From Thermoanaerobaculia bacterium (GTDB taxonomy: Bacteria > Acidobacteriota > Thermoanaerobaculia > Multivoradales > Multivoraceae), in NCBI GenBank assembly GCA_963664405.1, contig OY761158.1, positions 864,001 through 928,000 of the forward strand: 64,000 nucleotides of DNA. The letters run 5' to 3'. The translations under genes and the position numbers were made by a program. This document shows, one piece after another, positions 1 through 64,000 of this stretch. Numbering within the stretch: position 1 is the first letter of the stretch; the number at the start of each line of letters is the position of its first letter. The notes beneath the pieces are model-generated. The model was not told the origin of the DNA. It saw nothing but the letters and a program-made list of their open reading frames with translations, and ran no database searches.

Positions 1-3000
1 GCGGCGCCAACCGTCGACTTCCAGAGGGACGTCCGACCGATCCTCGCCGACAACTGTTTTCAGTGTCACGGCCCCGACGAAGCTGCCCGGCAAGCGGGAC
101 TGCGGCTAGACACCCGCGACGGCGCGTTTGGCACTCGTGCGCCTTCTGGGCGAGCCACACGGCCGCGCGGGCCGGCCGTGGTGCCGTCAGACGTCGATGC
201 GAGCCTCCTGCTTCAACGCATCAAGCACGCCGACGCCCATCGCCGCATGCCTCCGGCGGTGTCAAAGAAGGCTTTGGCAGAGGAGCAGATCGAGATTCTG
301 CAGCGCTGGATCGAGGAGGGCGCCCCCTGGGACCAACACTGGTCCTTTTCGCCCATCGCGCGACCCGCCCCGCCCGCGGTCGAGAACATCGCCTGGGTCC
401 GCAATCCACTCGACCGTTTCGTTCTCGCAGGTCTCGAGGCCGAAGGTCTGGAGCCGGCTCCTGAGGCGGACAAACCCACCCTGGCCCGCCGCGCGGCGCT
501 CGATCTGACCGGATTGCCGCCCGACCCGGGGACACTGGCGACATTCCTCGGCGACTCGGCCGAGGGCGCCTACGAGAGGCTGGTCGACCGCTTGCTCGAG
601 TCCCGCCACTGGGGTGAGCACCGTGCCCGCTACTGGCTCGACGCCGCACGCTACGGCGACACCCACGGCATTCACATCGACAACTACCGCGAGATGTATG
701 CCTATCGCGATTGGGTGATCAGGGCCTTCAACCAGAACAAGCCCTTCGACGAGTTCACCGTCGAGCAGATCGCCGGTGATCTGCTGAAGGACCCGACCCT
801 CGACCAGCTGATCGCGACGGGATTTCAGCGCAACAACATCACCACCAACGAAGGCGGCGTGGTGCCGGAAGAGTACGAGGCGATCTACGCCAAGGATCGC
901 GCCGAGACCATCGGCGACGTCTATCTGGGCCTGACCGTCGGCTGTGCCACCTGCCACGACCACAAATTCGACCCGATCTCGCAACGCGAGTTCTACGCCA
1001 TGACCGCGTTCTTCACCAACACGACCCAGTACGTGATGGACGGAAACGTGTCGGACCCACCGCCGATCCTGGTCGTTCCCCGAGACCAAGACCGCGACGC
1101 CTGGTACGAGCTGCGTAAGGAGGCCACCGACGTCGAGACCGCCTTGGTAGCTCGCCAGAGCGCGGTCGATACCGTGCTCGAGGAGTGGCTCGAGGAGGGT
1201 GCGTATCGCGAGCTGCTAACTCCTCTCGAGACCTCCGCCGAGATCCTCTCCTTGGCCCTGGAGGACTCGGAAGCCCCCTCGGTGATCCTCGAGGGCGAGC
1301 TTCGGCCGATCACCCTACAACCGGGCACAACCCTCGAAAGGGGTCCGCGGGGCCACCCGGCCCTGATGTTCGAGGCGGGGGCCTGGGCCGAGCTGCCACC
1401 GCTCGAGCTCGATACCTCGACACCTTTCTCGATCGCACTGTGGCTCTACATGCCGGAAGACGAGGGCTCTTACGCCGTCGCCGGCCAGTACGACCCCGAC
1501 GATGGCCTGCGCGGCTGGTCGCTCACGATCGGGTCGCGTCAGCTGTCGTTTCGCATCACCGGCGCCAGCACCACCTCGATCAGGCCGATCAACACCAAGC
1601 GGTTGGAGACCGGCCAGTGGACGCACATCGTCGTCACCCATGACGGCTCCGGCGAGCGGGCGGGTCTGCACATCTATAGCAATGGCGGCCGGGTCGAGGA
1701 AGAGGGCAGCGAGTTCTTCAAAAATGCCGGAGGCAGCATCCTCACCGACCGGCCGCTCTACCTGGGTCGGGGCGACCTGAGCGGTGACGAAGACACTCGC
1801 TACTTCGCCGGCGGGGGCATCGCCGACTTACGCGTCTTCAATCGGGTGCTGTCGGTCCACGAAGCCAGGGTCGTCTCCCAGGGGTCGACGCTCGCAGCCG
1901 CCGCCGCGAAGTCGCCCGAAGCCCTGACGTCCGAGGAGCGTGAGGTGTTGAGGCTGCGCTACCTCAGCACCGAGGACGACGAATACCGTCGCCTGGTCGC
2001 GCGCAGAAGGGAGATCAACCGCGAGTGGCGAGAGCTGAGACGGCGCGGATCGATCACCCATGTGATGCAGGAGCTCCCCTCGAGCGAGGCCGCAGCCCAT
2101 GTCTTGTATCGGGGTATGTACGACCAGCCCCGCGAGCGGGTGGTAGCAGGAACACCTGCCGTACTGCCGCCGATGCCGGCCTCACTGCCGCGCAACCGAA
2201 TGGGGCTTGCGCAGTGGCTCGTCGACGACGCCAACCCCCTTGTGAGCCGGGTCACCGCGAACCGCTTCTGGCAGCAGGTTTTCGGCTCCGGACTGGTTGC
2301 CACAAGCGACGACTTCGGCGCCCAGGGAGAGGTACCCTCGCACCCCGAGCTCCTCGACTACCTGGCGCTCGAGCTCCGCGACTCGGGCTGGGACACCAAG
2401 AAGCTCTTTCGCACCCTGGTGACCTCGGCGACCTACAGGCAAGCTTCGAGCACGACGCCCGAAAAGGTGGCGCTCGACCCCGACAATCGCCTGCTCTCGC
2501 GCGGGCCGCGATTCCGCATGGATGCAGAGATGGTGCGCGACTACGCACTCGCGGCCAGCGGCATCCTGGTACGGACCATCGGCGGCCCGAGCGTCAAGCC
2601 TTATCAGCCGGAGGGCGTCTGGTCGAGAGTGGCGATGAATCAGAGTAATACCAGCCGCTATCAGCGAGACACGGGAGACAACCTCTACCGGCGCAGCCTC
2701 TACACATTTTGGAAGCGCGCTGCGCCCCCTCCCTCGATGACGATCTTCAACGCCCCCAGCCGAGAACACTCGACTGTGCGTCGGGAGCGCACCAATACCC
2801 CGCTCCAGGCGCTGGTCACAATGAACGACATTCAGTTCGTCGAGGCGTCGCGTTTCCTTGCCCAGCGCTCGATGCGAGAAGCCGGGGACGATTTCGACCG
2901 GCGGCTCGACTACGTCACGACCCGGCTGCTTGCGCGAATTTTCAGCGACGCCGAGCGCGCCATTGCAAAACGGACCTACGACGGACTCGTAGACATCTAT

Positions 3001-3141
3001 GGAGCGGATGAGGCCGAAGCGCGAAGTCTCTTGGAGGTGGGTGAGTCGCCCTACGATGCCGCCCTGCCGGCCAAAGAGTCGGCAGCCTGGACCTTGCTCG
3101 CCAGTCAGTTGATGAACCTGGACGAGGCTCTGAACAAATAA
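1..3141 (+). CDS. PSD1/planctomycete cytochrome c domain protein (DUF1549/DUF1553) with LamG-like domain; 5'-truncated by window
   Basis: Frame open from base 1: VDFQRDVRPILADNCFQCHGPD (CxxCH). Also YWLDAARYGDTHG, CATCHDHKFDP, RRSLYTFWKR, TNTPLQAL. Confidence 0.9.
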   Translation, partial: AAPTVDFQRDVRPILADNCFQCHGPDEAARQAGLRLDTRDGAFGTRAPSGRATRPRGPAVVPSDVDASLLLQRIKHADAHRRMPPAVSKKALAEEQIEILQRWIEEGAPWDQHWSFSPIARPAPPAVENIAWVRNPLDRFVLAGLEAEGLEPAPEADKPTLARRAALDLTGLPPDPGTLATFLGDSAEGAYERLVDRLLESRHWGEHRARYWLDAARYGDTHGIHIDNYREMYAYRDWVIRAFNQNKPFDEFTVEQIAGDLLKDPTLDQLIATGFQRNNITTNEGGVVPEEYEAIYAKDRAETIGDVYLGLTVGCATCHDHKFDPISQREFYAMTAFFTNTTQYVMDGNVSDPPPILVVPRDQDRDAWYELRKEATDVETALVARQSAVDTVLEEWLEEGAYRELLTPLETSAEILSLALEDSEAPSVILEGELRPITLQPGTTLERGPRGHPALMFEAGAWAELPPLELDTSTPFSIALWLYMPEDEGSYAVAGQYDPDDGLRGWSLTIGSRQLSFRITGASTTSIRPINTKRLETGQWTHIVVTHDGSGERAGLHIYSNGGRVEEEGSEFFKNAGGSILTDRPLYLGRGDLSGDEDTRYFAGGGIADLRVFNRVLSVHEARVVSQGSTLAAAAAKSPEALTSEEREVLRLRYLSTEDDEYRRLVARRREINREWRELRRRGSITHVMQELPSSEAAAHVLYRGMYDQPRERVVAGTPAVLPPMPASLPRNRMGLAQWLVDDANPLVSRVTANRFWQQVFGSGLVATSDDFGAQGEVPSHPELLDYLALELRDSGWDTKKLFRTLVTSATYRQASSTTPEKVALDPDNRLLSRGPRFRMDAEMVRDYALAASGILVRTIGGPSVKPYQPEGVWSRVAMNQSNTSRYQRDTGDNLYRRSLYTFWKRAAPPPSMTIFNAPSREHSTVRRERTNTPLQALVTMNDIQFVEASRFLAQRSMREAGDDFDRRLDYVTTRLLARIFSDAERAIAKRTYDGLVDIYGADEAEARSLLEVGESPYDAALPAKESAAWTLLASQLMNLDEALNK

Positions 3142-3155
3142 CCCGGAGGAGTCGG

Positions 3156-4622
3156 ATGAGCCCATTCAAAGAGGTCCTTCGAGCGGAGACCCGGCGCCAG
3201 TTCTTCGGCACCGCGGCCCGGGGGATAGGCGGCCTCGCGCTCGCCAATTTGTTGGCTGAAGACGCCTACCCCCTTCCCCACACCGAAGAGAGAGTCGGCG
3301 GTCTGCCGGAGCTGCCGCACTTCGCCCCCAAAGCGAAGCGGTGTATCTACCTGCACATGATGGGTGCCCCGCCGCAGATGGACCTGCTCGACTACAAGCC
3401 GAAGATGAAGGACTTCTACGACACAGACCTGCCCGACTCCATCCGCCAGGGGCAGCGTCTCACGACCATGACCTCCGGGCAGTCGCGCTTTCCGATCGCT
3501 CCCTCGGTATTCGAGTTCTCGCAACATGGCGAGAGTGGCGCGTGGTTCTCCGAGCTCCTGCCCCACACCGCGTCGATGGCCGACGACATTGCCGTCATTC
3601 GATCGATGCACACCGACGCGATCAATCACGAGCCAGGCATCACTTTCATTCAAACCGGTCAACAGATCCCGGGTCGGCCTTGTATCGGCTCCTGGTTCGC
3701 CTACGGCCTCGGCAGCATGAACGAGGACCTGCCCACTTTCGTCGTCATGAACGCCGAGCGCAGCCACCCTCGGGCAGGCCTACAGGCGATCTCGGCGAAG
3801 CTGTGGAGCGCCGGATTCCTATCGCCGGAGTACGCCGGAGTGGGGCTGCAGACCGGAACCGAGCCCGTGCTCTACCTCAAAGACCCCGCCGGAGTGTCCA
3901 CCGATGCGAGGCGCCGAATGCTCGACGGTTTGGGGGAGCTCAACCGACTGCGCTACCAGCAGGTTGGTGACCCCGAGACCCTCGCGCGCATCGAACAGTA
4001 TGAAATGGCCTTCCGCATGCAGTCATCGGTGCCCGAGATGGCCGACCTGTCCAGCGAGCCGGCCAGTACTTTCGAGCGATGGGGCGAGGAGGCCAAACAA
4101 CCCGGCAAGTTTCAGAACGCAGCCCTGATGGCCAGACGACTGGTCGAGCGTGGAGTGAGATTCGTGCAGATCTATCACCGGGGCTGGGACGTGCACTCGA
4201 TTCTGCCAACCGTTCTGCCGGCGCAGGCCCGTGACGTCGACCGCGCCGCCTGGGCGCTCGTCCAGGACCTCAAGGAGCGCGGTCTCTTCGACGAAACTCT
4301 GGTCATCTGGGGAGGCGAATTCGGACGCACGATTTATTCACAGGGACGACTTACCGCGACCGACTACGGCCGCGATCACCATCCTCGCTGCTACAGCCTG
4401 TGGATGGCCGGCGGCGGAGTCAAAGGCGGAGTCGTCTATGGTGAGACCGACGACTTCTCGTACAACATCGTCAAAGATCCGGTCCACGTCCGCGACTTCC
4501 AGGCCACGATTCTCCACCTCTTCGGCATCGACCACGAGCGATTCACCCACAAGCACCGTGGCCTCGATGCCCGATTGACCGGCGTTGAAGAAGCCCGAGT
4601 GGTACACGAAGTGTTGGCCTAG
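3156..4622 (+). CDS. DUF1501 domain protein (Tat-like leader, sulfatase-like)
   Basis: TRRQFF leader; HFAPKAKRCIYL, GGEFGRT, GRDHHP. Usual partner of PSD1 genes. Confidence 0.9.
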   Translation: MSPFKEVLRAETRRQFFGTAARGIGGLALANLLAEDAYPLPHTEERVGGLPELPHFAPKAKRCIYLHMMGAPPQMDLLDYKPKMKDFYDTDLPDSIRQGQRLTTMTSGQSRFPIAPSVFEFSQHGESGAWFSELLPHTASMADDIAVIRSMHTDAINHEPGITFIQTGQQIPGRPCIGSWFAYGLGSMNEDLPTFVVMNAERSHPRAGLQAISAKLWSAGFLSPEYAGVGLQTGTEPVLYLKDPAGVSTDARRRMLDGLGELNRLRYQQVGDPETLARIEQYEMAFRMQSSVPEMADLSSEPASTFERWGEEAKQPGKFQNAALMARRLVERGVRFVQIYHRGWDVHSILPTVLPAQARDVDRAAWALVQDLKERGLFDETLVIWGGEFGRTIYSQGRLTATDYGRDHHPRCYSLWMAGGGVKGGVVYGETDDFSYNIVKDPVHVRDFQATILHLFGIDHERFTHKHRGLDARLTGVEEARVVHEVLA

Positions 4623-4752
4623 CATCCTACGGAAGTGATCGGTATCACTTCCTTCGGATGCCGAACATGGCGCCGAGGACGGCGCATCCTGCGGAAGTGA
4701 TGAGTATCACTTCCTTCGGATGCGGAATATGGCGCCGAGGACGGCGCATCCT
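4622..4752. repeat. 62-bp palindromic tandem repeat, left part (units start 4622, 4684, 4746; third unit split)
   Basis: Unit GCATCCTGCGGAAGTGATCGGTATCACTTCCTTCGGATGCGGAATATGGCGCCGAGGACGGC; internal hairpin GGAAGTGAT..ATCACTTCC. Confidence 0.9.
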
Positions 4753-5164
4753 GGATCTGCGGGGGCATTTGAACGAAAACTTACGGTTCCGGTCGCTCGG
4801 AGGTAGTGGCCAGTTGGTCGGTCCCAATTGCCCAGCCCTTGGTACGGTTCCGCGTTCTTCGCCTATCGTGTTCGTTATCTTATCTAGCTTCAAGAAGAGC
4901 GTGTTGGGCTAGTGTAGTCCGACCTTGAAACCGCACCCGAGCCCTCTGGCTCCTGAGTATCAGGCGCTACGCGTCCCGGTCACCGCTCTCATGAGGCGCC
5001 ACGAACGAGGACTGCTCTGAACAATCCAGGGGGTGATCGGCATGAGTGAAAACCGTCCTCCTCCGGAACGCTTTCTCTCGGGCCGCCAGCGACGCCACTC
5101 GGTTGCGGGAACGAACTCGAGCGACCGGAACCGTAAGTTTTCGTTCAAATGCCCCCGCTGGTCC
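4753..5164 (+). mobile_element. 412-bp Tn3-derived MITE, copy 1
   Basis: Long terminal inverted repeats; near-identical to 30113-30524; contains tnpA 5' end (MSENRPPPERFLSGRQRRH). Confidence 0.9.
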
Positions 5165-5464
5165 AATACGCACAAATCAATGTATCGCCATGCACCTTCC
5201 ACTAGAAAAGGTGACTGCAGCGAGAGCCCTGGACGACTGCTAGCCTTAGGCCACTGATGGTCAGGCTCGGTTTCGCCCACCCCCCAAACTCTGCATGGCC
5301 CTACTGCTGAGAGCTGTGTGACAGCGAAAGGGTGTTGATTTGAGCGAGCCGACCCCCGTTCCCGTCCAAGAATTCATTGTCACCCATCGGCAAGAGCCGT
5401 CTACAGCTGGCCCACTCGATACCCTTGAGCAGGCAGCGAAGATCTTGTCTCTGCTTGGGGTATC

Positions 5465-5632
5465 AGGCCCGAACGAGCGGGAGTCGGGCTCCTCCAGGCT
5501 GACGTACTGGTGATTCGCGAAGCACGCCTTGACCAGGGTCGTCTTCCCCGATTGACGCGGACCGGTCAAGGTCACTACCGGGTAGTGGCGTGCGCGATCT
5601 CTGAGAACGAGGCTGAGGGCTCTGGGAATCGT
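5465..5632 (-). pseudogene. N-terminal fragment of AAA_14/DUF4143-type ATP-binding protein
   Basis: IPRALSLVL...YPVVTLTGPRQSGKTTL (Walker A)...YVSLEEPD, then homology appears to end. Confidence 0.7.
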
Positions 5633-5733
5633 GGCGCGTCTCCTTGGTAGGGGCTGCCTGGTGTCGACGTGCCGAAGTATCATGTTGATTGAACTTCAAA
5701 AATTCAATTTACAAGATTTGGCCTCCAGACGAG

Positions 5734-5768
5734 AAAAAAACACCGGCGGCCGCCGCCACCGGTGTTTT
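5734..5768 (-). terminator. Rho-independent terminator of the TonB receptor gene
   Basis: Minus strand AAAACACCGG...CCGGTGTTTTTTT hairpin plus T-tract ~35 bp after the stop codon. Confidence 0.75.
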
Positions 5769-5803
5769 GGGATCTCAGCTGAGCCGATCGTGCTTCGACG
5801 TGC

Positions 5804-8494
5804 TCAGAATCGGATACCGAGCTTGAGGCGATACTCCCGCGTGAACTGGAAAGTATCGAGGCCGGTTCGAGGTCGGCCGTTCCTGATGTTGATCCGAATC
5901 AGAACCTGCTCGTTGGTGACGTTGGCAACCTCGCCGCCGATAATGCCTTGCACCCCACCCCTGATCGGGAACTGGTAGGTGGCATTCAAGTTGAGCGCGA
6001 AGTAGTCCTCGAGCTGCTGGGTGCCTCTCTGCTCGCTGAAGGTGCTGGTGTTGATGGTCTGGCCGGACACCGGGTGCGCAACCTGGGTGGAGGGGTGCAA
6101 TGCCCAGGGCTCGCCGGCGGCCGCACGCAGGCTAGCACTGGTCATGACGTCATGCTTGCCGAACGGCCAGCGCTTCATGCCGATGACGTTGACGACGTGG
6201 TCTCGCTGGTAGTCGATGGGTCCGTACCACAAGGGGCCACTGGTGGGATTGACAATCCCTGTTGAAACCTCGACGCCGCCGAAGCCCTCCAAGTGGTTGT
6301 CGTTGTCGTTGCTGGAGATATTGTTGCCTTCGCTCCAGTCCCTCAAGTAGTTCATCTGCAGCGACCAGTTGTCGCGAAACGCACGGTTGACCTGGAGCAC
6401 GATGCCCTCGTAGTCGCGTTGGTTTTGCGGCCAGTTTCTCAGGTCGCGAACGACTGCGCCCTGCTCGTCGTACTGCAGGCTGGCGTGGAACATGTTATCC
6501 ATCTCCCACGTGGTCACGCGCGAGGTGAAGACCCAGTTCCGGGCGAACTGCCAGTCGAAGCCCACCGAGATCTCGTCCTTGTAGAAGGGGTCGACTTGGG
6601 AGTCCAGGGGGTCACGGGCCTCGATGCGGCGCTGAAAGATATCGTAAAGCTCCGTCGCGGGATTGTACCGGAACTGGTCGTATACATTCCTACCATTGGC
6701 GCCCGAGGTGAACTCCGTGAAGACGACACCGAGGCCGATGAAGTCGTAGTAGCGCCCGGCGGATGCCCGCACCAGCATCTTGCCGTCGGCGTTGATGTCG
6801 TAGACCGCCGACAGGCGCGGCACCACCTTGTCGTAGGACATGACCTGCTCGCCGAGATTGTTGTCGATGTCCTGGGTGTCCTGGCGTAGGCCGAGGTGGA
6901 AAGTGAGCTTGTCACCGACCGTGATTCGGTCCTGGACATAGGCGGCCGTCAAAAAAGTATTGTACTCGGTGATGCAAGGGGTTGGGCAGTCGTAGACCCG
7001 TTTGTTGCTCGGGCGCTCGTAGCCACCGGGTAGGCTGCGGCCGTAGCCGCGGCCGCGATACGCGGTTCCGATGCCTACCGACACCCCATAATAGACGTCC
7101 TGGACGTCGAAGCCGCCCTTGAGCTCGTGGTTGCCCTTGAAGTAGGTCACCGAGCCATTCGCCTGATCGCGCGGAAAGTCGTTCCCCCCAGACCCGTTGC
7201 CCCCCCCGGGACCGTTGTAGCTAAAACCGGTCGCGAGATCGCGGTAGTTAAAGTCGTTGCCGTCGGGTGTGTCAGGAGACGCGCCGGGAAGGATCGGGGC
7301 TGGCTCGGCCCCCACCCGCGCCGTGTTGAGGTCGCGTTGGGCGGCCTTGACCTCGAGGAACGCCGAGTTGGTCATGGCGAAGCTCCAGGTCAGGGTCTCG
7401 ACCCTGTTATTCCACTGATTTCCTATGACCGTGTAGATGTCGCCGGCTCCCCCGGGTGGGTTGTTCCGGGCCGACGGGGAGTCGATAAAGGTAAACGTAA
7501 GCTGGTGGCGGCTCGAAGGCTGGGTGTTGAACTTGCCGATCATCGGCCTCATTTCGCGGTTGGTGTTGTACGCCGAGCCGTCCGGCAGCCTGTCGAGATT
7601 GTTGTCATTCATTTCGTTGTAGGAGGCGAAGAACCAGGCCTTGTCGCGCCAGATCGGGCCACCGAGCGAGGTCTCGAAGCTGTTGATTTGGTCGTCCGGG
7701 CGCGGGGTCCCGAGCCAGTTCTCGGCGCGCCATGCCGGGTTCTGGCCGATATAGAGGAAGTCGCCGTGGAAGTTGTTGGTGCCGGTCTTGATCGTCGTGT
7801 TCTGCACCCCGGCGATCCCTCGGCCGTACTCGGCGTCGAAACCGGCGGATTCCATCTTGTTCTCGGCGATCACGGTCGACGGCATATAGAAGCTGATCTC
7901 GCCGCCGCGACGATTGTGGGAGATGTCGACGCCCTCGAGGAAGTTGACGGTCTCTTGGGCGATGCCACCGTTGACCCCGGCTGAATGATCGCGCTCCTGG
8001 CTTAGTGACACCACACCGGCCATCAGCCTCATGTTCGACCTGTAGCCACGCGTGGTTTGGGGGACGTGCTCGAGCGTCTCTGCCCCGAGGGTGGTGGTGG
8101 CGCCGGTGTCGTACTTCGAGATCAGCGCCGCCTCGGAGGTGACGGTGATGGTCTCGGCAGTGGCGGTCCCGAGCGTGAGGTCGACGTCCTGGCGCCGCCC
8201 CGGGTCGAGGACGACTGCGTGCTCGGCTGAGCCCAGGCCCTCGAGGTTGGCGGTGACGTTGTAGGTACCCGCCTGGAGAAGGGCGAAGCGATAGTCGCCG
8301 TCGGCGTTGGTGATCTCGGTCCTCGGGTTCTGAGGGCCGGTAAGAGTCACGGTGACGCCGGGCAGGCCGCCACCCTGGGCGTCGGTTACGGTGCCGTCGA
8401 TGGTCGATGTCTGCGGGCCGTCGGCCAGAAGTGGCAACGCGCAAACGGCGATGGCGATGATCCAAATAGAAGACCTAAGGGCGGTGGCTTTCAC
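5804..8494 (-). CDS. TonB-dependent receptor with N-terminal carboxypeptidase regulatory-like domain
   Basis: Signal peptide, GTVTD...LPGVTVTL, AEYGRG..G....IKTGTNNFHG, C-terminal Phe (LGIRF). Confidence 0.88.
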   Translation of the reverse strand: MKATALRSSIWIIAIAVCALPLLADGPQTSTIDGTVTDAQGGGLPGVTVTLTGPQNPRTEITNADGDYRFALLQAGTYNVTANLEGLGSAEHAVVLDPGRRQDVDLTLGTATAETITVTSEAALISKYDTGATTTLGAETLEHVPQTTRGYRSNMRLMAGVVSLSQERDHSAGVNGGIAQETVNFLEGVDISHNRRGGEISFYMPSTVIAENKMESAGFDAEYGRGIAGVQNTTIKTGTNNFHGDFLYIGQNPAWRAENWLGTPRPDDQINSFETSLGGPIWRDKAWFFASYNEMNDNNLDRLPDGSAYNTNREMRPMIGKFNTQPSSRHQLTFTFIDSPSARNNPPGGAGDIYTVIGNQWNNRVETLTWSFAMTNSAFLEVKAAQRDLNTARVGAEPAPILPGASPDTPDGNDFNYRDLATGFSYNGPGGGNGSGGNDFPRDQANGSVTYFKGNHELKGGFDVQDVYYGVSVGIGTAYRGRGYGRSLPGGYERPSNKRVYDCPTPCITEYNTFLTAAYVQDRITVGDKLTFHLGLRQDTQDIDNNLGEQVMSYDKVVPRLSAVYDINADGKMLVRASAGRYYDFIGLGVVFTEFTSGANGRNVYDQFRYNPATELYDIFQRRIEARDPLDSQVDPFYKDEISVGFDWQFARNWVFTSRVTTWEMDNMFHASLQYDEQGAVVRDLRNWPQNQRDYEGIVLQVNRAFRDNWSLQMNYLRDWSEGNNISSNDNDNHLEGFGGVEVSTGIVNPTSGPLWYGPIDYQRDHVVNVIGMKRWPFGKHDVMTSASLRAAAGEPWALHPSTQVAHPVSGQTINTSTFSEQRGTQQLEDYFALNLNATYQFPIRGGVQGIIGGEVANVTNEQVLIRINIRNGRPRTGLDTFQFTREYRLKLGIRF

Positions 8495-8979
8495 GATTGT
8501 CTCCTCCAGAGTCTTGCGACCCGGTTGAGTCGGGGTCTCTTGAAAGGAGGCCGCCGCCGGGCCGCGCGATGGAAACTACTAACTTGCCTAGAGACTCTCC
8601 CTATCTAAAGACACACTGTGCCTACTTGGCGGTGGTTGACGACGAACAGACATACAGTATACACAGGATACTAACGATCTCTACCCTAGCCTTAGAGCAA
8701 AAATCATACCAACTACATATTGTGTGTAAGAAGGTCGTAGATACTATATATTGTGCTTTGGCCGAACGGCTCTCTATAAAATTGAATCAGCAGTTCAATG
8801 AATTGGATACTATGGCGTTTTGGGTACGGGAGGAGAGGTGAACATCGACTCAGCTGATAACTCAAACCTTGTTGAAACTGACGTCGGCGCCGAGTATATT
8901 TCAGGCAGTCTGTGGGACTGAGGGTCGAACAGCGGTGCGCGAGGTAGGAGCCTGCTTGGCAGGAGAATGGGGGTGAGCA

Positions 8980-9477
8980 GTGGGAGGCCAGAGAGAGTCA
9001 AACCTTCGTGAGCGCAAGCACAGGATCCTCGACGCAGCGGCGAAGCTGATTGCTTCGGAAGGCGCTGAAGCCTGCACCATGCGTAGGCTTGCGCGTGCCG
9101 CGCAGCTCGATGTGGTCACCCTTTACAACCACTATGGATCAAAGGAAGAGATCCTGGAGGCGCTGCGAAGAAGCGGCGCTCGGTCGCTTCATCGACGTTT
9201 CGAGAGGCTGACTGAAACGGAACCGCTCGATCTCATTCGCGCCATCGTCAAAGTGTCGCTTTTGGAGGGGGCAGCACCGATCGATGTGGCGCGACCCAAG
9301 CTCCTGCCCAGTTCTACTTCGCGACGACTGCACGAAGGACCGTTCCTGGCGGCGGTCAAGGAACGGGGGTCGAGGAACAATGGAACGGAAACGCACACTA
9401 AGGGGGCACTCCCCAGGGTTCGATACCGTTGCTGGGTGCCTGTTGACTTCCTCAGTGACGACCAAGCGGCGGCATAG
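8980..9477 (+). pseudogene. TetR-family regulator, truncated at ~9364 by a Tn3-type IR
   Basis: ILDAAAKLIASEG...TMRRLARAAQLDVVTLYNHYGSKEEIL HTH; tail reads through the IR. Confidence 0.75.
9365..9402 (+). repeat. Orphan 38-bp Tn3-family inverted repeat
   Basis: GGGGGTCGAGGAACAATGGAACGGAAACGCACACTAAG, related to the IRs at 27083 and 29681. Confidence 0.8.
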
Positions 9478-9834
9478 GCGACGGCGGAAGCCATGGCTCT
9501 CGATGGCGTCAACCGCGACACGGTGAAGGTCTTCGTCATGGACAAAGAGTTCACGGTCTAGCAAGGCCAAGCACCCGCACAGGCGCTCTAGCACCTATCG
9601 ACGGGTGATGCGCCAACGCTTCTCCGGGTCCTTCTCGATTCGAGACACCGGCTCACTAGCCAGTCGAGCCGTTCAGGTGTCCGTGCGTGCTTGCGCGACG
9701 GCGGCTCGGGATCTGAGGGCTGACTACAGCGGGCTAATCAGAGGCCGATTCACGGTGTCGTGATCCACCGTATAAAGCGACACGCAGGCTCGCAGATCCC
9801 CGTGGATGCTGGATTTCTCGAGCGGCCAAAGGTG

Positions 9835-9861
9835 AAAAGGCGACACCGTGTCGCCTTTTTT
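9835..9861. terminator. Perfect palindrome, possible bidirectional terminator
   Basis: AAAAGGCGACAC-C-GTGTCGCCTTTT(TT). Confidence 0.45.
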
Positions 9862-10084
9862 GTAAAGGTGCGACACCTCCTGCTTCCAAAGGTGGGGTGG
9901 GAGCCTATCGTCGCGGGAGTTGTCGAACGATTGCCTTGATAGCTTCGGCAATCTGTTTCGGTTCCTGGCGGGCGTCGCGCTTCTCGGCTCTTACTCGTTG
10001 TCGATCGAGGTGGGCCTGGAGCTCCTCGAGCTCTGGAGGCCTGTCCTTACTCGGAAGAGGCGACTTCACCACTTCTCCGCAAAC

Positions 10085-10327
10085 TCATCGACGACGTCCT
10101 GGCCAGAGAGATTGAGATAGATCATCGTCGTCTCGATCCGGTCGTGGCCCAAGGCCATCTGTAGAGCTCGAAGGTTGATGCCCTTCTTCAGTGCGGTCAC
10201 GGCGAGCCATCGCGGTCCCACACCACCCTCGATCCATCAACATCAGCTCACGCACTCCATACCAGCAGGGGCACATCATGTTGCAGCTGCAGGTCTCGAT
10301 CATCTGAATCTCGAGCTCCATGGTCAT
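10085..10327 (-). pseudogene. DUF1326-like N-terminal fragment
   Basis: IETCSCNMMCPCW...GWC cysteine motif, then sequence diverges. Confidence 0.6.
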
Positions 10328-10369
10328 GAACGCGGCTCCTCTCTGATTCGAGCAGGATGCTGGGATTTG

Positions 10370-10950
10370 CTAGACCGACTCGGTGACTCCCGGGACCGGG
10401 ATTCGGTAGCGCCCGTTGGCGTCCGGCAGGGATGGTGGATCAGCATCCCAGGCGTACTTCTCCGGAGCGATGCGGATCTCGGACGCCATCGCCTCTTCGA
10501 AGCTGAGACGCTTGCCGGAGTACGTCGCCATCCGGCCGAGAATGGCGGTCATCGTGCTCATCGCGCCATACTCGGTCTCGTTGAAGGGCTCGCCGCGGCG
10601 GATCGCAGCGAAGAGATCGTCGTGCTCCTGCTGGAAGGGGTCGATGTCCCCTTCGCCGTGGCGCCAACCACCTTTCTTGGTCTGCATGGTGCCCTTGGTG
10701 CCGTGGGCGAACTCGGCGACCTGGTTCCAGCAGTTCTTGATGTGGCGGCATTGGCTGAGCATCGTGGTGCCGTCGGCGAAGGTGTACTCGACGGCGTGGT
10801 GGTCGAAGATCTCGCCATGATCCTTCCCGTTGCGCCACTGTCGGCCTCCCTGCCCCTGGGCTGTCACGGGGTAGGCACCCTTGACCCAGTTGCCGACGTC
10901 GAGGTTGTGAATGTGCTGCTCGACGATGTGGTCGCCGCAGAGCCAGTTGA
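10370..10950 (-). pseudogene. C-terminal fragment of Gfo/Idh/MocA oxidoreductase
   Basis: FNWLCGDHIVEQHIHNLDVGNW...GQGGRQ...AILGRMATYSGK; no N-terminal Rossmann motif. Confidence 0.75.
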
Positions 10951-11330
10951 AGCCGCATCCACCGGATGTGGACTCACTGGACTTCTTGAAGACCTCCTGG
11001 AAGATGCTGTAAGGCGTGTCCGCCAGCACCACGATTCCGAAAGCCCCGACCAGAAGGGGCAGGTCAGGCCCACTTCGTTGAGCCAACGTTTCTTTTCGGG
11101 GCTCCAGGTACTCTTGGATTCGCTCCAGGTAGCGATTCCCCAGCGAACTCAGGCGAGAGGCGCCGCCGAGTCCAACCAGGACAACTCCGGCAACACCGAG
11201 CCCCAACCGCGAGCACGCCGCGCTGATCCGGGGCGACTGTCGCAGCCCACCAGCGACAGAGCTACAAAGGCCATGAGGCCCGGCACCGTTGATGCTGCAG
11301 CGCAACATCGAATCATGGCGCCTCGGTCGT

Positions 11331-13085
11331 TTAGTCCCGGTCCGGCAGCGCGAACACGAAGAGGTTGTTGCCCGAGCTCGGGCGAAGCTCGGGCGTGATC
11401 GAAAGGTTGGTCCAAGCCGCCGACCAGGCGCCGGTCGAAGCGACGACATACTGACGTCCGTCGACCGCGTAGCTGATCGGAAAACCGGTGACTGGCGAGC
11501 CGAGATTGACCTCCCACAGAATGGCGCCGGTCTCCTGGTCCAAGGCGCGGAATCGCCCATTCACATCGCCGAAGAAGACGAGCCCACCGCCGGTGGCAAA
11601 GAGCGACATGGTTGCAGCTCGCTGCTCGTAGGTCCAGGTCGTCCTGCCTGTCGCTACAGATACTGCGTACACCGTGCCCGCCTGATCGGTGCCGGGGGCC
11701 ACCTGACTGTTGGCGTCGAGGGCGTAGAGCGGGTTTCCCTCGAAGGTAGAGGTTATGCGTGCGCAGGTGTTGCGGAGCGGGTTGTAGATCATGTGCGTCA
11801 GCGGGCTGTAGGCGCCGGCCTGCCAATTCTTGCCGCCTTTGTGGGTCGGACAGACGAGCATCTCCTGCCCCAGCTCGCTGAAGATCACCTCTGTGTTCTC
11901 GGTCACTTCGCCGGTGGCACCGTCGATATTGCTGATCACGTTTTGTAGCACGGTCGGCGTCGCCCACAGAAACTCCCCGGTCTCGCGGTCGAGGGTGTAG
12001 ACCACACCCGTCTTGCCCGGAATCCCGGTCACCACTTTTCGTACCTCGCCCGCCTGCAGTCGCGGATTGATCCACCGCACTTCGCTCACATCAGGCTCCA
12101 CCACGGTGTCGACCAGGATGCGCTCGAAGGGGTGGTCTAAATCCCAATGGTCGTTGAGATGCTGGTAGTACCAAGCGATCTCCCCGGTGTCTACTTCGAG
12201 CGCGAGCGTCGAGTTGTGGTAGAGGTGCTGGAGGTCTGCGCCACCCAGAAGGAACTTCGGCGCCGGCGAGGTCACCGACGTTCCGATGTAGATGAGCTCC
12301 AGCGTCGGATCGTAGCTCGGCGCCATCCAGGCGCCGACGTGCTTGCGCTCTTCGAAGGGCACATCACCCCAGGTCTCGTCACCCGGCTCACCGGGTGCTG
12401 GAATCGTTCGCCGCCGCCACAGCTCCTTGCCGGTTCTGGCGTCGTGCGCCACAATCACACACGCGTCCGGCCCACCGCGCGGCCGGCAGCTGCGCCCCGA
12501 GATCGCTCTGCCGTCGGCAATGATGGGTCCGGAGCCCTGGATCGCAGGCTGTTTCTTGTAATCGAGGATCTCGGTGTCCCAGACCAGCTCCCCCGAAGTC
12601 GCGTCGAGGGCGAAGATGTGGTCGTCGTAGCTGGTATCGATGATCAGACTGCCATAGATCGCGATATTACGGTTGTTGGCACCCAGGCTGCCGACGTGCT
12701 GCACGACGTCGTCGGGAAGGTCGCGCCGGTACTCCCAGATGAGGTCACCGGTCATCGCGTCGATCGCCTGAATGACATCCTTCGGGTTCGGCATGTACAT
12801 GACACCGTCGTAGACCAGCGGCGTCCCCTGCTGGCGGCCCTCGGTCAGACCTCGAGACCAGACCAGGCGCAGATTGTCCACGTTGTCGCGGGTGATCTCT
12901 TCGAGCGGGCTGTAGGCCCAGCCGTCGAGCGTGCGGCGCCACATCAGCCAGTCGGCGTCGCTGGGGCTCTGGAGCATGGCGTCGGTGACCGGGATGAAGT
13001 CGTTCTCCCTCTGGGCCTGGGTGGCGACCTGTCCGCTGGCCGACAGCATGATCGCAACCGCGATCAACAAGCCGAGATTTGCCAT
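11331..13085 (-). CDS. PQQ-dependent (alcohol-type) dehydrogenase, secreted
   Basis: Start MANLGLL after GGAGGAG; DWLMWRRT..GWAYSPL..IT..NV..L, QGTPLVYDGVMY, WDLD, ISYAVDGRQYV. Confidence 0.88.
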   Translation of the reverse strand: MANLGLLIAVAIMLSASGQVATQAQRENDFIPVTDAMLQSPSDADWLMWRRTLDGWAYSPLEEITRDNVDNLRLVWSRGLTEGRQQGTPLVYDGVMYMPNPKDVIQAIDAMTGDLIWEYRRDLPDDVVQHVGSLGANNRNIAIYGSLIIDTSYDDHIFALDATSGELVWDTEILDYKKQPAIQGSGPIIADGRAISGRSCRPRGGPDACVIVAHDARTGKELWRRRTIPAPGEPGDETWGDVPFEERKHVGAWMAPSYDPTLELIYIGTSVTSPAPKFLLGGADLQHLYHNSTLALEVDTGEIAWYYQHLNDHWDLDHPFERILVDTVVEPDVSEVRWINPRLQAGEVRKVVTGIPGKTGVVYTLDRETGEFLWATPTVLQNVISNIDGATGEVTENTEVIFSELGQEMLVCPTHKGGKNWQAGAYSPLTHMIYNPLRNTCARITSTFEGNPLYALDANSQVAPGTDQAGTVYAVSVATGRTTWTYEQRAATMSLFATGGGLVFFGDVNGRFRALDQETGAILWEVNLGSPVTGFPISYAVDGRQYVVASTGAWSAAWTNLSITPELRPSSGNNLFVFALPDRD

Positions 13086-13302
13086 TTGGCTCTCTCCTCC
13101 AGTTCCAGACCCAGGATTGGAGGGCATGCTACCACACTCCCCGCCGTGTCTTGGACGAGCCCGCCCCCAGCGAGTCTCCCAGAGCGCCTCCAGAGGCGGG
13201 AAAACCGCTGGTCCGACGGTTTGCACGGCTCTTTCGCTGGGACCGAGCGCACCGGTCCGTCTGCTCGCTGAGCGCGCTCCTTGGTACTCGCTGGCGGGTC
13301 CG

Positions 13303-14643
13303 TCATCCCGGCTCCAGCAGAGGCAGCATGAGTCGGGAGATTCTGCGGAGGATGGCCCGGAAGAGGCGCTGGGGCACCGCGACCTCCGCCATCTGGAACG
13401 TGACGTACCTGGCTGAAGACACGACCTTCGCACCGATCTTGATGAGCTTGTCCCGTAGCGTCGTCAGCGACCAGTGGCTGACGCCAGGCGGTAGAGCGAC
13501 ACGGCGGAGGAAGTTCCCCAGGTTGTACGCCAGCGCGAACAGCTGGAGACGGACCTGGTTGTCCACGAAGTCGTGGCAGGACAGCTTCGTCCATTTCAAC
13601 GCGTTCTTTCCTTCCTTGATCCATTGCTCCGCCACACCGCGTCCGTTGTAGAATCTCACCACTCCTGCCGCGTCGCGGCGCAGGTTGGTCACGATGAAGC
13701 CAACGCGGGGAAACAGCTCGCCCCTGTGCCACTCCACCTTTGCCACCACGCGGCGCGCCCTGTCCCAACTTTCCGCACGATACGAGAAACTCTCGTACCA
13801 GATGATCGGCTTCTTCGGCGGACGGCCCACGGGGCGAGTCAGCAGATGCTCGATTTCGCGCTGCAGCACCCTATTGGCCGGAAGGCGGATGGCGTAGAGG
13901 TATCTTTCCTGCTCCAGGAACGTGTAGATGTCTGGGTTGGCGAAGGCGGCGTCTCCTCGGAAAAAGCGTCGAAGCTTCTCGTTACGGTAGCGAGCAACCA
14001 CCGGCTCGAGCACCGAGCGCCAGTCGTCCGCGCTGTGGACGTTCCCCTCGCGCAGTATCGCCCGCTCCAGGTCCCCGAATTGGTTGAAGCAGAACAGTGG
14101 ATGGTAGCAGCTACATCGAAAGTGACCGTTGTATGCAGAGCCCTCCTGACGGCCATACGTCTCGCTCACCGAGCTGTCCATGTCGAGGATGATCTCGCGC
14201 TTTGGTTTCCGCTGCCGCAGCCGGTCGATCCACTTTCCCGAAAGGTCCATCAAGGCTTCCAGATTCTCACGCCGAGTGAGGACCGCCGTCTCGAACCTAC
14301 TCATCTGACTGGTCGATGCGGCGTTGCGCTCCTTCGCCCTGCCGCCTACGACATGGCGCATCGCAGGGTCTACCGACAGCCGCTCCGCATCGTTGGTGTC
14401 TTCGTATCCTGCCAGGCGGCTGAACACCGATTGCCGCAACAGGGCCATCATGCTGTGCTGGGTGTTGCTCCCGGTCCGCCAGTCCGCCAACAAACCGCTC
14501 GCTGTAGTAGTCAGTCGCAGCGCCTCGTCCAGTTCTCGGTAGGCCAGCAGACCCGCATCGCTGGTGACCTTGGAGCCGTGGAACTCCAGCTTCAGGCTGC
14601 GGTCGAAAACGACTCTGAGAGCGCCTTTCCCTCTTTCACCCAT
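13303..14643 (-). mobile_element. IS1380-family transposase (element ~13110-14749)
   Basis: [43 protein letters not shown]; end CCCGGATTTCCCAGATG at 14749. Other end uncertain. Confidence 0.9.
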
Positions 14644-14749
14644 CAGATTCTCCCGATCTGCTCGCGCCGAAAGCGAGGAAAGCCTTTGTTCATGCGGCCG
14701 ATCCAGGGTTCATTATGCCCGATTCAGCCTCCCATCTGGGAAATCCGGG

Positions 14750-14907
14750 ATGAAGTCTTTCCCTGCACCGGCGCTAACAAGTATGGCCTGATCGAAGACA
14801 TCGAGGTCGACGATCGAGGGCTGGTCTACGCGCCCACCGGACCGGGACTCGGCTACGAGATCGATTGGGAGCTGGTGAAACGGGAGCACACAGCCACCGT
14901 CGACTAG
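14750..14907 (+). pseudogene. C-terminal fragment of mandelate racemase/muconate lactonizing enzyme family
   Basis: DDRGLVYAPTGPGLGYEIDWE; begins at the IS1380 end. Confidence 0.65.
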
Positions 14908-14947
14908 CTGGCGACGCGTCAGGCCTGGTTTGTCGCCAGGAAGGTGA

Positions 14948-16036
14948 CTAACGACCGCTGGGCTCGCCCGCCTCGCGCTCCAAGAGTCGCGAGCCTCGGA
15001 GGATGTTGCCCATCGCGTAGTTGCCTTCGTGACACGCGAACTCGTAGAGACGATCGCCGCTCTTCATCAGCATCACCCCGGTGAAGGGCCTGGTGTACGT
15101 GGCCGGGTCATCGACCGTGAACTCGTAGCGCAAGGTACCTTCGTCGATTCGCTGAAAGCGCTCGGTGACCCGCATGTGCTTGGCGTTGCCGACGGAGGCG
15201 ACGACGTCCGCGGAGAAACTCGTGACCTTCGAGCTGAAGTTGGTCGTCTCCACGACCAGCGTATCGCCGTCCCAGCGCCCCAGCGAAGAGCCCATCCAGG
15301 GCCGGATGTGCATCGGAAGACGACCGCGACCGTCGATCGGCACGATCCTCGCGTCGTGCACCATCTCGTTGAGGATGACCACGTGGTCCTCGGTCTGCAC
15401 GATTCTGATGTTCTGGTTGTAGCCGGCCGGGATGATCGGAGGGCCGGAGTTGAAGCCGAGCAGACAGCGCTCGGCAAGACCGCGGCTCTCGGGTCCGTCG
15501 TTGCCGATCCCTCCGACGCGCAATCGAACGGGTAGATCAGTTGGCAGGTCATCTCCTGTGCTTTGCCCACCGACACTCCGGGAGTGAACATCGTGCTTCT
15601 GGACTCCTGGCTGGGTGGGTGGCAGGCGGCCATTCGGCGGATCGATGATCAGAGACGTGCGACGGTCCGCGCTGACTCTGGCTCCGCTGTCGAACCAGAA
15701 GCTGTTGTAGGCGCCGACGCCTTCGGGCGGAGCCTCTCGATCTGGGTCGCTCGGCTGGTCTCGCTCTGCCGCTCGCGCTGCCGCCTTCGATTCGATCTCG
15801 GCGGCTTCTTCTTCGCTCAGCACCGCCTGCTCGGCCTTGTCCTCGGATCGGATCAGTGGGGTCAGAGTCCGAAAGTCCCAGACCCCTTCGAGATCGGGGC
15901 GGCCGTTCGAGGTGCGCCTCGGCTCAGAAGGGTCGGCCTCGGCCGCAAGGGTCGGCGTCGAGATGAAGAGAAAGGCGAGGCTCAACATCAGGGCCGAGGT
16001 TGCTGCTTTGAATTGGATTCGTTCTTGTCGAGGCAT
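14948..16036 (-). CDS. Conserved hypothetical secreted protein
   Basis: Signal peptide; GRPDLEGVWDFRTLTPL, RTSLIIDPPNGRLPP, GRWDGDTLVVET, YEFACHEGN. Confidence 0.8.
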   Translation of the reverse strand: MPRQERIQFKAATSALMLSLAFLFISTPTLAAEADPSEPRRTSNGRPDLEGVWDFRTLTPLIRSEDKAEQAVLSEEEAAEIESKAAARAAERDQPSDPDREAPPEGVGAYNSFWFDSGARVSADRRTSLIIDPPNGRLPPTQPGVQKHDVHSRSVGGQSTGDDLPTDLPVRLRVGGIGNDGPESRGLAERCLLGFNSGPPIIPAGYNQNIRIVQTEDHVVILNEMVHDARIVPIDGRGRLPMHIRPWMGSSLGRWDGDTLVVETTNFSSKVTSFSADVVASVGNAKHMRVTERFQRIDEGTLRYEFTVDDPATYTRPFTGVMLMKSGDRLYEFACHEGNYAMGNILRGSRLLEREAGEPSGR

Positions 16037-16374
16037 CGAGCCTCCTTTCGTGGCCGCGCCCGTCTTCCGGATGCGGGTACTGTCGCACCGGCGCTGTCTG
16101 TGCCCCTAGGTTACACGACTGCACTCGATGAGCAAGAGAATCTGCATTCAGGAGTCCTCTTCCTGCCCTGTCGCCGACGAGCAGGAGGTCGTCGCGATTC
16201 GGATCAACACTGGTATACCAGCCTCTAAAGTGTTCTCCGCATTTGATTTAATCTCGATCCATGAGTGAAGCTCAGATCCATACTCCGGGCTGGGGTAGGC
16301 GATAGGTAGGATTTGGGCGGTGATTTCGGGCTCAGGGAGTCAGGTGGTCCTGCCGTGTCCATCATCCGTTGGGC

Positions 16375-16401
16375 AACCCTCGACCTCTTGAATGCCATTC
16401 A
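16375..16401 (-). other. tRNA-Ala(GGC) fragment, att-like remnant
   Basis: Minus strand TGAATGGCATTCAAGAGGTCGAGGGTT resembles the anticodon arm to T-arm start of tRNA-Ala(GGC); remainder absent. Confidence 0.6.
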
Positions 16402-16594
16402 GAGGGCGCCGGTTTGCTGGAGTTTGTTGTGGTTTGAGTTTCCTGTTGTTTCGGTCGAAATCTCTTGGTTCGGTTTGCTGTGGTTTGTTGTGGTTTGCGT
16501 GCTGGCGATTGCTATGTGATTGCTGAGATGTCGCCAGCTTGTGTGGCGCCAGTGATCTCCAGTCATTCGGAAACGCATCAACAAGCGAAGGCGG

Positions 16595-17083
16595 TTACTC
16601 CCCCTCCGACTGCTCCTCGTTGCCCTCCTGCTCGAGCAGCTGTGCGTCCATCAGATCTTTTGGGCGTCCGGCCGCGAGCTTGTTGCTGACCAATTGCCTA
16701 CGCCCAAGCACCGGCAGTCGCATACCTTCGATCTCAGTCTCGATTGCAAACTCTTCGGCCTCGTCGAACTCGACACCGCTGATAGAGGTCATCACGTCGA
16801 CTCGTCTCGGCGGCAGCCCCATCTGGTAGACGGTGCCCTCCTTCTCGAAGTCTCGCTGCGAGACGCCATGGCTCGCCACCGGTGCCCCGAACACGTCCAG
16901 AGCACGCATCAGTCGAGCGGCGTTCTCGGAGCTTGGCGCGACGAAAACGTCCAGATCTCCCGTTGCTCTCGGGATGCCGTGCACGGCTAACGCGTGTGCG
17001 CCCACGATCACGAAGCGCACGCCCGCTTCCCGCAGGGCGGCCAGTAGGTCCCTGAAGTCGTCGTTCAGGACCGGTTCGCTCAA
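16595..17083 (-). CDS. Nucleotidyltransferase-family protein
   Basis: VIVGAHALAVHGIPRATGDLD...K..AGRPKDLMD; probable TTG start overlapping the upstream stop. Confidence 0.75.
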   Translation of the reverse strand: MSEPVLNDDFRDLLAALREAGVRFVIVGAHALAVHGIPRATGDLDVFVAPSSENAARLMRALDVFGAPVASHGVSQRDFEKEGTVYQMGLPPRRVDVMTSISGVEFDEAEEFAIETEIEGMRLPVLGRRQLVSNKLAAGRPKDLMDAQLLEQEGNEEQSEGE

Positions 17084-17352
17084 TCCGATGTGCCTGATCG
17101 AAGGACCGTACCGGGCATGTCTGCGCGCTCGTAGTCGGGGATGTCGCGACCTGACAGTCGCCAAGAGAGTACGGTCAGAGGCCACATCATCGCCAACCGC
17201 TCACTAGCAGTCGTCTGCGCGCTCAGGTCGTCCGAGGGCTCGACGCCCAGGTTGTAGCGCCGAATCGGCCATTTCTGCCGGGCGCGGCGTCGGTGGTCGC
17301 GAGCCTCGTCCTCTGAGACTGCGGCCCGTCGCTTCGTTGAACGAGCTTTCAC
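17080..17352 (-). CDS. Small hypothetical protein coupled to the nucleotidyltransferase
   Basis: Stop overlaps the downstream start; TTASERLAMMWPLT motif. Confidence 0.6.
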   Translation of the reverse strand: MKARSTKRRAAVSEDEARDHRRRARQKWPIRRYNLGVEPSDDLSAQTTASERLAMMWPLTVLSWRLSGRDIPDYERADMPGTVLRSGTSD

Positions 17353-17861
17353 TGGTTGATTCTACTAAGCGGCTAAGCTCTGGTCGAACGACCCCTCGGA
17401 AGGAGGGGGAGGGATCGGGATTCCTTTTGATGAGCGTGAGGTCGTCCGTTTGCTGCAGAGGAAGCGGACACCCATCAACAAGCGCAACGTCGCCGCCCAC
17501 GCTAGCAGCAACGCGGGGATGAGAGAGGCCAAGATCGGGTGTCACTTTCTCAACCTTGATTCGACTCGACTCGACGCGGCTCGCAAACCTACGGATTCGC
17601 TTCAAACCACTCCTGTTCCGCCAGCCGCGCCCCGCGCAGCATAGTGAACCCCAGAGTGACACCAGATAGACCGATCACGGTCGGACTGACGAGGAGTCTT
17701 GCGTCTCGCTCCTGTGGCACGATGGGTTTGAATGGCGAGCGCTGCGCGATCGGCGTTATACTTACGCGCGGTATCTCTCAGACGGCAAGGAGCTGCTGTT
17801 CGACAGCGTGGCCGATCCGATACAGTCGAAGGAACCTGGCCAGTCAGAAGGAAGCGTCACA

Positions 17862-19367
17862 ATGAAACGAATTACCCTCTTCATTGCCATCGCCACATTC
17901 ATCGCACCGCTTGCGCACGCAATACAGAAGCGCCCAAACATCGTCGTCTTCCTCGTCGATGACATGGGTTTGATGGACACCTCCGTCCCGTTCCTGACGG
18001 ACACAAACGGAAAACCAGAACGACAACCGCTCAACGATTTCTTCCGAACCCCTTCGATGGAACGCTTGGCCAAACAAGGTATTCGCTTCAGTGACTTTTA
18101 CGCGATGAGCGTGTGTTCACCGACGCGGGTATCGATCATGACCGGCCAGACATCAGCGCGACATCACACAACCCAATTCATCAACCCCGAGAGAGACAAC
18201 CGTGGCGGGCACGGCCCGGACTGGCAGTGGAAGGGAATCTCAAAGACAGACGTGACGCTGCCAGCGCTGTTGCGGAAGGCAGGCTATCGCACGATCCACA
18301 GCGGCAAAGCGCACTTTGGCCCGACCGGATCGTTCGGCGCCGAACCAAAGAACATCGGCTTCGACATCAACATCGCCGGATGCTCGTTCGGCAGACCCGC
18401 GACCTATTACGGGACAGCCAATTTTGGGAACGGAGAGAAGAAGCACGAAGCCATACCTGGCCTGGAGAAGTATCACGGCAAGGACATTTACCTGACCGAA
18501 GCGCTGACCATCGAAATGAACGCCGCGATCAGCCAGAGCGTGAAGGACAAGAAGCCCTTCTTCGCCTACATGTCTCTCTATGCCGTTCACAGTCCTTTTG
18601 AGGCCAATCCGCGCTACGTTGACAACTACAAAACGTTGCCCGAAGGCGCGGAGGGTGAATCCGCTCAAGCGTTTGGCACCATGATCGAGGGCATGGACAC
18701 GTCGCTCGGCGACATCCTCGATCATTTGGACGAACTCGGCGTCGCTGAAGACACGATGGTCTTCTTCCTGGGAGACAACGGCACGGATGCACCGTTCGGC
18801 CCGACCCACACTATCGCCTGCGCGGCGCCATTGCGTGGCAAGAAAGGCACACACTATGAAGGCGGCCTGCGGGTGCCCTTCATCGCGGCCTGGGCCAAAC
18901 CGGATCCATCCAGCGCCTTTCAGAAGCGACGCCCCATTGCGCGGGGCGCCATCATCAGCCAGTTGGGCGCGGTTTACGACCTATTTCCAACGGTGCTCTC
19001 GGTAGCAGGCATCACTCCTCTCGACGAACACACCGTCGATGGTATCGATCTGAGTGACTTTTTGACTGGCGAGGCAAGAAAACGTCAACGCGAGTTCCTG
19101 ATGCACTTCCCGCACGAGCATCGTAGCTCTTATTTCACGAGCTATCGCCGCGGTGAGTGGAAGCTTGTCTACCACTACATGAAGTCAGGCGGCGATCGCT
19201 ATGAGCTCTTCAATCTGACCCAAGATCGTGACGAATCGAACAACCTCGCGTCCAAACAACCAGAGATGCTGCGAGAGATGATGACGGCGATGAACGATTC
19301 ACTGGAAGGGGCAAACGCCCAATACCCGATCAAGGACGGAAAGGCCTTGAGACCGTCGCTGAACTGA
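17862..19367 (+). CDS. Sulfatase (formylglycine-dependent)
   Basis: Signal peptide; RPNIVVFLVDDMG, CSPTR, GKAH, YEGGLRVP. Confidence 0.92.
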   Translation: MKRITLFIAIATFIAPLAHAIQKRPNIVVFLVDDMGLMDTSVPFLTDTNGKPERQPLNDFFRTPSMERLAKQGIRFSDFYAMSVCSPTRVSIMTGQTSARHHTTQFINPERDNRGGHGPDWQWKGISKTDVTLPALLRKAGYRTIHSGKAHFGPTGSFGAEPKNIGFDINIAGCSFGRPATYYGTANFGNGEKKHEAIPGLEKYHGKDIYLTEALTIEMNAAISQSVKDKKPFFAYMSLYAVHSPFEANPRYVDNYKTLPEGAEGESAQAFGTMIEGMDTSLGDILDHLDELGVAEDTMVFFLGDNGTDAPFGPTHTIACAAPLRGKKGTHYEGGLRVPFIAAWAKPDPSSAFQKRRPIARGAIISQLGAVYDLFPTVLSVAGITPLDEHTVDGIDLSDFLTGEARKRQREFLMHFPHEHRSSYFTSYRRGEWKLVYHYMKSGGDRYELFNLTQDRDESNNLASKQPEMLREMMTAMNDSLEGANAQYPIKDGKALRPSLN

Positions 19368-19541
19368 CGGACGGCCGCCAGGCATGCCGCAGGCGTGAGC
19401 GCGGAGGAGGCTGCCCGCACCATAGATATGACCCATCACACCGAGATCCCCATCCTAGAGCCGGGCGCGAACCTCCTGGCAGTAGAACGGATGTACATGC
19501 GGCTGGAGAATCCTGACTGAGACACGAAGGAGCGCGTCACG

Positions 19542-20174
19542 ATGAGTAAGAAGCAGACCCGCCGGGAGTTTCTACAGCAGTCTTCTCGCCTGGTCGCCGG
19601 CACTGCCTTGGCGGGGCAGGTCGCGACAGGGGCCGGTGCCCAACAGGAGCGGCCGCCCAACCTCCTCTTCTTCTTCCCCGATCAGCACCGTCCCGACTGG
19701 ATCGGCTACGGTCCCAACGCGCTGCCCATCTCTACGCCCAACCTCGCGCGCCTGGCTCGCACCGGCGTGAGCTTCAACCGGGCCGTCGTCTCCTCGCCCA
19801 TCTGCGCGCCCTCGCGTGCCTGCCTGGCCGGCGGACGCGAGTACGACCGCTGCGGCGTGCGCAAGAACGGCATCCCGTATCCACGAGATCGCACCACCTA
19901 CTACCGTCTGCTGCGAGACGCGGGCTACCACACCATGGGAGTCGGCAAGCTCGACCTGGCGCAAGGCACCAGGGACTGGGGCTCGATACACGCCGACGCC
20001 TGGGGCTTTTCGGCGATGATCAACAACGCCGGCAAGGCCGCGGGCATGGGGGCCTACCTTAGTGACCCGGTCGGACCCAAGGGCCCTTACTACGAATATC
20101 TCGACTCTCTCGAGCCACCTCGAGGCCGCGTCTGCGCCGAAGACCTTGCGCGGCGCAGCTCCAACCGTCCTGAC
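19542..20174 (+). pseudogene. Tat-exported sulfatase truncated by IS6
   Basis: TRREFL leader, PNLLFFFPDQHR, CAPSRA; frame runs into the IS6 IR at 20175. Confidence 0.82.
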
Positions 20175-20853
20175 GGCACTGTCAAGTTAATCCTGCCGGT
20201 GCGAGCTTGTGCCGCGGACGAGCCTTGATTCCGAGTTCAGCAGACGCACGTCTCCTGTCTCCAAACGCCGAAGGAGCGATCTCGCAGCGTCCGGTGGTTG
20301 GCTGAGCTGACGAGGTGCCGCCCAACGCGGAACAGATTCTGGATGACTGCGTGAGCGGAGAGGAATCGCTGCGCCTGGCCGGGCGACTTGAAGCGGCGCA
20401 TCTGTCGCTCTCGCTGCCGGGTCGGCTGATGGGAGACCTCGGCACCGTTGTTGGCGTACTGGCTCGTATCGTGCCTGACAGAGGGCATAGTGGTCCGGTG
20501 CGCTGCGCCATAGCTCCTCAACTTGTCGGTCACCAGGAGCACCGGCTCTGCCCCTTGGCCCTTCAAGAGCTTGCGGAAGAAGCGTTCCGCTGCTTTTCGA
20601 TCACGGCGTGGCTGCACGAGGATGTCTATGACGTCGCCATCCTGATCGACGGCACGCCACAAGTACTGCCTCTTGCCCTGGATGGTCACGAAGAGCTCGT
20701 CCAAGAACCAGGTGTCACCCAGTCGGCCGCCTCGCCGCTTCAGCTTGCGGGCGTACTCCGTGCCGAACTTCCGGCACCATTGACGGATGGTCTCGTAGGA
20801 GACGACGATTCCTCGCTCCGCCAAGGAGATCCTCCACATCTCGGAAGCTCAGG

Positions 20854-22834
20854 GTAGAGTCGAGAGGTGGCGCGGTGACGAAGGAACGGCCTATCTGTTT
20901 CCGGCCCTTTCGGTTGCCGGTGCCTCACTATCCGCTCCATGCTCCGTTTCCACCTCCCGCTCATCAAACCGGACGTGCGGTTTTCCCGCATCCGGCTTTC
21001 GGACAGAGAATCACGCGTTCGCCCACGGAAGGTTACGCGGTCGCCCTTGCAGCTCGACCAAGCCAAGCTGCTCGTGCAAGTACTCGTCTGAGTAGCGTGT
21101 GATACCCCGACCTTGCACTTTGTGCTTCCGACGCAACCACTGACGAAGCCTTCTTCGGGCATGACGATCCAAGGCCCTGTAGTCGGTGCTGACCGGGCCG
21201 AGGTGGAAGTAGTTCGCCCACCCGACCATCAGCCGGTTGAGACGGGCCACTCGATCTTCGACATCGGTCCGCAACCAACGGCGCTCGGTTGCCTCGCTGA
21301 TCGCTCGGACTACCTTTCGTACTGCCTTTCTTGAAGGTCGGGTACCCAGATAGGCGTGACCCGTTCTCCAGGAGTAGCAACGGCCGATCGTGTAGCCCAA
21401 GAAGTCGAAACTCTCTTCCGGCAGAGAGCACACGCGCGTCTTGCGCTCGTTCACCGTGAGCTCCAACCGATTCATCAGCTTCCGCATCGCCGCCAGCGCC
21501 TCGTCGGCGCGATGGACACAGCAGATCACCAAGTCGTCGGCATAGCACACGATCTCTCCGCCGAATCGGTCGGCATGACCGAGGAGCCTCCAACCTAGAA
21601 TCACGCGACGCATGTAGAGGTTGGCGAGTAGCGGTGAGATTGGAGCACCTTGAGGGCACCCTCGTCTCGTATCTTTCGCTCGAGTCGTCCGACTCTGTCT
21701 CCCGCGCCTGTCGATCTCAATCACCGGTGACTCGAGCCACATCTTGATCAGATGCAGCACGCGACCGTCGCTCACGCGACGGGCTACCGACTTCTTGAGA
21801 CCGGCATGTGGGATGCTGTCGAAATACCCGGCCAGATCCGCATCGACCACCTCTTCGTGCCCCGTGTTGACCAACGAGTGGACCCGACGAACAGCGTCGA
21901 GAGCACTGCGCCCCCGACGGTAGGCGTACTGCTCCAATGGCAGGTCCGCCTCGAAGATCGAGTCCAGAATCAAAGTCACCGCGGTCTGGGTCACGCGGTC
22001 TCGAATCGTGGGAATCCCTAGCGCACGACGACCGCCGTCGGCTTTCGGGATCCACACTCGAAGAACCGGTTGTGAACGGTACCCGCGGCTCCTGAGATCC
22101 TCCGCCAGTCCACCCAACCAACGCTCGTCGCCCGACGACTCGATGTCCTCGAAGCTCTCTCCGTCTACACCCGCGCTTCCACCGTTTTGACGGCAGAGAC
22201 GGTAGGCGAAACGGAGCACATCCTCGCGGAACACTTTGTCGTAGAGAGAGTAGAAGCGATACTCGGGCAGCTCCTTCGCTTTTGCGTGCAACGCTGCTTG
22301 AAGCTTCCGAACGCTTTCTGGAGTTGCTAGGCTCACGCCAATCTCCTCGCTCTTGCTTGCTCAGCGTTGACCCTGAACCAAGGCCCCTTCCCTCCACCTG
22401 AGTTACCAGATCTCACCGGTACTACGGGCCTCTCCGCCACCCTGCCTGGCCGAATCTGCCCCTCACGGGGTCTTCGTTGGACACACGCTGTCCACCTGAC
22501 AGGGCTTCCCGTGTTCCGCACGACTCCCATTTCCATGCATGCCAGCGTCACTACCCCGGCGGAACCCCTCGACCGATGTCGCTCGACAACCGAGGGGCGG
22601 CGGCCTTCCCCAGCTTCTGGGTGGGTCGGCTTCCGCGGCTTACCGTTTCGAGGCCTGCTCAACGTTCACTCATATTCCTGCCTGCATGTTCGCCAGGTCA
22701 CCTTGTGACCTTCTACACCGAAGGCTTCGACGGATTCGTTACCTCCTCCGCCGCTCCGATTGCTACCGGGTGGAGCGACTAGCTCCCGGGTGGGAATTGC
22801 ACCCACTGAGAATCGCCGGCTTTTCACGGCGCAC
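20854..22834 (-). ncRNA. Group II intron (~1981 nt)
   Basis: 5' GTGCG at 22834, 3' ...CTCTAC at 20854; domain V AAGCCGGATGCGGGAAAACCGCACGTCCGGTTT near 20966-20998; removal rejoins the IS6 coding sequence. Confidence 0.9.
21011..22336 (-). CDS. ltrA: Group II intron reverse transcriptase/maturase (no endonuclease domain)
   Basis: LGIPTIRDR, GCPQGAPISPLLAN, YADD, FDFLGY, GWANYF. Confidence 0.93.
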   Translation of the reverse strand: MSLATPESVRKLQAALHAKAKELPEYRFYSLYDKVFREDVLRFAYRLCRQNGGSAGVDGESFEDIESSGDERWLGGLAEDLRSRGYRSQPVLRVWIPKADGGRRALGIPTIRDRVTQTAVTLILDSIFEADLPLEQYAYRRGRSALDAVRRVHSLVNTGHEEVVDADLAGYFDSIPHAGLKKSVARRVSDGRVLHLIKMWLESPVIEIDRRGRQSRTTRAKDTRRGCPQGAPISPLLANLYMRRVILGWRLLGHADRFGGEIVCYADDLVICCVHRADEALAAMRKLMNRLELTVNERKTRVCSLPEESFDFLGYTIGRCYSWRTGHAYLGTRPSRKAVRKVVRAISEATERRWLRTDVEDRVARLNRLMVGWANYFHLGPVSTDYRALDRHARRRLRQWLRRKHKVQGRGITRYSDEYLHEQLGLVELQGRPRNLPWANA

Positions 22835-23325
22835 CAGAAGCGGTGGTAGAGCCAGACTGCGTGAGTGATGATCTCGGGCGGAAACCGGTGACCGCGGTAG
22901 CTGGGCGTGCTGCTTTTCATGGGCCGACTCTGCCACCCATCGGCTCAACCTGACAGTACCTCGGGCAGGGCCGGAATCAGAACCGACTCGATGCCAAAGG
23001 CCGCAGCGATCTGTTGCTCGGAATCCGAATGCATCCTACCGACAGCCTACCGTGAGCCGGGTCGCGCCAAAAGGCAGGAGGTTCGCCAAGACGCGCCTTT
23101 CTCGATTATCAGCGTTTCCAACTTCCAAGCCTGGCATCTCGACATCGACGTCCGATAAGCGCGGCTTGAACGAAGGCCGCTACGCGGCAGTCTCGGAATC
23201 CGGATCGAAGACGGACGGATACTCCGGCACGGTGGGATCTAGCTTGAGCTAGTCAAGGTCTAGGAAAGTCTCCATCCTCTTGGTTTGGCGTCAATGCCGA
23301 CGCCTGCAACGAGGAGGACCCTGTC

Positions 23326-24186
23326 ATGGGTGCACTGAGAGATCGGATGGAGACGGACATGAAGCTGCACGACTTTCGACCGGCGACCCAATCGCAGTAC
23401 TTGCACTGCGTGCGCCGGCTGGCGAAGCACTACGGGCGCTCGCCCGATGAGCTGTGCGAAGAGGAGGTGCGCAGTTTCCTGCTCTACCTACGCGAGGACC
23501 GTGCTTTGAGCTCGGCGAGTATCAGCACCTACACGGCGGCGCTGAAGTTCTTCTACGGGATCACCCTTCACCGCGAGGAGATGGTGCCCTCGTTAGGCGC
23601 TCCGAAGGTGCGCAGGCAGCTTCCGGTCATCCTCTCGGGCACCGAGGTCGCGGCGGTGCTTGGCGCGATCCGCTCGCACGAGCTGCGTACGTTGGCCACG
23701 GTTCTGTACGCTTCGGGCCTGCGCATCAGCGAAGCGTGCGCGCTGGAGGTGTCAGACATCGACTCCGAGCGCATGCTGATCCATGTGCGCGACGGTAAGG
23801 GCGGCCGCGACCGCTTCGCCCTTCTCAGCCCGCAGCTGCTCAAGGTGCTGCGTCGATACTTCCGCAAAGAGCGCCCCGAGCCGCCCTATCTGTTTCCCGC
23901 TCCGCGCTCCGGCAAGACGTTGCGCCCCGACACGGTGCGTAAGAGCCTGCATCGGGCGGCTTTGCGCTGCGGGATTGTCAAGCGTGTGACCCCACACCTG
24001 CTGCGTCACTGCTTTGGCGCCCACATGCTGGAACTGGGCACTGATATCCGTGTGCTGCAGGCGCTGTTGGGTCACCGCTCGATCCGCACGACCCAGCTGT
24101 ACGTACAGGTCTCCACCCAGCTGATCGCGCGCACCCCAAGCCCGTTGGACCTGCTCGGCACTCCCGCGGGCAAGGTCCTCGGATAA
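23326..24186 (+). CDS. Tyrosine recombinase with N-terminal SAM-like domain
   Basis: YASGLRISE, GKGGRDR, HLLRHCFG, LLGH.SI.TT..Y. Confidence 0.9.
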   Translation: MGALRDRMETDMKLHDFRPATQSQYLHCVRRLAKHYGRSPDELCEEEVRSFLLYLREDRALSSASISTYTAALKFFYGITLHREEMVPSLGAPKVRRQLPVILSGTEVAAVLGAIRSHELRTLATVLYASGLRISEACALEVSDIDSERMLIHVRDGKGGRDRFALLSPQLLKVLRRYFRKERPEPPYLFPAPRSGKTLRPDTVRKSLHRAALRCGIVKRVTPHLLRHCFGAHMLELGTDIRVLQALLGHRSIRTTQLYVQVSTQLIARTPSPLDLLGTPAGKVLG

Positions 24187-24204
24187 CCGCGCGCTACAGC
24201 AACC

Positions 24205-25431
24205 GTGCACCCCCAGCAGGGGTGCGCTCGGCAGCTCGACCGCAAAGCGGGTCGGTCTCGCTATGACCTGGGCGAGATCTTCCGGGCGCACATCGACGCC
24301 TTCCGTGACCGCCACTTCTTGAGTCCTTTACAGGCTCAGGTGGTGCGGGCGATCTGTGCCTGCCGCACCGCGCAGCTGGGCGGGCATCTGGACGTGTGTC
24401 GGGACTGCGGCTATAGGCGCCCTGCGTATAACTCATGCCGGAATCGTCACTGCCCCAAGTGCCAGGCGCTGGATCAGCACCGTTGGCTCGAGCGGCGCCT
24501 GTCTCGCATTCTCCCGGTCGGCTACTTTCACGTCGTCTTCACCCTGCCGGGGGAGCTCGCCTCAGTGGGTCTGCGCAACCGCCGCCTTGTCTACGAGCTG
24601 CTCTTCCGAGCCGCGGCGGAAACGCTTCTGACCCTCGGCAAGGATCCCCAACGGCTCGGAGCCCTGCTCGGCATCACGATGGTGCTGCACACCTGGACTC
24701 GGGACCTGCGTTTCCACCCCCATATCCACGCCATCGTCACCGGCGGAGGACTCAGCCTCGACGGACGGCGGTGGCTCTCGACGGGCGAGAAGTATCTGTT
24801 TGCCGTCAAGCTTCTGGGGAGGCTGTACCGCGGTAAGTTTCTCGGCCACCTGGCCCGTGCCTACAAAGACGGACAGCTCGACCTGCCACGAGATCTGGCC
24901 GAGGACGGTGGCTTCGATCGCCTGCTGTCGAAGCTCTACGCCAAGGACTTCATCGTCTACGCCAAGCGTCCCTTCGCCGGTGCGCAGCAGGTCTTCTCCT
25001 ACCTGGGCCGCTATACCCATCGAGTCGCACTGTCCAACCACAGAATCCTCAACGTCACGGAGCAGGCCATCACCCTCGCCACGCGCGATGGCAAGACCGT
25101 GACGCTCTCTCCCGAGGAGCTCATCCGCCGCTTTGTGCTGCACGTCCTGCCCCGACGATTCCAAAAGATTCGCCACTATGGACTCATGGCCTCGGCCAAC
25201 GTCCACTCTCGCCTCGAGCGAGCCCGCGCTCTGCTCGAGTCCACCGCCACAGCGACCCAGGCCGAAACCTCCCACCCCATCCCCATCGAGTCGGAAACCA
25301 CAAACGAGCTCCTCCAACGCCTCACCGGCATCGACCTCGCGATCTGTCCCGCCTGCCAAGGTCCCCGCCTCCAACGTTTCCCCCTCGACCCTCCTGCCTA
25401 CGCCCGGCCTCCACCGGTGGCGGCCGCGTGA
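24205..25431 (+). mobile_element. IS91-like (Y2) transposase with zinc-binding domain
   Basis: CRT..LGGH...C..C...YNSCRNRHCPKCQ, HTW...HPHIH (HUH), YLGRY. Confidence 0.9.
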
Positions 25432-25759
25432 TCCCACGCCTTTCTCTTCCCGCGCTCCCGGTCCCGCCGCGGACAAGGCGGAGGTGTGCCCGCGGTGGCT
25501 CCGAACCCAAAATCGAGACGCCGGTGGACCTCCCAGGGGCCGCGCAGGCGCCTGACCGCAACCCAGTGCACCTCTGGAACTACCTCACAACCCTCGACCT
25601 GGGGCGCGTCGCGCGCAGCACAGCCTGCCAACGAGGCTGATAACCCCATACACAACCGCTCGTCTGGCGGCCTCCGCTCAAGCCAGGTCTAGCAGAATCC
25701 CGCTCGGGTAGATCCGCGCGACGACGAACCTCCTGCCTCGCGGGACTCTGCGAGATCCT

Positions 25760-26164
25760 TCTCCTTACCGAGCCAGGGTGGTGAGTCAATGAGGACAAAG
25801 TCGTAGTCGTCTTTGATCTTGGCCAGGGCGTCACGAAGCATGGCATTGCCGCTCTTTTTGACGACAGCGCCAATGTCGTGGCGGTGATTCTTGCTCGAGG
25901 CTAGGAGATGCGGATCCACGGTCTCGTTCTTGAGGATGAGCTTTTTCAGCGCCTTCCGGCTCGTGAGTCCGTGATACAGGGTCGTGCCGGCGAGCTCGAG
26001 CTCGTCGGGTTCGTAGCCTGCATATTTGTGAGGCTTGCTTGTGGATCTGTGTCGACCATGAGCACGCGCTTGCCTTGTTGAGACAGGGCATAGGCAAGAT
26101 TGATCGTACTCGTTGTCTTTCCGACACCTCCTTTTTGATTCACGATTGCGATGGTGGTGGTCAT
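25760..26164 (-). pseudogene. parA: ParA-family ATPase, frameshifted and truncated
   Basis: [19 protein letters not shown], frameshift near 26028, homology ends after LIDSPPWLGK. Confidence 0.8.
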
Positions 26165-26173
26165 AAAGTGTGC

Positions 26174-26473
26174 TCACTCGTCGAGGCGGCGCTTCCACAC
26201 TCGTTCGTGGCGGCTGCCGTGCACGACAGCGATAATCTCAAGCCAGTCCTCTTGTGGCGAGTAGTACACGAGGTAAGGGAATGGTCGAGGGAGAAGTGCC
26301 CTCCGGACTTCGGGGAACACCTTCTCTGATGAATTTGGAAACAGTGTGAGCTGCTCGTAGGCGAGCTCGAGCGCCGCGAGAAAACGCGTTCCGAGCCCCG
26401 GTAACGCATGGTCGTAGGCCAAGGCGATCTCCTCAATCTCTACCCTGACACCTGGCCGGTAGCGTAGCTTCAC
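26174..26473 (-). CDS. Type II toxin, RelE/ParE family
   Basis: VRRALLPRPFPYLVYY...IIAVVHGSR. Confidence 0.82.
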   Translation of the reverse strand: MKLRYRPGVRVEIEEIALAYDHALPGLGTRFLAALELAYEQLTLFPNSSEKVFPEVRRALLPRPFPYLVYYSPQEDWLEIIAVVHGSRHERVWKRRLDE

Positions 26474-26485
26474 ACGCGATGATGC

Positions 26486-26710
26486 TTACTGCAGTCGCTT
26501 CCGAATTTCTCGGTGCGCGTCCTCGACGGGAACGCCGGCGTCAGGGTTCGCCTTCGCTTCTGCAAGACGAGCCTCCAACATTCCCTTGAGTTCTGGTGTG
26601 AGCCCAAACTCCACATCGCCTGACAGAGAGCTGTACACCTCGTCGGCGATCTCCAACTGTTCATCGCGTGGAAGGCGCTTGACCTCCTTTTGGACTTCGA
26701 TTTTGGTCAT
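26486..26710 (-). CDS. Addiction-module antitoxin
   Basis: LP.DEQLEIA.....SL...LT......L..RL; directly upstream of the toxin. Confidence 0.75.
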   Translation of the reverse strand: MTKIEVQKEVKRLPRDEQLEIADEVYSSLSGDVEFGLTPELKGMLEARLAEAKANPDAGVPVEDAHREIRKRLQ

Positions 26711-27119
26711 ACCCTCTCAGAATAGACCCTCTGGTGAGTGTGTCAAGAGCTGCTAAGAGGAGTGGAGGAACGCCTTTCTGGCAAGCCTGCGTGCCATGCC
26801 TTCCTGCGGCGGCGTTGCCCGCACGACGTCGCCGGCGACGCGCAACCCGCGCTCGTTGTCGATGGAGGTGGGCCTGGAGACTCGTCGAGCTTCGGCGGGC
26901 GGTCTCTTCTTGGGCGTGGCGTGCTCATCTTGCCGAACCGCCGTGCTAGTGAAGCGCGCCGTGGAGAGCGGTGAGTGTGTCTATCCAGAGCTTCAAACCG
27001 GTACGGGTGGCCTCTGCACTTTCAAGCTGGGCCTTCTCGTGTGCGATGTGCGTGTTCCGGAAGTCGTAGGACTCCTGGAGAAGGGGGTCGAGGAACAAGC
27101 GAACGAAATCGTACGCTAA

Positions 27120-29124
27120 GGGTCGGCGCGGAAATAACTTCACATTATCGCCGGAGCGTGTGAGGCCGAGGCGCCACAGGGCGGTCGCTGCATTGGAGGT
27201 GGTGGTGAGCTGAGCCCAGGCTGTGGGGCAAGCTCTTCCTGCTCGGTTCGCGGTCTCGGCGAGAGGGTGTAGTTCCACTTTCCTAGGAAGTCGCTCCTGG
27301 CCACCGCGAGCTGCAGCATTTCCTTGTCCGATACCCTGACTCCTTTCTGGTATTGGCGTTGATCACGGCACGGCTCGACGCGCAGTCCGGTGGATGTCGT
27401 CGTGTTGCGGACGAGGTTGACGAGGATCTCGAAACTCTCGAGAGGAACTCCGGCCCAGTTCTTGCTGATCTCGCTGAACATCCTGTGCTCGATGGGATTC
27501 CATTTACTGGTGCCAGTTGGATAGTGGGCGACGGTGATGATGAGGCCGCACTTGTCTACGAGCTTCTCCTGGAGGTACTTCTTCCAGGCTCGAAGCCGTG
27601 CGCCGTTGCTTGCGCCGCTGTCGGCAAGAATGAGGAGACGCTGAGACGCCGGATAGTGAGATCGACCGTATTTGAGCCACCAGGTCGCGATGCTGTTGAC
27701 AGCGAACTCCGGCGTGTCCGACGACTGTCCGAGGACGAGAACGCCGAAGTTCCTCTGAAGATCGTAGATCCCATAGGGGGAGGCGATGGCGAGAGCTTCG
27801 GACCGGAAGTCGTGATCCTTGACCCGCTTGGCCTCGCGGCACCATGTCTGTCCCTGGTTCTTGAACCGACCGATCAGCTCCTTCTTCTTCGTATCGACGC
27901 TGATGATCGGGTCGCCAGCGCTTGTGAAATCCTCGCGCAGTCGCTTGATGGCCTTGAACTGTGCATCACGATCTGGGGAGTTCCCCGAAGACAGACATTT
28001 CCTATTGCTCTTGAGGGAATAGTTCAGGTCTGCGAGCAATCGACGCACCACCGTAGCCGATACGATGATGTCAAGGCGTTCGGCAAGGCATTGGGCCACC
28101 TTTGCAGCGGTCTCGTGCGTCCATCTTTTTGATGACATGGGATCACCAGCTATATCGGCCTCGAGTATGGAATGGATTCCATCGACTATCTCGGGCGTTT
28201 TTTTTCCACTCGTTGGTTGCCACCGCCTGCTCTTCGAACTCTTCCGCGCTCCACGGAGCCGCCGAAGAGCTCGCGACGTCCTTTTGCGACTGTATGAGGG
28301 TCCAGGTCCAGAAGATCGGCGATCTTCCGGTCGCCGCCATGCCCGAGCTTGGTCGCTTCCAGGCCAGCGAAGAGCCGCCGCTGGCGTTCGTCTAGCAGGC
28401 TGAAGAATAAAACGATGGCAGCCCTGAGCTCCTCGGGGAGCACTTCTGGAACGAGGCTGGCAGCTACATCCTGGAGAGCCTGCCGTTCGTTGCGCATCAG
28501 CTTCTGCTGACGACGGCGCCCTGTTTCCGAGCACAAGTATACGAACCTCTTCCCAACTCTGGATCGTACGATTCTCTTGCGACGAACGAGGTGCAACATC
28601 GCGTGCTTGACCTCGACCTGCAGCAGGAGCTCGAGTTCAGAAGCCGTATAGCCGGCAGCGGACCGGTCCACGGCAGCCACCGCAGTTTCGAGGAGGCTGC
28701 CATGCCGACTGAACCTCGCCGAACCGCACGACCACAAACCCAGATCGTCGAAATCGGGAATCTCGTTCAAGGTATAGAACCGCCCTCGATCCGAGTAGCT
28801 GGCCAAATAGCCCAATCGAGACAGCGAACGGTAGACCGTCATGGTGGCTCGGGTTCCCATGGCGTCCTTGAGCTCATCCATGGTGGCCATCTGTTCGCTC
28901 ATCAAGAGCTCGCGCACTGTTGCATCACGATCTTCGGCTCGTACCATTTGGTATAGTTCCCCTTCCAAAAGAGGTGACAGGGGAAACTATACCAAATGCG
29001 GGCAGGGCTATGCTAGCTCTAAACCTTGCAAACAAGGCGCGTACCGGAGGATTATGCGGTGGCTGAAGAAGGGGGCAGTGGTATGGTCACCCCAGATACT
29101 GGAAACTTATTTCCGCGCCGACCC
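27120..29124 (-). mobile_element. ISAzo13-family IS; ORFs 28186-28968 and 27140-~28210 joined at an A-run frameshift
   Basis: IR GGGTCGGCGCGGAAATAA at both ends, TAA duplication; ISVDTKKKELIG, ADSG.SNG, GTSKWNPIEHR. Confidence 0.9.
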
Positions 29125-29149
29125 TAAGGCCCGGTCCGAAGTCCGATAC

Positions 29150-29515
29150 CGTTCTCCGGTGCCGACGACCAAGCGGCCGCATACGGCAGCTACCTCGGAG
29201 ACGTAGAAGAAGCAGACCTTCGAAGCTACTTCTTTCTCGACGACGGAGGACCATCGGAACGTGGCGCGCCGGAGAGGCGACGCCAATCGTCTCGGGTACG
29301 CGATTCAGCTCTGCACGGTCAGGGCGCTCGGCAGGTTCTCGCCAAACCCTGGTGATGCTCCTCTCGGCGCGGTCGTGTACCTTGCCGCTCAGCTGGGGCT
29401 TCCGGATGCCACGAGCCTCTCTAGGTACGCAGATCGTGCCGAAACTCATCGGGTGTTGATGGCTGCGAGAAAGCGCATCCCGTTGGCTGCGAGCGCAGTT
29501 TCCGGGGTGGAGTGA
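29150..29515 (+). pseudogene. Tn3 transposase N-terminal (DUF4158-like) remnant
   Basis: RRGDANRLGYAIQLCTVRALGRF...VVYLAAQLGL, with a stop/frameshift upstream. Confidence 0.75.
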
Positions 29516-29980
29516 GCTAAGGGCTTCGCGACCGGGAAAGCTAGGCATTCTTCAGGAGGGCGGCATCATCCCGCCGGGACGGCGGTCCGGGTGCGTGGTC
29601 CCGGCGGCGTGTTTGCGGCCGGAAGAGATGCGTGCGTCGTTGTAAGGGTTTTGCAGTGCGGGCTCTGCTCTGATAGCGCGCTTAGCGTACGATTTCGTTC
29701 GCTTGTTCCTCGACCCCCAACTCGCGACAGGGGACCATGGATGTCAGCCGGTTCGTTTCTTGAGGGCGAGTAGGGGAGTCTTCCACAGAAGTCGCGGAAA
29801 TGTCTGCGGAAAACAGCTGCGGGGGCGGTCGTGAATGTGCACCCCAAGGCGCTTATTCTGGTTTGACCAAGTTCTTGTGCACCCCGCTGGTAGTCCCACA
29901 GATTCGCGACCAGAACCGAGGGAGGCCGCCTCTGTTTTGCGGCACCAACATCTCCGCGAACTCGTCGACGACATGTCGCC

Positions 29981-30112
29981 TCAGATCCGAATTCGCTCGA
30001 TTTCAGCGAGAGAGATGCGCTCAGGATTGCGATTGTAGAGCTGTGTGGTGCGCGTTGAGGCGTGGCCTGCGATCTGCGCGGCTGTCTCCAAGGTTCCACC
30101 ATTGGCGAGATA
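29981..30112 (-). pseudogene. C-terminal fragment of tyrosine recombinase, cut by MITE copy 2
   Basis: YLANGGTLETAAQIAGHASTRTTQLYNRNPERISLAEIERIRI, same peptide as 40016-40147. Confidence 0.85.
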
Positions 30113-30524
30113 GGATCTGCGGGGGCATTTGAACGAAAACTTACGGTTCCGGTCGCTCGGAGGTAGTGGCCAGTTGGTCGGTCCCAATTGCCCAGCCCTT
30201 GGTACGGTTCCGCGTTCTTCGCCTATCGTGTTCGTTATCTTATCTAGCTTCAAGAAGAGCGTGTTGGGCTAGTGTAGTCCGACCTTGAAACCGCACCCGA
30301 GCCCTCTGGCTCCTGAGTATCAGGCGCTACGCGTCCCGGTCACCGCTCTCATGAGGCGCCACGAACGAGGACTGCTCTGAACAATCCAGGGGGTGATCGG
30401 CATCAGTGAAAACCGTCCTCCTCCGGAACGCTTTCTCTCGGGCCGCCAGCGACGCCACTCGGTTGCGGGAACGAACTCGAGCGACCGGAACCGTAAGTTT
30501 TCGTTCAAATGCCCCCGCTGGTCC
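30113..30524 (+). mobile_element. 412-bp Tn3-derived MITE, copy 2
   Basis: Near-identical to 4753-5164; flanks AGATA/AGGAA do not form a TSD. Confidence 0.9.
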
Positions 30525-30642
30525 AGGAAAGCGATATCCTACCTTCAAGTTCTCAACAAAATGCCATCTCTGCCACCGTACCGACGTGCTAGTAGCCAGG
30601 CACTCTCTAGATCGCTCCGATAGTCGAGCAGACAGCTACCCG

Positions 30643-32769
30643 GTGAGGAAAGCAGTCACAATCGGTCGAAGCTCGACCACAGCTGCCCTCTTGGTGCTGG
30701 GGTGCAGCAACCTTGAACCCGTCGCGAAGGTCAATGAGACAGCTGCCGGGCAAAACCCGCCACCGCAGGTCGAGCTAGTCACTCAGATCGTACTCGTGCC
30801 GGACGTGACTCTCGACTCTCCCGCTGATTCTGCCGTGGTCAACGACTCTACGGTCTCGTTCACGTGCACCGCGACGGATTCCGCGGGGCTTCAGGACACG
30901 ACCCTCTACCTCAGCAGCAGCTCTACGACGGTCGCCTTCAGCGGACCGACAGAAACCGACGACGCGTACTTCGCCGCCGAGACGCCGGATGCGAACTTCG
31001 GCAGCGACCCAAGCATCAACGACGACAACGCTGCCGCTCACGCGCACGCCGTGATGAAGTTCCCGAACATGATCGGATTGCACCCGGGCCAGGTACCGCC
31101 CGGAGCACGCATCTCGTCGGCGGTGCTGGAGGTGAAATGTGCCAACCGCCGCGCCGACATGGAGATCTACCCATTGACGGAGGACTGGGACGAGGACGAA
31201 GTGACTTGGAACGAGCGTCTGGCCGGGGTGTCGTGGACCTCGCCCGGAGCGGACGGCGCCCACTCTCGGGGCGCGACCTCGTACCCGGCCGATTGCACGT
31301 CGTACGAGGCGCGGTCGATCGACGTCACGGAGATCGTCCAGAGCTGGAGCCTCGGTTCCGCGAGCTACGGCATTCTGTTCATTGACACGGGTGAGGAAAC
31401 CATCGATTTCGACAGCAGCGAGTCGGCGAGCCCTCCCGTTCTGACCGTCACCTTCAGGCCTGACTGGCGACCGATCGACACGAAGAGCATCTCAGGGAAC
31501 AGCGCCACGCTTTCGTTCACCACGACTCTGCCCGATGACCAGGACTATCTGTGGAACTGTCTTGTCACAAACATGCTCGGAGAGCAGTCCTATGCCCGGC
31601 CCGATTCCGTCGTCAACGTCGACAGGAACGCCCCAGACGAGCCCAGCGCGATCGCCCTGGCGGATGGGGCCAGCGGAGTCTTCACGTCCCCCGTCCTGGA
31701 GGTCGACGTCAGGGACCCGAACGGAGACGCGCTCGACGTCACCTTTTTCGGTCGCCCCAAGACCGCCGTGCCAGAGTTTACGATCGTCGTGTTGCCCGAC
31801 ACGCAACACTACGCTGACTCCGCCGCCAACGCAGGGATCTACACCTCGCAAACGCAGTGGATCGTCGACAACGTGTTGACCGAGAATATTGTCTTCGTAA
31901 CGCACGAAGGGGACATCGTCCACAACTGGGATCAGACGATCGAGTGGGAGCGTGCGGACGCGAGCATGACGCTGCTCGACTCAGTCGTCCCCTACGGGAT
32001 GGGGCCGGGGAACCACGAACAGCCGACGACGCTCTACAACGTGTACTTCCCCTATACCCGGTACGAGGCTGAGTCCTGGTATGGCGGGCACTACTCCGAC
32101 AACAACGACAACAACTACCAGCTGTTCTCGGCCGGCGGCATGGATTTCATCATCGTCCACCTCGAGTTCTGCCCTCCCGCCGGAGCGATCACCTGGGCGG
32201 ACTCGGTGTTCAAGGCACATCCGAAGCGCACGGGAATGGTCACCACCCACGGCTACATTGACCTCGACGCCAAACGCCGCGCCGGTGATCTTTGCCCCGA
32301 AACAAGCTACATATGGGATGACCTCGTCGTCCCGAACCCGAACGTCTATTTCGTATTCTGTGGGCACGTCAACGGAGAGTCTCGGCGGACCGATGTCGTC
32401 AACGGGCGCGAGGTCCATCAGTTGCTCGCGGACTACCAGCGCCGCCCCAACGGCGGGGACGGGTGGCTCCGCCTTCTGCGCTTCGTACCCGCGGAGAACA
32501 AGGTCTATGTCGAGACCTACTCGCCGTGGCTCGATCGGTACGAGACCGACGTCAACAGCGAGTTCTCGCTCGACTTCTCCATGCGGGAGTTCTCGAACCT
32601 CGGGACCGCGACCGCAGTGCCGAGCGGTTCGAAAACGTCCGTTTCCTGGCCGGGTCTGGAGGAGCTGGCGGAGCACGAGTGGTACGTCACCGTGACCGAC
32701 ACGACCGGCAAGTCACGTACCGGTCCGCTGTGGAGCTTCACGACCGCATCCCCGCGACTCCCCCCGTGA
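30643..32769 (+). CDS. Secreted metallophosphoesterase with DNRLRE/CBM96-like domain
   Basis: LPDTQHY, HEGDIV, PGNHE, TTH.Y, CGH calcineurin-like motifs; W.E..VTWN. Start codon uncertain. Confidence 0.75.
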   Translation: MRKAVTIGRSSTTAALLVLGCSNLEPVAKVNETAAGQNPPPQVELVTQIVLVPDVTLDSPADSAVVNDSTVSFTCTATDSAGLQDTTLYLSSSSTTVAFSGPTETDDAYFAAETPDANFGSDPSINDDNAAAHAHAVMKFPNMIGLHPGQVPPGARISSAVLEVKCANRRADMEIYPLTEDWDEDEVTWNERLAGVSWTSPGADGAHSRGATSYPADCTSYEARSIDVTEIVQSWSLGSASYGILFIDTGEETIDFDSSESASPPVLTVTFRPDWRPIDTKSISGNSATLSFTTTLPDDQDYLWNCLVTNMLGEQSYARPDSVVNVDRNAPDEPSAIALADGASGVFTSPVLEVDVRDPNGDALDVTFFGRPKTAVPEFTIVVLPDTQHYADSAANAGIYTSQTQWIVDNVLTENIVFVTHEGDIVHNWDQTIEWERADASMTLLDSVVPYGMGPGNHEQPTTLYNVYFPYTRYEAESWYGGHYSDNNDNNYQLFSAGGMDFIIVHLEFCPPAGAITWADSVFKAHPKRTGMVTTHGYIDLDAKRRAGDLCPETSYIWDDLVVPNPNVYFVFCGHVNGESRRTDVVNGREVHQLLADYQRRPNGGDGWLRLLRFVPAENKVYVETYSPWLDRYETDVNSEFSLDFSMREFSNLGTATAVPSGSKTSVSWPGLEELAEHEWYVTVTDTTGKSRTGPLWSFTTASPRLPP

Positions 32770-32838
32770 TCTCCGCAGTCGGCCCCACCGGCATCTCGGG
32801 CGGACGAATCGTGATCTTGAACACGCTGTTCTCTCGTC

Positions 32839-33225
32839 TTGACCAACCCAAAGACCCTGCTCCTCACCATGGCTGCGGCACCGCTGCTCCTCGCAGCGGC
32901 CTCGGCCGCGCAGAGCACCGACTGGCCGAACTTCGGCAACAACCCCAGCAACGCGAAGTACTCGACTCTCGACCAGATCGATGCCCACAACTTCGACCGG
33001 GTAGAGGTGGTCTGGACCTGGGAGTCGGTCGACGGCCAGATTCCGAACCTGCCGGAAGCGATACGCCTGGGGTCGTTCAAGGCGGTTCCCGTGGTGATCG
33101 ACGGGCGCATGTACGTGAGCACGTCCCTCGGTCAGGTGGCGGCGATCGACGCTGTCAGCGGCAAGCCTCTGTGGCACTACGACCCGCAGAGCTGGGAGGC
33201 GGGGCGGCCGGCGAATCCGCGGTAG
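32839..33225 (+). pseudogene. N-terminal fragment of PQQ glucose/quinate-type dehydrogenase
   Basis: Signal peptide, DWPNFG....KYSTLDQI...NF, then premature stop. Confidence 0.75.
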
Positions 33226-33365
33226 TCTCTGTTGGCACGGGACAGTCGCCTCGCTTCGGCCGCTGTACCTATTCCTGGACGGGATCGCCGAGCGGCTGCC
33301 GCCCGGAGCGAAGCGCTGTCTCCCGATCGGCCGCGAAACGGGTCGTCGTCAACAACACGTCAGCG

Positions 33366-34500
33366 TCACCTCGCGACTCGAGGCAGCGCGAAGGCCACGA
33401 TGTAGTCACCCTCGCTGTGCGCGCCGCCCCCGCGGGCCGCGATTGCCACGTACTGACGGCCCCGCGCTTCGTAAGTGATTGGAGTCGCCCTTCCCGGGTG
33501 CAGGGAGAGGCCCCTGCCAGAGCTCCTTGCCCGTCCCGATGTCGAAGGCACGCAACAGGCTGTCCCGAGTTGCCGCGATGAACACCAGCCCACCGGCCGT
33601 GCTGATCGGGCCTCCCAGGCTGATCGCGCCGGCACCCGCGGGCGCCCCGCGCCCCAGGCTTCCCAGCGGCACCTCCCAGACTCTCTCACCCGTCGTCAAG
33701 TCGATGGCGAGCAGTGTACCCTATGGCGGAGGGGTGCAGGGCAGACCCGAGGGGGCCAGCAGCGGGCGGCGTCGCACGGCATAGGGAGTGCCAACCAGCA
33801 CGCTGCGCTCGTAGCGGAGTCCCAAGCGGTCCGAGTCGGCGTCGGCGCTCGCCCAATCGAAGCCCTCGGCCGGGAGCAACTGCACCATTGCCGCATGCCG
33901 ATTGACGGGAAGGACGGTCACTTGGCGGCCGGGATCGAACGCCAACCCGCCCCAATGAGCGCCGCCGATGTTGGAAGGCAACACCAGGGTCCCCCCGGAA
34001 AACGCGCCTTCGGCCCGTTCTCCGGCCCGATCCCGCCCGTCTGCGGGCGACCATCCCCACCTGAGAACTACTCGCCCGCCCGAATACTCGGACGGGCTCC
34101 TAGGCGGAGTGAAGATCCCCTCATTGCGGAGACCCGCGATCTGCGCCCGACAGGCAGCACGGTCTTCTTCGGTCGCCCCCCAGGCGTCCTCCTCCCGCAC
34201 GCGGTGAGGGCTCAGCGGGGCGATGGCCACCGTAAAAGGCTGCGTCGGCCAGGCCTCCTCTCCGGGCACGTCGCTGGTCGGGACGGGACGCTCCTCGACT
34301 GCCAGCACCGGCTCGCCGCTCTCGCGGTGGAGCACGAAAAGGCCCCAGGCGCAGCCCGCCGAAATAGTCCGGCGCGGGGCTCGTGGTGGGGACGAAGATC
34401 AGGCCCCGCTCGGGATCAGCCACCATGGCCGACCAGACGTTGGCGCCCCCGGTCCGAGCCGGGCTGCCCTCGGCCCAGGTGGCGTAGGCGGCGCTACTGG
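33366..34500 (-). pseudogene. Frameshifted PQQ glucose/quinate-type dehydrogenase, central and C-terminal remnants
   Basis: GGANVWS...IFVPTTSPAPDYFGG, EERPVP.SDVPGE.AWPTQP, GGAHWGG, PCTPPP, GGPISTAGGLVFIA, TPITY..GRQYV across several frames. Confidence 0.8.
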
Positions 34501-34701
34501 CGCCGCGCATCAAGCACGCCCAGCGAGGACCGCCAGCCATAGATTGTGTCCACTCTCGCCGCTGGGCCGCGAGGCCGCCAAATGCGCACCTTTCTGAGAC
34601 GCATCCCCATCGCCGCACGCGATCGACGGCAGCCTGCCCGGGGTCTTCGCCTTCTTCGACCGGCACAGGCGAAGGAGCGCCCCGCTATAGTCTCCTCGCC
34701 T

Positions 34702-37392
34702 CTAGAACCGGATCCCGGCCACGAAGCGGTACTCCCTCGTCACCTGGTAGCTCGTCGGAACTGGGGTTATTCGCCCGCTGGAGGTGCTGATCCTGATCGA
34801 CTCCTGCTCGTTGGTGAGGTTCGCGGCCTCGACCCGTAGCGATCCTTCGAGCACGCTGCCGAGGGGGAAGTGCCACCCCAGCGTCATGTTGAGGGACATG
34901 AGGTCGGGCATCTGGTTGGCGTCGCGGGGCTCGGGACGGGTGGTGGAGCGGATGCTGCTCCCGGAAGGATGGCGAAGTGTCGTGCTCTCCGTCCTACCCC
35001 ACCACTCGCCGCTGCGAAACCAGAAGAAACCGCCGAGGTTCAGCGAATGGTTGCCGAGCTGGAAGGTGCGGCTGGCGGAGAGGTTCAGCACGTGCTCGCG
35101 GTCGTCGCCGGTGCGGCCAAAGTAGTTGATCGCGGTCAGCGGGATGCCGCTCACCGGATCGACGACCGTTTTGCCCTCGAGGAAGGGGTTGTCGTCGTCG
35201 TTGCGGCAGCACAGGTTGCCTTCGGAACGGCCCAGGGTGTAGTTCGACCGGACCACCCAGTTGTTGCGAAAGCTCCGGTTGAGCTCGAGCTGCAGCCCCT
35301 GGTACTCGCGCTGGCCCTCCGGGTAGTTGGCGACCAGCCGGAAGACGCTGCCGTCCGGGGCGAATTGGTCGTTCGGCCACATCAGGTCGTCATGGTCCCA
35401 GAAGATGCCCCGGGCCTTGAACGCCCACAGGTCAGAGAACTGCCACTCTACGCCCAGGGTGACCTCGTCCTTGTAGTAGGGATTGATGTCGGTGATCAGG
35501 GTATCGAGCGCCGGTATCTGCGTGCGCCGGAATATGTCGTACAGCCCGGTCGCAGAGTTCCACCCGAACTCGTTGTAGGCGTTGACGCCGTTGGGCTTTC
35601 GTGTGAACTCGTCGTTCACGACCTCCTGCGCGATGTGATGGTAGTAGCGGCCCACCGTCCCTTTGAAGAGGAGCCGTCCGTTGCCGCTGGCGTCGTAGAC
35701 CGCCGCCAGCCGGGGGGCGAGGTCGGTCGAGGAGGCCGCGACGTCCCCGATGTCATTCTTCTGCTCCTGGTCCTCCACCCGCAGACCCACCGTCATCGAC
35801 CAGTGATCGCCCCAGGAGAGACGGTCCTGGACGAAGAGGGCGATGGCGGTTGACTCGGTCTCGATGAGCCCCGCGGACGGCAGGTACACCCGCTTCCGCA
35901 CGGGGACCTCGAACCCCCCAGGTGCGTTGGCGTCGAAGTTCCTGCCCTGGTAGCGGTCGGGCACGTTGTTGAGCGTCTCCCAGTTCACCACCTGCCAGTC
36001 GGCTCCGAACTTGAGCTCGTGCACGCCGGCGAACAGGCTGAAGGCCGAGTTCGCCTGATTACGAGGATAATAGCGCTGACCGGTGCCGAGCGGACTGGCG
36101 ATGGCCAGGCGCCGAAAGCCGGAGTTCAGGTCCCAGTAGGCGCCGACGTTCCCCGCCGTATCATCGGGGCTGGCATTCGGGTCGGCGGTCCTGGTCACGA
36201 GCTGGCTGCGGTCGAAGACGGCCCTGTGTGCGGCGGCGCGGGTCTCGAGGAACATGTTGGAGCTCACGGTCCAGTTCCAGTTCGCCATCGCGAGCTCCTG
36301 GTCGACCTCCTGGTGCGGAACCGAGAAGACATCGAAGCGGTTTGGGTTGGAAAGGCTGCGAAAGGTGTGGGGAGCGTTGATTCCCATGACGTAGAAGCTG
36401 TGACTCGAGCCGGGCTGGAAGTTCAGCTTCGCCAAGGCCACTTCGCCCTGGTTGCTACTGTCCACGGGGGTTTGGTCACCCGTGGCGGCGAGTACGTTTT
36501 CCGTGTCCTCGGAGTAGGAGACGAAGAACCACGCCTTGTCCCGCGCCATCGGTCCCCCGAGGGCGGTCTCGTAGCTGTTCTGGATCTCGTCGTTCCGGGG
36601 GAGCGGCACCGCGTCGTACTCGGCGCGCCACTTCTGGCTCTGGGGGATGTAGCGGAAGTCGCCGTGGAAGCGGTTGGTGCCCGACTTCACCATCGCGTTG
36701 GCGATCCCTCCGGTGACCCTGCCGTACTCTGCGGTATACCCCGAGCCCTCGATCCGCACCTCGGATATGACGGTGGAGGGCAAAAACAGCTGGGAGCTGC
36801 CGCCGAGGCGGGAGAACGAAGTGTCGACGCCGTCGATGAAGCCGCCAAGATCCTGCCAGGATTGGCCGTTCACCCCCGCGCGGTGGTCGTACCAGTACTG
36901 GGATCGGGCGTTTTGATACACCCCCGGCATGGAGGTCAGCACCGACTGCCAGCTGCGCGAAGCGAAGGCGAGGGTTTCGGTGACCTCGGCCGCCATCGAT
37001 GTCGTCGTCGAGACGTCGTACTTGTTGACCAGCGGCACCTCGGAGACGACCTGAATGGTCTCGCCGGCGGTGGCGAGTCGCAGCGTGAGGTCGACGGTGC
37101 GGCGCTGGCCAGTCCCGACCCGCAGCTCGGCCTCGGCCATCCCCAGGCCCTCGAGCTCCGCCGTCACGGTGTACGGCCCGGGTGCGAGAAGACCGAAGCG
37201 GTACTGCCCCTGGGCATCGGTCCTGGTGTCGTGGGAGCCTTGCTCGCTCCCGAGCGTCACGCTGGTGCCGGGGAGCGCCTCCCCGTCCGAGCTGGTGATC
37301 GTTCCCTGGATGGTCCCGGTCAGGGTGCCGTCGGCTAAGAGCGGAGGAGCAAGAAGAATCGAGATTCCGAGAGCTAACATCAATCTGTGCAT
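34702..37392 (-). CDS. TonB-dependent receptor, paralogue of 5804-8494
   Basis: Signal peptide, LPGTSVTL, AEYGRVTGG....VKSGTNRFHG, TREYRFVAGIRF. Confidence 0.88.
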   Translation of the reverse strand: MHRLMLALGISILLAPPLLADGTLTGTIQGTITSSDGEALPGTSVTLGSEQGSHDTRTDAQGQYRFGLLAPGPYTVTAELEGLGMAEAELRVGTGQRRTVDLTLRLATAGETIQVVSEVPLVNKYDVSTTTSMAAEVTETLAFASRSWQSVLTSMPGVYQNARSQYWYDHRAGVNGQSWQDLGGFIDGVDTSFSRLGGSSQLFLPSTVISEVRIEGSGYTAEYGRVTGGIANAMVKSGTNRFHGDFRYIPQSQKWRAEYDAVPLPRNDEIQNSYETALGGPMARDKAWFFVSYSEDTENVLAATGDQTPVDSSNQGEVALAKLNFQPGSSHSFYVMGINAPHTFRSLSNPNRFDVFSVPHQEVDQELAMANWNWTVSSNMFLETRAAAHRAVFDRSQLVTRTADPNASPDDTAGNVGAYWDLNSGFRRLAIASPLGTGQRYYPRNQANSAFSLFAGVHELKFGADWQVVNWETLNNVPDRYQGRNFDANAPGGFEVPVRKRVYLPSAGLIETESTAIALFVQDRLSWGDHWSMTVGLRVEDQEQKNDIGDVAASSTDLAPRLAAVYDASGNGRLLFKGTVGRYYHHIAQEVVNDEFTRKPNGVNAYNEFGWNSATGLYDIFRRTQIPALDTLITDINPYYKDEVTLGVEWQFSDLWAFKARGIFWDHDDLMWPNDQFAPDGSVFRLVANYPEGQREYQGLQLELNRSFRNNWVVRSNYTLGRSEGNLCCRNDDDNPFLEGKTVVDPVSGIPLTAINYFGRTGDDREHVLNLSASRTFQLGNHSLNLGGFFWFRSGEWWGRTESTTLRHPSGSSIRSTTRPEPRDANQMPDLMSLNMTLGWHFPLGSVLEGSLRVEAANLTNEQESIRISTSSGRITPVPTSYQVTREYRFVAGIRF

Positions 37393-37566
37393 AACCTTCT
37401 CCTGGGTTGGACCACTCGAAGGCAACCAGACTGCCATTCGACCCCTCCTCGAGTGGTCACTTTACGACGCAGGATAGCCTATCAGAGAATCCCGTCTCGT
37501 CTATGACGCCGGTCATAGAAAGGCCGAGGACGGGCCGCTCTTTCCCTACCCTGCTCGCTCGCCTTT

Positions 37567-40147
37567 TTGGGTACCGCGAGTGCGCGGACAGGCCGAAGGC
37601 CAAGGCGGCCATGCGAAGGACACCTAGTGCTCGTCGTTATCAGTCTCTATATCGCCAGCGCGATCTCGCAGTTCCTCGAGTGGTGTGAGAGCCGGAAGCT
37701 CGAGCTCCACACGCTCGAGCCCATCATCATCGCCGCCTACATCGAGGAGCTCGGTCAACGGCGATCGCCGACGACTGTGAAGCAAAACCTCGCAGCCATT
37801 CGGATGCTCATGGACTATCTCGTGGTGGGTCAAGTGCTTCCCTTCAATCCGGCCGCCGCGGTGCGTGGGCCGAAGCACGTCGTCAAGGTCGGCAAGACCC
37901 CCGTTCTCTTCGAGGACGATGCACGGAAGCTCTTCGAAGCAATCGACGCGTCGCACGTTGTTGGTCTGCGCGATCGCGCAATGATCGGCGTGATGATTTA
38001 CTCCTTTGCTCGTGTCGGGGCCGTGGTGGCCATGCGCGTGAAGGACTACTACACCCAAGGACACCGAGCCTGGTTCGTGCTCCACGAAAAAGGTGGCCGC
38101 CATCATCGTGTGCCGGCACACCACAAGGCCGTCGAGTATCTCGATGCCTATGTTGAGGCCGCAGGTATCGCGAAGGAAGGTTCCTCGAAGCTCTTCCGTA
38201 CCGCCCGCGGGAAAACGCGAGAGCTGACCGATCGAGGGATGACCCAAAGCGACGCGCTCCGCATGACGAAGCGTCGGGCCAAGCGGAACCTGTCAAGAAC
38301 TTTGAGACACCTTGAGTCATAAATTAGTGAAGGTCCTCTTCGGTCGAGGCCGGCGGATCCTCAGGCCGGTTGATATAAACGGTTCCAGGTAAAGGCGCGA
38401 CGATGGGTCGCCCTCGGAGGAAGCGTTCTGGGTGAGTTTGGAAGGCGCCATCGAGCGCGACTTGCCGTGCGGCAAGGACCTGCTCCGCTCGACCGTGGTG
38501 GACGCCGTGCGGCGTCAGGTGGGCGATCCCACCGTGGCGGTGCTCGGTGTTGTACCAAGGGAAGAAGGTCCTGCAGAAAGCCTGGGCGGCCTCCTGGCTG
38601 GCGAATCGGGAGGGGAAGCTCGGGTGGTACTTGAGGGTCTTGAACTGGGCCTCGGAAAAGGGGTTGTCGTCACAGACCTGGGGCCGGCTGAGCGACTGAG
38701 TGAGTCCCAGATCGGCGAGCAGCTGAGCCGTGCACTTGGCGGTCATCGGGGAGCCCCGATCGCTGTGCAGGGTGAGCACCTCAGGTTTGACGTCGTGCTT
38801 GCAGCAGGTCTCCTCGATGAGGCGACCGGCGAGATTGGCGTTCTCGCGGGGCGCGAGCATCCAGCCGACGACGTAGCGGCTGAAGATGTCGAGCAGGACG
38901 TAGAGGTAGTAGTAGCTCCACTTCTCAGGACCCCGCAATCGGGTGATATCCCAGGACCAGACTTGGTTGGGGGCGGCCGCCACCAGCTCCGGCTTGGTGT
39001 AGTCGGGGTGGCGAAGCTGGTTACGCCGTTCGCGCACCGGCGCTCGCGCAGCGAGGATGCGGTACATGGTCCTCTCCGAGCAGAGGTAGCGTTGCTCGTC
39101 CAGGAGCGTGGCGACGACCTCGGCGGGGGCACGGTCGACAAAGCGAGGCGAGTCCAGGACGCCCAGGACGGCTTGGCGCTCGTCCTCGCTCAGAGCCCGG
39201 GCAGGTGTTGGCCGGGGCTGCGGCCCGGTAGATGGCTTCCGACGACGGTACAGGGTCGCCCGTGCCACGCCGAGAGCGACACAGGACGGCTTGACGCCGA
39301 CCTGCAGCGCCAATTCGGCTGCGGCCATCAGGAGCTCCTCCCGTCCTCGAGGTTGAAGCCCAGCAGCCCGGCAACTTTTCCCTGCACTTCGAGGATCAGC
39401 TCTGCCTTGCGCAGCGCCTCGCGAGTACGGGATAGCTCCTTTTCCAGTTGCTCGACCTTCTTGGCCAGCGGATTGCCGGACTTCGCCTTGCGCCCTCGCC
39501 TTCGGCCCAGCCTTCGCAGAGCGCCGGTCCTGCGTGCCCTGCGCCAGGCCGTCAGGTGGGAGCTGTACAATCCCTCGCGACGCAGGATCGCGCCGATGTC
39601 GCCAGGCGTGGCCACTTCGACTTCCTCGAGGATTCGCAGCTTGTACTCGGCCGTGAAGGTTCGCCGCGTTGGCTTGGCGACCACCTCAGGATCCAACACA
39701 GGGCTCGGCCGCGCCCAGATGGCGCCCGCTGCTGCGTCTCCGTGCTCGCTACGCTCGCCCGTCGGCGCCTCCGCGGACCCCAGCTGGGCGCACGGGGGAA
39801 GCTGGGAAACCTCCTCCTCGCCCCGGACCGCAATGGACGTGCCTGCTGATCTCATCTCTTGCATCTTCCTCTCTTCAGACATCAGGTTTCACCTCTCCGC
39901 CCTACTCTATTTAAGGGGTGGCGAGATGTCTCAAGCATCTTGGCAGAGAGGGAAGAGCGCAGGCTTGCCAACGTCGATCGGCAACCATACCTTTCGGGCG
40001 ACGGGCATTACTGACTATCTCGCCAACGGCGGGACGTTGGAAACCGCCGCCCAGATCGCTGGCCACGCCTCAACGCGAACGACCCAGCTCTACAACCGCA
40101 ATCCCGAACGCATCTCGCTCGCTGAAATCGAGCGCATCCGGATCTGA
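37567..40147 (+). pseudogene. Tyrosine recombinase interrupted by an IS3-family element
   Basis: GLRDRA..YSFARV, LHEKGG, KRRAK | SAGLPTSIGNHTFRATGIT...GHASTRTTQLY; N-terminus looks eroded. Confidence 0.85.
38284..39952 (-). mobile_element. IS3-family element (orfA 39328-39882, orfB 38324-39328)
   Basis: Imperfect IRs TGTCAAGAACTTTGAGACA / TGTCTCAAGCATCTTGGCA; AAG duplication at 38281 and 39953; WSWDIT, HSDRGS, DNPFSEAQFKTLKY. Confidence 0.9.
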
Positions 40148-40155
40148 GAGGACGT

Positions 40156-41222
40156 GTCAGACTACCTCCAGGCCCGCCAACGAAACCCTACCCTTAGCGG
40201 AACTCTCCCTAGGGATTGCTTGACTCTCCTTATAGGAGGCCGAAGCCGGCACCAATAGAGGTGAGGGCGGGACGCCCCCCAGAGGAGCAGTGAAATCGCA
40301 TGACAGACAATCGGCCCGAACAGAGGGAGGGACGACCCTTTCACCACGGCGAGTCCCTACCCACGCAACTGACGGAAGAGACCCGTCGCGAGTTTTTCTG
40401 GAAGCTCTTTCTCGAGGCCGCTGAGCGATGTGTGCCCAAGTTCTTCGAGACATACACAACGGCAGTGATAGATCGAACGGAACCGCATAAGGCCCCGTTC
40501 GATTTTGAGTTTGCCGGGGCGATGTACATAAAAAGCGAGGGTGCCAACACGATAGTCGACCAGAAGGTGGTCGACGAGTACAAGTCTGCCCGGTCCCTTT
40601 CCGCAGAAGGGCTGATCAAGGGATGGCTCACCGAGTGGCGGATACAGCTCCGCCCCGAAGTGGAGGACGAGGTTCTGTCACTCTTCGTGAACCCTATCGT
40701 TCTCCCACCCCGGGTTCAGACGTGGACCGACGTGACACAGGGGTGGACGAACGGCATCTGCAAGAAATATATTGATGACCAAAACGCCATAGTGGGCCAT
40801 ATGTGGTCGAACGGAGACGTGTGGTGGGCCGAAGACGAGAAGCAAGCACCGTTCCGCCCGTACAATCCCCTCAGAGTTACGCGCGAGGACTGGCTGGATC
40901 ATGCACGAAAGTACTGCGACCTCGTTGAGGCTGCCGCCCGCTGGTGGGGCAGTAGCGATACTTCGATGGGCTCTCGCCGAGAGCGTCATCTTGGTGGCGA
41001 TCGGCTGACAGCCGAGCGGGACACAGCATGGTTGGTGCGACGTCTGCTTCTCGGGGAGTCGCCAGATCGGATCGCCAGGGTCTACGACGACGAGCTTGAG
41101 AAGGCGGGGGTGGATGATGACGTTCAGCCGAAGGGCCGTATGGTGACGAAAGCCCTTCGGCGGACGGCCAAAACAATGGGAGTCAGACTTCCTCCGGGCC
41201 CGCCAACGAAACCCTACCCTTA
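40156..41222. repeat. 41-bp direct repeats at 40156-40196 and 41182-41222
   Basis: GTCAGACT(A/T)CCTCC(A/G)GGCCCGCCAACGAAACCCTACCCTTA, 2 mismatches. Confidence 0.85.
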
Positions 41223-41256
41223 CCACTCCTTAGCCCTCCAAAGAGAAGAGGGGTGA
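40300..41256 (+). CDS. Hypothetical protein (318 aa)
   Basis: Long ORF with ATG start; no family recognised. Confidence 0.6.
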   Translation: MTDNRPEQREGRPFHHGESLPTQLTEETRREFFWKLFLEAAERCVPKFFETYTTAVIDRTEPHKAPFDFEFAGAMYIKSEGANTIVDQKVVDEYKSARSLSAEGLIKGWLTEWRIQLRPEVEDEVLSLFVNPIVLPPRVQTWTDVTQGWTNGICKKYIDDQNAIVGHMWSNGDVWWAEDEKQAPFRPYNPLRVTREDWLDHARKYCDLVEAAARWWGSSDTSMGSRRERHLGGDRLTAERDTAWLVRRLLLGESPDRIARVYDDELEKAGVDDDVQPKGRMVTKALRRTAKTMGVRLPPGPPTKPYPYHSLALQREEG

Positions 41257-41539
41257 CGGCCGATGCTAATTGAGATCCTGGGTCTCGCTATCGCTGCCGT
41301 TGGTGCGGCCGCCGCTGTGTATGCCGCATGGCGTACGCGAGACAAGGTGGAACCCACCGAGCATGATCAGAGTACTCAGTAAACAAGGAAACCCCCCGGC
41401 CTGCCTGTATGGACAGAGGGGCTCTCTCTTTGTATTCGTCCGCGATGCCGCGCCAGGAAAAGCCGAGAGTTCCTCTCTGTGACCCTTGAGCTGCGGTAGC
41501 AAGTGTCTCGTCATTCTGGCCGTCCGCCTATCCCCCCAC

Positions 41540-41577
41540 TTGACGAACTCTCGCGACCCGGTAGTATGGAGTCATAC
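41540..41577 (+). promoter_or_regulatory. Putative sigma70 promoter with palindromic operator for the TA operon
   Basis: TTGACG-16 nt-TAGTAT overlapped by GTATG-GAGT-CATAC. Confidence 0.55.
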
Positions 41578-41597
41578 CAGCTAACACAATAGGTTCT

Positions 41598-41867
41598 ATG
41601 GAAATGGCTCACAAAAAACTCTCCATCTCGCTACCCCCTGATCTCTATGAGCAGGCCGAGGCCGTGCGGAAGGCCGAGCACCGTACACGCTCAGAGCTCG
41701 TCCGAGAAGCGCTGCGCTCCTACATAGAGCGCTCCCGTCGCATTCCCGTGGTCGAACCCACCAGCCAAGAGGCGCGCATGTTCAAGGACGGCTGGAAGGC
41801 TTACAAGGCCAACGAGTACGTGACACTCGAAGAGCTTCACAATGAGATGGCAGGTAGTCACAAATAG
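41598..41867 (+). CDS. Ribbon-helix-helix (CopG-like) antitoxin
   Basis: KLSISLPPDL......K.E.RTRSELVREALRSY. Confidence 0.82.
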   Translation: MEMAHKKLSISLPPDLYEQAEAVRKAEHRTRSELVREALRSYIERSRRIPVVEPTSQEARMFKDGWKAYKANEYVTLEELHNEMAGSHK

Positions 41868-42114
41868 GGCCGCCGTCAGAGACATCCGACGCCTCCCTAC
41901 CCGAGCCCGCACCCGGATTCTTGAGGCCATCTCCGACATGGCCATCGATCCTTTCAGTGGAGACGTCGTTCGACTCAAGGGGCGCTCACCGCGTCTCGAA
42001 TTTCGCCGTCGGGTTGGGTCGTGGCGCATCCTCTTCGGCGTCGACTACGATCAGACGACGGTCGTCGTCTTCAGAGTAGCTCGTCGCACAACACGCACCT
42101 ACAAGAAATCATGA
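41842..42114 (+). CDS. Type II toxin, RelE/ParE family
   Basis: DPFSGDVVRLKG....FRRRVGSWRILF...R....TY. Confidence 0.85.
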   Translation: MRWQVVTNRAAVRDIRRLPTRARTRILEAISDMAIDPFSGDVVRLKGRSPRLEFRRRVGSWRILFGVDYDQTTVVVFRVARRTTRTYKKS

Positions 42115-42518
42115 CCACCACCCTCGCCATCGTGAACCAAAAAGGAGGTGTCGGAAAGACGACGAGTACGATCAACCTCGCCTATGCCCTCGCTCAGCAG
42201 GGCAAGCGCGTTTTGATGGTGGACACTGACCCGCAAGCGAGCCTGACGAAGTACGCAGGCTATGAGCCCGACGAGCTCGAGCTCGCCGGCACGACGCTCT
42301 ATCACGGCCTCACGACGCGGAAGGCGCTACGGAAGCTCATCCTCAAGAACGAGAGCGTGGACCCACATCTTCTGGCTGCAAGCAAGAACCATCACCATGA
42401 CATTGGTGCTGCCGCCAAAAAGCGCGGCAACATCATGCTCCGCGATGCCCTGGCCAAGATCAAAGACGACTACGACTTTGTCCTCATTGACTCACCGCCC
42501 TGGCTCGGTAAGGTAACA
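42111..42518 (+). pseudogene. parA: ParA-family ATPase truncated by the Tn3 element
   Basis: ATGA overlap with toxin stop; [10 protein letters not shown]; ends LIDSPPWLGKVT at the IR (42519). Confidence 0.85.
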
Positions 42519-44673
42519 GGACCAGCGGGGCCATTTGAACGAAAACCTACCGGTTTCGGTGCCGGTCCGACAGTCAGAGCCGTAGGATTCGGTAGGAGAA
42601 TCACCTAATTGTCGCCCTCGATGAAGTACGTGCCGTTGGGCATGACGTGCTTGAACGGTAGCAGCGAGATGTGCGACAGATCCTCGTCGTCGATCGCCTC
42701 GCCCTCGGCTCGAAGCCGGTCGACGATCTCGCCGATCCGGACCGTGTTCCAGTACAGGATCGCGTTTGAGACGAGGCTCAGACAACTCGCCTTGTTCATG
42801 ATCTCGACGTAGTCGCCGGTCGTGAACTCGCCTTGGTCGGCGAAGAAGATCCAGCGCGACAGCTTCTGTCGGTACTCTCCCTTGTTGAGCTGCTTCTGGA
42901 CCGTCCGGCGCAGCTCTCGATCGGTGAAGTATCGAAGGACGTAGTTCGTCTTCACCATGCGGCCGAGGCTGCGGACCGCCTTCGACAACCGATCGTGAGG
43001 AGACCCGCTAGTGAGGCGCTGTACGACCACGTTCGCTGGAGCCGTCCTCAGTTTGAGAGACCACGCGACCCGCATCATTGGATCCCACTGCTCCTCGATC
43101 AAGTCGAGGTCAACCGTCTTCCTCAGTAGAGGAGCGAACGCTCCTTCAGCCGAGGACCTCGATGGTCGATAGAGTTGCTGGCTCTTGAGGTTCTTGATCC
43201 GCGGCATGAAGTAGTACCCAGCAGGTAGCACAGAGCGAAGACGATCTCGGTGTAGCCATCCGTGTCGGTTGTATGTTCTCGGAGCCGGAGAATCGTGTTG
43301 TTATCGAGGAGACCGTCCAGGACGTAGAGCGCCTCCCGAGGACCACACGAGATCGCTCGCGTGCTGAAGACCGCGAACTGGTCGGAAACGTGCGTGTACA
43401 GGCTGATCCCTTTGTCGTAGTACCCGAAGTATCGGGGGTAGTACGACGCGAGGAGGCTGGCCGCACGGATCTTGAACCGCTGACCATCAGATGACGACGT
43501 CTGGCCATCGCCGTGGATGGCGCTCAGCGGTAGAGCGTGGTGAGCGTTGACGATGGCCGCGTTTGCATCATTCAGAGTCTCCTCCCGGATGTAGTAGTGG
43601 AGAACGTAGCGGAGCATGTCCAGAGTGACGCCGGTAACACTCGCGCTCATGGAAACGACGCCGAGGTTCGTTGCCTGGGAGATGATCGCTGCTAGCAGCG
43701 ATTTGTAGAACTCCTCCGGCCTCGAGCGGTGTTGTTGTACCGGCAGGAAGCTCTGAGTAAAGCGGGTCGATCGATCGACATCCATGAGGAGCTGCTCGAC
43801 CCGAACCAGCGGCAAGCTGGCGTTGATCATCTTCTGCAGTCGGCTCTCCGGCGGCTTCTTCTTGTCGTCTCGACGGAGCTTCAGCCTTCCTTGGTCGACC
43901 CGAGCGAATCGGTCCTGGCCATATCGACTGCCGGCTCGCCGGTTCCCGTCCTGAAACTCGTCGACAAGTCTCGGCCGCACCTCGGTAGGTTGGGGCTGCT
44001 CGAGGTCGGCAAATGAATCCGCCTTCGAATCCTCCCACCGATCGTCCGAGAGAAGGAGGTCCCAGAACGCAACGTGCTGTTTGCTCTCGGGGATGAATAG
44101 GTCCCCCGAGCGAAACGCGTCCCGGAGCGCCAGAGCCAGTCCGGTTTCCCAAGCGTTGCGATTGAGTGAGCCCGGCTCTTCTCCGGGAAGCACCGAGCGC
44201 AGGTCGCTCGCGACGAAGCCAGTCGGCGCGTCCGCGGGAAGGCTCTTGAGGGAGTCGCTCGAGTTCGTTCCCGGTCAACGACCAATCTCGGACAAGCTCG
44301 TCATCGGAAAGGCGCTCGGGTAGTGCAACCGCGTGGCGTCGCTGGCGGCCCGAGAGAAAGCGTTCCGGAGGAGGACGGTTTTCACTGATGCCGATCACCC
44401 CCTGGATTGTTCAGAGCAGTCCTCGTTCGTGGCGCCTCATGAGAGCGGTGACCGGGACGCGTAGTGCCTGATACTCAGGAGCCAGAGGGCTCGGGTGCGG
44501 TTTCAAGGTCGGACTACACTAGCCCAACACGCTCTTCGTGAAGCTAGATAACGAACACGATAGGCGAAGAACGCGGAACCGTACCAAGGGCTGGGCAACT
44601 GGGACCGACCAACTGGCCACTACCTCCGAGCGACCGGAACCGTAAGTTTTCGTTCAAATGCCCCCGCAGATCC
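42519..44673 (-). mobile_element. tnpA: Internally deleted Tn3-family transposon; tnpA pseudogene 42605-~44390
   Basis: IRs GGACCAGCGGGGCCATTTGAACGAAAAC / GGATCTGCGGGGGCATTTGAACGAAAAC; SSSDGQRF, YTHVSDQ, HTTDTDGY, QLNKGE, NAILYWNT; frameshift near 43220; N-terminal deletion near 44250. Confidence 0.9.
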
Positions 44674-44796
44674 ATCCTGCGGAAGATCAGTATCACTTCC
44701 TCCGGATGCGGAATATGGCGCCGAGGACGGCGCATCCTGCGGAAGTGATCGGTATCACTTCCTTCGGATGCGGAATATGGCGCCGAGGACGGCGCA
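44674..44796. repeat. 62-bp palindromic tandem repeat, right part
   Basis: Remainder of the split unit plus one full unit at 44732-44793. Confidence 0.9.
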
Positions 44797-44976
44797 CTTG
44801 GGCGTTGCTTCCTATCCGCTCCGGGGAACGGCACAGGCAGAACCGAGCCGCGGCACCCCGTCCCCGGTTTCGTTTCCTGCCGCGCACTCCTCTAGCCGCC
44901 ACTAGCTCAAGCGCTCAGAAACAAACTGCCCCGCTTCGACGTCAGAAGGGAAAGTCGAAAATCGAGGAGGAAGAAC

Positions 44977-45351
44977 ATGCATCGACCAACAACGCTGTGG
45001 TTCCTGGCTTTCGTAGTCGTCTCATTGGTGGGCCTTCCCGCCGCGGCCGGCGAGGGGGTTCTGGGAAAATGGGAGGCCGCCATCGAGACGCAGAGGGGTA
45101 GCAACGAGATCGTGATGGAGTTCAAGGGATCAGACGAAGAGCTCCAGGGAACGTGGACTGACGGACGTGGCGCCGCAGATCTCGACGACTTGAAGTACGC
45201 CGACGGCAAGCTCAGCTTCAAACGCGCTGTCGAGTTCCAGGGCAACTCCTTCACTCTCGGCTATGCGGCCACGGTCGACGGCGACACGATGAATGTCACG
45301 ATGACAACGCCCCAAGGAGAGAGGGAGTTCACCGCCAAGCGCGCCAACTAA
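44977..45351 (+). CDS. Hypothetical secreted beta-rich protein
   Basis: GAGGAGG RBS, signal peptide, GKW...REFTAKR. Confidence 0.75.
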   Translation: MHRPTTLWFLAFVVVSLVGLPAAAGEGVLGKWEAAIETQRGSNEIVMEFKGSDEELQGTWTDGRGAADLDDLKYADGKLSFKRAVEFQGNSFTLGYAATVDGDTMNVTMTTPQGEREFTAKRAN

Positions 45352-45372
45352 CGCCACCCGCAAGCAACGCGC

Positions 45373-45963
45373 TCAGTTGACCGCGCTTGTCCCCGACTCG
45401 CGGTACTCCTCCGAGAGCTGGCGGAGGACGGAGAGCATCGACTCGCCGTCGTAGACGCCGCCGAAGAGCCAGTTGTCGAGCAGTATCGTCGGCACGCCGG
45501 TGACGCCAAGGGCGAACGCTTCGCGGGTGCTGTCTTCGACACTCTCGAAGCCGTGCTCCTCGTCGGCAAGCGGGTCCACACCGACCAGCTCCTTCGCCAG
45601 TTGGAGCAGGGTAGGTGTCAGCTGGGGCGTCTTGTGCTCGAAGATGGAACCGAAGACCTCCTTGCGCCAGCGTGCTTCCGCGCTTGGAGAATCCGTGTGG
45701 AGCGCCACCACAGAGGCGGGCCGGGAGTCGAGCCAAGGATCCGGCATCTCCGCGCGGACGCCAAGGGACCTCCCCGTCTCGCGAACAGAATTTCGAATCT
45801 CCTCGCGAAAGGAATCACCCCGACCCCAAGGTGCGGCCATCGTGAGGTCGATCGGGCGCCATTCGAGCTCCACGCCAAGCTCGGCGATCTCCTCTTCGAT
45901 GTTTGAAAGCACGCAATGGGCCACGTAGCAGAGGGTCGACGCGAAGTCGTAGTAGACCCGCAT
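45373..45963 (-). CDS. DsbA/HCCA-isomerase-like thioredoxin-fold protein
   Basis: YYDFASTLCY...GVTGVPT. Start may be 45978. Confidence 0.78.
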   Translation of the reverse strand: MRVYYDFASTLCYVAHCVLSNIEEEIAELGVELEWRPIDLTMAAPWGRGDSFREEIRNSVRETGRSLGVRAEMPDPWLDSRPASVVALHTDSPSAEARWRKEVFGSIFEHKTPQLTPTLLQLAKELVGVDPLADEEHGFESVEDSTREAFALGVTGVPTILLDNWLFGGVYDGESMLSVLRQLSEEYRESGTSAVN

Positions 45964-46072
45964 GCTGACGATTTCCATCGTGTCGCTATTCTTGGCGCAA
46001 ACGAGGCTCCTGTCCAGCTCGAGGCGACAATCGATTAGGATCAGGGTCGTAAGTACAGAAAACGGGAGGATC

Positions 46073-46861
46073 ATGAGCTACGAACGGATCAAGCTCGAGT
46101 TCGAAGGAAACGTCGCCGTCCTGCGCTTCAATCATCCGGAGGTCCTGAACGCCATTGGCGCCCAGATGGTCGGTGAGATTGCCGACGCCATTGCAGAAAT
46201 CGAGGACCCCAGCAACGGCGCGCGCTGTCTGCTGATCACCGGCGAGGGAAGAGCCTTCTGCTCCGGCGCGAACCTGGCGGATAGCGGTCGAGAGCAGCGG
46301 TCCGGGGGAGCGAGAGGGATGCTGCGCGGCAACTATCATCCCATTCTGTGCGCCTTGCGGGACCTCGAGATGCCCATCGTCAGCGCCGTCCACGGGGCGG
46401 CGGCCGGAGTCGGGATGAGCTTCGCGATCATGGCCGACATCGTTTGCGCCTCGAAGGAAGGTTACTTCCTGCAAGCCTTCGCCAGGATCGGGTTGGTTCC
46501 CGACGGCGGCGCCACCTTTCTGCTGCCGCGGCTCGTCGGATGGGGCCGAGCCGCCGAGCTGGCGTTGTTGGCGGAGAAGCTGCCGGCGGAGAAGGCGCTG
46601 GAGTGGGGATTGGTGAATCGACTCTACGACGACCAGGAGAGCTTGATGGAGGGGGCGATGGAAATGGCTCAGAGATTGGCGAACGGGCCGCGGTCCCTGG
46701 CGCTGATCCGCAGGGCCTTATGGGCCACCTGGCAGCACGCCTACGAACAGCAGTTGGATCTGGAGGCCCGCCTCCAAGGTGAGGCCTCACGGAGCGAAGA
46801 CGCCCGCGAAGGCGGGCTCGCCTTCCTTGAAAAGCGGAAGCCGGACTTCAAGGGCAGGTAG
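46073..46861 (+). CDS. Enoyl-CoA hydratase/isomerase
   Basis: TGEGRAFCSGANL, AVHGAAAGVG, IGLVPDGGAT, AFLEKRKPDF. Confidence 0.92.
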   Translation: MSYERIKLEFEGNVAVLRFNHPEVLNAIGAQMVGEIADAIAEIEDPSNGARCLLITGEGRAFCSGANLADSGREQRSGGARGMLRGNYHPILCALRDLEMPIVSAVHGAAAGVGMSFAIMADIVCASKEGYFLQAFARIGLVPDGGATFLLPRLVGWGRAAELALLAEKLPAEKALEWGLVNRLYDDQESLMEGAMEMAQRLANGPRSLALIRRALWATWQHAYEQQLDLEARLQGEASRSEDAREGGLAFLEKRKPDFKGR

Positions 46862-46903
46862 GGGCGGGCCCCGGCTTTTCTGCGACTCTCAAAGGAGACA
46901 AGA

Positions 46904-47272
46904 ATGAAGGTGGTACGGGTATACGCGGGCGACGACGGCGAGTCACATTTCGAAGACGTGGAGATCGCGACTGAGGCGCGCGGCGTTGGCGGGCGACTGT
47001 CGAGACTGATCCAAGGCAGCGGAGTGATTTTCCGCGAAGTCGACGGGAGTTACGATCTCGACTTCCATACCGCTCCGCGGCGGCAATTCGTCGTAAATCT
47101 GACCGGCTCAGTCGACATCACGGTCGGCGATGGCACAGTTCGACGCCTGGGCTCCGGCGAGATCCTCCTCGCCGAAGACACCACCGGCCACGGCCACAAG
47201 AGCCACGCGGTAGAAGGCCAACCCCGCTCATGCCTCTTCATACCGCTCAGTGACGATGCCGAAGTAGCGTAG
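46904..47272 (+). CDS. Cupin-like hypothetical protein
   Basis: DGESHFED, FHTAPRRQ, AEDTTGHGH. Confidence 0.8.
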   Translation: MKVVRVYAGDDGESHFEDVEIATEARGVGGRLSRLIQGSGVIFREVDGSYDLDFHTAPRRQFVVNLTGSVDITVGDGTVRRLGSGEILLAEDTTGHGHKSHAVEGQPRSCLFIPLSDDAEVA

Positions 47273-47341
47273 GGCCGGGTGCCGTGGAGGCCCGGCAGCA
47301 CTCGGCTTTCATCAGACATCGACGATCTCCTCTCTCCCTTT

Positions 47342-48508
47342 TCAGTGCAGTGAACGGCCGATGAGGTTGCGCGCAATGATCAGTCGCTGGATCTCGTTCG
47401 GACCCTCGCCGACGCGACGGATGCGCAGCTCCCGCCACCAACGCTCCAAGGGTAGATCCTTGGTCATGCCATAGCCGCCGTGAATCTGCATAACTCGATC
47501 CACCACTCTTGCCGAGGCCTCGGTCCCGATCAACTTGGCCATCGCTGCTTCGGTACGGAACGAAAGCCCGCGATTCGCCCGGTCCGCGGCGGCAAGAACA
47601 AAGTAGCGCGCCGTGCGGATGTCTGTCTCGTTGTCGACGATCATCCATTGAATCGCCTGCCGTGTCGCGAGAACGTCTCCGAAGGTCTCTCGAACATTGA
47701 CGTAGTCGATCGCCATCTCCTGAGCCTTGATCGCCAACCCGATGCAGCCCGCGGCGTAGGGGATCCGCTGTCGCGAAACCCGGTCGGTGGCGATCGCGAA
47801 GCCACCATTGACCTCGCCGAGAACATTGGCGGCCGGCACGCGAAGATCCTTGATCTCGATCTCGGTGGCGTAATGGCTCGAACGCAGGGTGTGGATGACA
47901 CGACGCACATGAAAGCCGGGCATGTCGGTATCGATCAGAAAACAACTAATCCCCTCGCGCCCCAGAGTTGGATCCGTACGCGCGAAGATCAATCCGAAAT
48001 CTGCCTTGTCGGCACCGGAGATGAAGGTCTTCTCGCCGTTGAGAATCCAATCGTCGCCCTGGCGCACGGCCGTGGTCCGGATCGCCCTAGCGGGGTCGCT
48101 CCCGCCGGACGGCTCTGTTAGGCCGAAGAAACCGCGCTTCTCCCCGCGCAGCGTGGGATACAAGTAGAGCTCCTTCTGAGCGTCATCGGCTTCGTAGAGC
48201 TGCGCCAGACCGGCTCCACCGAAAACGCCGTAGCAGGGGGCATAGAGGCCGGCCCGGTGCTGGGACATTTCGATCGCCATCAGCGTGCGCGTAACGATAT
48301 CGATACCCGGGCCGCCATACTCCTCCGGGATGTCCAGTCCATAGAAGCCCATCTCTTTGACCTTGGCTACGAGTCGAGCACGATCCTCAGCCTCGAGCTC
48401 ACTGGCATCGGGGTCGAGCGCACCCTCGAGAGGGGCGATCTCTTCCTGGACGAAACGGCGAACAGTCTCGACAATGAGGCGCTGTTCCTGGTCTGGCTCG
48501 AAGTCCAT
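47342..48508 (-). CDS. Acyl-CoA dehydrogenase
   Basis: FGLTEPSGGSD, NGEKTFIS, RETFG, QIHGGYG, GEGPNEIQR. Confidence 0.93.
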   Translation of the reverse strand: MDFEPDQEQRLIVETVRRFVQEEIAPLEGALDPDASELEAEDRARLVAKVKEMGFYGLDIPEEYGGPGIDIVTRTLMAIEMSQHRAGLYAPCYGVFGGAGLAQLYEADDAQKELYLYPTLRGEKRGFFGLTEPSGGSDPARAIRTTAVRQGDDWILNGEKTFISGADKADFGLIFARTDPTLGREGISCFLIDTDMPGFHVRRVIHTLRSSHYATEIEIKDLRVPAANVLGEVNGGFAIATDRVSRQRIPYAAGCIGLAIKAQEMAIDYVNVRETFGDVLATRQAIQWMIVDNETDIRTARYFVLAAADRANRGLSFRTEAAMAKLIGTEASARVVDRVMQIHGGYGMTKDLPLERWWRELRIRRVGEGPNEIQRLIIARNLIGRSLH

Positions 48509-48518
48509 CTTGGCCTCC

Positions 48519-48854
48519 TCAGGCTGGGCTCAGCCGGCCCAAAGTGGCGACATCGTCGTTGTTGTCGCGGGGAAGCTCACCGTGATCGGCAAGGTGGAGC
48601 ATCAGCAGCTCCTGGTATCGACTCATGTACTGCATCGTTACTTCGCAGCGGAAGAGGAACGACCCTTCGCCCCGCGCTGAGAGTTGCGAAGAGAGCTCGC
48701 TCCGAAGGCCGAAGAGAGAGTGACCGCCAGCGTAGCCGATCAGGAGGATCGTCTCAGCCTCGTCTGCCAGCTGATATACGCCCAGCTGGCCGGGTAAGGC
48801 CTCGACGCTCCCTTCGTCGAGAATTCGCCAGGGCTTGTCGAGACGAATGGACAT
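48519..48854 (-). CDS. Small hypothetical protein, GIY-YIG-like motif pattern
   Basis: LPGQLGVYQLAD....LLIGYAGG; apparently operonic with the acyl-CoA dehydrogenase. Confidence 0.65.
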   Translation of the reverse strand: MSIRLDKPWRILDEGSVEALPGQLGVYQLADEAETILLIGYAGGHSLFGLRSELSSQLSARGEGSFLFRCEVTMQYMSRYQELLMLHLADHGELPRDNNDDVATLGRLSPA

Positions 48855-48925
48855 GGCGCTCCATCATATCGAGGCGCGAGAAATTCCATCGCGCAACCTT
48901 GATCCAAAGAGCGAGGAAGTAGAGA

Positions 48926-49246
48926 GTGACTCGACTCTCGACTGCGTGGCTGCCCGGTGCCGAGCTCCTCCTGCTGCCTGGAGAGCTGCGACCCGGCGCG
49001 GCAAAGATCCCGCGCCCTACCTCGAAGCTCTCCGACTCATGGCCGAGTTCCAACTACCAACTGGGTCCAGAAAGCGCTCCCTACCTCTCGCGGCCCGATC
49101 TCGCGCTCGGCGGCTTTCGTCGCAGCCTGACCCATTGGGAGATTCGAGTGGACTACGTCCAGCACAATATCTCGGCACTGCTGGGCTCCGAGATTCTCCT
49201 CGAAGAAGCCTCATCGAGCGCTAAAACGGGGAGCCACCGGGAGTAG
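48926..49246 (+). pseudogene. Probable C-terminal gene fragment
   Basis: ALGGFRRSLTHWEIRVDYVQHNISALL looks protein-like; no convincing start. Confidence 0.35.
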
Positions 49247-49256
49247 AATCGACTCC

Positions 49257-50414
49257 ATGCAACTCAAGTACGGATGCAACCCCAGCCAGGCCTTCGCGTC
49301 GATCGAGCCGATCGACCCGGCGACGAATCCCGTCCGCGTGCTCAACGGTACGCCCTCCTTCATCAATTTCTGCGATGCCCTCAACGCCTGGCAATTGGTC
49401 CACGAGACCCGCGCCGCCCTCGGTCTGACCGCCGCTGCGAGCTTCAAGCATGTCTCGCCGGCTGGTGCGGCTGTCGCCGTCGACTTGTCTGACGAGCTGC
49501 GAGCGGTCTACGAAGTGGGTGAGATCGATCTGACACCGGCCGCGACGGCCTACCTTCGCGCTCGCGGGGCCGATCCGAAGAGCAGCTTCGGAGACTTCGT
49601 TTCGCTTTCCGACCCGGTCGATATGGCGACCGCGACATTCCTCAAAAGGGTGATCTCCGATGGGATCGTCGCGCCAAGTTACGAAGAAGGAGCCATGGAG
49701 CTGCTCGCCTCCAAGAAGGGCGGCAGCTTCATCGTCATGGAGGCCGACCCCGACTTCACTCCCCCAGCCCGCGAATCTCGTGAGATCTTCGGCATGAAGA
49801 TGGCGCAAGATCGCCACGACCACCAGGCGTCCCCCGCCGATGTCTCGAACGTCGTCGTCGGCGAGATGCCCGACGAGGCGATCCGCGATCTGGTGATGGG
49901 GCTCGTTGCCATCAAATACACCCAGTCGAACTCGGTGGGCTACGCGCTCGACGGCCAGATGATCGGCATCGGCGCCGGGCAGCAGTCGCGCGTCGACTGC
50001 ACCAAACTGGCCGGAGCGAAGGCCGACGTGTGGCACCTCGGCCGCCACCCCAAAGTCTTGGGTCTCCATTTCAAAGACGAAGTGAGCCGCCAACAGCGGA
50101 TCAACTGGCGCGTGCGCTACATCGAGGGAGACCTCACCGCCCTCGAAGAAGCGGCTTTCGCAGAGGGGCAGGAGTCAGCGGCCGAGCCGCTGAGCGACGA
50201 CGAGAGGCGCGACTGGATCGCAACGCTCGACGGTGTTTCGATGATCTCAGACGGATTCATCCCTTTTCGCGACAATATCGATCATGCACAGCGCCATGGC
50301 GTAAGCTACATCGTCCAGCCCGGTGGCTCCAATCGCGACGAAGAGGTGAATCAGGCCTGTCGCGAATACGGCATCGCTATGGCTCACTCTGCCGTCCGCC
50401 TCTTCCACCACTAG
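49257..50414 (+). CDS. purH: AICAR formyltransferase, short PurH lacking the IMP cyclohydrolase domain
   Basis: LKYGCNP.Q, SFKHVSPAG, KYTQSNS, GAGQQSRVDC, SDGFIPFRDN, QPGGS, RLFHH. Confidence 0.9.
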   Translation: MQLKYGCNPSQAFASIEPIDPATNPVRVLNGTPSFINFCDALNAWQLVHETRAALGLTAAASFKHVSPAGAAVAVDLSDELRAVYEVGEIDLTPAATAYLRARGADPKSSFGDFVSLSDPVDMATATFLKRVISDGIVAPSYEEGAMELLASKKGGSFIVMEADPDFTPPARESREIFGMKMAQDRHDHQASPADVSNVVVGEMPDEAIRDLVMGLVAIKYTQSNSVGYALDGQMIGIGAGQQSRVDCTKLAGAKADVWHLGRHPKVLGLHFKDEVSRQQRINWRVRYIEGDLTALEEAAFAEGQESAAEPLSDDERRDWIATLDGVSMISDGFIPFRDNIDHAQRHGVSYIVQPGGSNRDEEVNQACREYGIAMAHSAVRLFHH

Positions 50415-50415
50415 C

Positions 50416-50542
50416 GGCCGACCGTCCAGGGCACCCCACCTCGCCGCGTGCTCGTCGCGCAGCTCCTCGGAGTACGCCAAAGTACGCCTGCGTCGCCTCG
50501 CTCCTGCGCAGCGGCGATCTGGGGCACCCTGAACGCTCGGCC
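50416..50542. repeat. ~127-bp palindromic element (MITE/REP-like or structured RNA)
   Basis: Arms GGCCGACCGTCCAGGGCACCCCA / TGGGGCACCCTGAACGCTCGGCC; core CTCCTCG-GAGTAC..GTAC-GCCTGCGTC. Confidence 0.6.
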
Positions 50543-50615
50543 TGAGTTGCAACTCCCATCATCCGGAATCCGGGCGGCGCCGTATAGGAGGGTAGACTCT
50601 CCTTAGAGCCCTCTG

Positions 50616-52991
50616 ATGGCGCATATTCGAAGTATCACTCGCGGTGTGCTGGTAATCGGCCTCGTGGCGTTCGCTGGGCCGACGATCGGACAGCCGCGGC
50701 AGAGCTTCTCAGGGGACTACTGGGCAGGGTGGCTGCAAGAGGTCACACCTCTGATGGGGCCGGCAGAAAGAGAGACCTTCGACAGCCTCGTCACCGACGC
50801 GCAGCGTGACGCCTTTGTGCGGGAGTTTTGGCGAGCCCGAGATCCGGCACCTTCGACGCCGCACAATGAGCTGCGAGATCAATGGGATCTCCGCATCCGG
50901 CAGGCCCAGCTCTTCTTCAGAGACCTCTCGAGTGATCTCGGCCAGGTCTACCTATTTCTGGGGCCCTTCGATGTCGTGCCGCTCGAGTGCGAGGGGGCGG
51001 ATGTGGGGTTTCTGAGCTGGGATCTCGACGAGGATCCCTTCTCGGTGGCCATGATCTCGTCCGGTGAAGGACCCGCCAAAATGGCCGACACTAAGGAACT
51101 GCTCGACATCGTCGGCCGATGCCCGCCGCCGGCAGCCGTGCGAGCGGGATCCATCGGACTCCCCCCTCTCGCCACTCTGCTCGAGCACACGACTGCACCC
51201 GCCCCGGTCCAAGACTGGCTGCCAGCATTTCGATCGCATCTCGACGAGGTTCCGGAACAAGCGGGGATCTACCGCGCGGACATGGAGATCAGCTTTCCTT
51301 CGATCCGCAACGGGGTCGCGATCGTGGAACTGGCCTTCCGACTGCCCAGCGCTGAGTTGCCGCCAAAGTCGGACGACCGGCTGCTCGAGAGCCTCGCCCT
51401 GCGAGTCGATCTTCTCGGAACCTACGGCACCACACGCATACGGCACCGCTTCTACCTTCCTATCGAGGAGAGACCGGATCTGCGCCTCGCCGCGCGGCGG
51501 GCGTTGCGCTCCGGGGACTACTACTTCGTGGCCGAGCTTGCCGACGATTCCGGCGACATTCTGCTGCGACACTTCGGTCTTCTCCGCATTCCCGAGACCT
51601 CACCGAACGGCAGCCACGCGGACACCACAGCCTTCCCCAAGACCTTCGCCAACAACAACATTACCCAGCTCGCCGCTCGTCCTCGGCTGCGCCTCCCCGC
51701 CATCGAAGGAGTGGTAGCGGGGCCCACCGACGTCATCGTCGAAGCGACGGGTGCCGGAATTCGGCGAGTTGCATTCCTGATCGACGGAAGCGAAGTCGCC
51801 TCCGCTTCAGAGCCTCCCTTCACCGGTCATGTCGACTTCGGACCCCGCCCCCGCACTCTCACTCTCGCCGCGGTGGCGTTGGACGCAAACGAAGGCGAGA
51901 TGGCCCGAGACAGCACCGACGTGAACTTGGAGACGAGGCCGTTCCGTCTCCTGCTGCCCGAGCCACCAGTCGACGAGGAAGATCGACTGGTGATCGAGCC
52001 GGAGGTTCTCCTGCCTGAAGGCGCGTCGGTCGAGGTGGTCGAGATCTATTGGGAAGAGTCGCTGGTCTACGAGTTTCACCAGCAGCCCCCCTACAAGCTG
52101 CTCCTGCATCTGAGAGGAGCTCCTAAGCCGGCCTACCTTCGAGTCGTTGCCCGACTCGACGACGAGCGCGTCACCGAGCTGGTCAAGCCGCTCGGAATGA
52201 CAGGCGGCTTCGAACAGGTGGAGGTCGATCTCGTCGAGTTCCTCGCTACCGTCACCGATTCCGATGGCCGTCCGGTCGTCGATCTCGAGCCCAGCGACTT
52301 CAGGGTGCTCGAAGAGGGCGTCGACCAGGTCATCCGCCAGGTCGAGACCTTGGAGAACGTGCCGCTGACGGTCGGCCTCCTCATGGACACCTCCTCCAGC
52401 ATGGAAGAGGCTCTCGACGAAAGCCTAGACGCCGCCGCGCGCTTTTTCGACGAGGTTCTCAAAGAGGGAGACAGCGCCACTTTCTTGAGCTTCAACCACG
52501 AGCCGAGATTGATAGTGCCGCTGACGACTTCGACCGAGCGTCTCCGTGAGGGGCTGGCGAATCTCTCTAGTTGGGGCGGAACGACTCTATTCGACAGCGT
52601 CATGCTGGCCCTCTACTACTTTCAGGGGCTCGAGGACCGTCGGGCATTGGTCGTACTCACCGATGGCCTCGATGAGCACAGCCGATTCACCCTGGAGGAG
52701 CTACTCGATGAAGCGGTGCGCTCGGGGGTGATCGTGCACACCATCGCCCTGGGCCCGGATGCCACCCCCAGTCCCCTACAGCGCTTGGCAGAGGCAACCG
52801 GCGGAGGATTCTTCACCGTCGACGGGCCGGGCCGGCTGGCTGAGATCTACGACCAGATCCGCCGCGAGCTCCACGCGCAGTATCGGATCGCATACCAATC
52901 GGCGACTGTGGGCGAAGACTTCCGTTCGGTCAAGGTGCTCACTCGCCAAACCGGGAACCATGTGCGTGCTCTCAGGGGCTACTACCCCTGA
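50616..52991 (+). CDS. GWxTD-like domain / Ig-like / VWA domain protein
   Basis: WLQEV..LM...ER..F...FWRARDP.P.T..NE; VWA MIDAS DTSSSM, T.LFD, TDG.D. Confidence 0.82.
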   Translation: MAHIRSITRGVLVIGLVAFAGPTIGQPRQSFSGDYWAGWLQEVTPLMGPAERETFDSLVTDAQRDAFVREFWRARDPAPSTPHNELRDQWDLRIRQAQLFFRDLSSDLGQVYLFLGPFDVVPLECEGADVGFLSWDLDEDPFSVAMISSGEGPAKMADTKELLDIVGRCPPPAAVRAGSIGLPPLATLLEHTTAPAPVQDWLPAFRSHLDEVPEQAGIYRADMEISFPSIRNGVAIVELAFRLPSAELPPKSDDRLLESLALRVDLLGTYGTTRIRHRFYLPIEERPDLRLAARRALRSGDYYFVAELADDSGDILLRHFGLLRIPETSPNGSHADTTAFPKTFANNNITQLAARPRLRLPAIEGVVAGPTDVIVEATGAGIRRVAFLIDGSEVASASEPPFTGHVDFGPRPRTLTLAAVALDANEGEMARDSTDVNLETRPFRLLLPEPPVDEEDRLVIEPEVLLPEGASVEVVEIYWEESLVYEFHQQPPYKLLLHLRGAPKPAYLRVVARLDDERVTELVKPLGMTGGFEQVEVDLVEFLATVTDSDGRPVVDLEPSDFRVLEEGVDQVIRQVETLENVPLTVGLLMDTSSSMEEALDESLDAAARFFDEVLKEGDSATFLSFNHEPRLIVPLTTSTERLREGLANLSSWGGTTLFDSVMLALYYFQGLEDRRALVVLTDGLDEHSRFTLEELLDEAVRSGVIVHTIALGPDATPSPLQRLAEATGGGFFTVDGPGRLAEIYDQIRRELHAQYRIAYQSATVGEDFRSVKVLTRQTGNHVRALRGYYP

Positions 52992-53013
52992 CAGCGAAAA
53001 TGACGGGCTGGAG

Positions 53014-54483
53014 CTAGCGTAGATTCTCCATCGCATCCACCGCAACGTTCGCCAGGGCGCGCACACCGAGACTGAGCGCCCCTTCGTCGGCAAAGAAGTG
53101 GGGCGAATGGTTACGGGCGACAGTGGCCGGATCGGCACCCTCGGGAGCGACGCCGAGGAAGAAAAAGACTCCTGGGATCTCCTGTTGGTAGTGCGAAAAG
53201 TCCTCAGCGGTGGTGGTCGGGTCGACCACCTGCGCCTTGCCCTTCCCAGCCACTCGCACCAGCGTCGGAGCGATCATACTGGTCAGCTCGGGATCGTTAT
53301 AGGTGACCAGATTGCCCCCACCGAAGCGAATCTCCGCGGTAGCTCCCGCGCTCGCCGCGATCGACTCCGCAGTACGCCGGATCCGACGGTGCAATTCCAA
53401 GCGCACTTCCGGATCGAAGGTCCGCACTGTGCCAACCATCTCCACCTTATCGGGGATGATGTTGCCCCGCACACCTCCATGGATACTCCCTATGGTGATG
53501 ATCGAGGGTGTCCGGGTCACGTCGACTTGACGACTGACGATACTCTGTAAGCCCAAGATAACTTGGGAGGAAACGACGATGGGATCCACCCCTCCCCAAG
53601 GCACGGCGCCATGGGTCTGCCGACCGTGAATAGTGATGTACAGAGAGTCGCTCGAAGCCATGATGCCGCCGCTCCTGTAGCCGAGGGTGCCCAGGGGATA
53701 GGGGAAGACGTGGAGGCCGAAGATCGCTTCGGGCCGCGGATCCTCGAGAGCGCCCTCGGCGATCATCAAACGGGCCCCTCCCTTCTCTCCCCGCGGCGCC
53801 CCTTCCTCGGCGGGCTGAAACAGAAACTTCACCGAGCCTCTCAAATGCTCGCGAAGGCCGCTCAGAACCTCTGCAACCCCCATCAAGATCGCCAGGTGCT
53901 GGTCGTGCCCGCAGGCGTGCATGACCCCGACCTCACGGCCCTCGTACATGGTTGTCTGGGTCGAGGCGAACGGCAGATCCACGAGCTCCGTTACCGGTAA
54001 GGCATCCATATCGGCACGCAGCGCGATCACCGGACCTTCCTCGCCGCCGCGAAGCAGCCCCACCACACCGGTGTGAGCGACCTCGGTGCGCACTTCAAGC
54101 CCCAGGGCCTCGAGATGCTCCGCGACTTTGCGCGCGGTGCGGACCTCACGATTGCTGAGCTCCGGATGGCGATGAAAGTCTCGACGCCACAAAACGACCT
54201 TCGCTTCGATCTCGGCCGTCAAACGGTCTATCTCACTTGCGAGGTCGGCGGCTCCGACCGGCAGAGCAGCCAGGCAAAGAGCGGCAACTAGACCAGCGTT
54301 TCCAAAGTTCGCGCACATATCTCGGGCCCTTCTGCCCGCTGGCGTCGTTACGCCTCCTCGACATATTGCCCAATATGCCTGCGTCAGCGCGCCTAGCCAG
54401 CGAACAGAATGACCTCGAGCTATGCAGCACGAACTTTGGAAACGCTGGTCTAGTGCCCAGGCGTACTTTCTCAGAGCCGGCAT
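53014..54483 (-). CDS. M20-family amidohydrolase with in-frame 54-codon insertion in its signal peptide
   Basis: HRHPELS..E, LRADMDALP, MHACGHD, FQPAEEG, TAEDFS, NHSP.F; start adjoins the glpK stop. Confidence 0.9.
   Translation of the reverse strand: MPALRKYAWALDQRFQSSCCIARGHSVRWLGALTQAYWAICRGGVTTPAGRRARDMCANFGNAGLVAALCLAALPVGAADLASEIDRLTAEIEAKVVLWRRDFHRHPELSNREVRTARKVAEHLEALGLEVRTEVAHTGVVGLLRGGEEGPVIALRADMDALPVTELVDLPFASTQTTMYEGREVGVMHACGHDQHLAILMGVAEVLSGLREHLRGSVKFLFQPAEEGAPRGEKGGARLMIAEGALEDPRPEAIFGLHVFPYPLGTLGYRSGGIMASSDSLYITIHGRQTHGAVPWGGVDPIVVSSQVILGLQSIVSRQVDVTRTPSIITIGSIHGGVRGNIIPDKVEMVGTVRTFDPEVRLELHRRIRRTAESIAASAGATAEIRFGGGNLVTYNDPELTSMIAPTLVRVAGKGKAQVVDPTTTAEDFSHYQQEIPGVFFFLGVAPEGADPATVARNHSPHFFADEGALSLGVRALANVAVDAMENLR
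54288..54453. mobile_element. MITE-like palindromic element bounded by CTAG
   Basis: IR CTAGACCAGCGTTTCCAAAGTTCG at both ends; the two CTAGs are 162 bp apart. Confidence 0.8.
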
Positions 54484-55980
54484 TTAAGGCGCGGCCCAAG
54501 ACCGGGATCGATTCACCGCATCGTGCCAGCGATCCACCAGGCCTTTGCGAGTCTTGGGTCTCATATGGGGGCGAAACTGGCGATCAAGCAACCAATTCTT
54601 CTCGACGTCACTCTTGCTCTTCCAGAATCCAACGGCGAGACCGGCAAGATAGGCGGCCCCCAAGGCCGTGGTCTCAGAGACAACGGGACGGCGCACAGTC
54701 CGGCCAATGATGTCGGATTGAAACTGCATCATCAGATCGTTGGTCGAGGCGCCCCCGTCGACGCGCAGCTCACGCAACCGAACTTTGGAGTCACGCTCCA
54801 TCGCATCGACGACATCACGCGACTGATAGCACATCGATTCGAGCGTGGCGCGGGCGAGATGCTCGCGAGTCGTGCCGCGCTCGATACCGACGATGACGCC
54901 ACGCGCGTAGGGGTCCCAGTAGGGAGTGCCGAGGCCGACAAAGGCAGGCACGAAGAAGACGCCGCCATTGTCCGGGACCGCCGACGCCAGCCGTTCGACA
55001 TCACTCGACTTGCGCAGGATTCGGAGCCCGTCGCGCAGCCATTGCACCGCCGCCCCAGCGACGAATACCGAGCCCTCGAGACAATAAGTCACCTTCCCGT
55101 CGACGCCCCAGCCGATGGTAGTGAGCAACCCGTTCTTGGAGCGCACCGCCTTCGGCCCCGTGTTCATGAGCACAAAGCATCCGGTGCCATAGGTGTTCTT
55201 CACCATTCCCGGTCTAAAGCACCCCTGTCCAAAGGTGGCGGCCTGCTGGTCCCCCGCGATACCCGCGATCGTAATGGGCTCAGAAAAGAGCTTGGCTTCG
55301 GTTTCACCGAAGGGGCCGCTCGACTCTCGCACCTGGGGCAGCATCTCCACAGGAACCTCAAGGATCTTCAGCAGTTCTCGATCCCACTCGAGAGTATTGA
55401 TGTTGAAGAGCAAAGTACGGCTGGCATTGGAGAGGTCGGTGGCGTGCACACGACCGCCGGTCAACCGCCACAACAGGAAAGTGTCGATCGTGCCGGCTAG
55501 AATCTCGCCCTTCTCAGCCCGCCGCCGAAGGCCGCGACTGCGGTCGAGGAGATACTTGATCTTGGTACCGGAGAAGTACGGATCGAGAACCAGCCCTGTT
55601 TTACGCTGGAACTTGCCCTCCAGACCCTGATCCTTGAGTCGAGCGCAAATCGGCGCCGAGATCCGACTCTGCCAGACGATCGCATTGCTCACCGGTCGGC
55701 CGCTGGCCTTCTCCCATAAGACAACGGTCTCGCGCTGATTGGTGATACCGATCGCAGCGACATCTCGGGCCTGCGCCTTGGCCTTCCTCAGTGCCGCACG
55801 AGCCGTGGAGAGCTGGGTGCGCCAGATCGCTTCAGGGTCGTGCTCGACGTGACCGGGCGACGGAAAGAGTTGAGGAAACTCCCGCTGGGCACTCGCGACC
55901 GCCCGCCCCCTGCGATCGAACAAGATGGAACGGCTGGAGGTTGTTCCCTGATCGAGAGCGAGAATGTAGCGCGCCCGCAT
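54484..55980 (-). CDS. glpK: Glycerol kinase
   Basis: LDQGTTSSR, ITNQRET, DPYFSGTK, SNASRT, GDQQAA, KNTYGTG, LRVDGG. Confidence 0.95.
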   Translation of the reverse strand: MRARYILALDQGTTSSRSILFDRRGRAVASAQREFPQLFPSPGHVEHDPEAIWRTQLSTARAALRKAKAQARDVAAIGITNQRETVVLWEKASGRPVSNAIVWQSRISAPICARLKDQGLEGKFQRKTGLVLDPYFSGTKIKYLLDRSRGLRRRAEKGEILAGTIDTFLLWRLTGGRVHATDLSNASRTLLFNINTLEWDRELLKILEVPVEMLPQVRESSGPFGETEAKLFSEPITIAGIAGDQQAATFGQGCFRPGMVKNTYGTGCFVLMNTGPKAVRSKNGLLTTIGWGVDGKVTYCLEGSVFVAGAAVQWLRDGLRILRKSSDVERLASAVPDNGGVFFVPAFVGLGTPYWDPYARGVIVGIERGTTREHLARATLESMCYQSRDVVDAMERDSKVRLRELRVDGGASTNDLMMQFQSDIIGRTVRRPVVSETTALGAAYLAGLAVGFWKSKSDVEKNWLLDRQFRPHMRPKTRKGLVDRWHDAVNRSRSWAAP

Positions 55981-56116
55981 CGACTTCTCAGCTTAACAGC
56001 CTAGAGAACTGACGAGCTAGGCTGCCGAACAGGGTGCCGAGGACGGCGCGCTCTGCCGAAGTGATGGGCATCATAGGGACCGGGTCTAGGGTCACTGCTA
56101 ACATCGCCCTCCTCGC

Positions 56117-57283
56117 ATGGATGGGCTGAAGCGAAGACTCAGGATGGGCATGGTCGGCGGCGGGCGTGATGCCTTTATCGGCGCCGTCCATCGCATGGCC
56201 GCGGGTCTCGACGGGCTGATCACCCTGACCTGCGGCGCCTTCAGCTCAGAGGCCGCGAAGTCGAAAGACTCGGGCCGCGAGCTGTTCGTGGCAGAGGGCC
56301 GCTGCTACGGCTCTTGGCAGGAGATGCTCGATCGTGAAGCCGCTCTTCCCGACGACCTCCGTATGGATTTCGTTTCGATCGTCACTCCGAACTTTCTCCA
56401 CTACCCCATCGCGATGGCGGCGCTGGAGCATGGGTTCCCAGTGGTCTGCGACAAGCCGATGACGATGGATGTCACCGAAGCCTTCGCTCTCGCTCGGCAA
56501 GTCGAGTCCACCGGTCTCCCCTTCTGCCTGACTCACAACTACACCGGCTATCCGATGGTCAAGGAGGCCAAGCACCGGGTCTCCCAGGGTAGCCTCGGCA
56601 AGATCCGAAAAATCGTCGTCGAGTATCCCCAGGGCTGGCTTGCCGGCAGGCTCGAAGCCACCGGCCAGAAGCAGGCCGACTGGCGAACCGACCCCGCTCG
56701 AGCCGGTGCGAGCTGCTGCATGGGCGACATCGGCACCCACGCCGAGAATCTCGCTGAGTACGTGACCGGCTGCGAGATCGAATCGCTATGCGCCGACCTC
56801 ACGACTTTCGTCGACGGCCGTCCCCTCGACGATGACGGCAACGTACTCCTGCGCTTTCGCGGCGGCGCTCGTGGGGTACTGCACGCCAGCCAGATCTCGA
56901 TCGACGAAGAGAACGACTTGCGGTTGCGCGTTTATGGCGAATCAGGGGGCCTCGAGTGGCGGCAAGAAGAGCCGAACACGCTGATCCTCAAGTGGCCCGA
57001 CCGGCCACGAGAGATCCTCCGCACCGGCGGCCCGACCCTCTCAGAGGCGGCAGCCTCCGCAACCCGTCTGCCGATGGGCCATCCGGAAGGATTCATCGAG
57101 GCCTTCGCGAATCTCTACCGCGGCTTCGCCTTTGCGGTCGAGGGTCGTCTTCGCGGTGAGCAGCCGCCGGCCGCCAGCCTCGACTTTCCAGGAGTCGGTG
57201 ACGGCCTGCGCGGGATGCTCTTCATCCAGGCCGTGGTCGAAAGTAGCAAGAGCCAGACCAAGTGGACCCCACTCATCTCCTGA
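56117..57283 (+). CDS. Gfo/Idh/MocA oxidoreductase
   Basis: GMVGGG..AFIGAVHR, CDKP, GDIGTHA, GHPEGF.EAFAN.Y. Confidence 0.9.
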   Translation: MDGLKRRLRMGMVGGGRDAFIGAVHRMAAGLDGLITLTCGAFSSEAAKSKDSGRELFVAEGRCYGSWQEMLDREAALPDDLRMDFVSIVTPNFLHYPIAMAALEHGFPVVCDKPMTMDVTEAFALARQVESTGLPFCLTHNYTGYPMVKEAKHRVSQGSLGKIRKIVVEYPQGWLAGRLEATGQKQADWRTDPARAGASCCMGDIGTHAENLAEYVTGCEIESLCADLTTFVDGRPLDDDGNVLLRFRGGARGVLHASQISIDEENDLRLRVYGESGGLEWRQEEPNTLILKWPDRPREILRTGGPTLSEAAASATRLPMGHPEGFIEAFANLYRGFAFAVEGRLRGEQPPAASLDFPGVGDGLRGMLFIQAVVESSKSQTKWTPLIS

Positions 57284-57310
57284 GACGAGCCGACAAGGAA
57301 GCCGAAACAC

Positions 57311-58309
57311 ATGCCCAGACCTGTCACCCTCTTCACCGGCCAGTGGGCCGACCTTCCAATCGACACCCTGTGCGCCAAGGCAGCAGATTTCGGCTATAAC
57401 GGGCTCGAGCTCGCCTGCTGGGGCGACCACTTCGAAGTCGACCGTGCCCTAGCGGAGCCGAACTACTGCTCATCGCGGCGCGACCTTCTGAGTAGCCACG
57501 GGCTCGAGCTCCACGCCATCGCAAACCACCTCGTGGGTCAGGCGGTTGCCGACCGCATCGACGAACGGCACCAAGCGATCTTGCCGGAGCGCGTCTGGGG
57601 CGACGGCGACGGAGAGGGAGTCCGTGAGCGCGCAGCCGAGGAGATGAAGAACACCGCGCGGGCGGCCGCAAAGCTCGGCGTCAAGGTCGTCAGCGGCTTC
57701 ACCGGCAGCCCGATCTGGCACCTCCTCTACTCCTTCCCTCCGACGCCCGACGAAATGATCGACGCCGGTTTCGAAGAGGTCGCCCAGCGATGGACACCGA
57801 TCCTCGATGTTTTCGCCGAGCAGGGCGTGCGCTTCGGGCTCGAGGTGCACCCCACCGAGATCGCCTTCGACATCGTCAGTGCCGAGCGCACTCTCGAGGC
57901 ACTCGATCACCACCCCGCCTTCGGCTTCAACTACGACCCCAGCCATCTCGGCTACCAGAGTGTCGACTACGTAGAGTTTCTCTACCGCTTCTCTGACCGC
58001 ATCTTTCATGCCCACATAAAGGACGTGTACTGGGCCGACGAGCCTCGCTCCTGCGGTGTCTTCGGCGGCCACCTCCCGTTCGGAGACCGACGCCGTTACT
58101 GGGACTTTCGCTCTCCCGGGCGAGGCTCGATCGACTTCGAGGAGATCATCCGCGCCCTGAACAACATCGGCTATGAGGGTCCCCTGTCGGTGGAGTGGGA
58201 GGACCCGGGAATGGATCGCGAGCACGGCGCTATCGAGGCTTGTGAGTTCGTCAAGGGTCTCGACTTCAAACCCTCCGAGGTGGCCTTCGACGCCGCTTTC
58301 GAGCAATGA
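57311..58309 (+). CDS. Sugar phosphate isomerase/epimerase (TIM barrel)
   Basis: [38 protein letters not shown]. Confidence 0.9.
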
Positions 58310-58321
58310 GGGGACGTTGCC

Positions 58322-60463
58322 GTGCGGCGTAAGCGAATCTTCTGGCCGATGGTTCTGCTACTGACTCAATGGCAATCGATCAGCTTGGCTCAATCCGCAG
58401 AGGAAGAACGAGCGCCGAGCTTTAGTGAGGCCCAGTCCGCCGCCGGAAAAGTCGCATATAGGAAACACTGTGCCTCCTGTCACAGGGCAAAGCTGGAAGG
58501 CTTCCAACTCGCGCCGGCTCTGGTTGAGAAGCGTTTCGATCAGTCTTGGCGCGGCAAATCCGCTGACATCCTGCAATTTCACATACGTCGCATGCCTCCC
58601 GAGCCGGCGGGAGAGCCCGGAAGCCTGAGCGACGAGACCTATGCGAATATCCTGGCCTACATTCTCCTTTCCAACGGCCTCGAAGCAGGGGGCGATGCTC
58701 TGCCCTCGGACTCATCTGCTCTTGCCGACCTGACCATACCGAGGTTGCCGGGAGTGGAGCTCGATCTAGGCGCGCCGGTCGTCGCGGCGGGCGAGTCCCA
58801 GCTACTGAAAGACCTGCCAACGCTCACCAGTGAAGAGCTGCGCGACCCAACGCCCGAGGACTGGCTGCATTGGGGAAGAACTCTCGATGGGCACAGCTAC
58901 AGTCCGCTGAAGCAGATCAACCGTGGAAACGTGAAAGATCTGAAGCTGGCCTGGCGAGCGCCTCTTCGCTTCGGCAGCAATACTCCGGCTCCAGTGGTTC
59001 ATCGAGGAGTGATGTTCCTTCACACACCTCCGGACACCGTGCTGGCGATGGATGCCACGGACGGCCGCGTGCTGTGGCGCTATCAGCGTAAAGGCATAGA
59101 TCAGCCGACCAAGAAGAGGGGCGTCGCTCTCTACGGCGACATGGTGCTCGTGCCCACCTCCGACTTGCATGTGGTTGCCCTGAGCGCAAAGACCGGTAAA
59201 CCGATCTGGGACCACACCCTCGACACAAGAGCACCAGACACCATGCGCCGCGGCTTTCACCTCAGAAGCGCCCCGCTGATAGCCAAAGACAAGGCCATCA
59301 TCGGGGTCACGGTTTATGCACCCAAGGGCGGCTTCATCCTCGCTCTGGACGTCAATTCGGGAAAAGAGGTGTGGCGGTTCAACACCATCGCCAGGCCGGG
59401 CGAGCCGGGGGAAAACAGTTGGAACGGCCTACCCCTGGAAAGGCGTAAAGGTGGGTCCGTTTGGCACCAGGCTACCTATGATGCGGAGCTGAACCTCGTC
59501 TACTTCGGTATCGCGCCGACTTACGACACGGAGCCCCTCCTGATACCGATAGAGAAGGAGGGCATCAACAACGACGCGCTCTACACCAATTGCACCGTCG
59601 CCCTCGACGCCGATACCGGTGAGCTGATCTGGCACTATCAACACATGGCAAACGACCAGTGGGACCTGGATTGGGTCTTCGAGCGTCAGATCGCAAGCCT
59701 TAGCGTCGACGGCGAGCTCCGCAAGGTGGTAATGAACGTCGGCAAGATGGGGATCCTCGATGCTCTGGATGCAGCGACCGGCGAGTACCTATTCTCGGTC
59801 GACAGCGGGACGCAGAACGTAATTACCGCTATCGACCCTGAAACCGGCGCCAAAACCATCGACCCCGAGAAGGTGCCCAATTCGAAGCGAGGATCGCTGA
59901 TCTGCCCGAGCGCTGTCGGCGCCAGAAGCTGGCCGCCGACTTCCTACAGCCCAAGGACGAAACTGCTGTACGTGCCCATCACCGAAGCCTGTTTGAACAT
60001 GGGACCGACAGGACAAGGGGGCCGGCTACTCAGTACCGGTGTAGATCTGTCTCTGGCAACGCACCCGGATGCCAGTGACGGAATGGTAGGGCGCCTCCAG
60101 GCCATCGACCTTGTGAGCCATGAATTGGGCTGGACCCACGATCAGCTCACTCCGCTTTCGACCGGCCTATTGACCACCGCCGGCGGGTTGCTCTTCTCCG
60201 GCGATATCGATCCCTCGTTGAAGGCTTTCGATGACGAGAGTGGTGAGCTGCTCTGGCAGGTCGAGCTCGACGACGCGCCCAGTTCGACCCTCGTAACGTA
60301 CAGCGTTGACGACAAGCAATACATCGCTGTCGTGGTGGGCCTGACAAATAATCATATCCGAGACATAACCAGCTCCTACCTAAAGTGGAGCAAGAGCATC
60401 GATACGCCGAGGGATGCCCCACCCAAAGGAGGGGCCGCCGTCTGGACATTCTCATTGGAATGA
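58322..60463 (+). CDS. PQQ-dependent dehydrogenase with N-terminal cytochrome c
   Basis: Signal peptide, CASCH, DWLHWGRT..GHSYSPL.QIN..NV..L, WDLD, TY.VD.KQYIAV. Confidence 0.88.
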   Translation: MRRKRIFWPMVLLLTQWQSISLAQSAEEERAPSFSEAQSAAGKVAYRKHCASCHRAKLEGFQLAPALVEKRFDQSWRGKSADILQFHIRRMPPEPAGEPGSLSDETYANILAYILLSNGLEAGGDALPSDSSALADLTIPRLPGVELDLGAPVVAAGESQLLKDLPTLTSEELRDPTPEDWLHWGRTLDGHSYSPLKQINRGNVKDLKLAWRAPLRFGSNTPAPVVHRGVMFLHTPPDTVLAMDATDGRVLWRYQRKGIDQPTKKRGVALYGDMVLVPTSDLHVVALSAKTGKPIWDHTLDTRAPDTMRRGFHLRSAPLIAKDKAIIGVTVYAPKGGFILALDVNSGKEVWRFNTIARPGEPGENSWNGLPLERRKGGSVWHQATYDAELNLVYFGIAPTYDTEPLLIPIEKEGINNDALYTNCTVALDADTGELIWHYQHMANDQWDLDWVFERQIASLSVDGELRKVVMNVGKMGILDALDAATGEYLFSVDSGTQNVITAIDPETGAKTIDPEKVPNSKRGSLICPSAVGARSWPPTSYSPRTKLLYVPITEACLNMGPTGQGGRLLSTGVDLSLATHPDASDGMVGRLQAIDLVSHELGWTHDQLTPLSTGLLTTAGGLLFSGDIDPSLKAFDDESGELLWQVELDDAPSSTLVTYSVDDKQYIAVVVGLTNNHIRDITSSYLKWSKSIDTPRDAPPKGGAAVWTFSLE

Positions 60464-60468
60464 ATGGA

Positions 60469-61800
60469 ATGAACGAGTACTTTCCCGAAGTCCCAGGCCC
60501 GATCCCTTTCGAGGGACCCAAATCCAAGAGCCCTCTAGCCTTCAAGTGGTACGACGCCGGCCGCAAGGTCGCCGGCAAGACCATGGAGAGGCATCTCAAG
60601 TTCGCCGTCGCCTACTGGCATACCTTCAAGGGAGACGGCGGCGATCCCTTCGGCGATCCGGTCTATCGTCGCCCCTGGGACGTCGGCGACGACCCGATGC
60701 AGATCGCGCGGCAGACTCTGGACGCCGCCTTCGAGCTCTTCACCAAGCTCGGCACTCGCTATTACTGTTTTCACGACCGCGACCTGGCTCCCGACGGCGG
60801 GTCGGTGGCGCAATCGCGCGACAATCTCGCCGCGCTCGTCGGCCTCGCCAAGAAGAAACAGAGACAGACCGGCGTTCGCCTCCTGTGGGGCACCGCCAAT
60901 CTCTTCAGCCACCCGCGCTACACCCATGGCGCCGCCACCAACCCCGACCCTCTGGTGGTAGCCCACGCCGCGGCCCAGGTTCGCGCAGCGCTCGACGCCA
61001 CGATCGAGCTCGGCGGCACCGGCTACGTCTTCTGGGGCGGCCGCGAAGGCTATACCTCTCTTCTCAACACCGACCTCCGACAGGAACGCCGCCAGATGGC
61101 AGCCTTCCTCCGCATGGCGATCGACTACGCCAGGAGTCGAGACTTCAAGGGCATGTTCTTCATCGAGCCCAAGGCCCGCGAGCCCACCCTCCACCAGTAC
61201 GACTTCGATGCCGCCACGACCCTCGAGTTTCTGCGCGAGTTCGATCTTCTCGACGACATGATGCTCAATGTCGAAGCCAACCATGCCGCTCTCGCCACCC
61301 ATTCCTTCGAGCACGAGCTCCGAGTTGCGGCAGGCGCCGGTCGACTCGGCAGCATCGACATCAATCGAGGCATCGAGGGAGTCGGTTGGGATACGGACAA
61401 CTTCGCAATGGATGCCACTACCTGCACCCTGGCGATGCTCGTCGTTCTCGAACAGCGCGGCCTTCGCTTCGGCGGCCTCAACTTCGACGCCAAGGTTCGC
61501 CGCGGGTCGTTTGACGGGGTCGATCTCTTCTATGCCCACATAGGCAGCATGGACGCGTTTGCCAGGGCCCTTCTCGTCGCCGACCGCATTCGGCAGGATG
61601 GCGTTCTCTCCGCGCCGCTGGCCGAACGGTATTCCGCCTTTCGTCGAGGATTCGGCCGTTCCCTGATGCGAGGAGAGGCCACTCTCGAAGCCGGTGAGTC
61701 TGCCGCCGAGCAGCAGGGCGAGCCTGCACTCCTGAGCGGCCGCCAGGAGCTCCTCGAGACTCTGCTGAATGACTACATCCACAACCCCGACATCGTCTGA
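60469..61800 (+). CDS. xylA: Xylose isomerase (class II)
   Basis: AYWHTF...G.DPFG, FHDRD, WGGREGY, IEPK..EP..HQYD, EANHA, GWDTD, GGLNFDAK.RR. Confidence 0.95.
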   Translation: MNEYFPEVPGPIPFEGPKSKSPLAFKWYDAGRKVAGKTMERHLKFAVAYWHTFKGDGGDPFGDPVYRRPWDVGDDPMQIARQTLDAAFELFTKLGTRYYCFHDRDLAPDGGSVAQSRDNLAALVGLAKKKQRQTGVRLLWGTANLFSHPRYTHGAATNPDPLVVAHAAAQVRAALDATIELGGTGYVFWGGREGYTSLLNTDLRQERRQMAAFLRMAIDYARSRDFKGMFFIEPKAREPTLHQYDFDAATTLEFLREFDLLDDMMLNVEANHAALATHSFEHELRVAAGAGRLGSIDINRGIEGVGWDTDNFAMDATTCTLAMLVVLEQRGLRFGGLNFDAKVRRGSFDGVDLFYAHIGSMDAFARALLVADRIRQDGVLSAPLAERYSAFRRGFGRSLMRGEATLEAGESAAEQQGEPALLSGRQELLETLLNDYIHNPDIV

Positions 61801-61806
61801 GGGTTG

Positions 61807-63380
61807 ATGAGCTCTGGCCGCTTTCTGGGCCTCGACTGCGGCACCCAGAGCCTGGCTGCCGTGATCGTGGACTTCGAGGTCGGTGAGAGGGTCTGGGAAG
61901 ACACGGTTCTCTTCGACCGCGATCTTCCTCAGTATGGGACCCGGACGGCGCACTCGCCGGCAGCGACCCCCGGATGGTTCACGCGCCACCCCTGATGTGG
62001 GTGGAGGCTCTCGACCTCTTGCTGGCGCGGCTGCGCGAGAACGGGCCCGACCCGATTTCGATCCGCGCCATCGCCGGCTCCGCGCAGCAGCATGGCTCGG
62101 TCTATCTCAATGCGAGTGCGGCCCGGACCCTGAAGCAACTCGACCCAGAGACCGCTGCGCACCTTCAGCTGGCAGCGTGTCTGTCACGCGACACCTCGCC
62201 TATCTGGCAGGACTCTTCGACCACCGACGAATGCGCCGAGATTCGCGACCGTCTCGGCGGCGTCGAGGGCGCCGTTAGGACGACCGGCTCTGACATCTTC
62301 GAGCGGTTCACCGGCCCCCAGATCAGACGCTTCTCGAAACGATCTCCCGACGCTTACGAGGCCACCGAGGCGATCACCCTGATCAGCGGATTCCTCGCCT
62401 CTGTTCTCAGCGGCGGACCTGCCCCCCTCGAGCCCGGAGACGCGGCGGGGATGAGCGTGATGGATATTCGCAAGCTCTCCTGGCACCCGGCCGCGGTGGC
62501 CGCGACCGCCCCCGATCTCTGCCGCCGTCTGCCCCCGATCTGCCCTTCCGACCGAGCCATCGGCCCGATCGCGAAGTACTTCGTCGAGAACTACGGTTTC
62601 GCTGCAGAGACCCTCGTTCTACCCTGGTCCGGCGACAATCCTTCCAGCCTGGTAGGCCTCGGCCTAGTGAGAAAGGGCATGGTCGGCCTGAGCCTGGGGA
62701 CCAGCGACACCTATTTCGCCTGTGTCGACGAGCCCGCGGTGGACCCGCGCGGCGAGGGTCACGTATTCGGCTCGCCGACCGGCGCTTGGATGACGCTGAA
62801 CTGTTTTCGCAACGGCTCCCTTGCCCGAGAAGCAATCCGCGACCAGCATGGCCTCGATTGGGCGAGTTTCTCAGCTGCCCTGAGGTCCACTCCGCCGGGG
62901 AACGGCGGTCGACTGCTCCTCCCCTGGATGGAGCCAGAGATCGTGCCACGCACTACCGAGCCCGGCTTCATTCGCGGGCCCGGCCTGGACCTCGGAGACG
63001 CCGACGGCAACTGTCGCGGCGTCATCGAAGGGCAGGCTCTGGCAATGCGCCTCCACGCGTCGTGGATGGGACAACGGCCCGTCGCTATCCGTGCCACCGG
63101 CGGCGCCTCGGACAATGACGCCATCCTTCAGGTCTTAGCCGACGTCTTCGCCTGCCCGATCGCGCGATTGGAGACCCCGAATGGCGCCGCCCTGGGCGCC
63201 GCCCTACGCGCCGCCCATGGCTATTGGCTCAATGAGGACCGCGCCCGGTCCTGGAGCGACGTTGTCGCCCCTTTCACGGCCTCGCCAGCGGGGGCGACGA
63301 TCAGCCCCGATGAGAAAGCCGCTGGAGCCTATGACGAGCTCTTGCCGCAATATGCAGCCCTGGAGAAAGACAATCTATAG
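61807..63380 (+). pseudogene. xylB: Xylulokinase, frameshifted near 61945 (real or sequencing error)
   Basis: LGLDCGTQS in one frame; APPLMWVEALD, SAQQHGSVY, GDNPSSL, SLGTSDT, TGGAS in the next. Confidence 0.85.
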
Positions 63381-63396
63381 CGCAATGAGCAGATTG

Positions 63397-64000
63397 CTAC
63401 TCAGCCGTTTGGGCTGAATCGGCAACGAACTCGGCGACGCGACGAGTGAGGTAGGCGTGGAACGGGTTGTAGCGCTGTCGCATCAGCAGATCCAGCGGAA
63501 CCGCGAGCGCCCCTCGCTCGCCCCGGGCCTCGAGTAGACCGAAAGGAAACGGATCCCCCAGATCCATGGCGGTTCCGTATACAGGATCGTCAGGCGGAAA
63601 GGGCACGGCAACGTGAGATTGGGAGTAGACACCCTGAGGCCACTCGAGGCCCAGTCTCTCGTGGTGCGGGCGAGTGGAGCCCGCCGGCGTCAGATGGGCT
63701 TCGACCTCGCTCGTCATCGTGGCGGAGTTGGTGACCACAGTCAGAGAGAAGGGCAGGGGATCCGGCGATTCCGCGCCGGCAGGCAGCCAATTCGCCTCCG
63801 GGCTCAGAAACTCCTCGATCTCGGCGAGCCGATTGACATCAAAGACCACCAGCTCGCTGCCGTTGGCGATCCGCCCCACCCGCAACCGGCCGTAGAGTCG
63901 ACCCAGCGAAGTGTCGAGCGGTACGGTGCCATCCACCCTCGACGCAAAGCTCAGGGCCGGCGGCAGCTCCTCCAGGCGGCCGCGCTCTTCGAGGCGCTCT
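63397..64000 (-). CDS. Hypothetical protein C-terminus (possibly hydrolase), 5'-truncated by window
   Basis: D.TV, WP.GVYS.SHVA.PFPPDDPVYG, R.RYNPF. Confidence 0.6.
   Translation of the reverse strand, partial: ERLEERGRLEELPPALSFASRVDGTVPLDTSLGRLYGRLRVGRIANGSELVVFDVNRLAEIEEFLSPEANWLPAGAESPDPLPFSLTVVTNSATMTSEVEAHLTPAGSTRPHHERLGLEWPQGVYSQSHVAVPFPPDDPVYGTAMDLGDPFPFGLLEARGERGALAVPLDLLMRQRYNPFHAYLTRRVAEFVADSAQTAE

Follow-up and report, generated by a model that had tools for sequence, protein, structure and literature searches.

Members of the Tn3 family carry terminal inverted repeats (IRs) of about 38-50 bp, with a conserved AACGAAAAC block lying inward, some 20 nt from the tip, as in Tn3. In composites of the Tn5271 type, cargo is bracketed by two full copies of IS1071, an IS-like family member without a resolvase. 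Movement of large DNA blocks by Tn3-family composites is known and rarely seen. TIME-COMPs are described as composites bounded by two Tn3-derived MITEs (PMC4133298; PMC13367494), and the Tn5271-type composites bounded by IS1071 are named in the first of these sources. According to the account of TnPpa1 from Paracoccus pantotrophus, this 44,286-bp Tn3-family composite consists of two Tn3434 copies with 5-bp repeats, was shown to transpose and is regarded as a transposable genomic island (PMC3281130).

Here, we describe a segment of 39,921 bp (4753-44673) whose two ends are inverted Tn3-family repeats, located in a window of 64,000 nucleotides from a Thermoanaerobaculia chromosome (the window being the whole stretch analysed; Table 1). 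Given its matching Tn3-type ends and the 5-base duplication around it, the tips at 4753 and 44673 were probably inserted together, in a single Tn3-type transposition of a composite unit.

Table 1. Features of the segment and its borders (window positions).
Feature	Position	Strand	Remarks
Host 62-nt hairpin repeat array, left part	4623..4752	+	two full units (4623-4746) and CATCCT
Left copy of target duplication	4748..4752	.	ATCCT
MITE1, Tn3-derived MITE (TIME)	4753..5164	+	412 bp; outer tip GGATCTGC at 4753, inner tip GGACCAGC at 5164
Segment with TonB-dependent receptor gene 1 (5804-8494)	5728..8916	-	91% and 86% identical to genome 5054800-5050218
TetR gene, 5' part	8980..9404	+	cut at 9365 by a second-family solo Tn3-type IR (GGGGGTCGAGGAACAA...)
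PQQ-dependent dehydrogenase ORF	11331..13433	-	three chromosomal paralogues, 81-82%
IS4-type transposase gene (DDE_Tnp_1_4)	13303..14643	-	
Sulfatase gene and sulfatase fragment	17808..20177	+	gene 17808-19367, full Pfam domain
IS6-type fragment (20175-20853) with group II intron (about 20850-22836)	20175..22836	-	reverse transcriptase gene 21011-22336
Tyrosine integrase and IS91-type transposase unit	23165..25767	+	adjoins ParA fragment 2
ParA fragment 2 and ParE-like toxin gene	25768..26473	-	ParA fragment 86% identical to ParA 1
Second-family Tn3-type MITE	27083..29718	.	about 631 bp without guests; contains ISAzo13-like IS and 226-bp repeat
MITE2	30113..30524	+	411/412 nt as MITE1, same orientation; flanks AGATA/AGGAA
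Copy of chromosomal region 6018495-6006681	30525..38098	.	identities 97.1%, 99.4%, 92.8%; CBM96/DNRLRE protein gene, TonB receptor gene 2 (34702-37437, minus strand)
Tyrosine integrase gene split by IS3	37567..40147	+	
ParA gene 1, first 135 codons	42114..42518	+	truncated by inner IR of right arm
Right arm, dead IS-like Tn3 element	42519..44673	-	2,155 bp; inner tip GGACCAGC at 42519, outer tip GGATCTGC at 44673
Right copy of target duplication	44674..44678	.	ATCCT
Host repeat array, right part	44674..44794	+	remainder of split unit and one full unit

Outer ends and the host repeat

The left junction reads ...GGCGC ATCCT|GGATCTGCGGGGGCATTTGAACGAAAAC... and the right junction ...GTTTTCGTTCAAATGCCCCCGCAGATCC|ATCCT GCGGAAG.... 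Read inward from the tips, the first 84 nt of the two inverted ends are identical, and in each outer IR the AACGAAAAC block begins at position 20. The outer ends are flanked by the 5-bp duplication characteristic of the family (ATCCT/ATCCT). Thus, the identical inverted ends with a perfect duplication, and the single end type on both sides, that had been reported by the first-pass annotation were recovered at 4753 and 44673. The features of an integrase-borne island or ICE were absent: there is no tRNA in the window, the sole boundary repeat is 5 bp long, and the integrase genes lie within the segment, one of them split by an IS3, and not at its boundary.

The target lies in a host hairpin repeat with 74 loci in the 6.78-Mb genome, a single unit of which folds at -17.6 kcal/mol (z -4.2). 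The left part of the array begins directly after the TAG stop of a DUF1501 gene, and without the segment the repeat would be in phase again. Excision had been proposed to restore one 62-bp unit; the rebuilt unit would instead be a slightly deviant copy of 60 nt, because the left side ends with two full units plus CATCCT and the right side resumes with ATCCT and 54 nt before its one full unit. Identity between the left and right units was 0.968, a value attained by 71% of within-array and 8.3% of between-array pairs, so that by this comparison their likeness appears typical of units of one array.

A second, different Tn3 element (resolvase-bearing, genome position 1280268, TnpA 63% identical) is joined to the same nucleotide (ATCCT) of another repeat unit, which suggests that the hairpin repeat is a target hot spot for Tn3-type elements. 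The matching flanks could therefore come from two separate hits, and the duplication argument is weakened accordingly: the chance of a 5-nt flank match, 1 in 1024 for random flanks, overstates the case because the second element abuts the equivalent ATCCT. It is conceivable, though doubtful, that Tn3-family transposases of this lineage choose the base of the host hairpin (REP-like) repeat as their target. If they do, targeting would be structure-directed in a natural setting, a mode reportedly proposed in recent work on Tn4430 with respect to forks and pseudo-palindromes, and the insertion point common to the two elements offers a testable natural example of DNA structure, not sequence, being chosen. 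The hairpin-repeat context was not found at ends of the IR family in 15 MAG loci (Acidobacteriota, Chloroflexota-type and other).

No empty site was found in 41 related genomes or in metagenome contigs, as the relatives are too distant; the 41 genomes include no genus-mates of the source genome. Homologues of the right-flank genes were present at five loci in the related genomes, with no DUF1501 gene adjoining. From the metagenome contigs, 80 loci were kept and ten DUF1501 relatives (78-91% aa identity) were inspected. Downstream DNA was readable in nine of these, the nearest (87-91% aa identity) among them, and differed in each case; neither the right-flank genes nor the 62-nt repeat occurred there. 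One locus had tblastx matches of 54-72% to window positions 56117-58309, probably representing paralogues. Six sequencing runs contained 51-61% of the sampled words of 2753-6752. Four of these runs yielded fragmentary contigs on 3001-23000, with none listed crossing 4753, and are silent on the junction or an island-free allele.

The two arms and the interior

The left end belongs to a 412-bp MITE, as first annotated, and its second copy in the segment matches it at 411 of 412 nt. MITE1 retains the region upstream of tnpA together with roughly 46 codons from the start of the gene; small, without a transposase gene and with Tn3-type IRs at both ends (positions 7-47 identical between them, 41/41 nt), it has the makeup of a TIME. 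The right arm carries two halves of the Pfam domain DDE_Tnp_Tn3 (PF01526, E 6e-67 and 5e-63) in different frames, covering profile positions 2-193 and 192-389. Its tnpA lacks about 400 internal codons, is frameshifted and reads ATC at the position of the MITE1 ATG; it appears from the reading frames to be a relic and not a working gene, in agreement with the dead Tn3 element originally assigned to this end. A search of the genome for an intact tnpA returned no complete Tn3 transposase domain, all three Pfam hits being partial, and the element is unable to move by itself today. At the time of the move, however, the right arm may yet have been autonomous, so the initial view of a composite built from non-autonomous pieces fits its present state but not necessarily its past one.

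The arms match at 50/50 nt of their tips and at 97.2% over 354-355 nt, and the MITE and the right arm share only 354 nt. In a three-way alignment of MITE1, MITE2 and the right arm, identity over the tip-first 84 nt was followed in the right arm by one 5-nt indel and four substitutions. The IR core (22 nt exact) was present at 80 fetched loci in other genomes, where the inner 300 bp of the MITE had no match. Among 78 readable ends of the IR family in other genomes, the tip was GGACCAGC in 72 and GGATCTGC in none; its presence at both outer tips therefore marks them as sister ends of one private lineage. All five facing same-contig pairs of the family in other genomes, spanning 17.5-45.2 kb, had perfect 5-bp duplications, which shows the habit of its transposase.

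Two Tn3-type elements thus surround a core, with 5-bp repeats at the outermost IRs, as in a composite transposon; the arms are not copies of one element, being a 412-bp MITE and a 2,155-bp tnpA-bearing relic. No sub-element has a target duplication of its own, as the first-pass annotation stated: the flanks are ATCCT/AATAC (MITE1), AGATA/AGGAA (MITE2) and TAACA/ATCCT (right arm). Own duplications were thus absent from all three copies of the MITE, the third being flanked by AAATC/TAATA. The unrelated inner flanks, AATAC at MITE1 and TAACA inside a ParA gene at the right arm, are expected if each arm first hit a donor, the pair then moved and the outer duplication copies were left behind.

The cargo is a mosaic, with about 35% (about 13.9 kb) of the interior consisting of mobile elements and about 29% (about 11.6 kb) of copies of own-genome loci at 81-99% identity. 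Its initial description as nutrient-acquisition cargo overstates a mosaic in which surplus genes for nutrient uptake stand among mobile-element remains; no phosphoesterase family was detected in the scanned ORFs (65 against Pfam, 19 against NCBIfam), which gave only weak sulfatase-superfamily side hits. Paralogue homology of the PQQ dehydrogenase ORF ends at 13002-13021, beside an IS, at the gene's 5' end. Over 19522-20177 the sulfatase region matches two chromosomal loci at 95.9% identity, the integrase/IS91-type unit has four other full-length copies in the genome, and the homology of the large chromosomal copy begins exactly at the MITE2 tip. Plasmid-type genes include AbiEii besides ParA (twice) and ParE. 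Megablast of 5165-30112 and 30525-44673 against 72,556 plasmid records gave no match.

Later nested insertions, previously raised as a possibility, are real: an ISAzo13-like IS (27120-29124) has a TAA duplication and the IS3 (38284-39952) an AAG duplication. Further rearrangement of the interior is indicated by MITE2 and three second-family ends, which lack duplications. A nested composite bounded by second-family IRs at 9365 and 29718 was rejected, as its flanks, GGAAC and AACTC, are unlike.

Origin of the segment and alternative explanations

Under the preferred single transposition, the unit would have consisted of two inverted arms, the 412-bp Tn3-derived MITE and the short IS-like Tn3 element. 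A Tn3-family transposase, encoded by the then-intact tnpA of the right arm or supplied by a relative in trans, would have bound the two outward-facing GGATCTGC repeats, nicked the 3' ends and linked these to target DNA cut at ATCCT with a 5-bp stagger, in the 5' arm of the outer stem of the hairpin repeat just downstream of the DUF1501 gene. Replication and later recombination would then have left a single copy flanked by ATCCT. A plasmid-like molecule, from the same lineage or a sister one, is the probable donor and would already have held chromosomal segments beside MITE ends. MITE1 and MITE2 form a direct repeat with a spacing of 25.4 kb, so that a later arrival of much of the interior is conceivable: if the 25.4-kb block from MITE1 to MITE2 came in through recombination between MITE copies, no more than about 14.6 kb need have lain between the arms at insertion, and the upper extreme is nearly the present 39.9 kb, less the two ISs with duplications of their own (3.7 kb).

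The first-pass claim that a 40-kb island moved as one Tn3-type unit is supported in part, by the matched outer ends, the 5-bp duplication and the foreign inner flanks, but the apparent hot spot admits a competing history. In this history, which we regard as unlikely, the MITE and the IS-like Tn3 element inserted separately at the favoured ATCCT, in one array or in two about 40 kb apart, the inner flanks were later replaced by Tn3-type adjacent deletions or other rearrangements, and the interior never moved as a unit. The distinct Tn3 element at the identical position of another unit speaks for it, as do the abundance of arrays (74 loci in 6.78 Mb), the 8.3% of between-array pairs that reach the left-right similarity, and the signs of rearrangement at every other end in the genome. 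Yet it requires two insertions plus two inner-flank replacements, and also that the arms came by chance to lie inverted, with one private variant at both outward-facing tips. In addition, neither inner flank retains a repeat remnant, and the interior comprises plasmid-type genes (ParA twice, ParE, AbiEii) and distant-locus copies, not local native genes.

The remaining candidates fare worse. That the segment is a decayed ordinary long unit transposon, with one tnpA, cargo and two terminal IRs, its MITE-like left end and inner IRs being secondary, is very improbable, even though the IR family bounds such elements elsewhere (five of five facing pairs, 17.5-45.2 kb, with 5-bp duplications). Here, tnpA starts only about 290 bp from the outer tip at 44673 and its 3' end faces the inner IR at 42519, which is not the usual layout: in the family's unit transposons in other genomes, the 3' end adjoins the outer IR. 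Moreover, the left end is a complete MITE with a near-identical second copy (411/412 nt), and the outer tips show the private variant in place of GGACCAGC. A misassembly across the 354-412-bp repeats, with unrelated DNA put between the flanks, deserves slightly less credence still. Three copies of the roughly 0.4-kb repeat occur in the region, and the short-read contigs are fragmentary, with none listed spanning a junction; however, the genome is a single 6.78-Mb contig, an artefact would not yield a precise 5-bp duplication that rebuilds a repeat unit, and four public runs from two studies (one maybe the source sample) contained unique interior parts as contigs free of errors. Replicative inversion predicts AGGAT at both inner flanks, where AATAC and TAACA were found, and a simple cointegrate predicts directly repeated arms with unlike outer ends, whereas these arms are inverted with like ends; both were rejected.

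Comparison with described composites

The proposed composite island changes no established principle. It would widen the range of Tn3-derived MITE composites from small resistance cassettes carried by plasmids of Proteobacteria to a 40-kb unit with unlike arms on an environmental bacterial chromosome. It also points to a way in which such a unit gathers host genes, as one of the captured segments begins precisely at the tip of a MITE, and a locus far away in this genome matches it at 97-99% identity. If Tn3-family transposases of this lineage do choose the hairpin base, a MITE and an IS-like arm can bring tens of kb of captured host genes to hairpin sites despite Tn3-type target immunity. A literature search returned no description of a MITE paired with an IS-like Tn3 arm, which is a weak indication as to the published record.

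The segment resembles the GGACCAGC-tipped unit transposons of marine Gammaproteobacteria and Acidobacteriota MAGs in its IR core (22 nt exact), 5-bp duplication and similar size, and its TnpA is 54% identical over 230 aa to that of one GGACCAGC-tipped member and 63.6% identical to Alteromonas plasmid copies. Those transposons have GGACCAGC at both ends and tnpA abutting the outer IR, whereas here the outer tips are GGATCTGC and tnpA lies by the inner IR. As in composites of the Tn5271 type, an IS-like Tn3-family element without a resolvase flanks cargo, although here the IS-like arm is single and decayed. With TIME-COMPs, the segment shares a Tn3-derived MITE as an end, 5-bp repeats at the outermost IRs, a possible trans transposase and plasmid modules in the core; the TIME-COMPs listed in PMC4133298 and PMC13367494 measure about 1.3-11.4 kb, are bounded on either side by one and the same TIME and occur mainly on proteobacterial plasmids, whereas this unit is 39.9 kb long, unlike-armed and chromosomal. 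Like TnPpa1 as described in PMC3281130, it is a Tn3-family composite (about 44 kb in that case) with divergent arms, chromosomal-type core genes and 5-bp direct repeats. The two arms of TnPpa1 are identical autonomous Tn3434 copies whose transposition was seen (PMC3281130); here, a 412-bp MITE and a dead IS-like arm take their place, and movement is inferred.

Ends and insertion site of the island

The contig holding the island was single, 6.78 Mb long and of 62.6% G+C. A Tn3-type inverted repeat (IR) reading GGATCTGCGGGGGCATTTGAACGAAAAC... starts at 4753 and its mirror image terminates at 44673. ATCCT stands directly before the former and directly after the latter, giving an island of 39,921 bp. 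The first-pass annotation had described matched IR ends with an ATCCT duplication, and this was borne out, the outer tips being identical at 50/50 nt. It was also right that neither arm has a duplication of its own, as the outermost pair of flanks alone matches (Table). Comparison of flanks likewise revealed no own duplication at MITE2, a second copy of the left-arm MITE inside the island, or at a third MITE copy elsewhere in the genome. The start of a ParA gene (a third) adjoins the latter at genome position 2761956.

The arms were 97.2% identical over 354-355 nt. In a three-way alignment of MITE1, MITE2 and the right arm, the first 84 nt were the same in all sequences, and beyond them the right arm departed by one 5-nt indel and four substitutions. 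MITE1, in which IR positions 7-47 are identical at both ends, retains about 46 codons of tnpA together with the region upstream of the gene. In the right arm, ATC occupies the position of the tnpA start codon, versus ATG in MITE1, and the DDE_Tnp_Tn3 domain is split into two pieces in different frames (Pfam). Alignment of its product with a full-length relative covers residues 5-35 and restarts at residue 449, which indicates a loss of about 400 codons. A genome-wide search for an intact tnpA returned three PF01526 matches, every one partial; the genome therefore lacks a working Tn3 transposase. The right arm may still have been intact when the unit transposed, and the proposed assembly from non-autonomous pieces is thus not established.

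The island is inserted within an array of 62-nt repeats that begins immediately 3' of the TAG stop of the DUF1501 gene. On the left of the island are two full units followed by CATCCT, and on its right the rest of the split unit and one full unit. The repeat is native and occurs at 74 loci in the genome. One unit folds as a strong hairpin (-17.6 kcal/mol, z -4.2, 0/200 shuffles equally stable), with ATCCT in the 5' arm of the outer stem. Excision would rebuild a repeat unit, as had been claimed, although removing the island and one ATCCT would leave 60 nt rather than 62.

We found no empty site, that is, the array without the island, in related genomes or metagenomic DUF1501 loci. The 41 genomes searched included no other member of the genus, gene order around the site was not kept in family-level relatives, and downstream DNA differed in all metagenomic DUF1501 loci (87-91% aa identity). 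Error-free pieces of the interior were present in four public runs from two studies (one possibly the source sample); the pieces listed were short contigs only, none crossing a junction.

Features of the island and their counterparts in the genome
Feature	Window position	Genome locus	Properties
MITE1 (left arm, Tn3-derived)	4753-5164		412 bp; outer tip GGATCTGC, inner tip GGACCAGC; flanks ATCCT/AATAC
MITE2	30113-30524		orientation as MITE1; one base different from MITE1; flanks AGATA/AGGAA
Third MITE copy		2761578-2761955	shorter; flanks AAATC/TAATA
Right arm (IS-like, dead Tn3 relic)	42519-44673		flanks TAACA/ATCCT
TonB receptor 1	5728-8646	5054800-5051885	91% identity
PQQ dehydrogenase	11344-13021	three loci	81-82% identity
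Sulfatase fragment	19522-20177	two loci	95.9% identity
CBM96/DNRLRE gene	30525-33216	6018495-6015798	97.1% identity
TonB receptor 2	34702-37850	6010367-6007215	99.4% identity
IS4-type gene	within island		
Group II intron in IS6-type fragment	20849-22837		
Integrase + IS91 unit	within island		
Second-family Tn3-type MITE	ends 27083-27122, 29681-29718		about 631 bp; ISAzo13-like IS inside
ISAzo13-like IS	27120-29124		2,005 bp; TAA duplication
IS3	within island		interrupts integrase gene; AAG duplication

Content of the interior

The interior, annotated by Pfam, NCBIfam, Rfam and intragenomic BLAST, proved to be a mosaic. Copies of the genome's own loci made up about 11.6 kb (29% of the island) and mobile elements about 13.9 kb (35%), the latter counting MITE1, MITE2, the dead Tn3, the second-family MITE and the IS, intron and integrase-IS91 entries of the Table. 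The phosphoesterase named as cargo in the first-pass annotation was not recovered, no such family being detected in the scanned ORFs (Pfam, NCBIfam). The genome contains no close paralogue of the full-length sulfatase gene (17808-19367). There were no tRNA genes in the window, and G+C did not differ sharply between island and flanks.

Homology to the genome 6018495 locus opens precisely at the MITE2 tip (30524/30525), and the chromosomal counterpart site (C1:6018495-6018496; C1, whole-genome contig coordinates) has no MITE. Such an edge characterises a transposase-made joint and suggests capture of host DNA by a MITE end. A 7.1-kb segmental duplication (C1:1273163-1280265 and 1638000-1645108, 98.5% identical) contains a PQQ dehydrogenase gene and a sulfatase fragment. 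It ends at hairpin units whose outer stems show compensatory differences (GCATCC...GGATGC vs CTAGCC...GGCTAG).

Later nested insertions, also proposed earlier, were confirmed by the duplications of the ISAzo13-like IS and IS3, each of which is 99.9-100% identical to further copies in the genome. With 26 further full-length copies at 98.9-100% identity, the ISAzo13-like IS has been very active recently. The second Tn3-type IR family (GGGGGTCGAGGAACAA...) is represented by three ends, which all lie in the island: the two of its MITE and one at 9365-9404, which interrupts a TetR gene. None of the three has a duplication, and the cognate transposase is absent from the genome. Contigs from the four public runs connect 20849 directly to 22837, indicating intron-free copies of the IS6-type element in the same communities. 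A 226-bp repeat at 29454-29679 (roughly 30 genome copies, about 94% identity) probably represents a further family of MITEs. Shortly after the split integrase gene, 41-nt direct repeats (40156-40196 and 41182-41222, 95% identical) enclose an ORF of 318 codons that belongs to no known family; this unit (40156-41222) has no second full-length copy in the genome.

Plasmid-type genes comprised two ParA fragments, a ParE-like gene and an AbiEii-like gene; the interior had no near match among plasmid records. The two ParA paralogues (86% identical) are truncated within about 5 nt of one codon, by the integrase-IS91 unit at 25763-25768 versus the Tn3 inner IR at 42513-42519.

Related elements and a possible target preference

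We searched a species-representative genome collection with the exact 22-nt IR core; 88 stretches matched and 80 loci were fetched. Hosts were predominantly marine Gammaproteobacteria, plus several Acidobacteriota MAGs. Among 78 readable ends elsewhere, 72 had the tip GGACCAGC and none GGATCTGC, so the island's outer tips are a private variant common to MITE1, MITE2 and the right arm. Five of the seven same-contig pairs checked faced each other, all five with perfect 5-bp duplications and spans of 17.5-45.2 kb; large elements with such duplications are therefore normal for this transposase family. In those elements the tnpA 3' end adjoins an outer IR, whereas in the island it adjoins the inner IR (42519); the island therefore has the layout of two elements around a core and not that of a unit transposon.

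The genome holds a third Tn3-family element (C1:1280205-1283300) with the tip GGGTCAGCGGGCAC... and the end of a resolvase-like gene. Its tnpA is truncated at position 124 of the 389-position Pfam profile, and the second end of the element was not located. This element, at 1280268, is different from the island's (TnpA 63% identical over 254 aa) and adjoins, in another 62-nt unit, the same ATCCT as the island's right end. With only 23 CATCCT-variant units in the genome, chance coincidence of two Tn3 elements is very unlikely, and a Tn3-type target preference for the ATCCT of the hairpin unit is suggested. For Tn4430, a transposase that binds fork-like DNA and a hot spot made by pseudo-palindromic operator arrays are reported (bioRxiv 10.64898/2026.05.30.728999), and the preference is consistent with that report. 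Hairpin-repeat context was absent at this IR family's ends in 15 other MAG loci, so the evidence for the preference consists of two events. The common insertion point adds some interest beyond the element itself.

Origin of the island

The island probably arose by one Tn3-type event via both outward GGATCTGC tips. Each arm would first have inserted in a donor, where its own duplication would remain, and transposition would then have acted on the two tips as one unit. A single event explains the duplication, the restored repeat phase and the shared private tips together, and the foreign inner flanks follow if the arms' own duplications stayed behind. It requires three simple insertions in total. 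With such a target preference, equal ATCCT flanks could also result from two separate insertions followed by rearrangements of the inner flanks. The similarity of the left and right units (0.968) equals the within-array median, yet is mild support only, since 8.3% of between-array pairs reach it too. Two hits would, however, need more events and a chance outward pairing of private tips, and the interior appears imported, not local; we therefore rank them below the single event and consider them unlikely.

As MITE1 and MITE2 lie in direct orientation at a distance of 25.4 kb, the block between them may be a later gain by recombination, in which case the original unit could have been about 14.6 kb. 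The earlier proposal of a composite Tn3 unit is supported in part, namely for the ends, duplication and inner flanks; its account of the cargo is overstated, given the missing phosphoesterase and the large mobile fraction. Precedents for a Tn3-family composite are TnPpa1, described as 44,286 bp with two divergent Tn3434 copies, 5-bp repeats and observed transposition (PMC3281130), and the TIME-COMPs, listed at about 1.3-11.4 kb in size (PMC4133298, PMC13367494). The island is probably a composite of this kind with unlike arms.
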